DNA of 64,000 bases from Candidatus Bathyarchaeota archaeon (GCA_963714275.1 CAVQNT010000002.1:736001-800000), one strand, 5' to 3'. Counted from the first letter of the stretch, positions 1-64,000 are shown. The notes: generated from the letters alone by a model not told the origin. Numbers and translations are program-made.

Positions 1-29
1 CCACACTTGGAGCACACGTATGCCACCAA
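1..29 (-). CDS. 5' end of a CxxC zinc-ribbon protein running off the window (possibly RNA polymerase subunit Rpo12/P)
   Basis: Minus strand reads TTG/GTG-A-Y-V-C-S-K-C-G with a GAGAGGA SD-like element upstream. Only ~10 codons are visible. Confidence 0.35.
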
Positions 30-168
30 AAACGGTTCCTCTCTTTACCATCAGTAAATTAAGGAAGGTAAATTATCTTTCTATTCGATTCTTTACGCTG
101 GCGGTAAAACCCGAGGAATTAAGTTTTATTTATGCTGTGTTTTTTGTTTTTTGTTTTAGGTTCCCAAT

Positions 169-1149
169 CTATAAATCATCATGTTTGAAAACCATGCTTA
201 AGGCTCCGTGGGCAACAATGTACTCACCTAAGGGCGTGAGTAATATTTCTGGAAGCCTGTTTCGGGCATGGTCACACACGTACCGTTTTATGGGAGCAAT
301 CACGAGGTCAGCATTGTTTAAAGCGACAGCTCCTCCAACCGTTATGAGCGAAGGATCGTACGCATCAATCACGCAAGCGAATCCGATTGCGTTAAGACGC
401 CCTATATCTTCCACCAGCCCGACGGAAAGTGTGTCGCCAATCTTCGCGGTATCATAGAGAATTTTTGCTGTTAATTTGCTCAGATCTTTGTTGACTGCTT
501 TTAACAGTAGGCTGTTCGCCAGTTCATTCGGCTTCTTTTGTTCAAGAAGCAGTCTAACAAAATTCGGTATACTGCTTCCTGCGCAGTAGGCTTCCCAGTG
601 ACCTTTCTTTCCGCAACCACATTGTAAATATCCCATATTGTCAATGGTGAAGTGACCGATTTCGTGGGCGTTTCCGTCTTTCCCGATCAGCAGGTGATCG
701 TCAACGTAGACGCCGCCGCCTATGCCTGTGCTTATTGTTATGTAAGCCATGTTCTTTTGTGCTTTACCTGCGCCAAAATACTTCTCGCCTATTACGGCTA
801 CTGCGCAGTCGTTAAGAAGGTAAGTCGGCAGCTTAAAGGCATCCTCCAAGGGTTCAACCAATGGAACAAAGTCATAAGGCATGTTCGTCGGTTTCATCAA
901 TCCGCCTTTCTTCAGGTCCAAAGGTCCAGCTGAACCGATGCCTATGCCCACGATTGTTTTTGCTTCTAAATGTCCTTTCTGGAGAGACTGAATCATTTTT
1001 ACTAATTGGTTGCTTATGCTTTCTGGATCTTTGTTTTTTTCTGTTTTTTCAGAGAATTTATCCAAAATTTGCCCTTTTTCATCTCCCAGCGTGATTTTAA
1101 TGTTCGTAGCCCCAACGTCAATGCCAATAGCCAAACGCTTACTCATCAT
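169..1149 (-). CDS. ROK family sugar kinase (glucokinase-like)
   Basis: GIDVGAT N-terminal motif, LNDC, STGIGGG, and the EIGH...CGCGKKGHWEAY ROK zinc motif. Confidence 0.93.
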   Translation of the reverse strand: MMSKRLAIGIDVGATNIKITLGDEKGQILDKFSEKTEKNKDPESISNQLVKMIQSLQKGHLEAKTIVGIGIGSAGPLDLKKGGLMKPTNMPYDFVPLVEPLEDAFKLPTYLLNDCAVAVIGEKYFGAGKAQKNMAYITISTGIGGGVYVDDHLLIGKDGNAHEIGHFTIDNMGYLQCGCGKKGHWEAYCAGSSIPNFVRLLLEQKKPNELANSLLLKAVNKDLSKLTAKILYDTAKIGDTLSVGLVEDIGRLNAIGFACVIDAYDPSLITVGGAVALNNADLVIAPIKRYVCDHARNRLPEILLTPLGEYIVAHGALSMVFKHDDL

Positions 1150-1393
1150 TGACCAACCTTTAGCGACAATGTTCCTGTTGACTTCGTTGATTCGGTTTTT
1201 TTGCTATAATTTTTAACGATTAGGGTATTAGATTTCCTCACTGAAGGATATAAACTATACCGAAAACTCTTTTGTTCTAAAACGTAGACATATTAGGTTT
1301 CGTAGGTTCAGTAATATTCAAGAATAGAAACTCCTAAAATATTTCGTGGATTGAAATAACTCAGTTTGATAATAGATTCGTGAGAGGAAAAAA

Positions 1394-1744
1394 ATGAAGA
1401 TTGCATTTTACGTTGCTGTTGCTGTTGCCTTAGGTTTATTTGCGATGCTTGCTCCTCTCATGGCGTTCACCACCTATGGTTATCATTCAGTGATTTCACA
1501 AAGCGAGGTTGGACAAAAGTTTATCAGTGAAAGAGTTTGGAACGGGACAGATGCCACATCGTATGGAGGAAATAATAGTAATTCAGTTCAGTCATTATCC
1601 TTCAATGAGGCTGCCCAGCTTTACGGATGGATGGATGTCAGGACAGAACCGTTCCCGACAAGCTTGGTTCCCGCAATTCTTCTAGTAGTCACAGGCTTTG
1701 TTACAGCATTAGGAGCTGTACTTTTCCTCAAAAATCGAGTATAA
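1394..1744 (+). CDS. hypothetical membrane protein (two terminal TM helices)
   Basis: 116-aa ORF with GAGAGGA SD and hydrophobic N- and C-terminal segments. Confidence 0.7.
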   Translation: MKIAFYVAVAVALGLFAMLAPLMAFTTYGYHSVISQSEVGQKFISERVWNGTDATSYGGNNSNSVQSLSFNEAAQLYGWMDVRTEPFPTSLVPAILLVVTGFVTALGAVLFLKNRV

Positions 1745-1844
1745 TGGAACTCAAAAAACCTCAAGCCATAATGGTTTTTTTGTTTATAACTAGAAATTAG
1801 TTAATAGTAATAGAGCACATAATTCTTTTAAGAGGGCAATCAAA

Positions 1845-2331
1845 ATGTCGCTTCTTAACGTCATCTTTAACCGTGCAAGTGTAAGACGCTACACGTCTGA
1901 ACCAGTTTCTGAAGAGACTTTAAGAAACGTTTTGGAGGCAGGAAGAAGGGCGCCTTCAGCCATGAACGCTCAGCCTTGGCACTTCATTGTAGTGACGGAA
2001 CAAAAGTTGAAAGACCAACTTTCGGAACGTAGATGGACGGGTTTCGTTAAAGACGCCGCATTCGTCATGGTTGGGTGTGGAGAAAAAAAGAGTCGCTGGT
2101 CAACTGTTGATGTAGCCATCGCTTTACAGAATATGGTCATAGCAGTCTGAAGCGCAAGGTTTAGGCTCGTGTTGGATAGGCGACTTCGACCAGACTGAAT
2201 TGAAGGAGATGCTCGGAATCCCTGACAACCTTCGTGTCATCGCCTTGGTTTCGTTTGGGTATCCCGCGGAGAAGCCAGCTCCACGCAATAAAAAAAACTT
2301 AGAAGAGACTGTTCATTATAACAAATTCTAA
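1845..2331 (+). CDS. nitroreductase family protein (1-bp frameshift near 2147)
   Basis: RASVRRY and APSAMNAQPWHF motifs. After a 1-nt shift it continues AEAQGLGSCWIG...VHYNKF* to TAA at 2329-2331. Confidence 0.9.
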
Positions 2332-2565
2332 GGCAGCCTATTCCCGCCATTTTTCTTTTAAGGCATGGTTAATATCTCTCGAACTTCATGTTTCTTAGAC
2401 AAATTTCTGTTGAACGCATTCATCGTTATGTTTACTGATTCACTTTTTTTAGCCATTAAAAACATTCATACTCCAAATTGTTGTTGTGTCCCTAAAAAAA
2501 TTAGATTGTAGCAACAAGTTATTCAAGGAACGCTGGAAAAATACCTGAAAAATTGGTGAAACTTA

Positions 2566-5400
2566 CTATTTCCATTTCCATATTTTCCGACGCATAAAGA
2601 CCTCTGGCAAGATAAACAGTCCCCAACTTGCCACTCCTATCACGTACGCTAAATCTGTCAGGCTTAATGGCGATAGACCGAACATTTTGGCTGTCACAGG
2701 AATATACGTTATGCCTAAAGTAGCTGCTATTGAGATTACCTCTGCGATGACGAAGAATTTGTTTTTGAAACTGTCTCGTCCCATTCTCCACACGCTTCGG
2801 GTTTCTGAACGGCAATTCCAAACCACGAACAATTCGAACATGGCTGCTTGAACAAAGGCTGTTGTTCGAGCCTCCATAAGGGTTTCTTTCGTCATGAACC
2901 CATGAGCTGGCCAAACGTAGTATTCGAGGCAGAACACTAGTATTGTGCCTGTTGCCTGAAGAATAAAGGACGCCAGAATGAAAGCGCCCATGCCGTGTAA
3001 GATGCCTTCGTCTGGTTTCCGTGGCTTCCTTTCCATGACGTCTTCGTCCGGTGGGTCTGTAGCCAGCGACACTGCAGGCGCGCCGTCTGTGACAAGGTTG
3101 ATCCACAGTATCATGGCTGGAAGTAACGGTAGAGGAAACTGTTCAGGGCTGAATATTCCTCCCAGAATTGCGAAGGAGCCTATAACTAGTAGTTCGTCGA
3201 AGTTGCACGAAATTAGGAAACGGGCATACTTTCTAATATTATCGTAGATGACTCTTCCTTGCTCAACCGCCTTCACGATTGTTGCAAAGTTGTCATCCGT
3301 CAAAACAAGGTCAGAGGCTTCGCGGGTTACGTCGGTTCCTGTTATCCCCATCGAAACGCCGATGTCTGCAGCTTTAACCGCAGGCGCATCGTTAACGCCG
3401 TCTCCCGTCATTGCCACAATGTGACCCCTTGCCTTCAAGGCTTTTATTATTCTTAGCTTGTGCTCTGGCGACACTCTCGCGTAAACCGCTACACTTTCCA
3501 CGATTTTCTCGAATTCCTCGTCACTCTTGCCATCGAGTTCAACGCCTGTCAAGACGAGGCTGTCTTCCTTCATCATTCCGATTTCTTTCGCGACTGCAAC
3601 GGCTGTGAGTTTGTGGTCTCCCGTTATCATGACCGTCCTTATTCCAGCCCTAACGCATTGCTTGTTAGCTTCAATCGCTTCCTCTCTGGGCGGGTCAATC
3701 ATCCCTTCCAGTCCCACGAATACCAAGTCGTCCTCAACTGCTTCCTTGTTGACTTCGTTAAACTCGCTTGGAAGATGCTTGTAAGCCATAGCCAGAACAC
3801 GCAACGCTGAGTTAGCCATCTGCTCGTTGACTTCCAATATTTTTTTACGGACAGCTGCCATCAGCTTCTTTTCCTTGCCTTCCACAAGAATACGGGTGCT
3901 TCTTTCCAGCACAACTTCCGGTGCACCCTTCATGAAAGCTACTTTACCTTTCTCAGGCGTCACGTGAATGGTCGACATACGCTTCCTTTCAGAAGTAAAG
4001 GGCGCCTCTCCAGTGCGGGGGTACTGTTCAGCTAAAAGTTGCTGGGTGAACCCCGCCTTTGCAGCAGAGACCACGAGTGCTCCCTCAGTGGGATCGCCCA
4101 TGATGACCCATGATCCTTTCTCGTCCTGTTCAAGCTGAGCGTTGCTGCATAAGGAGCCAATTTTCAGCAGCATCGAAACATCAGGATCAGATGCTGGATT
4201 GATTTTTTTACTGCTTTGAAATTCGCCTTTAGGTTCGTAGCCGACTCCGGAAACTTCGATTAACTGGTTTCTCACATGTAGTCTGCGGACCGTCATTTCT
4301 CCTTTTGTTAAGGTTCCAGTTTTGTCTGAGCAAATGACCGTGACTGCCCCTAAGCCTTCGGCGGCTGAAAGCTTTCGTATTATGGCGTTCCTTTTGGCGA
4401 ATTCTCGCGCTCCCAATGCAAGGCTTATGGTTACTATCGCGGGTAAGCCTTCTGGGACAGCTGAGACAGCCAGCGAAATTGAGGACATGAAAGCTTGAAT
4501 GAACCCTTCAACGTCTATCACTCCTTGTCCATGCCAAAGCACTGAAGCTACTTCGAAAGCTTCTAGCCCAAAAATCACTATACAAACTAAAACAACAATT
4601 TTACCGATTTTTTTGGCAAAGGCGTCAAGCTTCTTCTGTAACGGAGTTTCCTCTTCTTCAGCCTCTTGAACGAGCTCAGCAATCTTCCCAAATTCTGTTT
4701 GCATGCCAGTTGTCGTAACTACGGCTTTACCGCGACCATAAGTGGTATGAGTTGCTGTGAAGACCATGTTTTGCCTGTCTGAGACAGGTGTGTTTTCTGA
4801 AAGAAATGCTGAAGCGTCTTTTCCTACAGCAGTAGATTCTCCAGTTAAAATTGCCTCGTCCGTCTTTAACTCGATGCTTTCTATCAACCGCGCGTCTGCT
4901 GCCACATGATCCCCAGATTCGAGAACAAGTATGTCGCCGGGAACAATCTCGCGTGCTGGAACAATTGTTTCTTTCCCTCCCCTTATCACCCGAGCTTTAG
5001 GGGCTGCCAGTTTTTTCAAGGCTTCAAGGGCTTTTTCAGCGCGGTATTCCTGAATGAAACCAGCTACTGCAACGAGAATCACGATTATGCCTATAACGAT
5101 GGTGTCAGCGTATGTTTCCAAAGCGTCTTTAGGAGGTTCACCTGGCAGCAGAGGCTGTTGAAGCTCATAATAACCGATCACTACCGAAAAAATGGCAGCT
5201 GCGATAAGGAGTAGAATGAAAATATCCCGGAACTCATCAAGGAACATTTTGATGGGCGTTCTTCGTTTCCGCTCTTTCAACTCGTTGAACCCATACTGTC
5301 CTAAACGTGTCTTGGCTTCCTGTTCGCTTAGACCATCTTTGGAACTTCCAAGGTTCTTTAGGGTTTCGTCGGTTGCCTTGCTGTGCCAGTTTTCAGCCAA
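2566..5400 (-). CDS. cation-transporting P-type ATPase (P2, Ca2+-type)
   Basis: [32 protein letters not shown] and WINLVTDG motifs; 944 aa; TTG start. Confidence 0.96.
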
Positions 5401-5647
5401 TGTGGTCCCACTTTAAAGTAAATTCTATCTCTAACACTCATTTTAACCTATAAGGCTTTTGTGAATACATAATACAACAAAACCTTCGTATGACAGAGAA
5501 AGTTCCGTTTATGGAATTTCGTCAAGTTACTGTCAAGATATATATGCGTTAAAATTCTTGAACACACTGTATGATACGTAAATTATAAGAAACCAGATTT
5601 TTTGAAAGGCTTTATTATGTAGCCATTGGATGTGGTTGCGAGGAATA

Positions 5648-6316
5648 ATGGTGGTCATAAAGGCGGTTCTTTTCGACCTCGGAGGAACACTGATCAAAAC
5701 CGCTCCTGTTCCGATTATTTTCGAGAGAATTTTATTGAGTCACGGAATTCAGGCGCAAGGAAATATTGACGAAGCTTTTCTTGACGAAGTTGCCAAAGAA
5801 ATGGTTCATGATTACGGGTTACCTTACCGAAAGTTTTGGCGCATTTACAATGGAAAAATTTTGAGGAAAATGGGACTCAGCGAGGACCTTGAAAAGCTGG
5901 CTGACATAATTTCCGATGAATGGTGGGACAACGCGGACCTTGAATTATATCCTGAAGTGAAGGGCACGCTACTGATGCTTCGAAGGCAAGGGTTGAAACT
6001 GGGAATTGTAACAAATGGCTTCCGAAAGGACGTTGACGACATATTTTCAAGGGTTGGTTTGACTGACCAGTTTGATGCAGCAGTAGGCGTGGACGACGTG
6101 GGAAAGCCGAAGCCTGAGAAAAAGATATTCTTGTACGCCTTAGAGAAGTTGTCAATCAATCCCCTAGAAGCACTATTCGTAGGAGACAACTTAGAGCTTG
6201 ACTATAAAGGGGCAGAAAGGTCTGGGTTGAAGCCTTTATTGATTGATCGGAACAACAAGGCTCGCGACGATGTAAGAAAAATTTATAATCTGAAAGAAGT
6301 GACGCAATTCCTCTAG
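5648..6316 (+). CDS. HAD-superfamily hydrolase (subfamily IA)
   Basis: FDLGGTL motif I, VTNG, KPKP and VGDNLELD motifs. Confidence 0.9.
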   Translation: MVVIKAVLFDLGGTLIKTAPVPIIFERILLSHGIQAQGNIDEAFLDEVAKEMVHDYGLPYRKFWRIYNGKILRKMGLSEDLEKLADIISDEWWDNADLELYPEVKGTLLMLRRQGLKLGIVTNGFRKDVDDIFSRVGLTDQFDAAVGVDDVGKPKPEKKIFLYALEKLSINPLEALFVGDNLELDYKGAERSGLKPLLIDRNNKARDDVRKIYNLKEVTQFL

Positions 6317-6336
6317 AATTCGTTGTAAATGTGTCC

Positions 6337-6981
6337 TTATGGTTTTTCTATCAGGTTTTTCTTTTCTTGTTCGGTTAGTTCCGAGTAGCCTTGGTCTTCC
6401 GTGATTGTTGCTATGTCGAAGCTGTCACCCGTGTAAATGTCCCGTTTCATTGCTGACCGAATTGCGTTTGCAGCAAGAACCAGTCCTTCTTTAAGGTTCA
6501 TCTGTTTGTTGTAGCCGCTTTCAAGAACTCCATAGGCAACAGGAGAGCCTGAGCCCGTCGATATCATTTCGTCTTCGATTACGCTTCCGAAAGGATCTAA
6601 AGAATACAGGTGGAATCCTTCTGAGTCGTAGCCTCCGACAATGATCTGGACAGCGTAGGGGTAATACCTCTGAGAAAACAGGACTGAAGATGCGAGGTTT
6701 GCGATTGTCTTAACGGGTGCTTCACGTTTTCTCTGAAGACCGTAAATCGAAGCGTTCGCCTTCAGAATGTCAAGCAAGTTCAGGGCTTCAGCGGGGACGC
6801 CTGCTATGGTCATGCCTATGTTCCGTGTTACCTGGTAAACCTTCTTTACCTTTTTGTGCGCCACGAAGCCCGGAAGCATCGTCGCCCGCGTGTCCGTAGC
6901 CATTATAACGCCATCGACACACTTAATCGCCAAGGTGGTGGTTCCCTTCAATTTCATGTTATCGGCTTTAACTGGATACAT
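6337..6981 (-). CDS. psmB: archaeal proteasome beta subunit
   Basis: Short propeptide ending KG|TTT (catalytic Thr), ATDTRAT, STGSGSPVAYGVLE and RDIYTGD motifs. Confidence 0.95.
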   Translation of the reverse strand: MYPVKADNMKLKGTTTLAIKCVDGVIMATDTRATMLPGFVAHKKVKKVYQVTRNIGMTIAGVPAEALNLLDILKANASIYGLQRKREAPVKTIANLASSVLFSQRYYPYAVQIIVGGYDSEGFHLYSLDPFGSVIEDEMISTGSGSPVAYGVLESGYNKQMNLKEGLVLAANAIRSAMKRDIYTGDSFDIATITEDQGYSELTEQEKKNLIEKP

Positions 6982-7154
6982 TCACGTAACCTCTAGACAT
7001 GCAAAAAAGAAGAAACAACATATAAACATTTAGACTTAAGAACTTTGATCGAATAGACATCGAACCAAAATAATTCAGTATTGCTCTTCAATAAAACAGC
7101 TAAACCATTAATCATGATGGTTTAAGCTAACAAATCGCCAATGTTCATGTAAAC

Positions 7155-7163
7155 TTTATTATA
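7155..7163 (+). promoter_or_regulatory. TATA box of the tRNA-Ile gene
   Basis: TTTATTATA about 26 nt upstream of the tRNA 5' end, with an A-rich BRE-like stretch upstream. Confidence 0.55.
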
Positions 7164-7188
7164 AGGAATCCCACAAAAATACTCTTGC

Positions 7189-7263
7189 GGGCTGGTGGCT
7201 CAGCTTGGCTAGAGCGTTCGGCTGATAACCGAAAGGTCGAGAGTTCAAATCTCTCCCGGCCCA
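7189..7263 (+). tRNA. tRNA-Ile (anticodon GAU), no intron, CCA not encoded
   Basis: Acceptor GGGCTGG/CCGGCCC, D-arm GCTC/GAGC, anticodon arm TTCGG-CTGATAA-CCGAA, T-arm GAGAG-TTCAAAT-CTCTC. Confidence 0.97.
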
Positions 7264-7470
7264 CTTTTAACTATGTTCCTACTAATGAAGGAATTCGTGT
7301 TACATTTGAGCTCAAATTGTTTCAGCGAGTAAGGAAATAAGTTCTTCCTGTTCCGATAACCCCTAGTTTCAGAACAAATTTACTCTGAATTTCTTCTTGT
7401 AGACTTAAGCCATATCAATTTATTCCGTCAGATCACCAATTGGGCAACCCATAACTTCCTCTCTTTTTTG

Positions 7471-7569
7471 TTACTTCAGGTTCTCCTCATTCTCAAAAAT
7501 GAACAGTTCGTCTATTGTTGTTTTCAGAACCTTGGATATGTCGTGTGCAAGTTTCAACGAGGGATTATA
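7471..7569 (-). pseudogene. 3' remnant of an XRE-family HTH regulator
   Basis: Reads [32 protein letters not shown], the typical C-terminal half of COG1476-type XRE proteins. The N-terminal half is absent. Confidence 0.75.
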
Positions 7570-7600
7570 GCTCACTGCTCACTAGATGATGTTCATAACT

Positions 7601-7978
7601 TTAAAAGTTGCGGCGGGTTTGCAAATGTGCAATAGTTGAGAGTGATTCATGTTTCTTAATGTGGCTCGCATACACGCGAAAGTATAGTGTTTTTGAGTTT
7701 CGAAGTTTAGTTAGCCAGCCCATTCGGGTCAGTTGGTTAAGGTAGCTACTTTCGATTGCACGCGAACGTCCTGTTAGATTGGACACTTCTGTTGCACTGC
7801 ATTCACCTTTGGATGCCACGGCCAAGTAGGTCTTTCGAAGATTATCTGGCAAGGAGAAGAGTTCTGACTCGGATAAATTTAGAGGCTGAGGCTGCCAATT
7901 TGAAAACGTGTTTTCTATGTCGTCGAGGCGGAAACGTATGTTCTGCAGTTCTTGGAAAATTCGATCTAATCTCACCAT
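7601..7978 (-). CDS. winged-HTH transcription regulator with N-terminal coiled-coil
   Basis: LPDNLRKTY...SATEVSNLTGRSRAIESSYLNQLTRMGWL...TLYF wHTH pattern. Confidence 0.8.
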   Translation of the reverse strand: MVRLDRIFQELQNIRFRLDDIENTFSNWQPQPLNLSESELFSLPDNLRKTYLAVASKGECSATEVSNLTGRSRAIESSYLNQLTRMGWLTKLRNSKTLYFRVYASHIKKHESLSTIAHLQTRRNF

Positions 7979-8151
7979 TTTTAATGCTCCTAAGCAATGC
8001 AATTCTATTACTTTTAGTTTTAAAAGACAAATTTAACGTTTTTTGATAAGTGCTCTTAAGCATTTTGTCAATTCTCATTTGAAAGACCATCTCTCATATG
8101 AATTTGGCTTTGCAAAACCGTAAATTTGACTAATGACGCCGAGTGTGGAGG

Positions 8152-8853
8152 TTATAGTCTTAAGTCTATTACGGTTGTGCCAGCAAACTTGTCAAAATAT
8201 CTGATATATCTCTCGTCCTTAAGTTTATACCCAATGATCAGGTCGAAGGGCAATAAAAAAACTTTGCCAAAATTTCTCACAGCAGTATGATCGTAGAAAA
8301 GCTTTTTTCCGTCAATCCGCACAACTGAAAGCCCAATAATCCGTTTTCCTAAACTTTGTCCAGCAAATCCTTCAAGAAGTGTAAAGTATATCCACAAAAG
8401 AACGAGAGTAAAGAGAATGCTATTGACATCTAAAATCGATTCTGGACCCTTTATGAGCCAGGAAAAAGTATTTGGCAAAGCCATGAAAACTGCAAAGATT
8501 ATTACGATGTCTATAAGAAATGCATATGTTCGTTTCATAAAGGTGGCAAGAGGGAGCACGGAAGTTTTCTTTGCAAGGTCAATTTCGACAGCCCATGCTT
8601 CGATGTCTCTAATTAGTCTTATTGCGTTTTCGCCCACCTTAGTTAATTGATACTTGCCGGTTGGTGTTTGCTCAATAAAAGCAGTTAGGCTTCGAATGTG
8701 AAAACTCAGTTTACCAGTATCTATATTGAGAGCGTTCATCAGGTCGGTAAAGGAACATACTCCTTTTTCACTAAGGTTAAAGAGAATCTCTCTTCTCAGC
8801 GGATGAGATAGTACTGAAAGAATTCTTGATACGTTATCTTGATCAACTGCCAT
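8152..8853 (-). CDS. ArsR-like wHTH fused to an RDD-family membrane domain
   Basis: LSHPLRREIL...SFTDLM...GKLSFH HTH, then KRTYAFLID, GQSLGKRIIGLSVV and DKFAGTTV RDD motifs. Confidence 0.85.
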   Translation of the reverse strand: MAVDQDNVSRILSVLSHPLRREILFNLSEKGVCSFTDLMNALNIDTGKLSFHIRSLTAFIEQTPTGKYQLTKVGENAIRLIRDIEAWAVEIDLAKKTSVLPLATFMKRTYAFLIDIVIIFAVFMALPNTFSWLIKGPESILDVNSILFTLVLLWIYFTLLEGFAGQSLGKRIIGLSVVRIDGKKLFYDHTAVRNFGKVFLLPFDLIIGYKLKDERYIRYFDKFAGTTVIDLRL

Positions 8854-9462
8854 CTTTCAAACCTGAACCTTGTTCTGCAGTATGACTCTGAATCAGATAA
8901 AGCTAATGTGGAATTTTTAATTCGCACTAAGACCATACGTATTCCCTTGTCAAATATTATGTGATTTAGTTGGCTAGGTCTCGTCGGTCGTCACTTCAGC
9001 TTCAAACTAATCGACAGTTTACCTATTCAAATGGATGGGGGTTGGTGCAAGTTAAAACTCAGCCTGTTGGATTCGAAATAAGAGGGCTTCGATTATGACT
9101 CTTTCTTTGTCTACTTTAACTGAACTTTGGGTTATAATGAAACGTTTTGCTCTTCTATCGTTCTTATTCAGGAAATTTAGCGCGCGCATCTGATTTGTTT
9201 GTGCAAACTGTGATTATTATTTTGTTATTTTGCTTCGAGAATATGTTGTGTGCATGTGAAAAACACCTCTACACTTATCTTCAAATAAAACCGAGTGATA
9301 TCTTTTCACGCGGGAGAAAAGAAAAAAAGAAGGGGGTTGTGGGAGCTGCTTTGGCAAGAAGAATACAACTAAGACCGAACACGAGAGTTCTGAAGAATAC
9401 TTGTCATAGTTTAGTTGAGATTGTCTATCGTAGGCTTCTTGGTGTGCTAACTCAGCTAATTC

Positions 9463-9684
9463 AGCTTCGTGAAAAACAGCATCTGTGTCTTTCATTATTT
9501 CTTTAACTAGGTTGAAGTCTCGGATGTCACCTTTTACGAAGTGGAAGTCTTCTCGGTCTTGACACTGAGCTATATTCTCTGATCGTCCAGTGCCTAGGTT
9601 ATCAATGACCGTTACTTCGAAACCTTCGCTGAGAAGTCTGTCCACGAGGTGGCTGCCGATAAACCCTGCGCCACCAGTCACGAT
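9463..9684 (-). pseudogene. 5' remnant of an NAD-dependent epimerase/dehydratase
   Basis: IVTGGAGFIGSHLVDRLL...IDNL...GDIRD...DAVFHEA, after which similarity stops. Confidence 0.85.
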
Positions 9685-9793
9685 CTCCCTAAGTCACTAG
9701 CTTTTTACTGTTTCACGTGTGTCATTCAAAAAATCTAATCATGAAACGATTTCCCTTGCAGTCACATGCCATTTATTTAGTGACTGCGTTAAA

Positions 9794-11359
9794 TCACTGG
9801 AATAGGTTAATTGGGTTACGAATATCGCAAAGAAAATTTATAGACTGAAAATGTTCTAGGCTGGGTTTGCCACCGCGTCTTCTCATTACTAAAAGCCCGA
9901 CGATGACAGCGACCGCGGCAACGCCACCCCCTATTATTATGTACATCATTGGGAAGCCTTCTCCGATGGGAGTCAACGTCACATTCGGGTTTGTGCTCAC
10001 TGTCTCAACACTGGGAATTATGGCTCCAGTAAACTGGATTCCTTGGTAATCGGGCACTCCGTTCCAGTGGTTTATTTCGACTATTATGTCTTTGTCAGAA
10101 CTGATCATGTGGTTTCCTGGTATAGTGTATACAAAGTAATTGTTAGCGCCTATTGTATGGGTCGCGTCGTCGATTGTTACATGAGTTTCCTGGTTTGCAA
10201 AGAAGTAGACCTCAACTTGTGAGGCTACGGGAAGGTAAGTCTCGGTTCCTTCGTTGGCTCGGACGCCAATGAACGAGACGGCTTCGCCATAGCCCGAGTA
10301 GGGTCCTCCTGCAGCGCTCTCAAGAGGACGTGTCTGCTCAATACTGCCATTGTGAACCAAGGATAACGTGATTGGTTTGTCGCTTTGAACAGATAATGCA
10401 TTTGCCCCTGGTGGTTGTATGCCAATCCCAGTTCCTCCTACAACAGTGTATTCTTTTATTACTTGTTTGGTTTCAAGGTCATATACCGTCACTTTAGCGT
10501 CCTCAGTAGCTGAAATTCGGTATCCATAATCTCTTCTTGGATCATAAGATGTGATTGATTTTGTGACGAAGAATTTTCCTACGAAGCCACCTTCAGCGCA
10601 TGGAACAGCGAAACAATTTACGTCTCCCCCCCATAGTGGTACTATTCCAGCCTGTAACATGATATTGCCTGTGGACTCGATTTTGTAGACTCTGAAGGCT
10701 GTGAACGGGTAATTCTTGTATGCGTTGGCTTCCAAGGAAACGGTGTTTACAGTGTTATCTTCCTTGGTTATTGTGACCGTGGATTTTTCTAATGCTAGTA
10801 TCGTATATTCTGCTGCTGCTCCTCCTCCTCCTCCTTCAGAAGCCATGAACACAAATTTTTTGCCAACGTACAAACCATCAACAGATGTATAAAACGTGGA
10901 CGGTACTGGTCCTGTTACGTTACTTAAAGGTACTGACCCATAATTTAGGAGTAAAACAGAAACTATCTTGTCTGACACCACTTTAAAGAATGTTCCATTT
11001 GGTAAAAGCGTGTATTGATTTTCCATGTTGTTTAAGTGGCCTTCTGAAATCTGTTCACCAGTCGTCAAATTATAAACCACAAAGTTGGTGCCATCTTCTG
11101 AAGCAACAACTGAGAGCAGAGACATGTTGTTGTTGATGTTGATGTCTCTGACATTTTTCTGTAGCTGCCAAGCTGAGTTGGAGTCGAAGGGATCAGTGAG
11201 ATTGTATCTGTAGGTCTTAAACGGGACAACACCATAATAAGTATAATCTGGATTACTAACGGAAAGGTGAATGGACGAAAACAACGGGAAATTAAGGCAA
11301 ACAATGAGTATGACAATAACAAGACAGGGCAAATTAATCAAGTTTTTCTGAGGCTGCAA
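9794..11359 (-). CDS. secreted beta-rich surface protein with C-terminal TM anchor (IgGFc-binding-domain-like repeats)
   Basis: Signal peptide, recurring (V/I)xSDK(I/P)(V/I) strands, and a C-terminal TM followed by RRR. The true stop is probably near 9856 (1-bp shift). Confidence 0.7.
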   Translation of the reverse strand: MQPQKNLINLPCLVIVILIVCLNFPLFSSIHLSVSNPDYTYYGVVPFKTYRYNLTDPFDSNSAWQLQKNVRDININNNMSLLSVVASEDGTNFVVYNLTTGEQISEGHLNNMENQYTLLPNGTFFKVVSDKIVSVLLLNYGSVPLSNVTGPVPSTFYTSVDGLYVGKKFVFMASEGGGGGAAAEYTILALEKSTVTITKEDNTVNTVSLEANAYKNYPFTAFRVYKIESTGNIMLQAGIVPLWGGDVNCFAVPCAEGGFVGKFFVTKSITSYDPRRDYGYRISATEDAKVTVYDLETKQVIKEYTVVGGTGIGIQPPGANALSVQSDKPITLSLVHNGSIEQTRPLESAAGGPYSGYGEAVSFIGVRANEGTETYLPVASQVEVYFFANQETHVTIDDATHTIGANNYFVYTIPGNHMISSDKDIIVEINHWNGVPDYQGIQFTGAIIPSVETVSTNPNVTLTPIGEGFPMMYIIIGGGVAAVAVIVGLLVMRRRGGKPSLEHFQSINFLCDIRNPINLFQ

Positions 11360-11587
11360 GATTATACACCTCTAATTATTCTCACCTTATATTATACTGG
11401 TTATATTTAAAACATTTCAGAAACAATAATTTCAGAATTCACTGTGTTTTTCTAAAAATGTTTGATGATATCTCCTTTCAGGGAAAGACGTAATAATTTA
11501 GTTCTCTCTATAGACAATCATTTTAATTAGTTAGCCATTTTATTTAAGCAGAATCTCCTAAAAAAACTGAATCGTGGAGGAATCTGA

Positions 11588-12566
11588 ATGTCTCTGGAAA
11601 TAGCGAGCTTAGGCGAAATATTGGTCGAAATCATGCGTAAAGACCTTGATGTTCCACATGATATTCCCGGAACATACGTCGGGACCTTACCCCAGCGGGG
11701 CACCTGCGATTTTCATTGACGCAGCTGCAAGTCTCGGTCTGAGATCAGGCTTCATCGGTGTCGTGGGAGACGACGGGTTCGGCGACCTTTTACTTAACCG
11801 ATTAAGAAAAAGTGAAGTTGATACCGAACATGTTCGTGTTGCGAAAGGGTTCACGACAGGCATTGCTTTCGTCATGTACTATTCTTCTGGAGAAAGGAAG
11901 TTCATTTTTCACCTGCGTTATTCAGCTGCTGGGCAACTCGCTTCAGATGACATATGCCGCGACTACATTTCGAAAGCTAAAGTCTTGCACGTAATGGGTT
12001 CATCGTTATCAATTAACGAGAATGTTCAAAAAGCATGTTACAAAGCCGTTGAAATTGCGCAGGACACAGGTGTCACGGTGACCTTCGATCCGAACCTTAG
12101 ACCAGAACTATTGGATGTTGAAACAATAAGAAAAATCTGCAAGCCAGTACTCAGCGTAAGTCAAATCATGTTTCCAAGCAGAGACGAGGCAGCAGCATTG
12201 ACTGGAATAAAAGATCCAATCGAGGCTGCACATAGACTTCAGGCGATGGGTCCCCAAACCGTAGTAATAAAGATGGGTGCCGTAGGCGCCTTAGCGGTCA
12301 TGAAGAAGGACATAATTTTTGAGCCTGCCTTCCAAGTCAAAGAGGTCGATCCTACGGGGGCAGGAGATGTTTATGACGCAGCATTCCTTTACGGAACTCT
12401 TAGGAATTTACCTCTTGAAAAGACTTTGGAGTTCGCTGGTGCTGCGGGAGCAATTAAGGTCACGAGGTTTGGACCCATGGGAGGTCCTTCGTCGCTCCGA
12501 GAAGTTGAAGACTTTATACAGAAAACGCCTAAGAAAACAGCACCTAAGGAGATGCTAAACCTATAA
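11588..12566 (+). CDS. PfkB family sugar kinase (frameshift near 11680)
   Basis: MSLEIASLGEILVEIM N-terminus lies in another frame. GVVGDDGFG, FDPNLR and VDPTGAGDVY motifs follow. Confidence 0.9.
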
Positions 12567-12625
12567 AAGTTTTTTTAATAGCCTGAATATTTTGTCATAG
12601 CTGGCTTTATTTTCTTTGAAGATTT

Positions 12626-13786
12626 ATGAGGAAAATCAGAAACATCAACATAGGAAGAACGGAAATGCAGAACAGCAGAGAACGGCTTATGAAGGTTCAT
12701 CGAGGTGAGAAACCTGACAGAGTTCCAATTTCTCTTTACGAGTTCGACGGATTCTACGACAGCTGGATACATGATTATCCAGAATATGTTGATATTTTAA
12801 AATACGCAGAGGGAAAGACCGATAAAATGTTTTTCTGGGCACCTTCAGACAATAAACCTGTAGTTTTTTATGGCGTGATTGATGAACAAGCCATCAAACG
12901 GGAAACATGGCGGGAAAAAAGTTCAACATTCTCAAAAACCACGATTGAGACGCCCAAAGGCACAATTTCAACAGTCAGCAGACAAGATGAAGGACTACAC
13001 ACTTCATGGACAATCAAGTCCTTATGTGCAAACGAGGAAGATGCGAAGAAAGCATTGTCTATTCCTTATGAGCCATGGCGTCCAAACGTAGACTCATTTT
13101 TTTCGCTTGACAAAAAACTGGGCGATTCTGGAATCGTAATGGTAGACATTCCGGACGCCCTTTGTTTGACGGTTGAACTTTTTGGCTTGTCAAGGTTTCT
13201 AAGTGTCTATGTTAGGAACAAACCGCTTGTGTTTGAATTAATGGATTTCTTTCATGAACGAATGTGCAATTACCTTGAACACCTCCTCAGGAAAGGCGCG
13301 GTTTCAATTTACCGTATCTGTGGTCCTGAGTATGCTACTCCGCCTTATCTGCATCCTAGAGAATTTGTTAAGCTTGTGAAATCATACGATGTTGACCTAG
13401 TAAACCTCCTTCATCGTTACGGTGGTTATGCTAGGCTTCATTCTCACGGGAAAGTGAAAAAGGTGCTGCCGGCAATCAGGGAAATGGGGGTTGACGCTAT
13501 TGATCCGTTGGAGCCTCCGCCAGACGGGGATGTGGAACTCCGTGAAGCCAGAGGAATCCTTGGAGCTGAGACTGTGCTAATTGGCAACATTGAGGAAAGA
13601 TTGTTTGAAATCGGAAGCAAAATGGACATTGAGAAACAGGTCAAGAAGGCAGTTAAACAAGTAGCTGACACCGGCGGGTTTATTCTTTGTCCGACAGTTA
13701 TGCCAATTTCGACTCCGTTAAAGAGGAAGATTCAGCAGAACATCATTTACTATATTAACTGTGGCCTGAAATATGGGCAGGCTTAA
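12626..13786 (+). CDS. uroporphyrinogen decarboxylase / MtaA-CmuA family protein
   Basis: RERLM...PDRVPI, HSHG, DPLEPPPDGD, LIGNI and GGFILCP motifs. Confidence 0.85.
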   Translation: MRKIRNINIGRTEMQNSRERLMKVHRGEKPDRVPISLYEFDGFYDSWIHDYPEYVDILKYAEGKTDKMFFWAPSDNKPVVFYGVIDEQAIKRETWREKSSTFSKTTIETPKGTISTVSRQDEGLHTSWTIKSLCANEEDAKKALSIPYEPWRPNVDSFFSLDKKLGDSGIVMVDIPDALCLTVELFGLSRFLSVYVRNKPLVFELMDFFHERMCNYLEHLLRKGAVSIYRICGPEYATPPYLHPREFVKLVKSYDVDLVNLLHRYGGYARLHSHGKVKKVLPAIREMGVDAIDPLEPPPDGDVELREARGILGAETVLIGNIEERLFEIGSKMDIEKQVKKAVKQVADTGGFILCPTVMPISTPLKRKIQQNIIYYINCGLKYGQA

Positions 13787-13827
13787 AAATTAGTGTATCT
13801 ATTTTATAATAATCAGAGGTTTTATTT

Positions 13828-14097
13828 TCAGCTAAGGAGGTTGTTGAGCTTTTCGTATTCCTCTAAAAATTTCATTCCTTTTTCTGTTGTTAAGTAGAAT
13901 GTTTTTCCATCGTTTTTAGAGTTAGACAAAAGGTTGCGGGAAATTACGTATTCAAGGTATTTTTGTAGCTCACTAAAGCTAAGGTTGCATTTATAGAGTA
14001 TACTAGTCTTTTTAGCAGGCTTTCGAGAGATTGTGAGTATCTCTCGGATGATTTCGAGGCGTCCTCTTTTTACGAAAGATTGCTCCATTTCTATCAT
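13828..14097 (-). CDS. ArnR1-like winged-HTH regulator (COG3432 type), paralog A
   Basis: KRGRLEIIREIL...KKTSILYKCNLSF...YL...LL...YLTTEKG signature. Confidence 0.9.
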   Translation of the reverse strand: MIEMEQSFVKRGRLEIIREILTISRKPAKKTSILYKCNLSFSELQKYLEYVISRNLLSNSKNDGKTFYLTTEKGMKFLEEYEKLNNLLS

Positions 14098-14430
14098 GAC
14101 CTTTCTATGTCTTTCTTCTCGACGATTATGCTAGAAGATTTGTTCTATTCTTTATAAGGCGTGTTAAGTACCAATTAATAATCTAGTTTTGATAGTCTTG
14201 TCGATAACGTAGTTTAGAAGTTTTATTAGTAATTGTTGTTATGAATCTTTTTTACTTTTATTCACAACTGATTTTGAATCCTTTGATGAATGGATGATGA
14301 TATTAATAGAAAATATTAATTAAGATATGATCTTAATTGAAGTTCTTTAACAAGCCATGGATTTTTCTGAAAGAGGACATCCTAAACCATTTATATCCAA
14401 TATTTGTATGGTATTCAGGTTGGTCTGCCT

Positions 14431-14625
14431 ATGATCGATGATGTTATTAGGCTTCTTGAGGATGGAACTTGGCATAGTTTTTTTGAAATAAAGGAAAAGT
14501 CGAATCTTACAGAGAATCATTTTGGGAAAGTTGTACAATTCTTGAAAGAGTTTGATTTAGCAGATATTGATGATGATCAAAAAAGAGCAAAGATTAGCCC
14601 TTTCTTCTTGGAACTTCAAGTATGA
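14431..14625 (+). CDS. small wHTH-like protein
   Basis: MIDDVIRLLEDGTWHSFFEIKEKSNL...FLKEFDLADID pattern of a minimal winged helix. Confidence 0.65.
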   Translation: MIDDVIRLLEDGTWHSFFEIKEKSNLTENHFGKVVQFLKEFDLADIDDDQKRAKISPFFLELQV

Positions 14626-14739
14626 ATTCGTTGTATAATCTCAAAAAGTATGGGAACAGAACACATATCTATAAACAGTATTTTTGAAAAATGTTGACGC
14701 TTCCTAATACTTTTATTGATTTGTTACAACCCAGATAAC

Positions 14740-15216
14740 ATGAGCTTTCAAGATAGAAGTTTAACAGCTAGAAAGCTTTTAGAGATTATGGGTGTAGCCA
14801 TAGCAGTTACTCTTCTTTTGAACAATACAAACTCGATCTATGGTTTATTATCAACAACATCTACTATTGGAACAACAGGTGTTGTTTCTTCAGCTAGTCT
14901 AGGAATTTACTCTAATAGTCAATGCACTACCGCTCTTTCTTCAATTGACTGGGGGAGCCTTAGTCCTGGAGGAAACAAAAACGTCACCATCTATGTGAAA
15001 AATACCGGAAGCGTGGCTTTGACTTTGACCCTTTCAACAAGCAACTGGACACCAACAAATGCTCCTACATACTTAACCTTAACATGGAATTACGCTGGCG
15101 CTACAATCAATTCAAACGCGGTGGCAACGATCATTTTAACCTTAAGGGCCTCGTCTGGTATTTCGGGTATAAGCAGCTATCAGTTCCAAATAACCATTAC
15201 GGGAACACAGGTTTAG
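14740..15216 (+). CDS. secreted all-beta protein, TasA/CalY-like fibre subunit candidate
   Basis: Signal peptide ending IYG, N-terminal strand LLSTTSTIGTTGVV, IDWGSLSPGGNKNVTIYVKNTGSVAL core, C-terminal FQITITGTQ strand, no membrane anchor. Confidence 0.7.
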   Translation: MSFQDRSLTARKLLEIMGVAIAVTLLLNNTNSIYGLLSTTSTIGTTGVVSSASLGIYSNSQCTTALSSIDWGSLSPGGNKNVTIYVKNTGSVALTLTLSTSNWTPTNAPTYLTLTWNYAGATINSNAVATIILTLRASSGISGISSYQFQITITGTQV

Positions 15217-15218
15217 AC

Positions 15219-15228
15219 CTCTTTTTTT
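15219..15228 (+). terminator. oligo-T archaeal terminator candidate
   Basis: CTCTTTTTTT just after the TAG stop of 14740-15216. Confidence 0.45.
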
Positions 15229-15346
15229 ATTTAAAAGTTTTATTGAAAAGTTTTTAGGATATATGAGTTTTATGTTATAGAAGATTCATACCCAGGGTCT
15301 ATAAAGAAAATTCTCAAATCATATAAATTATTACTGCCAATAAAAG

Positions 15347-15577
15347 ATGAAGAAAATGTTGGATGACGTCTTTATAAAAATACTTTCAGAAACTAAAGCA
15401 AGCAAGTGGATGAGCATGCCAAAGTTACGCGGGATTCTTCATGATTATCTTCAGGAAAAAGCTAAAGCTGAGCTAGTTATGGATTTTTTGGAAAAGTACT
15501 TTATTGATGTTAACAACGATAAAAGTCTAGTCAGGCTAAATGATTTGGCTAATAAATTGTTTGAAAAACCTTTATAA
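15347..15577 (+). CDS. small wHTH-like protein
   Basis: 76 aa with a pattern similar to 14431-14625 (DD..IL...W.S......DFLEKYFIDVN). Confidence 0.55.
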   Translation: MKKMLDDVFIKILSETKASKWMSMPKLRGILHDYLQEKAKAELVMDFLEKYFIDVNNDKSLVRLNDLANKLFEKPL

Positions 15578-15581
15578 TAGT

Positions 15582-15869
15582 CTATAGACGCATATTTTCT
15601 AGAACTTCTTTTATTTTATCGTAATCTTTAAGGAAGGTTTTCCCCTTTTCAGTTGTTTCGTATATTTCTTTCCCGTTCTTTTCGTATTTTCTGAGAAGAC
15701 CTCCCTGCATTAAACATTCAGCATAAAAATTAAATTGCGAAAGGCTTAAGTTGCAACGATAAATAAGCCGCGTTTTTCTTGAGCTCGAATTTGAAAATTC
15801 GAGTATACAAGCTATGATGTCCACTCTGCTTCTTTGTGTAAACCTAGCTTTACTTTTCACATCCGACAA
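15582..15869 (-). CDS. ArnR1-like winged-HTH regulator, paralog C
   Basis: QRSRVDIIACIL...RKTRLIYRCNLSL...YETTEKGKTFL. Confidence 0.9.
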   Translation of the reverse strand: MSDVKSKARFTQRSRVDIIACILEFSNSSSRKTRLIYRCNLSLSQFNFYAECLMQGGLLRKYEKNGKEIYETTEKGKTFLKDYDKIKEVLENMRL

Positions 15870-16223
15870 AAGAAAAACCTACATAATTTGTCTGAATATA
15901 TCTCTATATATTATTTTTTTCTAATAACCTATACTCGTTAGTTCAAAAAATTAAGCAATGGTTCAATTATATTTCCATTAATTAAATAGTTGTAATTATC
16001 GTTATTATTTTAAAAATCATCCTTTTTTTTAACGTTTTTTTATATTATAAGGTTATACAACATAAATACAGAAAAGAGTTCTGAAAAACTATTTCACAAA
16101 ACATAATATTAGTTTCTATACAATGTCGTTCTGAAAACTAAAAGATTAAGTAAGACCATAAGGCATGATGTGACTTAGGTTTAAAGTATTCGTGTCTGCT
16201 TCCTTCAGGGAGGGACTTGATCA

Positions 16224-16643
16224 GTGGAAACATCAAACAAGGATAAAAAAGAGTTATTGGAAAATCTTCGGCAAGAATGGAAGACGATGTGGAGATCCAG
16301 AATAGACGATGAAGTTAGAGCAGAAGGCATTGCCGATAAAACCTATGAACGGCTTTTTATTGATCGAGGCCTCATTTTATTTGCTACTAGAAACTTTAAA
16401 CCGCCAGAGTTTCAGGAGATTCTACATAAATATTTAACATTTGAGGAAGCTGAAAGATTAAACCCTAATCCTGTGAAAGGCGGGATTAGGAAGTTTATCC
16501 GAGAATATATTATTTCTAATAATAAGCCCTGCAGGTCTCAGAGAGAAGAATGGGTTCATGAATTAGACGCGATGAAAGAGAAGCAACAGTTAAGCCATGG
16601 CGGGAGAGGTTGGTTACATTTTTCATTGCTTAAGGTTCGTTAA
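16224..16643 (+). CDS. hypothetical protein
   Basis: 139-aa ORF with GGGAGG SD and GTG start, protein-like composition, no recognised domain. Confidence 0.65.
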   Translation: METSNKDKKELLENLRQEWKTMWRSRIDDEVRAEGIADKTYERLFIDRGLILFATRNFKPPEFQEILHKYLTFEEAERLNPNPVKGGIRKFIREYIISNNKPCRSQREEWVHELDAMKEKQQLSHGGRGWLHFSLLKVR

Positions 16644-16954
16644 AAGTCAAGTCAGATCTTAGATTAATGAATATTAAGTTGTGTGTTTAGTTTTATTTAT
16701 TGACTAATTTATCCTAGTGAATATAGAGTCCATCCGATTAACCATAATATGCACAATGTTGGTAGAAAGAAAAGTATTATGATTTTCTTCATTAATGTCT
16801 CTTAATTTAGTGGTATGGAACTTTCATATAGAACTTTCTATTCAATGTTATATAAAAATATCTCATCATAATATGTTTTAGTGTCGAAAATACGGCTTCA
16901 GCATTATTTAGATGCATTTTTTATCGTTAACTGAACTTTAGAAGTGAATAAAGA

Positions 16955-17315
16955 TTGATTTTTTCAGAGAACTCCAACATAGGATACCGCAATAGACTGG
17001 AAATAGTAAGGGATATCCTATCAATATTAGAAGTTGCTGGAGCACGAGGTTCAAAAAAGACTCATATTATGTATGGGGCTAATTTAAGTCTATAAACTAT
17101 TGAAGAGGTATCTGGATGAAGTTTTGGACGCAGGTCTCATCTACAAATATAAATCGTTTTATGTTATTACGAAGAAGGGGAAATTGTTTCTTCAGACTTA
17201 TGGGGATTATGATAAGGAAAACAGAGAGATCGAGAAACACGCTGTTAGACTGAACAATGGGAAGACCGAGTTGACAAAAATGTTATTGTTATCATACAAA
17301 CAGGAGCAAAAATAG
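16955..17315 (+). CDS. ArnR1-like winged-HTH regulator with C-terminal coiled-coil, paralog B (frameshift near 17090)
   Basis: GYRNRLEIVRDIL...GSKKTHIMYGANLS / YKLLKRYLDEVLDAGLI...YVITKKG. Confidence 0.88.
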
Positions 17316-17358
17316 TTCCCGTTAAGTTTTTGCATGTTCTTCATGAAGGGTTTGCTCA

Positions 17359-17979
17359 TTGACAAGTTTTAAAGATAAGGGTTTCCTTATTATCTGTGTC
17401 CTCGTCGCAGTTTTGATACTCGTTGTTTACGTTTTTACCCTTTTCTGGCCTAGATATGAGGAGTATTTCTTCGAGTTAGGCTTACTTGGACGGAACCAGA
17501 AGGCTGAGGACTATTTTCTCGGTAATACTTCAACTGTTGGGGTGGGGTCGAATGTTACTTGGTTCATCTACCTTCACAATCATATGGGGTCTCCTCAGAA
17601 TGTTTCTGTCCGTGTTAAGGTTTTGAATGATTCTATGTTGGCTCCGGATGATCGTACTTATGAACCCAGTCCTTATCTGGTTTCTTTTGAGGTTCCTGTC
17701 TCCCTTGCCACTGATGAGACGGTGCTTGTACCTTTCTCCTGGAGCATCTCCGAGGCTAAGGTTCAGAATGGTACCATCGCTATCAAGCATTTGATTATTA
17801 ATGGCCAGTCTGTGGATGTTGAAGTCTCAGGTTTGAGTGAGACTCGTTTCCGGCTTGTATTTGAACTTTGGGTTTATAATGAGAACTCTGGGGAATACCA
17901 ATTCTTCTGGACTTCTAAAGGAGAGTTGCATTCGGCTTCTATTTACATGTGGTTCGATGTAGTCATGCCTACAGGCTGA
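17359..17979 (+). CDS. DUF1616 domain protein
   Basis: N-terminal TM followed by EEYFFELGLLGRNQKAEDY and RLVFELW, typical of DUF1616. Confidence 0.75.
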   Translation: MTSFKDKGFLIICVLVAVLILVVYVFTLFWPRYEEYFFELGLLGRNQKAEDYFLGNTSTVGVGSNVTWFIYLHNHMGSPQNVSVRVKVLNDSMLAPDDRTYEPSPYLVSFEVPVSLATDETVLVPFSWSISEAKVQNGTIAIKHLIINGQSVDVEVSGLSETRFRLVFELWVYNENSGEYQFFWTSKGELHSASIYMWFDVVMPTG

Positions 17980-18170
17980 TGATCCTACAATTTTTGAACC
18001 GATCTTTAACTTGTCTTTTCTTGGCACATTTCATGAAACGTCGATTAATTTTGATTGTTGTTCCAGCACCATGTCAAGAGTAAATATGGTTGCTGATAGG
18101 TGCTAATGAATAGCCAAAGATTTGGGTTACTATTCTGTGCCCTTGTCCATTCTGCTAGAGGATTTGAAGA

Positions 18171-18862
18171 TTGAAGAGAAAAATTAACTCTAACGTTGCT
18201 GTGATCATCCCCACTCTTAATGAAGAAAAGGGTGTTGGTTCAACCCTACGAAAGCTTATAGACGTTTTGGGCAGTCCAGTGCTTATCCTGATTGACGGAA
18301 ATAGTGTGGATGGGACTGTTAAGATAGTAAGGATTGTGGTGCAGAAGTTATATTCCAGAATGGTAGAGGCAAGGGTGCTGCTTTACGTCAAGCATTAAAT
18401 TATGAGGGGCTTGATGGTGATATAATCATAATTATAGATGCTGATGGATCTATGGATCCCAAAGAGGTGCCGATGTTCATTGAGGCTATGGAGTTGGGTG
18501 CAGATGTTGTTAAGGGTTCTCGATTTCTACCAAATGGCTATTCTGAGGATATGGACCTTATCCGTAAGGTTGGAAATAAAATTATGCTTTTACTTGTCAA
18601 TTTTATTTGGTCGACAAATTACACCGATTTGTGTTATGGCTTCATGGCTTTTAGGAGAGAATCTTTGAAGAAGTTGTCTTCGCGTCTGAATTCCACGAAT
18701 TTTGAGATTGAGGCCGAAATTTGTATCAAGGCGCAGAAGCTTGGGCTTAAGGTTGTGGAAGTTCCTAGCGTCGAGCTTAGAAGAGGCTATGGAAGATCAC
18801 ATTTAAATACTTTTAGAGACGGGTTCCTTATTTTATTAAGAGTTCTAAGAGAGGTTTTTTGA
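18171..18862 (+). CDS. GT2 glycosyltransferase, DPM-synthase-like (frameshift near 18330)
   Basis: IIPTLNEE, DGNSVDGT, GKGAAL, DADGS, KGSRF and FEIEAE motifs across two frames. Confidence 0.88.
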
Positions 18863-18928
18863 ACAGTAAAAATCTGAGATGGAATTCAATCATCACGAAC
18901 TCTCTAAGAAAGAGGTAGAGGACATAAA

Positions 18929-19978
18929 ATGACAAATGTGGGAATTATTGGTTTGGGTCATATGGGACTGCTACATTTGCGCAATACTAGGTTTGTAGAG
19001 GGCGTTCGTGTCGTTGCTGCTGCGGATAAATCTAAAAAGGGATTGTCCGAAGCTAAAGCTTATGGAGTCAGCAATTTATACGAGGATTATGAGGAGCTAC
19101 TTAAATGCAAGGATCTCGACGCCGTTATAATATCTCTGCCTAACTTCCTTCATGAGAAGAGTGTTGTTCTCGCTGCCGAGAGGGGGTTACATGTTTTTGT
19201 GGAAAAGCCACTGGCCCGTAAGGTTTTAGAATGTGAAAGCATCAAGCGGGCTGTTGAAAGAAACGACATCAAACTTGCTATAGGACACAACTACCGTTAT
19301 TTCGACCATGTTCGGAAACTGAGAAACGAATATAATAAAGGAACCCTTGGGGATGTTGAGATAGCGAATTTTGAACATTTCGTAAATGGGCCCTTCGCTC
19401 ATCCTCTGGACCCTGTCCCAGTGCATGATTGGTGGCTAGACGCTCAATTGGTCGGCGGAGGAGCTTTGCTTGATCAAGGTTATCATCTCATAGACCTCTT
19501 CAGATGGTTCTTTCCAGATCCAGAGGTTCTTTATGTGAATCTTGGTTATCGCTACAATTTAGGCATTGAAGATAGCGCAACTATAGTGCTGCGGTCTAGG
19601 CGTACTTTAACTAGGGGCATCATAAGTGTCGGTTGGTTCCAGAAGATGGTTTTCCCAGATTTTAACTTTAGGATAAATCTTCACGGAACTGTAAGGTTTC
19701 TGTCAACGGATCATTTTGCTCCCAAGAATCTTTACTTGCACGCAGCCAAAGAGTCCATGAAAAATGGCCTGCGTAAGGTTCTAGGAAAGAGAATAAATCC
19801 CCTATCGTATACCTATTACTACGCTTCCTACTTTAAGGAAATGGAAAACTTTTTCAGGAGTATCGACGGTGATCCTGACGGTGCTCTTCTAGCCACCGTA
19901 GACGATGGCCTTGAAACGATCAAAATCATTGAAAAATCGTATAATTTTGTGAATAACATAAGCAAAGAAGGCAAATAA
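18929..19978 (+). CDS. Gfo/Idh/MocA family oxidoreductase
   Basis: GIIGLGHMG, HVFVEKP and GGGALLDQGYHLID motifs. Confidence 0.93.
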   Translation: MTNVGIIGLGHMGLLHLRNTRFVEGVRVVAAADKSKKGLSEAKAYGVSNLYEDYEELLKCKDLDAVIISLPNFLHEKSVVLAAERGLHVFVEKPLARKVLECESIKRAVERNDIKLAIGHNYRYFDHVRKLRNEYNKGTLGDVEIANFEHFVNGPFAHPLDPVPVHDWWLDAQLVGGGALLDQGYHLIDLFRWFFPDPEVLYVNLGYRYNLGIEDSATIVLRSRRTLTRGIISVGWFQKMVFPDFNFRINLHGTVRFLSTDHFAPKNLYLHAAKESMKNGLRKVLGKRINPLSYTYYYASYFKEMENFFRSIDGDPDGALLATVDDGLETIKIIEKSYNFVNNISKEGK

Positions 19979-19982
19979 TGGT

Positions 19983-20930
19983 TTGATGCACGTATCCGAA
20001 ACAGGACCGACCGTAAGTGTTGTCCATACCCAAGATCAGACAGAGGATAGCATAAAGAGAGCCACTTTCGAGGCGATAGATAATAGTGGATTTGATGTTC
20101 CGGAGAAAGTTGACTCGGTGTTTTTGAAGGTTAATCTGCGTTACTATTGGGATGCTTCAACTGGCGAAACGACAGATCCTAGAGTTGTATCAGCGATAAT
20201 TGACTATCTTCGGGAACATGGTGGCCGTCATGTCGACATAACAATAGCCGAAGCCGATGCTTCAGCCATGAGGACCAAGTACGCCTTCAAGATGCTAGGA
20301 TATGAGAAGCTGGCTGAGGGAAAAAATGTTAGATTAGTTAATCTTTCCCAATGTGAAAGAGTCGAGAAGGAGGTTATTGTCAACAACAAAAAAATTGTTT
20401 TGCCTATTGCACAGCCGATGCTTGACGCCGATTTATTGATAAATGTTCCTAAACTAAGAACTCAACGCCTTGCGACTATATCATGCGGTTTAAAAAACTT
20501 GTTTGGAGCCATCGCGGAGCCGAGAAAGGTTACTTATCACCCTCACCTCGATGAGGTTATAGTTGGAGTAAACAAAATTCTTAGACCAGCTTTGACTGTA
20601 ATTGACGGTTTCATTGCGTTGGGTAAATGGCCCATAAAGATGGGGCTCGTTCTAGCGAGCGTTGACCAATTGGCAGCGGACTACATCGCCGCGAGGGTAA
20701 TGGGATACGATCCGCATCGGATAACCCACTTGGAGCTTGCTAGAAAAGAAGGCGTTGGAAAGTCAGCAGAAATCACAATTAACGGTGTGAAAGACCTAAC
20801 TAGGTTTTCTAAGATATTTCCAAGAGAGAACTATTTTCTTTTCAATCAACTGTGGAACTTAAAACTAACAGCTCTTAATGCGTATCTAAAGCTAACAAAT
20901 GATACGAGACCACCTGTCTTGGATAAGTGA
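19983..20930 (+). CDS. DUF362 domain protein
   Basis: LKVNL, TTDPRVV, INVPKLRT, SCGLKNLFG, VIDG and DQLAAD motifs. Confidence 0.85.
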   Translation: MMHVSETGPTVSVVHTQDQTEDSIKRATFEAIDNSGFDVPEKVDSVFLKVNLRYYWDASTGETTDPRVVSAIIDYLREHGGRHVDITIAEADASAMRTKYAFKMLGYEKLAEGKNVRLVNLSQCERVEKEVIVNNKKIVLPIAQPMLDADLLINVPKLRTQRLATISCGLKNLFGAIAEPRKVTYHPHLDEVIVGVNKILRPALTVIDGFIALGKWPIKMGLVLASVDQLAADYIAARVMGYDPHRITHLELARKEGVGKSAEITINGVKDLTRFSKIFPRENYFLFNQLWNLKLTALNAYLKLTNDTRPPVLDK

Positions 20931-20988
20931 TTACCCGTATTAAGAGACCTAATCTCGAACCAAGGGCAATCTAAGGAAAAAGGAAAAC

Positions 20989-22155
20989 TTGCTGGAAATA
21001 GGCCAAATACTGCAATTTTTTGTACTTCTTTCATTTGGAATTCCATTTTTCATCTTTGGGCTGTATGGCACTATTCTTCTTTACTATAATAGACGAAATA
21101 ACAAGCAAGATAGCGAGAGCGGATATAATAGAAACGTAGAACCTGAACCTATCGTTTCTGTTGTGATTCCAACTCATAACGAAGAGACAATCATTTCTAA
21201 AAAAATCGAGAATCTTTTGGCTTCAGACTATCCTATGGATAGACTTGAAGGGGTTTTTGTAGACGACTCAGATGATTCTACTGCCAGCATTATAGAAGAG
21301 TTCTCCAAAAAGTTTTCTAACGTACATCTGATTAAATTTCGTGAACGCATGGGTTATAGCCCCTGTATGATTGCTGGATGTAATTTGGCCAAAGGAGAGA
21401 TAATGGTTCTTAGTGATGCTGGGGCGTTTCTTGATCCTCAGGCGATCCCGAATCTTGTTAGGCACTTTCGAAATCCGGAAGTTGGCGCGGTAACTGGCAG
21501 GGATGTGATCTTGAATGTGGACGAAGAAACTGGAAGAGCAGAAGATATGTATCAGAAGATTTACAATTTCTTAAGAACCTCTGAAACCAAGATGGATTCA
21601 ACTTTCTACTTTAAAGGAGAAGCCTCTGCTGTAAGGAAGGATCTGATCTCGGATTTAGAGAAATGTAGTGCAACCTTCGATACGGCGGCAGCGTTATGGG
21701 TCAGACAGAAGGGATATAAAACAATATACGATCCACAAGTCAAATTCTATGAATATGCGCCAAACACAAACTCTGAAAGGATCAAACAGAAGACGACTAG
21801 AGGGGCGAACTTGATCAAGATCCTATTCCAGTTTAGAAACATGATTTTTAGAGCAAAATATGGTAAGTTTGGGCTCATAATATTGCCTATGAACCTCGCG
21901 ATGTTGGTAGTCACGCCAATTGCGATATTTGCAGGAATTGTTTTTCTGGCTGCTCTAAGCTTTTTTGATTTTGCTTTCGCCAGCATTGTTTGGAGCATCT
22001 TGGGTGTGCTTTTCCTATTCTCATTGTTATTCTCGAAGCGACTTGTATTCACTTTTCTGGAATTTAACCTTAGTTTGCTCAGAGCGTTATATGAGATAAT
22101 CTTCATAAAGAGAAGACATGACCTGATAGAGAAGATCGCTTCGACAAGAAGGTAG
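20989..22155 (+). CDS. membrane GT2 glycosyltransferase (IcaA/PgaC/cellulose-synthase-like architecture)
   Basis: N-terminal TM, VVIPTHNEE, VDDSDD, SDAG, and C-terminal TM helices. Confidence 0.88.
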   Translation: MLEIGQILQFFVLLSFGIPFFIFGLYGTILLYYNRRNNKQDSESGYNRNVEPEPIVSVVIPTHNEETIISKKIENLLASDYPMDRLEGVFVDDSDDSTASIIEEFSKKFSNVHLIKFRERMGYSPCMIAGCNLAKGEIMVLSDAGAFLDPQAIPNLVRHFRNPEVGAVTGRDVILNVDEETGRAEDMYQKIYNFLRTSETKMDSTFYFKGEASAVRKDLISDLEKCSATFDTAAALWVRQKGYKTIYDPQVKFYEYAPNTNSERIKQKTTRGANLIKILFQFRNMIFRAKYGKFGLIILPMNLAMLVVTPIAIFAGIVFLAALSFFDFAFASIVWSILGVLFLFSLLFSKRLVFTFLEFNLSLLRALYEIIFIKRRHDLIEKIASTRR

Positions 22156-22196
22156 AATCACCGAAAGTCATAAGTAAAACTTAAGGAGGCGGAAGG

Positions 22197-33852: not shown

Positions 33853-33968
33853 CTAATGACAGCAAATCTGGTAGTAAGATCTGAAATATTCGAGAAAAAA
33901 GATTCCTTGAATCATTGGTATATAATGACCCTGAAGATTTTGAGTTTTGTAGAAGTCTGATAGAGGCT
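33853..33968 (+). pseudogene. internal fragment of a GT2 paralog
   Basis: TANLVVRSEIFEK.RFLESLVYNDPEDFEFCRSLIE resembles TANLTVRYEVFKKNRFDVSLAYTNLEDIDFCRSLTE of the 31205 GT2. Confidence 0.75.
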
Positions 33969-34053
33969 TATGAAATGGGACATAATGCGCACACTCAACT
34001 ACCTCCGTCTGAACCTTAAAAAAAAGTGAAAAAGTTGAAAAAGGAGAGATGAC

Positions 34054-34836
34054 ATGAAAGTAGCAATTCTCGCTGGCGGACGTGGTACTCGTTTAACAGA
34101 AGAGACTACAACAAAACCCAAGGCATTGGTGGAAATAGGTGGTCGACCGATTCTTTGGCACATTATGATGTACTATCATTATTTCGGCTTCAAAGAGTTT
34201 GCAATAGCACTTGGATACCAAGGCGACTGCATCAAACGTTGGATCCAAGATTACTGCATATCGAATAGAAACATGACGGTGAAAACAGGTATAGGTAAAG
34301 TGACACGTCATAAAAGTAATAAACAAGAATGGCCAGATTGGACGGTACATTTAATCGATACCGGACTAAGCACTCAGAATGGTGGACGAATCAAACGGTT
34401 GGCTCCTTGGCTAAGCGATCAGACATTCATGTTGACATGGTGTGACGGAGTATCGAATGTCGATCTGGATGCATTGTTGAAGTTCCATCGTTCACATGGT
34501 CGCTTAGCAACCTTGACTGCAGTCCGACCGCCCCCTAGGTTTGGTCACCTTGTCTTAGATAATGATAAAGTAATACAGTTTAATGAGAAGCCCCAAGATA
34601 CAGAAGGCTGGATAAACGGCGCCTTCTTCGTCTTAGAACCCGGAGTATTCGATTACATTGAAGGTGATGATACTCAATGGGAGAGAGAACCCTTGGAAAG
34701 GTTAGCAAGAGACGGTCAGCTCATGGCCTATCGCCATAGCGGTTTTTGGCAGTGTATGGACACACTCCGTGATAAGATCCTTCTGGAAGAAATTTGGCAG
34801 AGCGGAAATGCACCGTGGAAAACTTGGAAAGGTTGA
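34054..34836 (+). CDS. rfbF: glucose-1-phosphate cytidylyltransferase
   Basis: ILAGGRGTRL, KPKALVEIGGRPILWHIM, DTG..TQNGGRIKR and GFWQCMDTLRDK motifs. Confidence 0.92.
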   Translation: MKVAILAGGRGTRLTEETTTKPKALVEIGGRPILWHIMMYYHYFGFKEFAIALGYQGDCIKRWIQDYCISNRNMTVKTGIGKVTRHKSNKQEWPDWTVHLIDTGLSTQNGGRIKRLAPWLSDQTFMLTWCDGVSNVDLDALLKFHRSHGRLATLTAVRPPPRFGHLVLDNDKVIQFNEKPQDTEGWINGAFFVLEPGVFDYIEGDDTQWEREPLERLARDGQLMAYRHSGFWQCMDTLRDKILLEEIWQSGNAPWKTWKG

Positions 34837-35012
34837 GTTGACTTACTCCTAAATTCTCAGTTGTACCCTCGTTTAATATTTGCATATTGATAACCCCAAT
34901 CAAGTTTGAGAAGAAGGTTGAGAATTCACAAAGAGGTAGAAGAAACATCTACTTCGTGATTATAAGTCGATACAAGACGATATTTTAAAAAAAGAAAAGG
35001 AGGAGGTAAACT

Positions 35013-36067
35013 ATGCGTGTCTTGGTGACAGGTAATAAGGGATACATAGGCACGGTCATGGTGCCGATGTTACAAACAGAAGGATTTGACGTTATAGGAC
35101 TTGATAACGATCTTTTTGACGGATGCATCTTTGGCGATCAGTCGATCTGTGGAGGTATCCCGAACATTCCCTACGTGAGAAAAGATATCCGTGATGTTGA
35201 GCTCTCTGATCTGCAAGGATGTGATGCTATGGTGCATCTTTGCGCGCTTTCAAATGATCCGCTTGGATACTTCAATCCAGAGATGACTACTTGAAATCAA
35301 TTATGAAGCTTCAGTTAGGTTGGCGAAACTAGCCAAGAAGGCTGGAGTCCAACGTTACCTTTTTTCATCATCCTGCAGCGTCTACGGTGCCTCTGGAGCT
35401 GATATGGTGATCAGAGGAATCGAAACCAAACCCAGTTACCCCATATGGAATCTCAAAAATGCGTGCTGAAGAGGATATCTCGAAGTTAGCGGACGCCAAC
35501 TTTAGCCCGACTTTCCTCCGTTCTGCAACAGCTTATGGCGTATCTCCCATGTTACGGTTTGACTTGGTTCTCAACAATTTGGTTGCTTGGGCGTACACAA
35601 CTGGAATCGTTTTGCTGAAGAGTGATGGTACAGCATGGCGTCCAATTGTGCACATCGAAGACATCTCGCGAGCTTTTATAGCTGTACTTAACGCCTCCCG
35701 CGACTTAGTGCACAACCAGATTTTCAACGTCGGCATAACAGAAGAGAACTATCGAACACGAGAAATTGCTGAAATTGCGAAAGAAACCGTGCCTAACTCC
35801 CAAATTAAATACGCAAAGGATGCTGAACCGGACAAACGCTCCTATCGAGTAGACTTTAGCAAAATAGCCCAGACATTGCCTAAATTTAAGCCACAATGGA
35901 ATGCTCGCCTCGGAGCAAAGCAACTTTACGATGCCTATAAAAAAGTTGGGATCACCCTCGAAGAGTTTGAAGGACCCAGATATAGGCGTATCACACACCT
36001 CGAAAACAACGTTAACAATGGCCATTTGGATAAAACCCTGCGAAGGAGTGAGTCGAGACATGAATAG
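35013..36067 (+). CDS. NAD-dependent epimerase/dehydratase (frameshifts near 35290 and 35410)
   Basis: [40 protein letters not shown] and [10 protein letters not shown] motifs. Confidence 0.88.
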
Positions 36068-37307
36068 CCCCAAGCCATACACACAAATATCTGGATGCCG
36101 ATCCTGCGGAAATACTAATCTTGAGCCAATCATTTCCTTCGGTAACACGCCTCTAGCGGATGCACTACTCAAAGAAGAACAACTGAAACTACCCGAGTTG
36201 ACTGTCCCGCTAACCTAGTCTTTTGCCCAAACTGCGCTCTCTTACAGATCGCGGAAACAGTGAGATCCAGAGATCCTTTTCTGTAGAGATTATCCATATT
36301 TCTCTTCCACATCAAAGGCGTATTTGGACCACTCTCAAAAGAACGCGGAGGAACTTATCAAGACAAGAAAACTAAATTCCAACAGTTTGGTCATTGAGCC
36401 CGCTTGCAATGATGGTTACATGTTGAAGAACTTCGTGGAACAAGGGATAAAAGTTCTTGGGAGTAGATCCAGCCGAAGGACCTGCTCAAGGCTGCACAGA
36501 AAGCAGGAATTCAAACCCTTTGCACGTTCTTTGGGAGGGAACTTGCAAGGCAATCTTCGAAAAGACGGAATGGTAGCTGATGTACTCATTGCCAACAATG
36601 TTTTGGCTCATGTTTCGGATCTGAACGGCTTTGTGGAAGGCATTCGAATAGTATTAAAAGACAACGGTGTAGCGGTTATAGAGGTACCCTACGTAGCTGA
36701 CTTAATCGACAACTGCGAATTTGACACGATATATCATCAGCATCTGTGCTACTTCTCAGTCACATCTTTGAATCATCTTTTTAGAAGACATTCTCTTTTC
36801 ATTAATGATATAAGGCATTATCCAGTACATGGTGGATCATTGCGTCTATACGTGGAGCATGCGGAGGATGTTCATGAATCTGTGCTATCGCGATTGGAAG
36901 AAGAGAGAGCGAGAGGGATAGATCGGATCGATTACTACCGTGATTTCGCCAACCGTGTCCGAGAGATACGGGATGCTTTGTTGGATTTACTCTGGGATCT
37001 CAAGCGAGAAGGGAAAAAGATCGCAGCATATGGAGCGGCAGCAAAGGCAACAACTTTAATGAGCTACTGTAGTATTGATAAAGAGTTGTTAGATTACGTG
37101 GTTGACTTGAACCCGTTTAAACATGGTCGCTATATGGGAGGCAATCATTTACCTATCTTTCCGCCCACGAAGCTTGTGGAAGAAATGCCTGATTACGTTT
37201 TATTGCTAGCATGGAACTGGGCGCAGGAGATCATGAAGCAGCAAGACGAATATCGACGGAGGGGCGGAAAATTCATAATCCCGATACCAAAGCCAATAAT
37301 TGTCTAA
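36060..37307 (+). CDS. NDP-hexose C-methyltransferase family (frameshifted)
   Basis: CRSCG...CPNC zinc motif, [30 protein letters not shown] and [10 protein letters not shown] motifs. Confidence 0.88.
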
Positions 37308-37461
37308 TAATAACTATACTCTCAGGTCTAGGAATAATTTTAAAATTAATAAATAGCCTATTGCTCATAAATGGTCAAATTAGCAGAAACCTGCATCGAG
37401 CTCCGATGAGTTTTTAAGGTCCGTGTGAACGGGAAAATATCCTGAAGAGAAGGGTGAGTAA

Positions 37462-38804
37462 ATGAAAATTGCCCTTATACATCAACCCATAAATACCATA
37501 TCCCTCACCGAACAAAACGGCTCGATCGAGATTTGGACTTACGAAGTGGCGCGTCGTCTGACTCGGTATTGCGACGTCATTATATACGCAAAAAGAGGCA
37601 GCAATCAGAGAGAATATGAATATGACCAAGGAGTACAATACCGACGTATATCAACAAAACTCGACGAATGGTACACCTACCTATCATACGCCTTCGACAA
37701 TCTAGGGAAAACTTCTATAACACACGCTCTGAGTCAGAATATCAGACAATTCTTATTTTATCGCAACGTTAGGCGTCCTTTCTTTGCTTCTCAATGGTAT
37801 TACCTCAACTTTGCTTTGGAAGTCGCAAAGCGTTTAAGAGAGGATAAATGCGATATTGTCCATATCCATACCTTCTCTCAGTTCATTCCGATAATCAGAG
37901 CATTCAATCCTGAAATCAAAATTGTCCTACATATCCAATGTGAATGGCTGAACCAACTTGATCAAAAAATGATTCATGATCGACTTAGCAAAGCCGACCT
38001 TATCTTGGGTTGCAGTGAGTACATCACCGAAAAAATCCGCCGACGTTTCCCTAAATTTGCAAATCAGTGTCAAACCATATACAATGGAGTCGATGTCAAC
38101 CGTTTCGTAAAGGAAAAGAGCGGCAGCTCCGCTTAAGAAGGAAGGTTTCAAACGAATATTGTTTGTCGGCAGAGTTTCACCTGAAAAAGGAGTCCATGTG
38201 CTATTAGATTCACTTCAGAAAGTGGTTAAACGCTATCCTCAAGTACAGCTCAAAATATGCGGATCCCAATGGGCATTACCCATCGAGTATCACGTAGCAA
38301 TGGCTGATGACCCTACAGATTTGACGTTGGCTTCATTCTACAATGGAGATTACATCTCATATTTGCGAACAAAGCTATCGTCAGGTTTATCAAGTCACGT
38401 GTCCTTTACCGGCTCTCTTCCACATGAGCAGTTGATCAGTTCTTATCAGAATGCGGATGTGTCTGTCGTTCCCTCGGTGTGGAACGAGCCTTTCGGAATA
38501 CCCATTATCGAAACCATGGCAACGGAGGTCCCGTTAGTCGCCACGAGCGGTGGCGGTATCCCAGAAATCGTTGTTGATGGCGAGACTGGATTATTAGTTG
38601 AAAGAAGCAATGCTCCAGCTCTGACCGAGGCGATTCTTCGCCTTCTCTCAGATGAAGATCTAAGGAAATCGATGGGAAAAGTCTGCACGTAAGCGAGTGG
38701 TTGAACTATTTTCTTGGGAAAGGATCGTCGAAAACTTGTTATGCCATTACAAGATTATGTTATCTCGCACGACTAAAAGACGACTAGACGAAAAGGACTT
38801 TTAG
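37462..38804 (+). CDS. GT4 glycosyltransferase (frameshifts near 38135 and 38682)
   Basis: GSIEIW, YNGVD, FVGRVSPEKG and EPFGIPIIE motifs. Confidence 0.88.
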
Positions 38805-38860
38805 AAAATCTGTTACTATGAGCTTTTGGATACTGTTCGTTGATTATGGAAGGTGATTAA

Positions 38861-39020
38861 GTGAAAGGTGTAATTCTAGCAGCTAGCGAAGGAACAAGGA
38901 TTGAAAAAGTAACATGTGGTGCCATTCCTAAGAAATTCTTGCCAATGTCCAATGTTCTTACAATACGTTTTCCTATAGAATTCTTTAAACTTACGGGTAT
39001 TGACAATATACTTGTAGTAA
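38861..39020 (+). pseudogene. 5' stub of a sugar-phosphate nucleotidyltransferase
   Basis: GGAAGGTGA SD then MKGVILAASEGTRI...IPKKFLPM, a degenerate GxGTR..PKxLxP motif. Truncated after ~53 codons. Confidence 0.75.
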
Positions 39021-39049
39021 GATCTTTTCCTTTTTTGGCGTGGGTCTAG

Positions 39050-40244
39050 TTGAACAGAATAGTGAAAAATATTGTCATAGTAACAATTGCATTCATGTTA
39101 GTACTGATAGTTGTTTTAGGTTCTCACCTGTTTCCAGACACAACAACTACTATTACCACCACCAGCACCACTACTACCACCAATACTACTACTACCACTA
39201 ATACTACTACCACCACCACTACTAGTGTGATAGTTCATAGCCCAACATTTGGAGTTGTTGTGCAATACTATCTGAATGAAGAACTCAAAGCTTATAAACC
39301 AGACTTATGGACCTTAGTAGACTATGTAGGTGCCTCATGCATAAGCAGTGCTCCTAGGCGAGAATGGGCTGACGAAGTCTGCGAGTCATGGTATCAAAAT
39401 AATGTTTACTTTTGGCATGGCTACCACACCAGAAACAATGATGGACTGCTACAAAAGCAAAGAAGACTTAAAGGCTTGGATTGACCTATATAATATATCT
39501 CAGTACCGAGACCATCCAGGTGTTTGGGGCTACGTTATCTGTGCAGAACCCTTCAATAACTGGGACAACCAGACAGACCAGTTAGTTGAAGTGATTAGAT
39601 ATGGGTGTCAATACGTGAAAAGTCTGGATCCAACGCATCCAGTTACTGTGGCGCTTGATCCCGCAGGAGCATATAATGAAGATCCAAATGGCACATATAT
39701 TGAGAAACGCAAAGAGTGGATTGAAAGATTCATCGATGTTATCGACGTATTAAATTATCACTATTATCGTTTTACAGCAACAGGGACTGGTGGAGGATCG
39801 GGATCAGAATTTTGGGGAGACGAAGACGCATTTAGGAAATCGCTTATACGCCAGTTTGACGAAGTTTTGATTCCAGCGGCAAGAGGTAAGTCTATCATAA
39901 TTGGAGAGACGGGCTGTCCAGTGGGTAATCCTGCAACAGTGGCCGGGGCTGTATTCACAGAACGAGATCAAATGGAATACTTCAGGATCTATGGGGAAGA
40001 AACCAGAAAACGCGGTATATTTGTATATATGTTTAAGCTTATTGACGCTGATTCATCTTCACCTTACGATAAATTTGGTTTGTTCAAAACTCAAAATGAC
40101 GGGACAATGAATATACCCAGGCTTTCGGCTGCCATAGTGAGAGATTATTTTTCATTAACAACACCCAGCAACGCTCTTACTATAAAGCCAAGCCCAGAAG
40201 CAGTGCAGTTCATTATTGATGGATCCAGTTTCGCCACGCCTTGA
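39050..40244 (+). CDS. membrane-anchored GH5/clan-A glycoside hydrolase with Thr-rich linker (frameshift near 39345)
   Basis: N-terminal TM and poly-Thr; ICAEP acid/base, DPTHPVT, NYHYY and IIIGETG nucleophile motifs. Confidence 0.82.
39140..39223 (+). repeat. (ACN)n Thr-codon low-complexity repeat
   Basis: ACA/ACT/ACC runs encode TTTTITTTSTTTTTNTTTTTNTTTTTTT. Confidence 0.85.
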
Positions 40245-40400
40245 TCTGGCATCTTACAGTAAGGAATGTACACGGTCAATGTGCCCTTTAAAGTTCAAGT
40301 AGCAGACGAGACTTATGCGTTCACCGAATGGAAACGACTCCCAAAACCCAACTAGAATCGTCAACCTCGTCTTAGACATGACGGTTATGATGACCTATCT
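40245..40400 (+). pseudogene. decayed C-terminal beta-module of the preceding hydrolase
   Basis: In-frame continuation P*SGILQ*GMYTVNVPFKVQVADETYAFTEW, then after a shift NPTRIVNLVLDMTVMMTY. Confidence 0.6.
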
Positions 40401-40556
40401 CAAGTTGCTGAAACGCTCCAAGATAAACTCAGGAAGATTTAAGACATCCTCGCACGGCTATTGTCCAATGATTGTCTAGTGAGAATGCATTGAAAATATG
40501 ATAGGATCTGCATTAGAAATCCATGTTTTTCTTGATTCTTGGTGGATAAAGAAGAA

Positions 40557-41875
40557 ATGAAAGTTGCCATAGTAAACCAGCCTTTTGGGATTATGAACCT
40601 CCCATGGACAGGTTCAGGAGGTTCTATTGAGATTTGGATCCACGAAGTGGCACAGCGCCTAGCTCAGTCATGCGATGTCGTCGTGTATGCAATGAGGGGA
40701 TTACCCTCTCAGAATAAAGTTGTCTATGATCAAGGGGTGAAGTATCGATTCATATCGGCAACTTTAGACAAATGGCATACATACTTGTTGTATGCCGTCA
40801 ACAAGTTAGAAAGAATTCAGGGATTCAGAAATATTAGACGTGTCTTCTTTTTCCGTAATGTTAAACGACCTCTCTTTGCCTCCAGCCTCTATTGTTTGAT
40901 ATACGCATTGCAGGTGGCAAGAGACCTGAGAAAAGAGGGATGCGACATTGTGCACATCCACAATTTCTCTCAGTTTGTTCCTATCATACGAGCATTCAAT
41001 CCCAAAATTAAAATTATATTGCATATGCATTGCGAATGGTTGACGCAAGCTCTGACCCAACAATGATTGAGCCCAGACTCAAAAAAGCAGACCTAATTAT
41101 TGGCTGTAGTGAATACATCACTGGAAAAATCCGTCGTCACTTTCCCCAGATTGCTGAGCACTGCCAGACTGTATATGGCGGAGTTGATGCAAGTCTCTTT
41201 CTCGCCGGCAAGGATGCGGGAACAACTAACCAGACCAAACGAGTGTTGTTTGTTGGCAGAGTCTCACCCGAAAAGGGAGTACATATTCTACTAAATGCTT
41301 TCAAAAAAGCAGTTGAGCGTTATCCTGAAGCCCAACTTGAAATAGTGGGTTCGCAATGGCAGTTGCCTTACGAATTCTTCGTTGCCCTAAGCGACGATCC
41401 CAGAGCCTCTGACCTAGCATCATTCTACATCGGCAATTCGGGTCTAAGTTACTTTCACCACCTTCAAAGGCAGAGTCTTTTACTGAACATAGCGAAAAGC
41501 GTGACGTTTACTGGTTTTATTCCACACATGTACGTGATGAACAAATATCGTGACGCTAAAGTGCTTGTTTGCTGTTCGTTCAATGAAGCCTTGGGTATGC
41601 CGATTCAGGAAGCAATGGCTAGTGAACTCCCGGTAGTAGCGACTCGTGTGGGAGGAATACCAGAGATCGTCGTAGACAGAAAAACTGGCTTACTGGTTGA
41701 GTCAGGCTACGATTCTGAATTGGCTGATGCAATACTTCGCCTTCTTTCAGATGAAGATTTAAGAAAATCAATGGGAAAGGCGGCACGCAAGCGAGTCGTT
41801 GAACATTTTTCATGGGAAAAAACTGTTGATAACTTGCTGTTTCTCTATAGTAATTTCGGAAAGGATAATGACTAA
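40557..41875 (+). CDS. GT4 glycosyltransferase, paralog of 37462 (frameshift near 41050)
   Basis: GSIEIW, SQFVPIIRAFNP, FVGRVSPEKG and EALGMPIQEAMA motifs. Confidence 0.88.
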
Positions 41876-42702
41876 ATCATTCCTCAGAGCTTGGCTATGC
41901 AAGTCTTTCAAGTGGACATTGGCTAGGATTGGTAGTGAGGTTACCGAGTGTGATCTAAAACGGGACGCGCTAGTCTTCTCGCCTCACTTTGATGATGAAA
42001 CACTTGGGTGTGGCGGAACCATTATCAAGAAGAAGAAAGCTGGAGCAGATGTTAAGATCGTATTCATGACTGATGGTAGCAAGTCACACAAAGACCTGAT
42101 CCCTCAAGATAAATTGATGGAAATAAGGAAAAGCGAAGCATTTGCCGCGAGCCAGTCACTAGGTCTAAAAGCGTGCGATGTTTTTCCCCTTGAGTTCGAA
42201 GATGAGAAGCTAAGTGAGCATACGAAGTCTGCCACTGAAAAAGTGACAGATATACTTATGTATCAACACCCCGATGAAATCTTTGTCCCCTTTCATAAAG
42301 AGCCACCATTATGGTCTAATGACCATTTAGCCACTAATAGAATTGTTAGAGCTGCGCTTCAAACCTATCAGGAAAATGTAACCATTTACGAATATCCCAT
42401 TTGGTTTTGGTATAACTGGCCTTGGTCAAGCCCGACAATACATAGTCTTCGAGGAAATCTTGGGCTTTCTCAAGAATGGTCTTGTTTCAGGCTTTAGATT
42501 TCTTAAGGAATTTCGATGCTTCGTTTACATAGGAGATGTCTTAGAACTAAAACGTGTTGCGCTAGATCAGTATAAATCACAGATGACGCGACTTGTCCCC
42601 GATCCTCGTTGGTTGACATTAGGTGATGTGTCTGATGGAGATTTTTTAGAGTGTTTTTTTCAAAAGCATGAAATTTTCCATAAATACAGCTTTCAAAAAT
42701 AG
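41868..42702 (+). CDS. PIG-L/LmbE family deacetylase (frameshift near 42455)
   Basis: SPHFDDETLGCGG, MTDGSKSH, DH and KRVALDQYKSQ motifs. Confidence 0.87.
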
Positions 42703-42986
42703 ATAATTTCAGCGCGGAGTTGTAAAATGATTTTTAGTACTAGTCAGCTCAGTGAAGAAACTCACCAATTTCTACCTGAAAAGAGGCTATGAAATTATTG
42801 GAAAAGTTTTCGGAAAACTTGAGGGGTATTTATTTGAAAAAGAATTGAAGTGCAATTTTTGATGAAAATTATTTTTGAAATAATATTGTCGAGATAATTA
42901 TGGATGGTTCTAAGAAAATATTCACTATTCAAACTATGAAGCTTTTTAGTTCATCTAAAAAGACCATGAATGAGGATGGAGAAAAA

Positions 42987-44168
42987 ATGTCACATAAGAC
43001 CTGTCCCAACTGTCATAAGCGAGGCATGACATTATTCTACAAGGTAAGAGATGTTCCTGTCCACACTTGTGTAATGCTCTCAACGCAGATAGACGCTTTG
43101 AATTTCCCACGGGGTGACATAGAACTTGGCTTTTGTGAAAAATGTGGTTTCATCTCAAACGTCGCTTTCAATCCCAACTTAATAGACTATTCAAAGTCTT
43201 ACGAGGATCAACAGAGTTTCTCTGCAACATTCAATGCTTTTGCTCAAGATCTGACCAAGCATCTGATAGAGAAATACGATCTTCGTAATAAGGACATCCT
43301 AGAGATTGGGTGTGGGAAGGGCGATTTCTTATCATTACTCTGCGAGCTCGGCAACAACCGTGGGATAGGAATCGATCCTGCATGCACGGAACACCGAATC
43401 AGCAGCAAGGTCTCAGGCTCATTAAAGTTTATCAAAGACTATTACTCTGACCGCTATGTAAAATATCACGGAGATCTTGTCTGCTGCCGACATACTCTAG
43501 AGCACATTCATGATACATCTGCATTTGTCAACACTATTCGAGGTTCGATCGGTAATCGGTTGGATACCGTCGTCTTCTTTGAAGTACCCGATGTCGTTCG
43601 AGTCATGCGTGAACTAGCGTTCTGGGATATCTATTATGAACACTGCTCATATTTCAGTCCCGGATCGCTCTCAAGACTGTTCCGTTCCTGCAAATTCGAG
43701 ATAACTAATCTCTACAAGGGTTTTGACGAACAATACCTGTTAATCGAAACGAGGCCCGTCAGCGAGGTATCCAGCAAAGCACTTGAATTGGAAGAAAGCC
43801 TCGACGAGATAGGGGAGGACGTAAAGTATTTCTCTGCACACAGCCGTGACAAGCTAGACGAGTGGAGAAACCGCTTACAGCAAATTAATGCAGATGAAAC
43901 ACGGACTGTCGTTTGGGGATCAGGCTCAAAATGTGTTTCTTTCATGACTACGCTTGGCGTCAAAGATGAAATCGAGTATGTTATCGATATCAATCCACAT
44001 CGGCATGGTAAGTTCCTTCCCGGCGTAGGTAAAAGGATTATGGCCCCGGAATTCTTGAAAAAATACAAACCAGACCTAACTATCGTGATGAACCCGATCT
44101 ACTGCGGCGAAATTCAGAGAATGCTTAGTAATATGGGCGTCAGCACGGAGGTCATCTCGATTGAGTAA
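42987..44168 (+). CDS. class I SAM-dependent C-methyltransferase family
   Basis: CPNC...CEKC, EIGCGKG, RHTLEH, WDIYYEHCSYF, WGSGSK and DINP motifs. Confidence 0.9.
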   Translation: MSHKTCPNCHKRGMTLFYKVRDVPVHTCVMLSTQIDALNFPRGDIELGFCEKCGFISNVAFNPNLIDYSKSYEDQQSFSATFNAFAQDLTKHLIEKYDLRNKDILEIGCGKGDFLSLLCELGNNRGIGIDPACTEHRISSKVSGSLKFIKDYYSDRYVKYHGDLVCCRHTLEHIHDTSAFVNTIRGSIGNRLDTVVFFEVPDVVRVMRELAFWDIYYEHCSYFSPGSLSRLFRSCKFEITNLYKGFDEQYLLIETRPVSEVSSKALELEESLDEIGEDVKYFSAHSRDKLDEWRNRLQQINADETRTVVWGSGSKCVSFMTTLGVKDEIEYVIDINPHRHGKFLPGVGKRIMAPEFLKKYKPDLTIVMNPIYCGEIQRMLSNMGVSTEVISIE

Positions 44169-45375
44169 GATTGCATCAAAAGAAGTGGATATGTTACTTG
44201 AAGAAAAATGTCCTGTTTGCGGTTCTAAACGGTTAAGAATATTTTTCGAGATGTTGGATGTTCCAGTCTACTGTAACGTGCTCTGGCCAAGCCGCGATGA
44301 AGCCCGACATTGCCGCAGGGGAAACATCAAACTGGCATTCTGCACTGATTGCAGTCTTATTACTAACCTCGCGTTTGAGCCGAAACGTCTTGAGTATACG
44401 CAAGCATATGAAAACCCTCTGCGTTTCTCGCCTCGGTTCCAAGATTATGCGCGATCGCTCGCATTGCGTTTGGTTGAACGATATAATTTGTATAACAAAG
44501 ACATTGTATCAATCGGGTGCGGAGACGGTTATTTTCTGCTATTACTTTGCGAGATCGGGAACAACCGTGGGGTTGGTTTTGATCCTGCCTATGTTGAGCA
44601 AGAAGAGCATAATAAGGTAAAAGATCGAGTCAAGTTTATCCAGGATCTCTACTCTGAAGGCTACGGAAACTATCAAGCAGATCTCTTTGTCTGTCGGCAA
44701 ACACTGGAACATATCCATGATCCAAAAAGCTTCCTGGAGATGTTGCGACAAGCAATTGGCAATCGCCTGAATACACACATTTTCTTTGAAGTGCCTAATG
44801 TAATCCACACTTTTAAGAAATTTTTTGTATGGGACATTATATATGAGCACTGCTCATATTTTACACCTCACTCCCTCTTTCACATTTTTTCATCCTGCCA
44901 GTTCCAAGTCTGCAGATTGACAGAGGAATATGAAGGACAATACCTGTGTGTCGATGCTCTAGCAAGCGAACAAACTACGCTTCACTTTGGACAAGAAGGT
45001 CAATGCGAAGTCGATCGGCTTGCACGCAATTTAGAATCGTTTGCTGCCAATTACCTAAGGACCTTTGAGAAATGGAGACATAGACTAGAACAAATAGAGA
45101 AGAATGGAGAGCGTGCAGTAATCTGGGGGACTGGCTCAAAAGGTGTTACTTTCTTGAATGTTTTTAAAGATTTTACACAAATTGAATATGCGGTAGACAT
45201 TAATCCCCGCAAACAAGGAATGTATGTCGCAGGAACTGGACAGAGAATAGTTTCACCCGAGTTTCTCAGGGAGTATCAACCTGATCTTATCATTGTGATG
45301 AATCCCGTATACAAGAATGAGATTGCAGGGATTGCAGAGCAGCTTGGAATAGCTGCCAGAATGATTTCCTTATGA
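44161..45375 (+). CDS. class I SAM-dependent C-methyltransferase family (tandem paralog)
   Basis: CPVC...CTDC, IGCGDG, RQTLEH, WDIIYEHCSYF and WGTGSKG motifs. Confidence 0.9.
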   Translation: MSKIASKEVDMLLEEKCPVCGSKRLRIFFEMLDVPVYCNVLWPSRDEARHCRRGNIKLAFCTDCSLITNLAFEPKRLEYTQAYENPLRFSPRFQDYARSLALRLVERYNLYNKDIVSIGCGDGYFLLLLCEIGNNRGVGFDPAYVEQEEHNKVKDRVKFIQDLYSEGYGNYQADLFVCRQTLEHIHDPKSFLEMLRQAIGNRLNTHIFFEVPNVIHTFKKFFVWDIIYEHCSYFTPHSLFHIFSSCQFQVCRLTEEYEGQYLCVDALASEQTTLHFGQEGQCEVDRLARNLESFAANYLRTFEKWRHRLEQIEKNGERAVIWGTGSKGVTFLNVFKDFTQIEYAVDINPRKQGMYVAGTGQRIVSPEFLREYQPDLIIVMNPVYKNEIAGIAEQLGIAARMISL

Positions 45376-45415
45376 GGTCTAATATTCGACTTTAGTTAAC
45401 TTAAGATGATTACCA

Positions 45416-46989
45416 TTGTCCAATATGAAGAGGGTGTTAGAGGATTCAGCGCGCAGCGGATTCTTTCTAACGTTAGGAAACATAATATCAACCGTAATCT
45501 TAGCCATCTCAGTCTTTATAATAGCCCGAATCCTAGGATCAGAACTCTATGGACTATACACAATCTCAATGGTTATGCCAAGTCTTCTTCTACTATTCGT
45601 GGATCCGGGAGTAAACACAGGAATAATTAAATATTCAGCAAGCCTAAAAGCAAAAGGAGAAAAAGGACGAGTACCTAAATTATTTGTTCACGGATTACTC
45701 TTTGAAACGATCCTCGCGTTTATAGCCTTAGCCGTTTGCCTTGTTTTTTCAGACTTGTTTGCGAGACAAGTCTTGAACAGACCCGAGGTTACATGGTACA
45801 TTCAGCTCACATCGGTCATTATAATTCTTCAAATAGTCTACATGACGTTGAATTCGGTTTTCATAGGTCTAGACAAAACGGAATACAATGTCCTTACGAC
45901 AAGCATCCAAGCAATAACTAGAGCTCATTATTGCACCGATTCTAATAATTATTGGACTGAGCATAGCCGGAGCGTTAACGGGAAATGTCCTCAGCTTTCT
46001 GCTAGCGAGTCTACTCGGAGCCTACTTGTTCATCGTTAAAATCTATAGACCCCTAGAGCACTCCAACGGAAGTAGTGAAAATATCTCAAGCAACCTGAAG
46101 ATGCTGATTGGATATGGCTTCCCTCTGTACTTGTCTGGACTCATGGGGGGATTAACAATGCAATACCGAAACATTCTACTAGCAATCTTTACATCGAACT
46201 ATGAAATAGGAAACTTCCAAGCTGCATTAAACTTCAACGTTTTAATAACTATTTTTGCCACACCGATTGGCACGATGCTTCTGCCAGCCTTCTCAAAACT
46301 CGAATCTAACGGGAATGAAATAAAAGAATTCTGCAAGATGTCGATTAAGTATACGTCGATGTTGGTCCTACCGATCGCCAGTATAGTCATGGTCTACGCG
46401 AAGGAAATAATCCAAATATTTTATGGTCAAGGTTATGAGCTCAGTTCCAACTTTTTATCAATGTTTGCAATCCAATTCTATTTTGTCGGCTTAGGAGCCT
46501 TTGTCCTAGGTAGCCTTTTCAGCGGTCTGGGAAAGACAAAGATAAACCTGAAAATTTCCTTGGTCAACTTAATCCTTATAATTATCTTAGCACCAATCCT
46601 GACGTGGCTCCTCAAAATATACGGAATGATTATTAGCATCATAATCAGCAATGCCATCACTTGGCTCTATGCTCTAAAAAAAGCTAAAACCAGATATAGA
46701 GTAGAAATCAACGTAGAGACAATAACTAAAATATACTTTGCATCCGTAATCCCGATAATACCAATTTTAGCTCTACAAAGGATTCTCCTAACCTCAAGCC
46801 TAATCCAAATTATACTTGGAACCGTAATATACATGGCAATGTATCTGTTCTCTGATCCCAACGACGAAGGCCATAACTCAAACCGAACTACATGAGATGA
46901 AAACCGTAATTGAAAAGATAAAATCATTGAAATACATTACCCAACCCATTTTCTATTTTGAAGAGAAGATCATGTCGTGGGTACTGTAG
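45416..46989 (+). CDS. Wzx-type polysaccharide flippase (MOP superfamily; frameshifts near 45925 and 46850)
   Basis: Many TM segments; IARILGSELYGLY, EIGNFQAA and LLPAFSK motifs. Confidence 0.88.
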
Positions 46990-47141
46990 TACTCTTACGA
47001 CAAAAAATCTAGCTATCTAGATATCATTATGATGAACCCCATGATTGAGATTCAAGAGTTATAGAGACACTTGGGATAACACCACTAAACTAGTTTCTAT
47101 ATAAGTGAGATCCTCAGCTTAAGTAAACCTAAAAGGATCGT

Positions 47142-47852
47142 GTGAGGTTCGGGTTGAAAGCGGTCATTCTAGACGGCGGTCAGGGTAAACGCCTTAGACC
47201 TTTAACTGATAGTTTACCTAAGCCTTTAATCAATGTGGCAGGAAAACCTATAGTTGTTAGGCAGATAGAGTGGCTTAAGAGTAATGGCGTTGAAGAGTTT
47301 ATACTTTCAATAGGCTATCTAAGAGAAAAATTTGTAAACTCTCTAGGAAATGGTAGTGAACTCGGAGTTCGCATATCTTACGTCTTCGAGGATAAGCCTT
47401 TAGGCACGGGTGGTGGCTTACGAAACGCCAAAATCAGGCTTGATATGAAAGAAAACTTCTATGTTGTCAACGGAGATATCATAACAGACATAAAACCTCA
47501 AAGACTTGTAGAAAATCTGGGGGAAGATTCTTTGGGAGTTATAGCTCTGGTGCCTCTACGTTCAAGTTACGGGATTGTGGAAGTAGACAAAGAACTTAGA
47601 ATACTGGATTTCAAAGAGAAACCTTGCCTAGATCAATACTGGATAAACGCTGGATTATATCTTCTAAGACCCGAAGTCTTAGATTATCTGCCCGAGATAG
47701 GTGACATAGAGAAAACAGCATTCCCAATATTGGCCAAAGAAGGTAAACTAATGGCCGTTAAGTATGAGAAACCAGGTATATGGAAGAGCATAGACACGTA
47801 CAAAGACATAGAAGAGATAGAGACAGAACTTAAAATGTATGAAGTTAAATGA
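47142..47852 (+). CDS. nucleotidyltransferase (mannose-1-phosphate guanylyltransferase-like)
   Basis: ILDGGQGKRLRPLT..LPKPL, EDKPLGTGGGL, NGD, FKEKP and INAGLY motifs. Confidence 0.88.
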   Translation: MRFGLKAVILDGGQGKRLRPLTDSLPKPLINVAGKPIVVRQIEWLKSNGVEEFILSIGYLREKFVNSLGNGSELGVRISYVFEDKPLGTGGGLRNAKIRLDMKENFYVVNGDIITDIKPQRLVENLGEDSLGVIALVPLRSSYGIVEVDKELRILDFKEKPCLDQYWINAGLYLLRPEVLDYLPEIGDIEKTAFPILAKEGKLMAVKYEKPGIWKSIDTYKDIEEIETELKMYEVK

Positions 47853-48061
47853 AGCTGATACTGGCTGAAGCCAAAAATTAATGGTGTCCCTAAGGGATTA
47901 GCAAAAAATATTCTTGATGCTAGGGATTCAGATAAGAGATTAGGAATTGTCTTTCAGATTTTTTTTTCATCAACTTATATTAGGAATGACGTTGCGTTTC
48001 ATATTGACAAGAAGAATTAGTTAGCCACAATTGTTAGGTTAGTTGAAGGAGACGTGTAGTA

Positions 48062-48683
48062 GTGAAAGTTGTATTAGCCGTTGGGGCGCATCCTGACGAT
48101 ATCGAACTGGGATGTTCAGGAACTTTAATGCTGCACAAATTAAGTGGAGATAAGGTCTATCTTCTTGTCTTAACAAAAGGGGAGGCTTCAGGAGATCCTA
48201 ATATCAGGGAAATGGAATGTAAAGAGTCCGAGAAATTAATGGGTATGGATGATTTATTCTTTGGAGGACTTGAAGATACTAAGGTCGGATCTGGAAGAGA
48301 AACTATAGACATCATTGAAAAAATCGTGAATAAGGTTAAGCCAGATATTGTATATGGACCTGCCTGTAAGGACACACACCAAGATCATAGAAACACTGCA
48401 TATGCAGTTCTTTCTGCTGCTAGACGCTGTGATACGATTATGCTCTACGAAGGAGCCAGCACACAGAAAGATTTCATTCCTCAGATTTTTGTAGATATAA
48501 AGGAAACCTACGAAAAGAAGAAGGCTGTGATACGTGTATTTGGTTCCCAATTGAATAACCACCATGGAGGTTATAAGAAAGGCTGTTAATGGAGTCGAGG
48601 GCTTAGTGAAGTTCCGAGGTTACCAAACGGGATTAGAGTTTGCAGAAGCCTTCGAGGCAGGAAGATTCAGGTTTAGGATTTGA
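48062..48683 (+). CDS. PIG-L family deacetylase (frameshift near 48578)
   Basis: GAHPDDIELGCSG and DTHQDH motifs. The shifted C-terminus reads FRGYQTGLEFAEAF. Confidence 0.9.
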
Positions 48684-48701
48684 GGAGATTCTATATCGAT
48701 A

Positions 48702-50458
48702 ATGCCCAATATTTTTATAGAAGATTTCAGCAGACTCGTAGATTCGTGTATTTCTTTTTATAAAGAAAACAAATTGAAAATAAGTTCAAAACGTGTTCTT
48801 GCGAATCGGTATGAGCTTTCTCGTTTTGTGGAAGTTTTTCATAAAGATTGTGGAACGTTAACACCTTCTGTCAGTGATGGAATAAGAAACCTTAAAGAAG
48901 GTGCTGGACTCATTTTAATGACGGCTCATCAGCCAAATTTTTTTGCTTATAGTGGAGTTTTCCGGAAGGCTACATTAAACTACGTCTTGACCAAAAAACT
49001 CGAAGAGATATTGAAGGTTCCCGTTATAAGTTTCTTCGGGATTGCAGATCAAGATTTCGCAGGTGACCGGTGGGTTAGGTCATGTCAGCTTCCTGCAGTT
49101 CAAAGGAGAGGCGGGACTTTAACTATTGATTTTAAGCTCCCAGAGAAAGTGATGCTCAATAGGATAACCAAACCTTCTCCTCACGTTCTTAGCAAATGGA
49201 AGACTGAAATTGAAAAATGGCTCATTGAAACTACTGGGTCGGCGGAAAGACTTTGCAAGACATTAGGTGTTACAAATTTTAAGCCTGTTTCCTTTTTGCC
49301 CAACTTACGTGAATACTTTTCTGTTTTTTTGGAATATTGTTGAGAATAGTGTATGAATGTTCTGAAAAATTTTCTGATTTCAATGCCTATGTCTTATCAA
49401 AGATTATAAACGAAATCTGGGGTTATGATACCCTGTTTTCTCGTTTTTCTGAATGTCAACAAGTTTTTGTTAAAGAATTTAATTTCATGCTTTCTAGATT
49501 TGATGATTATTCAAATTTATTGAGTGAAGCCAAGCATGTTCAGCATGACCAATGTATAGAGGGAGGAGTCTCAGACGAAGAACCTTATTTAGCTCCCTTC
49601 TGGTATCACTGTAACTGTGGAAGTAAGGTTAAGCTATTTCTAACAGAGAAAGATGGCTTCTTATTTGGTAGTGGAAAATGCTTTGGTTGCGAGAAAGATT
49701 ATGAATTGGAATTTGGAGCCAAAAATGTTCCTGACATATCGAAAATTGCACAAAGAATCTCAGCTAGAGCAATCGCAATGGCCTTGGTTTTTTTCCGAGG
49801 TTTAACTCCCTCTTGTTATGTTGGCGGTGTAGGAGGTATGGGCTATCTTTTAGAAGTTGAGTTTGTTGCTGAAGGACTAGGTTTAAATTTTCCTCCAATT
49901 TCTGTCTGGCGACCACATGACAACTATAAAGGTGTAAGCCAGATCGAGGCAATGTTGGAACTAAAGCAAATATGCAAAAACTGTGACGCCGAAGATGCTA
50001 ATGAAGTGAAAGATATACTGAGTTCCCGAATATACGAGATTCGCAAGCATCAAGATAATCTCGAGGTAGCAAAGAAAGGAGTTATGGAAGAGTTAAGGCA
50101 TCATCCAGATGATGAGGCATTAAAAGAAAAGTTGAAAGCAATATCGATAGAGCAGACACGGTTCTTGAGGTCTTCAAAATATACAGTCATCAACCATGAA
50201 TTAGATATTTTGGAGAACATTTCAACTGTATTAGATATGGTTCCAAGCATAATAGATTATGCTGTTAATGTCGGGTTGAAAGAAACTAGTGCTCAATGGG
50301 TTACCTATCTAAAAGAGAATGGGAATCTGACTTCAGATGTTACTTTAGAAACTATATTGAATCAGACAAGAAAGTACTGTCAACTAGTGTGTGAAAAGAA
50401 GTCTATCGTATATATACATTATGCATGTCTCGCACATCCACCTCTCAAATCATTATAA
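48702..50458 (+). CDS. BshC/WbqC-like putative amino-acid ligase with zinc-ribbon insert (frameshift near 49325)
   Basis: MTAHQPNFF, FFGIADQDF, CNC...CFGC and YVGGVGGMGYL...LGLNFPP motifs, then a coiled-coil. Confidence 0.6.
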
Positions 50459-50577
50459 CAATAGTTGTTCTTATCCGCAATTATGGTAGGATTGCTAAAA
50501 AAAATAACATTCAAAGCACTGATTTGGAATTGAATAATGGGAAAATCAATCCTTTTGGTTAAATATTAAAATGGGAA

Positions 50578-51411
50578 ATGTCCATGAAGATACAAATTGT
50601 TTTCAAACCGTACATAATACTAACACTGTTACTAATCGTAATCGTTATAAACACACCTTTTTTTTCCATCTTTACACGTATAGATAGAATCGTCAATAGC
50701 GACATCTATAAATTTGGTCTGCAATTTAATCACGAATGGGCAGAACAATACTGGACATATTCTTGGATGATAATAAGCTCCAACATAATTGCCATATTAT
50801 TAATTGGTATCTCAATAGTATCTTTTTTAATCTTTGCTCAAACACAGAATAACTCGTCAAGATATGCTTGTTATTTACTTCTCATCATAGCAACAGCACT
50901 GAGTATTTTATCCGCTTTACTCGTTACTCGCCTAGACTATATTGTTAACCATGACCTCTATCTGTTTGGCTTACAGTTCAGCTATGAATGGGCAACAAAT
51001 TACTGGACCTATATAAATTTACTATTCTTATTATTTGGACTTTCAAACACAACAATACTCATATCCATTTTCTTGATTCTTTTTAGTGCACGAAAAAAGG
51101 TCATAATAAGCCCTATAAAACTAACATGTTTAATATTAATGGCAGTAGGAGTTATAACTCTTTTCCTATCCATTGTCAACAATCCATTAATCCTCGCTTT
51201 TATAAGTACAACATTTCCCTTAAGCTTCCAGGACATAAGCCTACTACTTGCCATAATGGCCTTAATACTTCTCATAACCTCAGAGTTACTTTCACCATAT
51301 TATAGCAAAATAAGCATCAACAGGAAAAACTTGAGAAATATGGCAATAATAATTTCAGTGTTATTCCTAATAACAGTAGCCATAAGATTCTATGAGATAA
51401 TAGCTGGCTAA
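50578..51411 (+). CDS. membrane protein with an internally duplicated extracellular loop motif
   Basis: Seven or so TM segments; RIDRIVNSDIYKFGLQFNHEWAEQYWTY and RLDYIVNHDLYLFGLQFSYEWATNYWTY. Confidence 0.75.
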   Translation: MSMKIQIVFKPYIILTLLLIVIVINTPFFSIFTRIDRIVNSDIYKFGLQFNHEWAEQYWTYSWMIISSNIIAILLIGISIVSFLIFAQTQNNSSRYACYLLLIIATALSILSALLVTRLDYIVNHDLYLFGLQFSYEWATNYWTYINLLFLLFGLSNTTILISIFLILFSARKKVIISPIKLTCLILMAVGVITLFLSIVNNPLILAFISTTFPLSFQDISLLLAIMALILLITSELLSPYYSKISINRKNLRNMAIIISVLFLITVAIRFYEIIAG

Positions 51412-51492
51412 CTAATAATACTTTATAGTCTAGCTACAAGAATAAAAAATTTATCTTTTTCCCTTTGTCCAGAGACATTACACACTAGTCAG

Positions 51493-51690
51493 CTAGAAGA
51501 CGTTTATCGCATCTACCAGAGCATACCTCAAGGACAACGCGGATGGGTTATAGGAAGGCTTATCAGAGCCTGGTATCAAGAGGGACAGAAAGGGCTTTTA
51601 CCTTCCACAAAAGAGCCTAAGTCGATAATGGAAAATATATGGAAAGAAAACACCGAAACTCTGTCAGAAAGGTTGTTTGGTTCAGAATAG
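51493..51690 (+). pseudogene. headless ORF, possibly a ribbon-helix-helix protein remnant
   Basis: Open frame LEDVYRIYQSIPQGQRGWVIGRLIRAWYQ...LFGSE* with no canonical start before the RHH-like segment. Confidence 0.4.
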
Positions 51691-52006
51691 TGAATCAATC
51701 ACCACTATAGAAATCCACATTTTTGAGATCATCAGAATAATGCTTGCCATTTGCCAGAAATCATCTAAAAAAACGAATATACTGTACAAATGCAACCTAA
51801 GCTATTATCAACTTCAGAAATACCTTGAATACCTTATTTCTCGGGAACTTTTAACAATTTCTAATAACAATATGAAAACATTCTACTTAGCAACTGAAAA
51901 AGGCAAAGAGTTCCTTGAGGGATATGGACATCTTCACAACCTTTTGGAAGGTAAACCCAAGAAAAATTCTTTAACCTCTAACCTCTACTACATGATGTTA
52001 AAATAG
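51677..52006 (+). CDS. ArnR1-like winged-HTH regulator, paralog A' (N-terminus possibly degenerate)
   Basis: KKTNILYKCNLSYYQLQKYLEYLISRELL...KTFYLATEKG, closely resembling 13828-14097. Confidence 0.82.
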   Translation: MVQNSESITTIEIHIFEIIRIMLAICQKSSKKTNILYKCNLSYYQLQKYLEYLISRELLTISNNNMKTFYLATEKGKEFLEGYGHLHNLLEGKPKKNSLTSNLYYMMLK

Positions 52007-52072
52007 CGCGAGCGTTGGAAATTCATGATGAAAACGGTTGAGGGAAAACTAAGTTCTTTGAGTTGAGTTCCC

Positions 52073-53399
52073 TTGGTCCAAAATATAGTAGAACATTCTC
52101 TACTGTTGCTTAAAGCACCGTTCTTAATGACTAAGCTGAAGCGGAATCAGCGGCTTGAGCCTTCGGAACTCAGAAAGTTTCAGGATAAGAGACTTCGGGC
52201 AATGATTGAGCACAGTTATAAAAATGTTGCGTACTATCACTCCTTGTTCAAGAAAGCCAATCTGAGCTATAGTGACATAAAGACCATCGACGACTTGGAA
52301 AAGATACCGATCACAAGAAAAGAGGACATAATAGACCTGCCCCAGCAGTCGCTTACTGCCATAAACGTGGATCCGAACAGATGTCTCAAGTCTCAAGACC
52401 TCTGGCACCAGCACAGGGGTCCCCATGCCAATTTACTGGCAGAAGAGCCCCAGGCTAATAAAATATTTGCAATATTATCGGTGGCAATTGAACTGTGGTG
52501 ACCAAATCACAAATAGACAAATGTTAGTAGACATTGATTGGGTTCCTATTCATCCGATCCAGAAACTGGGAATATTCAAATCAAAGATTATTTCTGTTTT
52601 TGGCGATATAGAAACTCAGATAAGAGAAATTAGAGAGTTCAATCCCCAGACCATCAATTGTCTTCCATCTTTTATAGATGTATTCGCGAAAGAGATTAGG
52701 GAAAGGGATGAAAAGGGAATAAACCCACACCTAATCTTCACAGGTGGAGAGATGTTGACTCAATACGTTCGCAGATTAGTTCGAGAAGTTTTCAATGCTG
52801 AGGCATTTAGCCGTTATGGCGCTGTTGAAGTTGGTACTATCTCCAGCGAATGCATTGAACACATTGGCTTTCATGTCGACAGCGATTCGACTCTTGTTGA
52901 GATCACTCGAGACGGTGAACCGGTGTCTCTAGGGAAAGAGGGGGAAATAACGGTTACAAATTTCACCAACTACGCTATGCCCTTCATCAGGTACAACTTT
53001 GGAGACCTTGGTTCCATGATTGCAGATCACTGCTCCTGCGGCATCAATTTTCCTATGATGAATATAACACTAGGCAGAAAAAGCGATGTTGTCCGGCTAC
53101 CTGATGGAAAGACGATTCCGGCATTGAGTGTGTGGGGTAATCTAGTCTGGATACAAGGAATAAAGCAGCTGCAAGTTGTGCAGGAAAAGGTTGACCGCTT
53201 TATTATTAAGATAGTGAAAAGTAGCAATTTTACAACCGAGACATGTAGGGAAGTCGAACAAATGCTTAAACAGAAACTTGGAAATGTGGAGAATGTTGAA
53301 ATAGAGACCTGCATTGTCGATGAAATTCCGAGGGAAAAAACAGGTAGGTACCATAAGTTGAAGCAGTTCGTCACGAAGATTCCATCAAAAGACAATTAG
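52073..53399 (+). CDS. phenylacetate-CoA ligase / CapK-like adenylate-forming protein (frameshifted near 52390-52420)
   Basis: VAYYHSLF, a TSGTS-like P-loop, TGGEML, RYGAVEVG, AMPFIRYNFGD and GRKSD motifs. Confidence 0.87.
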
Positions 53400-53768
53400 T
53401 TACTTAGGAGTATTGTTTTCATCCCTACAAAATTCGAGACAAAAATGTTAAATCACACGAAGTAATCAAGAAAGAAGAAAAGAAGACTAAGGCTTCTTTT
53501 AGTAAGTCCTACCTTCTTTCTCGTGTTTTTCAGCTATTTTATACACTTCCATGTAATCAGCACAGAGCTTATCGGTTCTTCCTCTTTCAAGAATGACTTT
53601 AGGGAAATTGGATCTTCATAATAATAGATGTTTAAAATTTAGTCCCAAACCCAAACCATTCTCACGAGCTGACTATGGTATCCAAATATAAGAATCCCAG
53701 AGACCTTTAGATTAATCGACGCCAACGAAAGAATGGGTCTTTTTTCTTTCATACAATGTAACGATTAT

Positions 53769-53786
53769 TAGCTAGCGCGCTAGCTA
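53769..53786. promoter_or_regulatory. perfect 18-bp palindrome upstream of galU
   Basis: TAGCTAGCGCGCTAGCTA is its own reverse complement and lies ~40 bp before the galU start. Confidence 0.5.
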
Positions 53787-53826
53787 GATTCATAAATGCG
53801 ACTATCCGCAAATTTGGAGGCAACAC

Positions 53827-54710
53827 ATGAACGGAGCTTTTATGATTAGGAAGGTTGTCTTGCCTGTGGCGGGCTTTGGGACAAGGCTTCTTCCAATGAC
53901 GAAGGAGATGCCTAAGGAGATGCTACCCATCTTTCTAGACAGTGTGAATGGTGGACCTTGTTTGAAGCCGATTGTTCAAGCTATTTATGAGCAGCTTTAC
54001 GACACTGGATTCAGAGAGTTCGGCCTAATCGTCGGAAGGGGCAAAAGAGCCATAGAAGACCATTTCACGCCTGATGAAGAATTTGTTAAAGAACTTGAAA
54101 GAATGAACAAAGCTGACTCGCTGAAGAGCTTAGAAGATTCTACTGGCGAGTCAACAACTCCACTATCGTCTTCATAAATCAACCGGTACCAAAAGGCTTC
54201 GGAGACGCCGTCTTAAGAGCTAAATACTTCATAAATGAAACCTTCCTAGTACACGCAGGAGACACGATTATTTTAGATAAAGACTGCAATCATTTCCGCC
54301 GTTTGATAGCGAGCCACGAAAAGTATAAAGCTGATGCAATCATGCTGGTTAAAGAAGTTGAGAATCCCAAAATCTATGGGGTGATTGAAGGCAAAGAAAT
54401 CGAAAACGGAATATACAACGTAGAAAAAGCCGTCGAGAAACCCGAGAAACCTCCAACCAACCTTGCAATAATACCTGTCTACATCTTCAATCCGAAAATC
54501 TTCAAAGCCCTTGAAGATACAGCACAACCAGAAAAAGCAGGCGAAATGCAGATAACCGACGGAATTCAAGAGATGATTAACCAGGGCTTAAAAGTCTACG
54601 CTGTCAAATTACCACCTGACGGGATACTACTCGACATAGGAAACCCAGAAAGTTGTTGGCAATCGTTTAACATCTCCTACCAAAACCTAAAAAACAGAAA
54701 GCGTGGCTAA
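53827..54710 (+). CDS. galU: UTP-glucose-1-phosphate uridylyltransferase (frameshifted)
   Basis: KVVLPVAGFGTRLLPMTKEMPKEMLPI, KRAIEDHF, GFGDAV, VEKP and GEMQITD motifs. Confidence 0.85.
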
Positions 54711-54785
54711 AAACTAAAACAAAGCAACAAAGAAGAACGCATGCATTTCAAACTAACAAGTATTCCATTCATAAAAAGGTGACTG

Positions 54786-55919
54786 ATAATTAGAAAAATT
54801 ATTGTATCCGCTCCAGGAAGAATATGCCTTTTTGGTGAACACATGGATTGGTGCAGGCATAAAGTACTTGCTTCCGCCGTAGATATGAGGTCTTTCGTTG
54901 AAGCTGAGGTCACCAGCAGCAAGATTGCTGAAGTGTTCTCCTACAGCCCATTCACAGTATATGACAAGTTCGAGGTGAACAATGCAATTCTGAACTGGAA
55001 TTCAGATCTTAAATATGTTGGAGGGGTGCTAAGAGCCTTCCAGAAAAAAAAGGATCTGCCATATATCTTGGGAGGGATGAAGATGCGTTTCCTAAGAGCT
55101 GAGGAAGTTCAGGAACGGTTAAGACAAGAAGGCAAGAAAGAGGCTTTAAAGGATCTGCCAGTAAGTAAGGGCTTGTCATCATCAGCTGCGATTTGTGTAG
55201 TCATCTCAGCCGCGGTTGACTTGACCCACCGCTTTCCAGAAATCGAGCAACAGGACTCCACTACCATTCTAAAGTATACATTAAAACCAGAAACGTTAAC
55301 CCTCTATGCAGACATGGCTTATACAGGTGAAAGGAAGGAACTAGGCATTAATTGTGGCCAGATGGACCAGTATGCTTCAGCTTTTGGAGGAATCTTGCAT
55401 ATCGACTGCACCGAAGAACCTGCGAAAATTCACCGGTTAAAACCCAAAACAGATCTTCCGTTAGTGATAGGAGACACAATGCAACCAAAGGATACGCCGA
55501 AAGTACTAGGTTGGCTCGGTGAACGATTCAAAGCTAGAGAACCAAAATTCGTTGAAGGTATGGAAAACATAAACATAATTGTTGGAAAAGCCAAAGAAGA
55601 ATTTGAGAAACCATCACTGAACTGTAGTAGAATAGGTGAGTTGATGAACGAAAACCAGCATTACTTAAAAAATTTTCTCCAAGTTTCAGGAGACTGCCCA
55701 GTGTCACCGTCAAGACTCGACGAACTAATAGAAGCAGCTCTTAAGGCTGGTGCATTAGGAGCGAAGCTTTCAGGATCAGGAGGCGGCGGATGCATGATAG
55801 CCCTATGTGAACCCGGAGACGAAGTAAAGGTTGCACAAGCCATAAACAAAGAAGGCGGAGAAGCTTACATCACGAAAGTTGCCGACAAAGGAGTGAGAAT
55901 CGAGTCTATCGAAAATTAA
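54786..55919 (+). CDS. GHMP kinase, galactokinase-like (non-canonical start)
   Basis: SAPGRICLFGEH, PVSKGLSSSAA, CGQMDQ and GAKLSGSGGGGC motifs. Confidence 0.88.
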   Translation: MIRKIIVSAPGRICLFGEHMDWCRHKVLASAVDMRSFVEAEVTSSKIAEVFSYSPFTVYDKFEVNNAILNWNSDLKYVGGVLRAFQKKKDLPYILGGMKMRFLRAEEVQERLRQEGKKEALKDLPVSKGLSSSAAICVVISAAVDLTHRFPEIEQQDSTTILKYTLKPETLTLYADMAYTGERKELGINCGQMDQYASAFGGILHIDCTEEPAKIHRLKPKTDLPLVIGDTMQPKDTPKVLGWLGERFKAREPKFVEGMENINIIVGKAKEEFEKPSLNCSRIGELMNENQHYLKNFLQVSGDCPVSPSRLDELIEAALKAGALGAKLSGSGGGGCMIALCEPGDEVKVAQAINKEGGEAYITKVADKGVRIESIEN

Positions 55920-56010
55920 CAATAGAAAAGACGCCGTTTTTACCTTTCTGGACAATCTCTTTTTCAAGAAAATAAACGTTTTCCTGTCCTTTCATCTAGA
56001 GGCTTAAACC

Positions 56011-56655
56011 ATGAATGCGAATGGAGTATCCGTCGTAACAACAACCTGGAATGAACGAGAAAACATTAAACTTCTAATCCAGACCATACAGAACACACTC
56101 AAGAACATGCCACACGAGATCATAGTCGTCGACGACAGCTCAACAGACGGGACTGCGGAGATCGCCGAGAAACTTGCAGATAAAACAATCAGAAAGGCCA
56201 GAGAAGGACAAACGAAAAGCCTACTCCACGGGATGAAGCTAGCAAAATACCCAGTCATAGTTACGATCGACGCTGACTTCGAGAACCCTCCAGAACTCAT
56301 ACCCGAGCTTGTCGAAAAAGCTGAAAAATGCGATATTCTCGTTGCTTCCCGCACAAAGCTGCCCAGAATATCCGAGAAACTAGCGTCCGGAACCTTGGGC
56401 AAACTACTCGGTGTGAAGGATGTTTTCTCAAACTTCCGAGTATACAAGAGGGAAACAATCTCAAGCTTTAATTTAAAAGGCGGAGAAACCTTCGGCGGAG
56501 AACTCATAACAATCGCCAAAAAGAAAGGATTCAAGATAGGCGAAACACTCTATGAATCAATCAGAAGGAAGAATCCCAGAATCGGAGGCACCCTCAAAGC
56601 CAACCTTAGAATTTTCTGGGCACTGGTCGAGTGCCTGGAAATCTACCTCATTTAA
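56011..56655 (+). CDS. GT2 glycosyltransferase (polyprenol-phosphate glycosyltransferase-like)
   Basis: TWNEREN, VVDDSSTDGT, DADFENPPELIP and ASR motifs. Confidence 0.88.
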   Translation: MNANGVSVVTTTWNERENIKLLIQTIQNTLKNMPHEIIVVDDSSTDGTAEIAEKLADKTIRKAREGQTKSLLHGMKLAKYPVIVTIDADFENPPELIPELVEKAEKCDILVASRTKLPRISEKLASGTLGKLLGVKDVFSNFRVYKRETISSFNLKGGETFGGELITIAKKKGFKIGETLYESIRRKNPRIGGTLKANLRIFWALVECLEIYLI

Positions 56656-56769
56656 AAAAAGACATTGGTACAGGAATAACGTGCCCCTCTACTTTTTTTA
56701 AATCATTGCCCCGTTGAGATTCAAAAATTAGCTAAGCTGACTATCATTTTTATTCAGCTATGAAACTGC

Positions 56770-58134
56770 TTGGAAGACCATTATATAATAGAGCAGTTAG
56801 TAATTAAAGGAGATCTATCATTGAACACAACCAGGATTCTTAGACTAATTCAATTTGCCCTCTTTCTGGCAGCTTTATGGTTCATCTATTGGGCGCACAT
56901 TTATGAAATGACTGTTTGGAACAGATCATTTCTAGAGTCTGTGCAAACTTCTATTTTTAATGTTTTGTTATACTTGGTTTCAATACTTGCCATAATATAT
57001 CTTGAAACACGTATGAGGCACATCAGCAAAATCAAGACACTTCATGAACCTATAGCAAAGACTTTGGGAGATCTACAGAGAGAGAATGAACTGATGAAAC
57101 GCGAACTACAAAAATCAAAACAGACAGCCCCTAGAAGGGTCGCAATCGGTTTTCTTGTAAGTGGAGTAATCACGCTTTCAGCCTCTATTGTGACTTCCTC
57201 AACTGTCTTGGCTTTCATAGGATTAGGGTTGACATTATGGGGCGCTTTATTCCTTTATACCAGAACCTCAAGTTCCGTGAAACCCATCTTACTCGATTCC
57301 TCAGTTATCTCCCCTCTTTTAACACTAAATAAGATAATAGCCGACCTAGGGTATGGAGGAAATAGCGTGTACCTCCCTTCAATGTACTTAAAGGAAGTTA
57401 AAGAAGAAACAGTCTTCATCCCATCAAAAAGAGAAAACCTCAGCGGAATATACCTAACCCCGCCTGGTCTAGGCTTAACAAACCTCTTCGAAGAAAAACT
57501 GGGAACAAAATTCGCAAAAGTCGACCTAAACTATCTACAGAGCAACCTGCCAAAACTATTAACTGAAGACCTTGAAATCGCAGACAACCTAGAGTTGAAT
57601 GTGGAAAATGACGTGGTCCACATCAAAATTGAGGGCTCTATTTATGCAGGCATCTGCAGCGGACTTAGAAATTCCACTACCAGCGCATGCCGCTTATTCG
57701 GCTGCCCCTTATGCAGCTCGATAACCTTAGCAATTACGAGATCCATTGGAAAACCTGTCATAATCGAAAACATTGAAACATCAGAAGATGGCAAAACAGT
57801 CAAAACCAACCTCAGACTTCTCGAAACAACTGTAACTAAGGAAGAAACCAAAACCGTAGAAGCTGTTGAGACACGTCCAAGAAATAATCTCCCATATATT
57901 GTGGGAATAATACTCTCAGTTTTTGGGTCAGCCATCCTGGCTTGGGTTGGTTGGCTAACCTGGCAGGACATGACAGTCTGGGGTAAGGACATCAACCTTA
58001 TACTCTTTGGCTCTAGAATAGGAGAAATCATAGATTTAGGAATAGGAATGAAACTAATTTACTACCTTCTAATAGGATTATTATTATTTATACTAGGATT
58101 AATCCTATTTTTCCAGAAGCGAAGAAAGACCTAA
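56770..58134 (+). CDS. multi-domain membrane protein (TM pair, coiled-coil, TM pair, Cys-motif soluble domain, TM pair)
   Basis: Hydrophobic segments; LTPPGLGL and C..FGCPLCS motifs. Confidence 0.75.
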   Translation: MEDHYIIEQLVIKGDLSLNTTRILRLIQFALFLAALWFIYWAHIYEMTVWNRSFLESVQTSIFNVLLYLVSILAIIYLETRMRHISKIKTLHEPIAKTLGDLQRENELMKRELQKSKQTAPRRVAIGFLVSGVITLSASIVTSSTVLAFIGLGLTLWGALFLYTRTSSSVKPILLDSSVISPLLTLNKIIADLGYGGNSVYLPSMYLKEVKEETVFIPSKRENLSGIYLTPPGLGLTNLFEEKLGTKFAKVDLNYLQSNLPKLLTEDLEIADNLELNVENDVVHIKIEGSIYAGICSGLRNSTTSACRLFGCPLCSSITLAITRSIGKPVIIENIETSEDGKTVKTNLRLLETTVTKEETKTVEAVETRPRNNLPYIVGIILSVFGSAILAWVGWLTWQDMTVWGKDINLILFGSRIGEIIDLGIGMKLIYYLLIGLLLFILGLILFFQKRRKT

Positions 58135-58490
58135 GTATTATCATATAACCTTTTAGGATAAAATATTGATTGATAAATAAACTGACAAATTGTAGAGAAC
58201 AACATCAACTACTCAATATCATATATATTATATTTTTTAGGTACATCCACTTTTTGAGAAGTTTAAATAGGCTAGAGCTAATTAAACCTTATAGCAAATA
58301 AGCAGAATTTGAGAAATTGAATCCATGATACTTGTCACCTTCATCTGTTATACATCCAATTCAAGTATTCACTTGTTGAAAGGAAGTTTTTTACTGTCAT
58401 CTGATTCGCTAGTAGCTAAACTACTGATACATAAGGCTTATATAAAAAAATAATAGCTCAGCTTGCGCACGCTAAATAGGGAGTCTCCGC

Positions 58491-60488
58491 ATGCATGTTT
58501 GGAAGTATTTTCTCTTTTTAGTTGCCTTCATTGTAGTATTATCTCATCAAGTGTTCGTGAATGCAGAAACAGATACTACGCCACCACAGTTAGAAATTGA
58601 CTGGCCTAGAAATTATTACAACGTACCAAGTTCAACAATAGTTATCAATGGAAGGGTGTATGATGAAAGTGGAATTCAGAAAGTAACTGTAAATGGTTCA
58701 GTTGTTGAAAAATACTGGAAAGAAGGGGTGCATTGCTTCTGGCAGAAGACTGTCAGCCTTGTTGAAGGATCAAACACGATAATTGTTATTGCATACGACA
58801 ATAGCCTAAATAATAATTCAATGGCAGAAGCCATTACTGTAGTTTACAAAGCAACGGATTATGAAGGGCCAACAGTTAGTATAGTTCCTACTACAAGTCA
58901 ACCAGCAAACAATGCCACCATTAAGTGTTTAGTGAATCCCAACGGATTATCCACTGAAGTTTACCTTACTGCAAGTTATTCCTCATGGGAGGATGCTCCC
59001 TTTAATTGGGGATATTTAGTTGGGTATTATTCTGGAACTGGGAACATCACTGTGAGTTTCACTTTCCCAGAAGAGGACCAACTAAGTGTAGGGGAGACAG
59101 TCTCGTATTTGTTTACTGTTCAAAATAACAAGGGTTCAACTCGATCTGAAATAGGTACATTTACAGTCTCTCAATCAATTTTTATACCTGACACAGAACC
59201 TCCATGGCTGATATTTTGGCCATGGAATTCTTGTAATGTGCCAAATTCGACTATCATAATTTGGGGGGAAGCTTATGATGCAAGCGGAATTCTCAATGTA
59301 ACCGTGAATGGAGAACTTGCCACTGGTTTGTTCTATGAAAACTGGTTCTATTGGCAAAAGGCCATCAATCTAACTGAAGGACCAAATACAATAACTGCAA
59401 AGGCGTATGATAATAGTTCTAATCGATTTGATGCTGAGAATACTATTACAATAAACTATCAGCCGTCTGGGTATCAAGGTCCTACAATCAGATTGCTACC
59501 TCCTGTGAATGTTACATCAACCTCAGGTACTATCTGCTGTGTTATTAATCCAAAGGGACTTCAAAGCGAGGTTTACTTATGTTACAGTGACTCTTCTTTT
59601 GAGAATGCGCCTTTTCTATATGGAATATCGCTTGGGCATCAATACTCAGGAGAAGATGATATCATAATTAACTATCATTTTGATAGTTTACCTTCGAGTG
59701 GGTCAATTTCTTACTGGTTTCAAACGTTCAATGATAAAGGTTATGCTTCTACAGAAGTTGCATTACTAAACCTAAAAGGTGTTGTACTCATTGATCCAAC
59801 AGACATAACTGCTGATTCTATGAAGCTGGTCTGGACAAAGAACAATGATGATGATTTTTATTCTTATGAAGTTTATCAATCAAATTCACCCGAAATACTT
59901 GGAACAAAAATATTCGACACAAACGATAGATTGGTAACATCCAAGAGCATTACAGGTTTGTCAGCTAACACTACATACTATTTCATTGTAAGAGTTGTGG
60001 ATGTAGGTGGGGCAGCAAGTGATTCTAACCAAATTAATGCTAGAACGAAAATTCCAATAACAATCTCGTGTTCTGTGTCATCTCATGATATTGACGATGG
60101 CCTTTCTATCTCTGTTTCAGGAGCCATTAACCCAGCTATTCCAGAAAAGAGTATCACATTAACCTACAGAAAACCTGACGGTTCAATATTGAATAGAACT
60201 GTTACTACAGGTTCAGATGGTAGCTACAGTGACTCCTATCAACCGAATGTAGTTGGCTCTTGGAGCGTAGAAGCTTCTTGGAAAGGTGATGATAGACGCG
60301 AAGGTGCATCCAGCTTGTCTCAATCATTTATTATTAAACCTGTCATAAAAAGCTTCATAGAGACTCCAATAGGAATAGCAACAATAATTGGCATAGTTGC
60401 TTTAATAATTATAACCCTGATTATTATTAAAAAGAACACCATTCAAATTCCAGCTAGCTTAGAACTAATCACACAAAAGTCTCTGTAG
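58491..60488 (+). CDS. cell-surface protein with Ig-like and FN3 domains and a C-terminal TM anchor
   Basis: Signal peptide, duplicated DT.PP...EG.NTI...AYDNS modules, FN3 (GLSANTTYYFIVRVVD), TYRKPDG...GSWSVEASW, and a TM followed by KK. Confidence 0.82.
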   Translation: MHVWKYFLFLVAFIVVLSHQVFVNAETDTTPPQLEIDWPRNYYNVPSSTIVINGRVYDESGIQKVTVNGSVVEKYWKEGVHCFWQKTVSLVEGSNTIIVIAYDNSLNNNSMAEAITVVYKATDYEGPTVSIVPTTSQPANNATIKCLVNPNGLSTEVYLTASYSSWEDAPFNWGYLVGYYSGTGNITVSFTFPEEDQLSVGETVSYLFTVQNNKGSTRSEIGTFTVSQSIFIPDTEPPWLIFWPWNSCNVPNSTIIIWGEAYDASGILNVTVNGELATGLFYENWFYWQKAINLTEGPNTITAKAYDNSSNRFDAENTITINYQPSGYQGPTIRLLPPVNVTSTSGTICCVINPKGLQSEVYLCYSDSSFENAPFLYGISLGHQYSGEDDIIINYHFDSLPSSGSISYWFQTFNDKGYASTEVALLNLKGVVLIDPTDITADSMKLVWTKNNDDDFYSYEVYQSNSPEILGTKIFDTNDRLVTSKSITGLSANTTYYFIVRVVDVGGAASDSNQINARTKIPITISCSVSSHDIDDGLSISVSGAINPAIPEKSITLTYRKPDGSILNRTVTTGSDGSYSDSYQPNVVGSWSVEASWKGDDRREGASSLSQSFIIKPVIKSFIETPIGIATIIGIVALIIITLIIIKKNTIQIPASLELITQKSL

Positions 60489-60775
60489 AATTGCATTCAA
60501 TTATCTCAGAATTCTTTGTCAGGTTGTATAACATTCAGCTTTGAATTTTTCAAAATTCCTTATTATTTCAAGATCTTTTCCTGTACAATGAGGCCAGCAT
60601 ATTTTGGGGTGTTCTTCCTTGAAATATGTCTACATAGCGGTCTGGTACTCCTTCAGTGCCATTTGCGTAGTATTTGTAATCTTTAACCATTTATGTAAAA
60701 AACAGTTTCTACGTCCGAACCACACTTTCATGATTCGTAAATACTTGTATCTCAACATTATGATTTGGAACCACA

Positions 60776-61204
60776 ATGAGTCCTCAATCAGAATTATTGA
60801 TGTTAGTCGGCATGAACGCCTTCATAGGACTCTTTCTTATATCTATATACAAGAAAACAAGCCTCAAAATCCAATTAACATATTTAATAGCTGAGGTTTT
60901 AGGATACCTTCTAGCCAAAGACGTAATATTCATTTATTTATCTCAAGATATTCAAATTTGGCTCTCGACAATTTATCTATCCCTTGCTTTTGTTAGCGTT
61001 CTGCATTTTTTCATGCCTAGCAAGGTTAATATCATGTTTAATAAGGTCAATTTTAAACAGCACATTAACCTCCCCACTCAAATGGAAACTAAACAAAAAA
61101 AAGTTAATCTTGACACACAATTGAATAAAAAACAAAACATACAGGACATAACTTTGGACTCCCTATTTGAAGACGCTCAAAGATTACTAGTAGAAGCCCA
61201 ATAA
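60776..61204 (+). CDS. hypothetical membrane protein
   Basis: Three hydrophobic segments and a polar C-terminal tail. Confidence 0.5.
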   Translation: MSPQSELLMLVGMNAFIGLFLISIYKKTSLKIQLTYLIAEVLGYLLAKDVIFIYLSQDIQIWLSTIYLSLAFVSVLHFFMPSKVNIMFNKVNFKQHINLPTQMETKQKKVNLDTQLNKKQNIQDITLDSLFEDAQRLLVEAQ

Positions 61205-61448
61205 CAACAAAAAAATCCATCTAAACAACATCTTCAATATTAAGTCTTTAGACCAAGTCCACCATTGAATGCAAAGTTTTACCAAAAAATTCAATGTTTA
61301 TTAACAAAGCTCAGCTAGCTCTTAATAAAAAAGCAAAAAATTGGGTAACATTTTTAGGCATATGAATCCTGCCCCAAAACCGCAATAGAACTTCTTGACT
61401 CAAACAAGCTTTGTTAGAAATCGCCTTAAAGGAAAGGTGCGATTCAAA

Positions 61449-61781
61449 ATGGAAATAGAGAACAACAAGGGATACCGCAGCAGACTGGATATCATTAAAG
61501 ACATCCTAAAGGTCACGGAGAACGCTGGAGCGTACGGAGCTAAAAAAACTCACATAATGTACGGAGCTAACCTGAGCTACAGACTCCTTACGAAGTACTT
61601 GCAAGAAATCCTGACCGCAGAGCTCATATACCAAGGCGAATCCTGCTACATCATCACACAGAAAGGAAAGGAATATCTAGGAAACTACGAAAAATACGAA
61701 GAAAACCGCACACAAACCGAAGACCGCATAAACAACCTAAATTATAACAGGAAAACACTTGAAAAAATGTTAACTCAGTAA
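61449..61781 (+). CDS. ArnR1-like winged-HTH regulator with C-terminal coiled-coil, paralog B'
   Basis: GYRSRLDIIKDIL...GAKKTHIMYGANLSYRLLTKYL...YIITQKG, closely resembling 16955-17315. Confidence 0.9.
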   Translation: MEIENNKGYRSRLDIIKDILKVTENAGAYGAKKTHIMYGANLSYRLLTKYLQEILTAELIYQGESCYIITQKGKEYLGNYEKYEENRTQTEDRINNLNYNRKTLEKMLTQ

Positions 61782-62366
61782 TTAACTTCAAGTTGAGGAC
61801 AAAGATGAATCTTTCGATACCAAAAAACCAACGTTAAAATGTACTGTACTACACAAAAACTGGTCCAAGTACACACACTGCAAAACCTAGTAGTTAGCGT
61901 CGACTCATGTAATTTCTGAATAATCTTTTTGAATAATAACGGCTATGGCAGCAATCTTCGGAACCCTCGCATTAAACACTGCAAGAAGACGCCACAATTT
62001 TGTCAAACATGCCCGTTAAGATCACTGCTCAACTAATACTTTCTGGAAAGAATACAACAAAAAGTGATAAAAAGTGACAAAAAACAACCAATTTAAACCA
62101 CCAAACTTAAGAAATAATCCCGTAAAAGTTTATTAAAAATACCAAATTATACAACCCAAATAATAACAATTACTAATAACATCACAGTTAAATTCTTCTT
62201 CTGTATCAGCTGACTGTTCTGTTAGTTCAAGAATACTGGCGGCAGCCTGATACCTAATGGAAAAAATGAACCGAACAAAACATAATCAATGTAAACATCT
62301 TATGCAGCTAAAATTAACCAAAAAAATCGCCTATTCTAAAATAATAACTCTTCTGGTGCATTCCTA

Positions 62367-63395
62367 ATGAGAGTAGATAGCAAGGTTTTAGGAGGTTTCC
62401 TGATAGCATCCATTTCAGTTTCGAGTCTAGCCACGATTTTTCCTCCATATAATCACACAGTTAACCGTTCAGAGGGTTACCTCTTTACCTTTGCCCAAAT
62501 CACAGATACTCATGTCTCAGGGTCAAGCCTGATTTTTGATAATACTACTTTGTGGTTAGCTCAAAAAGGGAACGTCTCATTCGTCGTTCATACGGGAGAC
62601 ATAGTGAACAGTCCGAATGATGAGGAGTCATGGAAAAACTCCTACAATTACATGCATCAATTGGACGGAAAATGTGCTTGGGGTATCCTAGCAGGAGACA
62701 ACGACGTTTCACGTTGGAACCAAGTTGACTTAAGAAACTTCGGAAAATATTTTGGATCAACTTCGTCAGACCAATATTTTATCGTCAAAGATAAGTTGCT
62801 ATTCATACTTTTCAGCTGGATTAACGTGGACGGAAGCATCTCAAAAGAACGGCTCGAATGGATGGACAATATCCTCCAGCTGCACAGTAACCTATCCGCT
62901 GTAATATGTTTGCATCCAACCCTTTTTGGGCTACCAATATTAACAAATATCGTGGGAACCCCTAACGAAGCTGAAATCTGGACTCACATAGACAAACATG
63001 AAAACGTAATCATGATTCTAAGCGGACATGCACATTATAACTGGATACGAGTTCGAGACAACAGAAAAGAGGAAGTCTGGTGTATGAGCACCGAATGGCT
63101 TAATGCCGAAGGTTATGTCCGATTATTCGATGTCTACGAAGACCGAATAGAAGTTTACGCCTATTCTACTTGGAAAGGAAAGAGTTTTACTGGTCCTCTT
63201 GACTGCTTCACAGTTAGCCTGAACTCCAGCCAATATGATTCAGACGGAGATTTCTGGAGCAACGGAATTGATATTATGCCAACGCACCCGATGGTACCAA
63301 ATGTTCTGATTATTCAAGCAACTTTGATAACAGCTATTATAATTTATTGGGCAAAAAAACGAACCATACAGAGGAAAGAAACCGTATCGAACTAA
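62367..63395 (+). CDS. membrane-anchored calcineurin-like metallophosphoesterase
   Basis: DTH, HTGDIV, GDND, H and SGHAH motifs; N-terminal signal; DSDGD repeat; C-terminal TM. Confidence 0.87.
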   Translation: MRVDSKVLGGFLIASISVSSLATIFPPYNHTVNRSEGYLFTFAQITDTHVSGSSLIFDNTTLWLAQKGNVSFVVHTGDIVNSPNDEESWKNSYNYMHQLDGKCAWGILAGDNDVSRWNQVDLRNFGKYFGSTSSDQYFIVKDKLLFILFSWINVDGSISKERLEWMDNILQLHSNLSAVICLHPTLFGLPILTNIVGTPNEAEIWTHIDKHENVIMILSGHAHYNWIRVRDNRKEEVWCMSTEWLNAEGYVRLFDVYEDRIEVYAYSTWKGKSFTGPLDCFTVSLNSSQYDSDGDFWSNGIDIMPTHPMVPNVLIIQATLITAIIIYWAKKRTIQRKETVSN

Positions 63396-63435
63396 AAGTA
63401 GCTCATTTTTAAGATTATAAAATCTACGAGATTTA

Positions 63436-63706
63436 TCAAGCTTCTTTCTTTTCTGGTTCGCTAGGTTCAGATACCTCGAGTTCTTTTTCGAGTTCCTCTA
63501 TCGGTTTAGGTGGTGGCGTTGTAGCCATTGTCCAGCCAATCCAGGCTCCTATTCCTAGTATGCCAAGTATGGCAATGAAGCCAGTTAGGCTTTAAAACAA
63601 GTAAGCTCCAGCCAGGCAAGATGTCAAAGACAAGACAACCGTATACCAATATTCCTGCTACGCAGAGAACAAGAACAACAGCGCCTAATGATTGATCTTT
63701 GCTCAT
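63436..63706 (-). CDS. conserved archaeal two-TM small membrane protein (frameshift near 63590)
   Basis: MSKDQSLGAVVL...LLVLK / LTGFIAILGILGIGAWIGWTMATTPPPKPIEELEKE. Confidence 0.78.
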
Positions 63707-64000
63707 ACATTTTTCTCCACGCCTTGATGTGTATTGTTGAATATTAAAGATTGTGAAGTTCTCCTCAAGTGGTTGGTTCTATCATTCCATTTCTAAATTA
63801 TATTACTAATAATAAACTCGCTTCTCTTAAGCTGTTAATAAAATCATAAAATAACTATGTAATTATTTATCAGAGCGCGCGCAATCAATCTGCCAGTAAT
63901 TTTTTCCCTGATTGATTATTCTGCTTTGCTCATGTTCAGAGCAACAATCAGTCTGTGGCTAGTATAGACTTTGATTAGAAAAAATGAAACCAATAAACAG

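Follow-up and report, generated by a model that had tools for sequence, protein, structure and literature searches.

What is made by the gene block at 13828-61781 of this 64,000-nt stretch of Bathyarchaeia DNA (the window, to which all coordinates without a prefix refer), and does the product form a biofilm matrix? The original prediction proposed that it does, by analogy with the TasA-eps system of Bacillus, naming a fibre-like subunit, a processive-type membrane GT2 and a dedicated set of regulators. Pfam scans of 60 window ORFs recovered nearly all items of its inventory where it had placed them: five wHTH genes in the 13.8-61.8-kb region, all of them HTH_45; 10 glycosyltransferases (GTs), comprising six GT2 and four GT4 proteins; a Wzx flippase; a DUF2206 protein; and NDP-sugar enzymes.

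The block lies in a segment that same-genus genomes lack. In six genomes of the same genus, synteny with the window extends to base 13780 (bases 1-13780 at 70-86% identity) and then ends. Except for one gene-sized match, 13828-63400 is absent from these congeners, and sequence common to same-genus genomes starts again only at 63475. In L134, L138, and L139, the uroD orthologue is not followed by GT genes. The GC content of the island is 0.391, compared with 0.429 for the flank and 0.434 for the genome; searches of the island revealed neither an integrase or tRNA nor flanking direct repeats. Bases 53838-56738 are 94% identical to C2:986736-989634 of the same genome, and loose contig ends common to several runs at 27085, 28795, and 35931 reveal mosaic gene content among co-occurring strains. 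The window from ~13.8 to ~63.4 kb (~50 kb) is a flexible low-GC genomic island, and its genes are grouped beyond chance, since congener synteny ends at 13780 and its modules recur in other Bathyarchaeia. Flexible surface-glycosylation islands are known from O-antigen loci and from the envelope islands of Haloquadratum and marine bacteria. This one shares with them a low GC content, a strain- or species-specific presence between conserved flanks, mosaicism, and richness in GTs but differs in having a conserved, lineage-specific regulatory and structural head.

Downstream of that head, a conserved core (18171-25896, + strand; Pfam) runs in the order GT2a (18171-18862, split), GFO/IDH/MocA, DUF362, a membrane GT2 (20989-22155), an epimerase, GT4a (23393-24608, split), and GT2b (24988-25896). 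It is followed by GH5-like protein a (26096-27388, -), which is membrane-tethered via a Thr-rich stalk, and by the multi-pass membrane protein DUF2206 (27574-29789, +; split at ~28572). A variable arm (29922-45375, +; Pfam) begins with GT4b (29922-31025, split), GT2c (31335-31919), GT2d (32495-33433), a cytidylyltransferase-like NTP transferase, and epimerase B (split); continues with a C-methyltransferase (split), GT4c (37462-38692, split), GH5-like protein b (39050-40244, split), and GT4d (40539-41875, split); and closes with PIG-L a (split) and two more methyltransferases. Next come the Wzx/MOP-family flippase (45416-46895, +; split in the assembly; Polysacc_synt, Polysacc_synt_3, and MurJ in Pfam) and, at 47142-50458 (+), NTP transferase b, PIG-L b, and a weakly BshC-like protein (split; 16.6 bits against a Pfam cut-off of 27). 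A multi-pass membrane protein with an internal repeat, mem277 (50578-51411, +), precedes a PaaK/F390-synthetase-like adenylating enzyme (split), NTP transferase c (split), a GHMP kinase, and GT2e (56011-56655), all within 52073-56655 (+). The membrane protein mem454 (56770-58134, +) comes next; the C terminus of mem277 finds its match in a membrane protein of 67-72 aa that neighbours seven mem454 homologues, and a link of mem454 to DUF7982 (Atlas score, 0.89) is an Atlas lead only. Ig/FN3 surface proteins had been predicted in the plural; one gene was found (58491-60488, +), encoding a 665-aa surface protein with two Glucodextran_B-like Ig domains, an fn3 domain, and a C-terminal membrane anchor (Pfam). 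A membrane-anchored metallophosphoesterase (62367-63395, +; Pfam Metallophos) is probably the last gene of the island, and its homologue (58% identity) lies 2.5 kb off an Ig-protein gene in L024/L036. By Pfam, the sugar-nucleotide set numbers three nucleotidyltransferases, three C-methyltransferase-like genes, two epimerase/dehydratases, two PIG-L genes, and one GHMP kinase gene, together with GFO/IDH/MocA and DUF362.

Processive synthases carry a QxxRW motif in membrane GT2 proteins. At the corresponding place, the membrane GT2 of the island reads Q-K-T-T-R-G, and its nearest match (E 1.3e-24, residues 26-260) is PDB 6YV7, identified as PcManGT in a passage of PMC10569066; the description of this GT2 as processive was not supported. 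PcManGT is an enzyme assigned to N-glycan synthesis. In this Pyrobaculum calidifontis protein, too, a GT-A domain precedes membrane helices at the C terminus. The best match of GT2e is DPMS (5MLZ; E 1.4e-19), then ArnC and GtrB. Two-step systems that join a polyprenyl-phosphate sugar to a GT-C enzyme include DPMS/PMT, ArnC/ArnT, GtrB/GtrC, and AglD/AglS. The island resembles these in that GT2e is accompanied by a co-encoded, recurring multi-pass DUF2206 protein; it differs in that no GtrA-like flippase was seen and in that the pair sits within a much larger Wzx-type cluster. The C part of DUF2206 (intact homologues, 702-759 aa) scored 196 bits in Pfam and cross-matched DUF6541 (E 9.3e-5), with no sequence match in the PDB. 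GT-C glycosyltransferases have a membrane fold with an acidic motif in their first outer loop. Judged from the DUF6541 cross-match, DUF2206 would be a GT-C protein and is a candidate outside transferase or polymerase.

Neither GH5-like protein has a Pfam match of its own. PF00150/GH5 was found in 10 of 13 non-self homologues of protein a, and protein b (39348-40244) matched a GH5 mannanase weakly (E 0.01). GH5 enzymes use two catalytic Glu residues, the acid/base of an NEP motif and the nucleophile. The sequence of protein b includes A-E-P and G-E-T-G. Protein a keeps the acid/base Glu (D-E-P), with R-G at the nucleophile site, where the consensus has G-E. No Wzy or EpsG family member was matched among the 60 scanned ORFs, DUF2206, mem277, and mem454 being unassigned multi-pass proteins, and no chain-length protein was recognised in the island. 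Because no Wzy-like polymerase was recognised, a polymer and an oligosaccharide product are not separable. As had been predicted, the oligosaccharyltransferase AglB (STT3) is not encoded in the island; the genome matches STT3 only at C2:504249-505092, a distance of ~232 kb. The initiating phosphoglycosyltransferase AglH (PF00953) is also missing from the island and has a single genome match, at C2:495823-496287, 8 kb from aglB, so that the two lie ~232-240 kb from the window. With neither an initiating transferase nor AglB in the island, the links to a lipid carrier and to an acceptor in the pathway set out below are predictions.

We think it probable, with appreciable room for doubt, that the island makes a complex cell-surface glycan by lipid-linked assembly, Wzx flipping, and transfer outside the membrane. 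The steps, acceptors, and regulation of this pathway are predicted from sequence. In the cytoplasm, the nucleotidyltransferases, GHMP kinase, epimerase/dehydratases, and GFO with DUF362, along with the C-methyltransferase-like enzymes, PIG-L deacetylases, and BshC-like and PaaK-like ligases, would make and modify activated sugars. The four GT4 and six GT2 proteins, including the PcManGT-like membrane GT2 and GT2e, a DPMS-like synthase of polyprenyl-phosphate sugars, would assemble the chain on a dolichol-type lipid. Wzx would then turn the lipid-linked glycan outward, where the DUF2206 protein, the distant AglB, or both could transfer or extend it. Likely acceptors are envelope components, with a sequon-rich Ig protein (158 aa), the DUF1616-like protein, and the Ig/FN3 protein of 665 aa as candidates. 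The membrane-tethered GH5-like proteins a and b may bind or trim the product. Expression would probably be set by the Sso10a-type wHTH paralogues, the small proteins s73 and s76, and p139.

These putative regulators cluster in the head of the island. HTH1 (13828-14097, -) is divergent from a unit formed by s73 (14404-14625, +) and the Ig-protein gene (14740-15216, +); s76 (15347-15577, +) and HTH2 (15582-15869, -; HTH_45, 63.9 bits) follow. The glycan operon starts with the conserved protein p139 (16224-16643, +), HTH3 (16973-17315, +; 1-nt frame shift near 17090), and the DUF1616-like gene (17359-17979, +). HTH4 (51677-52006, +; 65% identity to HTH1) and HTH5 (61395-61781, +; HTH_45, 74.2 bits) lie farther downstream, the latter at the right end of the predicted locus. 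Four of the genes score 63-74.5 bits on HTH_45 (HTH1, 74.5) against a cut-off of 25.5; HTH3 scores 28.2 bits, on its C half only, and tblastn with HTH5 finds it as two adjoining pieces in different frames. The archaellum regulators ArnR and ArnR1 have an HTH domain joined to sensor and membrane segments. The wHTH proteins of the island had been called ArnR1-like, but they are 89-128 aa long, with a wHTH and a short helical tail and no hydrophobic segment, and among solved structures they match Sso10a (1R7J, E 2.5e-7; 4HW0, E 9.2e-5); by homology, they are Sso10a-type wHTH proteins. The genome has about 20-25 HTH_45 genes, and a dedicated role in the island therefore need not apply to all of them. 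Some wHTH genes are syntenic with the cassette: HTH1 homologues (58-64% identity) adjoin the Ig-protein gene in L015, L019, L020, and L023, and HTH2 homologues (63-78%) lie within the cassette of other loci. The wHTH genes of the cassette are better conserved (58-78% identity) than the Ig-protein gene (42-53%).

The small proteins s73 and s76 are conserved, distant paralogues, and s73 aligns with s76 and with homologues of both. For s73, there was no Pfam match and no significant PDB sequence match (best E 0.13), and we only infer its wHTH-like character; two more s73 paralogues in the genome each adjoin an HTH_45 gene. An alignment of p139, which was found in 40 of 201 genomes of the class, has invariant W19, W23, D29, E34, G86, G87, K90, and F91 and a C-terminal GRGWLH motif. 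The DUF1616-like protein is sequon-rich and combines a single transmembrane helix with an outer domain rich in beta strands. It scores below the Pfam cut-off for DUF1616 (26.9 bits against 31.6), but its syntenic homologue in L125, in the same place after p139 and a wHTH gene, reaches 55 bits.

The predicted association of these genes was borne out across related genomes, where the modules recur. Among 20 p139 hits picked for having no Ig-protein gene nearby, p139 is followed in a single order by an HTH5-like gene (13 loci), a DUF1616-like gene (10), GFO (10), the membrane GT2 (8), and PIG-L (8). The core families follow p139 in the same order in L116, L118, L120, and L123-L126; the L125 operon adds WbqC and a DegT aminotransferase, and the pair of PIG-L and BshC-like genes is also present in L131. 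DUF2206 lies 12-31 kb downstream of p139 on the same strand in 9 of the 16 genomes that have DUF2206 (201 searched). Of 20 family-level loci, 8 have the Ig-protein gene within a wHTH cassette. Within 10 kb of the Ig-protein gene, 79 Bathyarchaeia loci include GT2 (20 loci), Wzx (16), and mem454 (16), the last often beside Wzx. At ~35 of these 79 loci, tblastn detected no window homologue nearby, and of the 32 genomes that match p139 strongly, just 7 have it within 3 kb of an Ig-protein gene; the p139 module and the Ig-protein module are therefore separable. The head of p139, wHTH, and DUF1616-like genes is lineage-specific.

The gene predicted to encode a fibre subunit exists, and its product, a signal-anchored protein of 158 aa, starts with a hydrophobic helix that a conserved linker joins to an Ig sandwich. 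By family membership it is not TasA-like: it matches no Pfam family, and Peptidase_M73 (PF12389) was matched by 1 of 41 relatives (E 0.0028), compared with 17 of 41 for DUF7507 and 13 of 41 for the HYDIN/VesB Ig domain. In comparisons of the fold with known structures (VIA, residues ~50-158), HYDIN (Z 9.3) and a CEP192 PapD-like domain (Z 9.1) ranked above MSP and VAP (Z 8.5-8.6) and PapD-type chaperones (Z 7-8), and Z values of 8-9 are only modestly above the background of 7-8 stated by VIA. Pilus and fibre subunits scored lower (Tafi, 6.3; ABP, 6.2; FimA, 6.2), and a Foldseek match to the TasA fibre (8AUR) had an E value of 2.4e-3 and a TMq of 0.45. As modelled, the domain is a complete seven-strand s-type Ig sandwich of the ASH/PapD/MSP type. 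Archaeal type IV pilins carry a class III signal, with a short charged N terminus and a [KR][GAS] site before the hydrophobic helix. Manual reading of the 41-sequence alignment found a charged residue before the helix and no G/A/S cleavage position common to all.

The island may possibly have a role in a biofilm matrix. The specific model, in which the Ig protein polymerises into an extracellular fibre or sheath, the GH5-like enzymes trim an exopolysaccharide, secreted or capsular, and dedicated wHTH proteins control the resulting matrix, like TasA/eps, appears unlikely, although several observations are in keeping with it. In many Bathyarchaeia, the Ig-protein gene shows physical linkage to genes for Wzx, GTs, and membrane proteins. 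It occurs in at least two copies in 16 of 79 loci and in three places in its own genome, and belongs to a family of 3,721 representatives at E<=1e-3 (mostly 143-160 aa). That family forms 677 clusters of 50% identity at E<=1e-30, the great size and diversity expected of an abundant exposed structural protein. Exosortase_EpsH-family (archaeosortase-type) genes occur in 6 of 79 Ig-protein loci, and hydrolase-like genes lie inside the GT cluster. A member of the family (L059) is encoded by Bathyarchaeum tardum, whose chains of cells are enclosed in an outermost sheath that is unexplained; pili or appendages were not seen on this organism, which counts against the model (passages of PMC10477458). 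The resemblance to Bacillus subtilis tapA-sipW-tasA and eps, controlled by SinR/SlrR, consists of a small secreted beta-sandwich protein beside a large polysaccharide cluster and small DNA-binding regulators. The island differs in its Sso10a-type regulators and in lacking Peptidase_M73/TasA, SipW, and TapA. None of the 60 scanned ORFs matched signal-peptidase, TapA-like, or pilus-assembly families, an assembly ATPase, or an usher. The Ig protein has no TasA/camelysin membership, and its sandwich is complete and ASH/PapD-like, not that of a donor-strand fibre subunit. The PcManGT-like GT2, the absence of a recognised Wzy or chain-length protein, and the missing nucleophile Glu of GH5-like protein a further count against the model. 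What stood of the matrix reading was the recurrent gene association, the absence of aglB, and the synteny of some wHTH genes with the cassette; the TasA-like fibre, processive GT2, and ArnR1-like regulators were not supported.

Somewhat less probable still is that the island serves N-glycosylation only, supplying the distant AglB with a lipid-linked oligosaccharide, particular to the strain, for transfer to S-layer and other surface proteins, with DUF2206 adding a final sugar from a dolichol-phosphate donor. In Haloferax, AglS adds the final sugar from such a donor, and Haloferax volcanii has both an aglB-linked agl cluster and a separate agl5-agl15 low-salt cluster. Like agl-type clusters, which can be far from aglB, the island combines lipid-linked GT2/GT4 assembly, a Wzx/AglR-like flippase, sugar-nucleotide enzymes, methyltransferases, and a dolichol-phosphate sugar synthase. 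The PcManGT-like and DPMS-like GT2 proteins and the flippase agree with such a role, as do the diamino-sugar genes (WbqC, DegT, and GFO) of related operons and the presence of AglB and AglH elsewhere in the genome. Unlike agl-type clusters, the island has no oligosaccharyltransferase or initiating transferase, adds DUF2206, two GH5-like and three C-methyltransferase-like genes, and the p139/Sso10a-like/DUF1616 head, and is missing from same-genus genomes. The distance of 232-240 kb to AglB and AglH speaks against this restricted role. To our knowledge, archaeal N-glycans described so far need fewer genes than the GT, methyltransferase, and GH5 set of this island (10 GTs, 3 C-methyltransferase-like, and 2 GH5-like genes), and we know of no hydrolases in agl clusters. 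The predicted outer proteins are sequon-rich: four of them have 1.65-2.4 sequons per 100 aa, compared with a window mean of 0.59, with 2.4 in the DUF1616-like protein and 11 sequons in the 665-aa surface protein. A Haloferax volcanii DUF1616 protein is an AglB-dependent glycoprotein, according to tables of PMC8241124. The restriction to N-glycosylation largely overlaps the surface-glycan reading that we favor and differs solely by excluding a polymer or another acceptor.

At least 15 genes of the locus are split between frames, a feature overlooked in the original prediction. Short-read contigs from independent runs lack three of these breaks (epimerase B, GT4d, and Wzx), which are thus probably assembly indels. 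Dropping bases according to those contigs restored ORFs of 350 (epimerase B), 444 (GT4d), and 492 aa (Wzx); the Wzx frame is whole without base 45926, as in the contigs of X1 and X3. Six of nine listed indel positions are at AGCT or GATC, as expected of systematic long-read errors at methylated sites. The island genes are probably intact in nature. That the island is instead non-functional, its split genes being true pseudogenes, is very improbable: the breaks and the absence from six congeners would fit decay, but split genes occur genome-wide (ORFs of >=250 aa cover 0.47-0.55 of window bins and on average 0.50 of the genome), aglB outside the island also lies in two frames, and contigs of three other runs without the extra bases give full-length ORFs.

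Beyond the surface-glycan reading, a bolder proposal can be made, which we regard as speculative and rather improbable. The head, the s73-Ig-s76 cassette, and the glycan genes might together be a mobile, Bathyarchaeia-specific envelope module that builds the outermost sheath of these cells. The Ig protein would be its repeating unit, glycosylated and perhaps cross-linked by the island product, and both surface identity and susceptibility to viruses would depend on strain-specific exchange of the island. If this were true, the sheath would represent an archaeal outer layer of a new kind, under regulators of its own.

Pfam scans of 60 window ORFs bore out the gene inventory of the original prediction. 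These scans detected five HTH_45 winged-helix (wHTH) genes, ten glycosyltransferases (GTs; six GT2 and four GT4), a Wzx/MOP flippase, and DUF2206, which scored 196 bits. The sugar-nucleotide genes consist of three nucleotidyltransferases, two epimerase/dehydratases, GFO/IDH/MocA with DUF362, three C-methyltransferase-like genes, two PIG-L deacetylases, and one GHMP kinase. A 665-aa surface protein contains two Glucodextran_B domains, an fn3 domain, and a C-terminal anchor. The DUF1616 match is subthreshold in the window (26.9 versus 31.6 bits) and reaches 55 bits in a syntenic homolog (locus L125). Bases ~13.8 to 63.4 kb are most economically read as a surface-glycan island specific to the strain or species. 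The island also encodes a PaaK/F390-synthetase-like adenylating enzyme, the sole meaningful NCBIfam match among ten unknowns. The genome, in which the window is C2:736001-800000, comprises 2.64 Mb in 10 contigs and is 91% complete and 3.7% contaminated. Its placement in Bathyarchaeia, guessed from the sequence, fits the titles of the public loci with relatives of the presumed fiber protein, all 79 of which are Bathyarchaeia, Bathyarchaeota, or MCG-6.

Upstream of 13.8 kb, the genes are unrelated and encode a ROK kinase, a P-type ATPase, a HAD hydrolase, a proteasome subunit, TrmB-like and ArsR-RDD regulators, PfkB, and a URO-D-like protein. Six same-genus genomes are syntenic with window bases 1 to 13780 at 70 to 86% identity, and the similarity stops at 13780. 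When 44001-64000 was compared with these congeners, only two matches were recovered: a gene-sized piece (G002, 75%) and 240 nt at 63475-63730, where a small membrane protein is encoded on the minus strand. In three congeners, no island-gene homolog was found downstream of the URO-D-like ortholog except for a distant wHTH and a GFO match. The island has a GC content of 0.391, below that of the flank (0.429) and of the whole genome (0.434). Neither a tRNA or Rfam RNA, nor an integrase, nor flanking direct repeats of at least 12 nt were found at the island ends; the only tRNA found was tRNA-Ile at 7189-7264. Loose contig ends common to several sequencing runs, at 27085, 28795, and 35931, suggest mosaic gene content among co-occurring strains. 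A mobile element or virus was also considered, one Atlas cluster being labeled half viral, yet no integrase or phage gene was found in scans of the window, and this reading was rejected.

Several further features of the island and its flanks were recorded. To the right of the island, conserved sequence begins with a small membrane-protein gene at 63436-63706 (minus strand), present in two frames; it is 73 to 83% identical in 5/6 congeners and 92% identical to a copy at C7:109437 of the same genome. The segment 53838-56738, which encodes nucleotidyltransferase c, the GHMP kinase, and a GT2 resembling dolichol-phosphate mannose synthase (DPMS), has a 94% nucleotide-identical duplicate at C2:986736-989634. 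This 2.9-kb duplicate belongs to a second GT-rich region (C2:908-1005 kb), and fragments occur at C2:928-931 kb and 972 kb. In the flank common to congeners, the TrmB-like and ArsR-RDD regulator genes (7601-8853, minus strand) lie 5 to 6 kb upstream of the island. A 521-aa ORF at 9794-11359 (minus strand), without a Pfam family, belongs to a multicopy family with 63 to 66% DNA matches at about ten other places in the genome (contigs C3, C4, C5, C6, and C7) and many in congeners.

At least 15 genes of the locus are split between adjacent frames: GT2a, the third wHTH gene, GT4a, DUF2206, GT4b, epimerase B, a C-methyltransferase, GT4c, GH5-like b, GT4d, PIG-L a, Wzx, and the BshC-like, PaaK-like, and nucleotidyltransferase c genes. 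Genome-wide, ORFs of ≥250 aa account for a mean of only 0.50 of the sequence, and in the window's bins the fraction is 0.47 to 0.55. The window was compared with contigs from four wetland and freshwater-sediment runs, in which 23 to 47% of the words sampled from 36.1-46.1 kb occur. These contigs are 90 to 99% identical to the window; they show intact genes in close relatives, not in this strain. Alignment of the contigs to 27.0-47.0 kb showed single window bases missing from them, among others at 35289 together with 35409/35411, at 41048 together with 41052, and at 45926. Omitting those bases lengthened the ORFs of epimerase B (93 to 350 aa), GT4d (175 to 444 aa), and Wzx (207 to 492 aa). In this assembly, the oligosaccharyltransferase gene aglB (C2:504249-505092) likewise spans two overlapping frames. 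Because ORF cover is low genome-wide, aglB is in two frames, and independent contigs lack the extra bases, the frame breaks are not locus-specific decay, and decay of the island is unlikely. The extra bases, that at 46442 among them, cluster at the palindromes AGCT and GATC: 4/9 listed indel positions are within AGCT±1 (1.8% of positions) and 2/9 are within GATC±1 (3.0% of positions). This clustering suggests systematic long-read base-calling errors at methylated motifs and is a hint that the organism has methyltransferases for AGCT and GATC.

The presumed fiber subunit (14740-15216), here called the Ig protein, has its true start at the ATG at 14740 and a length of 158 aa, as judged from relatives that align over 95% of the longer ORF. 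Its short charged N terminus leads into a hydrophobic helix and then a conserved linker (G35, L37, and G47), which is followed by a beta domain with the invariant residues Y85, N88, G90, W103, P105, and W116; a class III signal peptide was assessed by eye only. The family is large and unannotated, with 230 matches in a word-indexed search and 3721, 2354, and 677 50%-identity representatives at E values of ≤1e-3, 1e-10, and 1e-30, respectively, most of them 143 to 160 aa long. The window protein matched no Pfam family; its relatives matched DUF7507 (17/41) and the HYDIN/VesB Ig domain (13/41). An analogy to TasA/SipW had been proposed, but Peptidase_M73 was found in only 1/41 relatives (E = 0.0028). 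The AF2 model (pLDDT of 71.6, and >80 across residues 51 to 158) best matched ASH/PapD-like/MSP sandwiches, with Z scores of 9.3 for HYDIN, 9.2 for a GH123 N-domain, 9.1 for CEP192, 8.5 for MSP, and 7 to 8 for PapD-type chaperones. Pilus or fiber subunits scored lower (Tafi, 6.3; Pyrobaculum bundling pilus, 6.2; FimA, 6.2). A Foldseek search of PDB with the model gave 0 matches at E ≤1e-3, the family profile gave nothing significant against PDB sequences (best E, 0.0082), and NCBIfam gave only ArlG at 16 bits, against a cutoff of 110. A three-copy complex prediction for residues 28 to 158 scored 0.20 against a mark of 0.42, which is neither for nor against polymerization. On this evidence, the Ig protein is a predicted signal-anchored or secreted single Ig-like domain with a complete ASH/PapD-like sandwich.

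The Ig-protein gene and p139 (16224-16643) belong to two separable synteny modules, an Ig-protein cassette and a p139 operon head. The cassette runs HTH1 (minus strand), s73, Ig protein, s76, HTH2 (minus strand), p139, wHTH, DUF1616-like, and GTs, and it was found whole or largely so in 8/20 loci (8/17 genomes). These loci were fetched around family- and order-level relatives, which are not independent samples, and single-query tblastn underdetects small wHTH genes. The products s73 and s76 are distant paralogs of each other and had no significant match among PDB sequences (best E, 0.13). The Ig family occurs in 25/61 relatives (own genome included and 0/6 congeners) and in 47/201 class-level genomes. 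Unbiased ORF clustering of 79 public loci identified the families encoded within 10 kb of the Ig-protein gene: GT2 (20/79), a YdjM-like membrane hydrolase (19/79), Wzx (16/79), the membrane protein mem454 of 56770-58134 (16/79), an ABC ATPase (15/79), p139 (13/79), HTH_45 (13/79), an epimerase (11/79), the DUF1616 N-part (8/79), and Exosortase_EpsH (6/79). The YdjM-like gene (PF04307) is within 500 bp of the Ig-protein gene in 15/19 loci and divergent-upstream in 14, which makes its product a possible dedicated enzyme, either for processing or as a partner. Two or more Ig-protein ORFs are present in 16/79 loci, and about 35/79 have no window homolog beside the Ig-protein gene by tblastn.

Other observations concern these neighbors. 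One YdjM-family member is at L070:9111-9746, and the YdjM matches of the window's genome (C2:725426 and C4:139238) are not adjacent to Ig-protein genes. In the 6/79 loci, a 686-aa Exosortase_EpsH-family (archaeosortase-type) gene adjoins mem454, Wzx, and Ig-protein genes (e.g., L102:3811-5868); no archaeosortase was found in the 91%-complete genome. The end of mem454 recalls a C-terminal sorting signal, with a hydrophobic helix that leads into a basic tail (K-R-R-K-T). Divergent HTH_45 and s73-like pairs without an Ig-protein gene occur at C2:255573-256572 and C6:363124-364151, their s73-like genes being 62 to 65% identical to s73. Genes of the TrmB-like and ArsR-RDD families each occur no more than 10 kb from an Ig-protein gene in 8/79 public loci.

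The p139 gene occurs in 40/201 class genomes, 32 of them at E ≤1e-20. Of these 32 genomes, just 7 have p139 at 3 kb or less from an Ig-protein gene. In twenty p139 loci picked for the absence of a nearby Ig-protein gene, p139 is followed by relatives of HTH5 (the wHTH of 61395-61781) in 13, DUF1616-like in 10, GFO in 10, membrane GT2 in 8, and PIG-L in 8, and the gene order is the same throughout. The L125 operon, for example, reads p139, wHTH, DUF1616, PIG-L, WbqC, DegT aminotransferase, GT2, GFO, a 301-aa protein, membrane GT2, and GT2. Given this recurrent order, the left arm (16224-25896) is a conserved core and the remainder a variable arm. DUF2206 (ORFs of 702 to 759 aa) was found in 16/201 genomes and lies on the same strand 12 to 31 kb downstream of p139 in 9 of these 16. 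A second, partly frame-broken head copy near the end of contig C7 (216067-219624) has a 67% identical p139, two HTH_45 genes, and a 30% identical DUF1616-like gene. The p139 AF2 model (mean pLDDT of 57.6) was too low to use, and neither p139 nor the DUF2206 C part matched PDB sequences up to an E value of 10. Literature searches returned no occurrence of DUF2206 and, by title or abstract, nothing on such a locus in work on Bathyarchaeia with glycosyltransferases and biofilm.

The membrane GT2 (20989-22155) had been taken for a processive synthase but matched PcManGT (6YV7; E = 1.3e-24), which is identified in PMC10569066 as the Pyrobaculum mannosyltransferase with three membrane helices. GT2e, the DPMS-like part of 52073-56655, matched dolichol-phosphate mannose synthase (5MLZ; E = 1.4e-19), followed by ArnC and GtrB. 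The wHTH proteins, proposed to be ArnR1-like regulators, matched Sso10a; there are about 20 to 25 HTH_45 copies genome-wide, and a search of 13800-17400 for operator-like repeats gave AT-rich matches at chance level only. Sequons per 100 aa number 2.4 in the DUF1616-like protein, 1.9 in the Ig protein, 1.75 in the metallophosphoesterase, and 1.65 in the 665-aa protein, against a window mean of 0.59; the counts are small, and the outer location is predicted. Both hydrolase-like proteins, GH5-like a (26096-27388, minus strand) and GH5-like b (39050-40244), combine a hydrophobic N-terminal segment with a Thr-rich stalk and lack a Pfam match of their own. PF00150/GH5 was detected in 10/13 non-self homologs of GH5-like a, for which PDB sequences gave nothing significant (best E, 0.18). 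GH5-like b gave a weak GH5-mannanase match (E = 0.01), its catalytic motifs reading A-E-P and G-E-T-G. In GH5-like a, the acid/base Glu is kept at residues 226 to 230, with D-E-P instead of N-E-P, and the nucleophile Glu is absent at residues 352 to 360 (I-R-G-I-G versus the consensus I-G-E-I-G). Homolog P0134 has both changes, and P0129 likewise lacks the nucleophile. From these residues, GH5-like a may be a lectin-like pseudoenzyme or may use substrate-assisted catalysis on N-acetyl-hexosamine polymers.

In a surface-glycan island, activated sugars, some of them unusual, would be assembled on a lipid carrier, and the lipid-linked glycan would be flipped by Wzx. Outside transfer or extension onto envelope components would then fall to DUF2206 and/or the distant AglB, and the lineage-specific head of small DNA-binding proteins would act as the controller. 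The original prediction of a biofilm matrix, with a fiber, exopolysaccharide machinery, and dedicated regulators, is possible. In its favor, the Ig protein is linked to Wzx-type clusters and present in multiple copies, GH5-like proteins are coencoded, and Bathyarchaeum tardum has an unexplained sheath, but the specific analogies of this model (TasA/SipW, processive synthase, and ArnR1-like regulators) fail. B. tardum, the one cultured member whose envelope is described, encodes an Ig-protein relative (L059); it has an S-layer and an unexplained outer sheath and shows no pili (PMC10477458). A purely AglB-dependent role is also possible; AglH (C2:495823) and AglB (C2:504249) lie together, 232 to 240 kb from the window.

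The frame breaks are a reminder that long-read MAGs need polishing before pseudogenes are called. Of the archaea in sediments, Bathyarchaeia belong to the most abundant, and to our knowledge the envelope of their cells is essentially uncharacterized. Three candidates for studies of this envelope come from the proposed surface-glycan island. One is a very large family, so far unannotated, of small secreted Ig-like proteins with links to Wzx-type clusters. Another is the recurrent head of p139, an Sso10a-type wHTH, and DUF1616, a marker of surface-glycan clusters throughout an order, and the third is DUF2206 as a putative outside transferase. As a strain- or species-specific flexible region, the island also bears on virus-host specificity.
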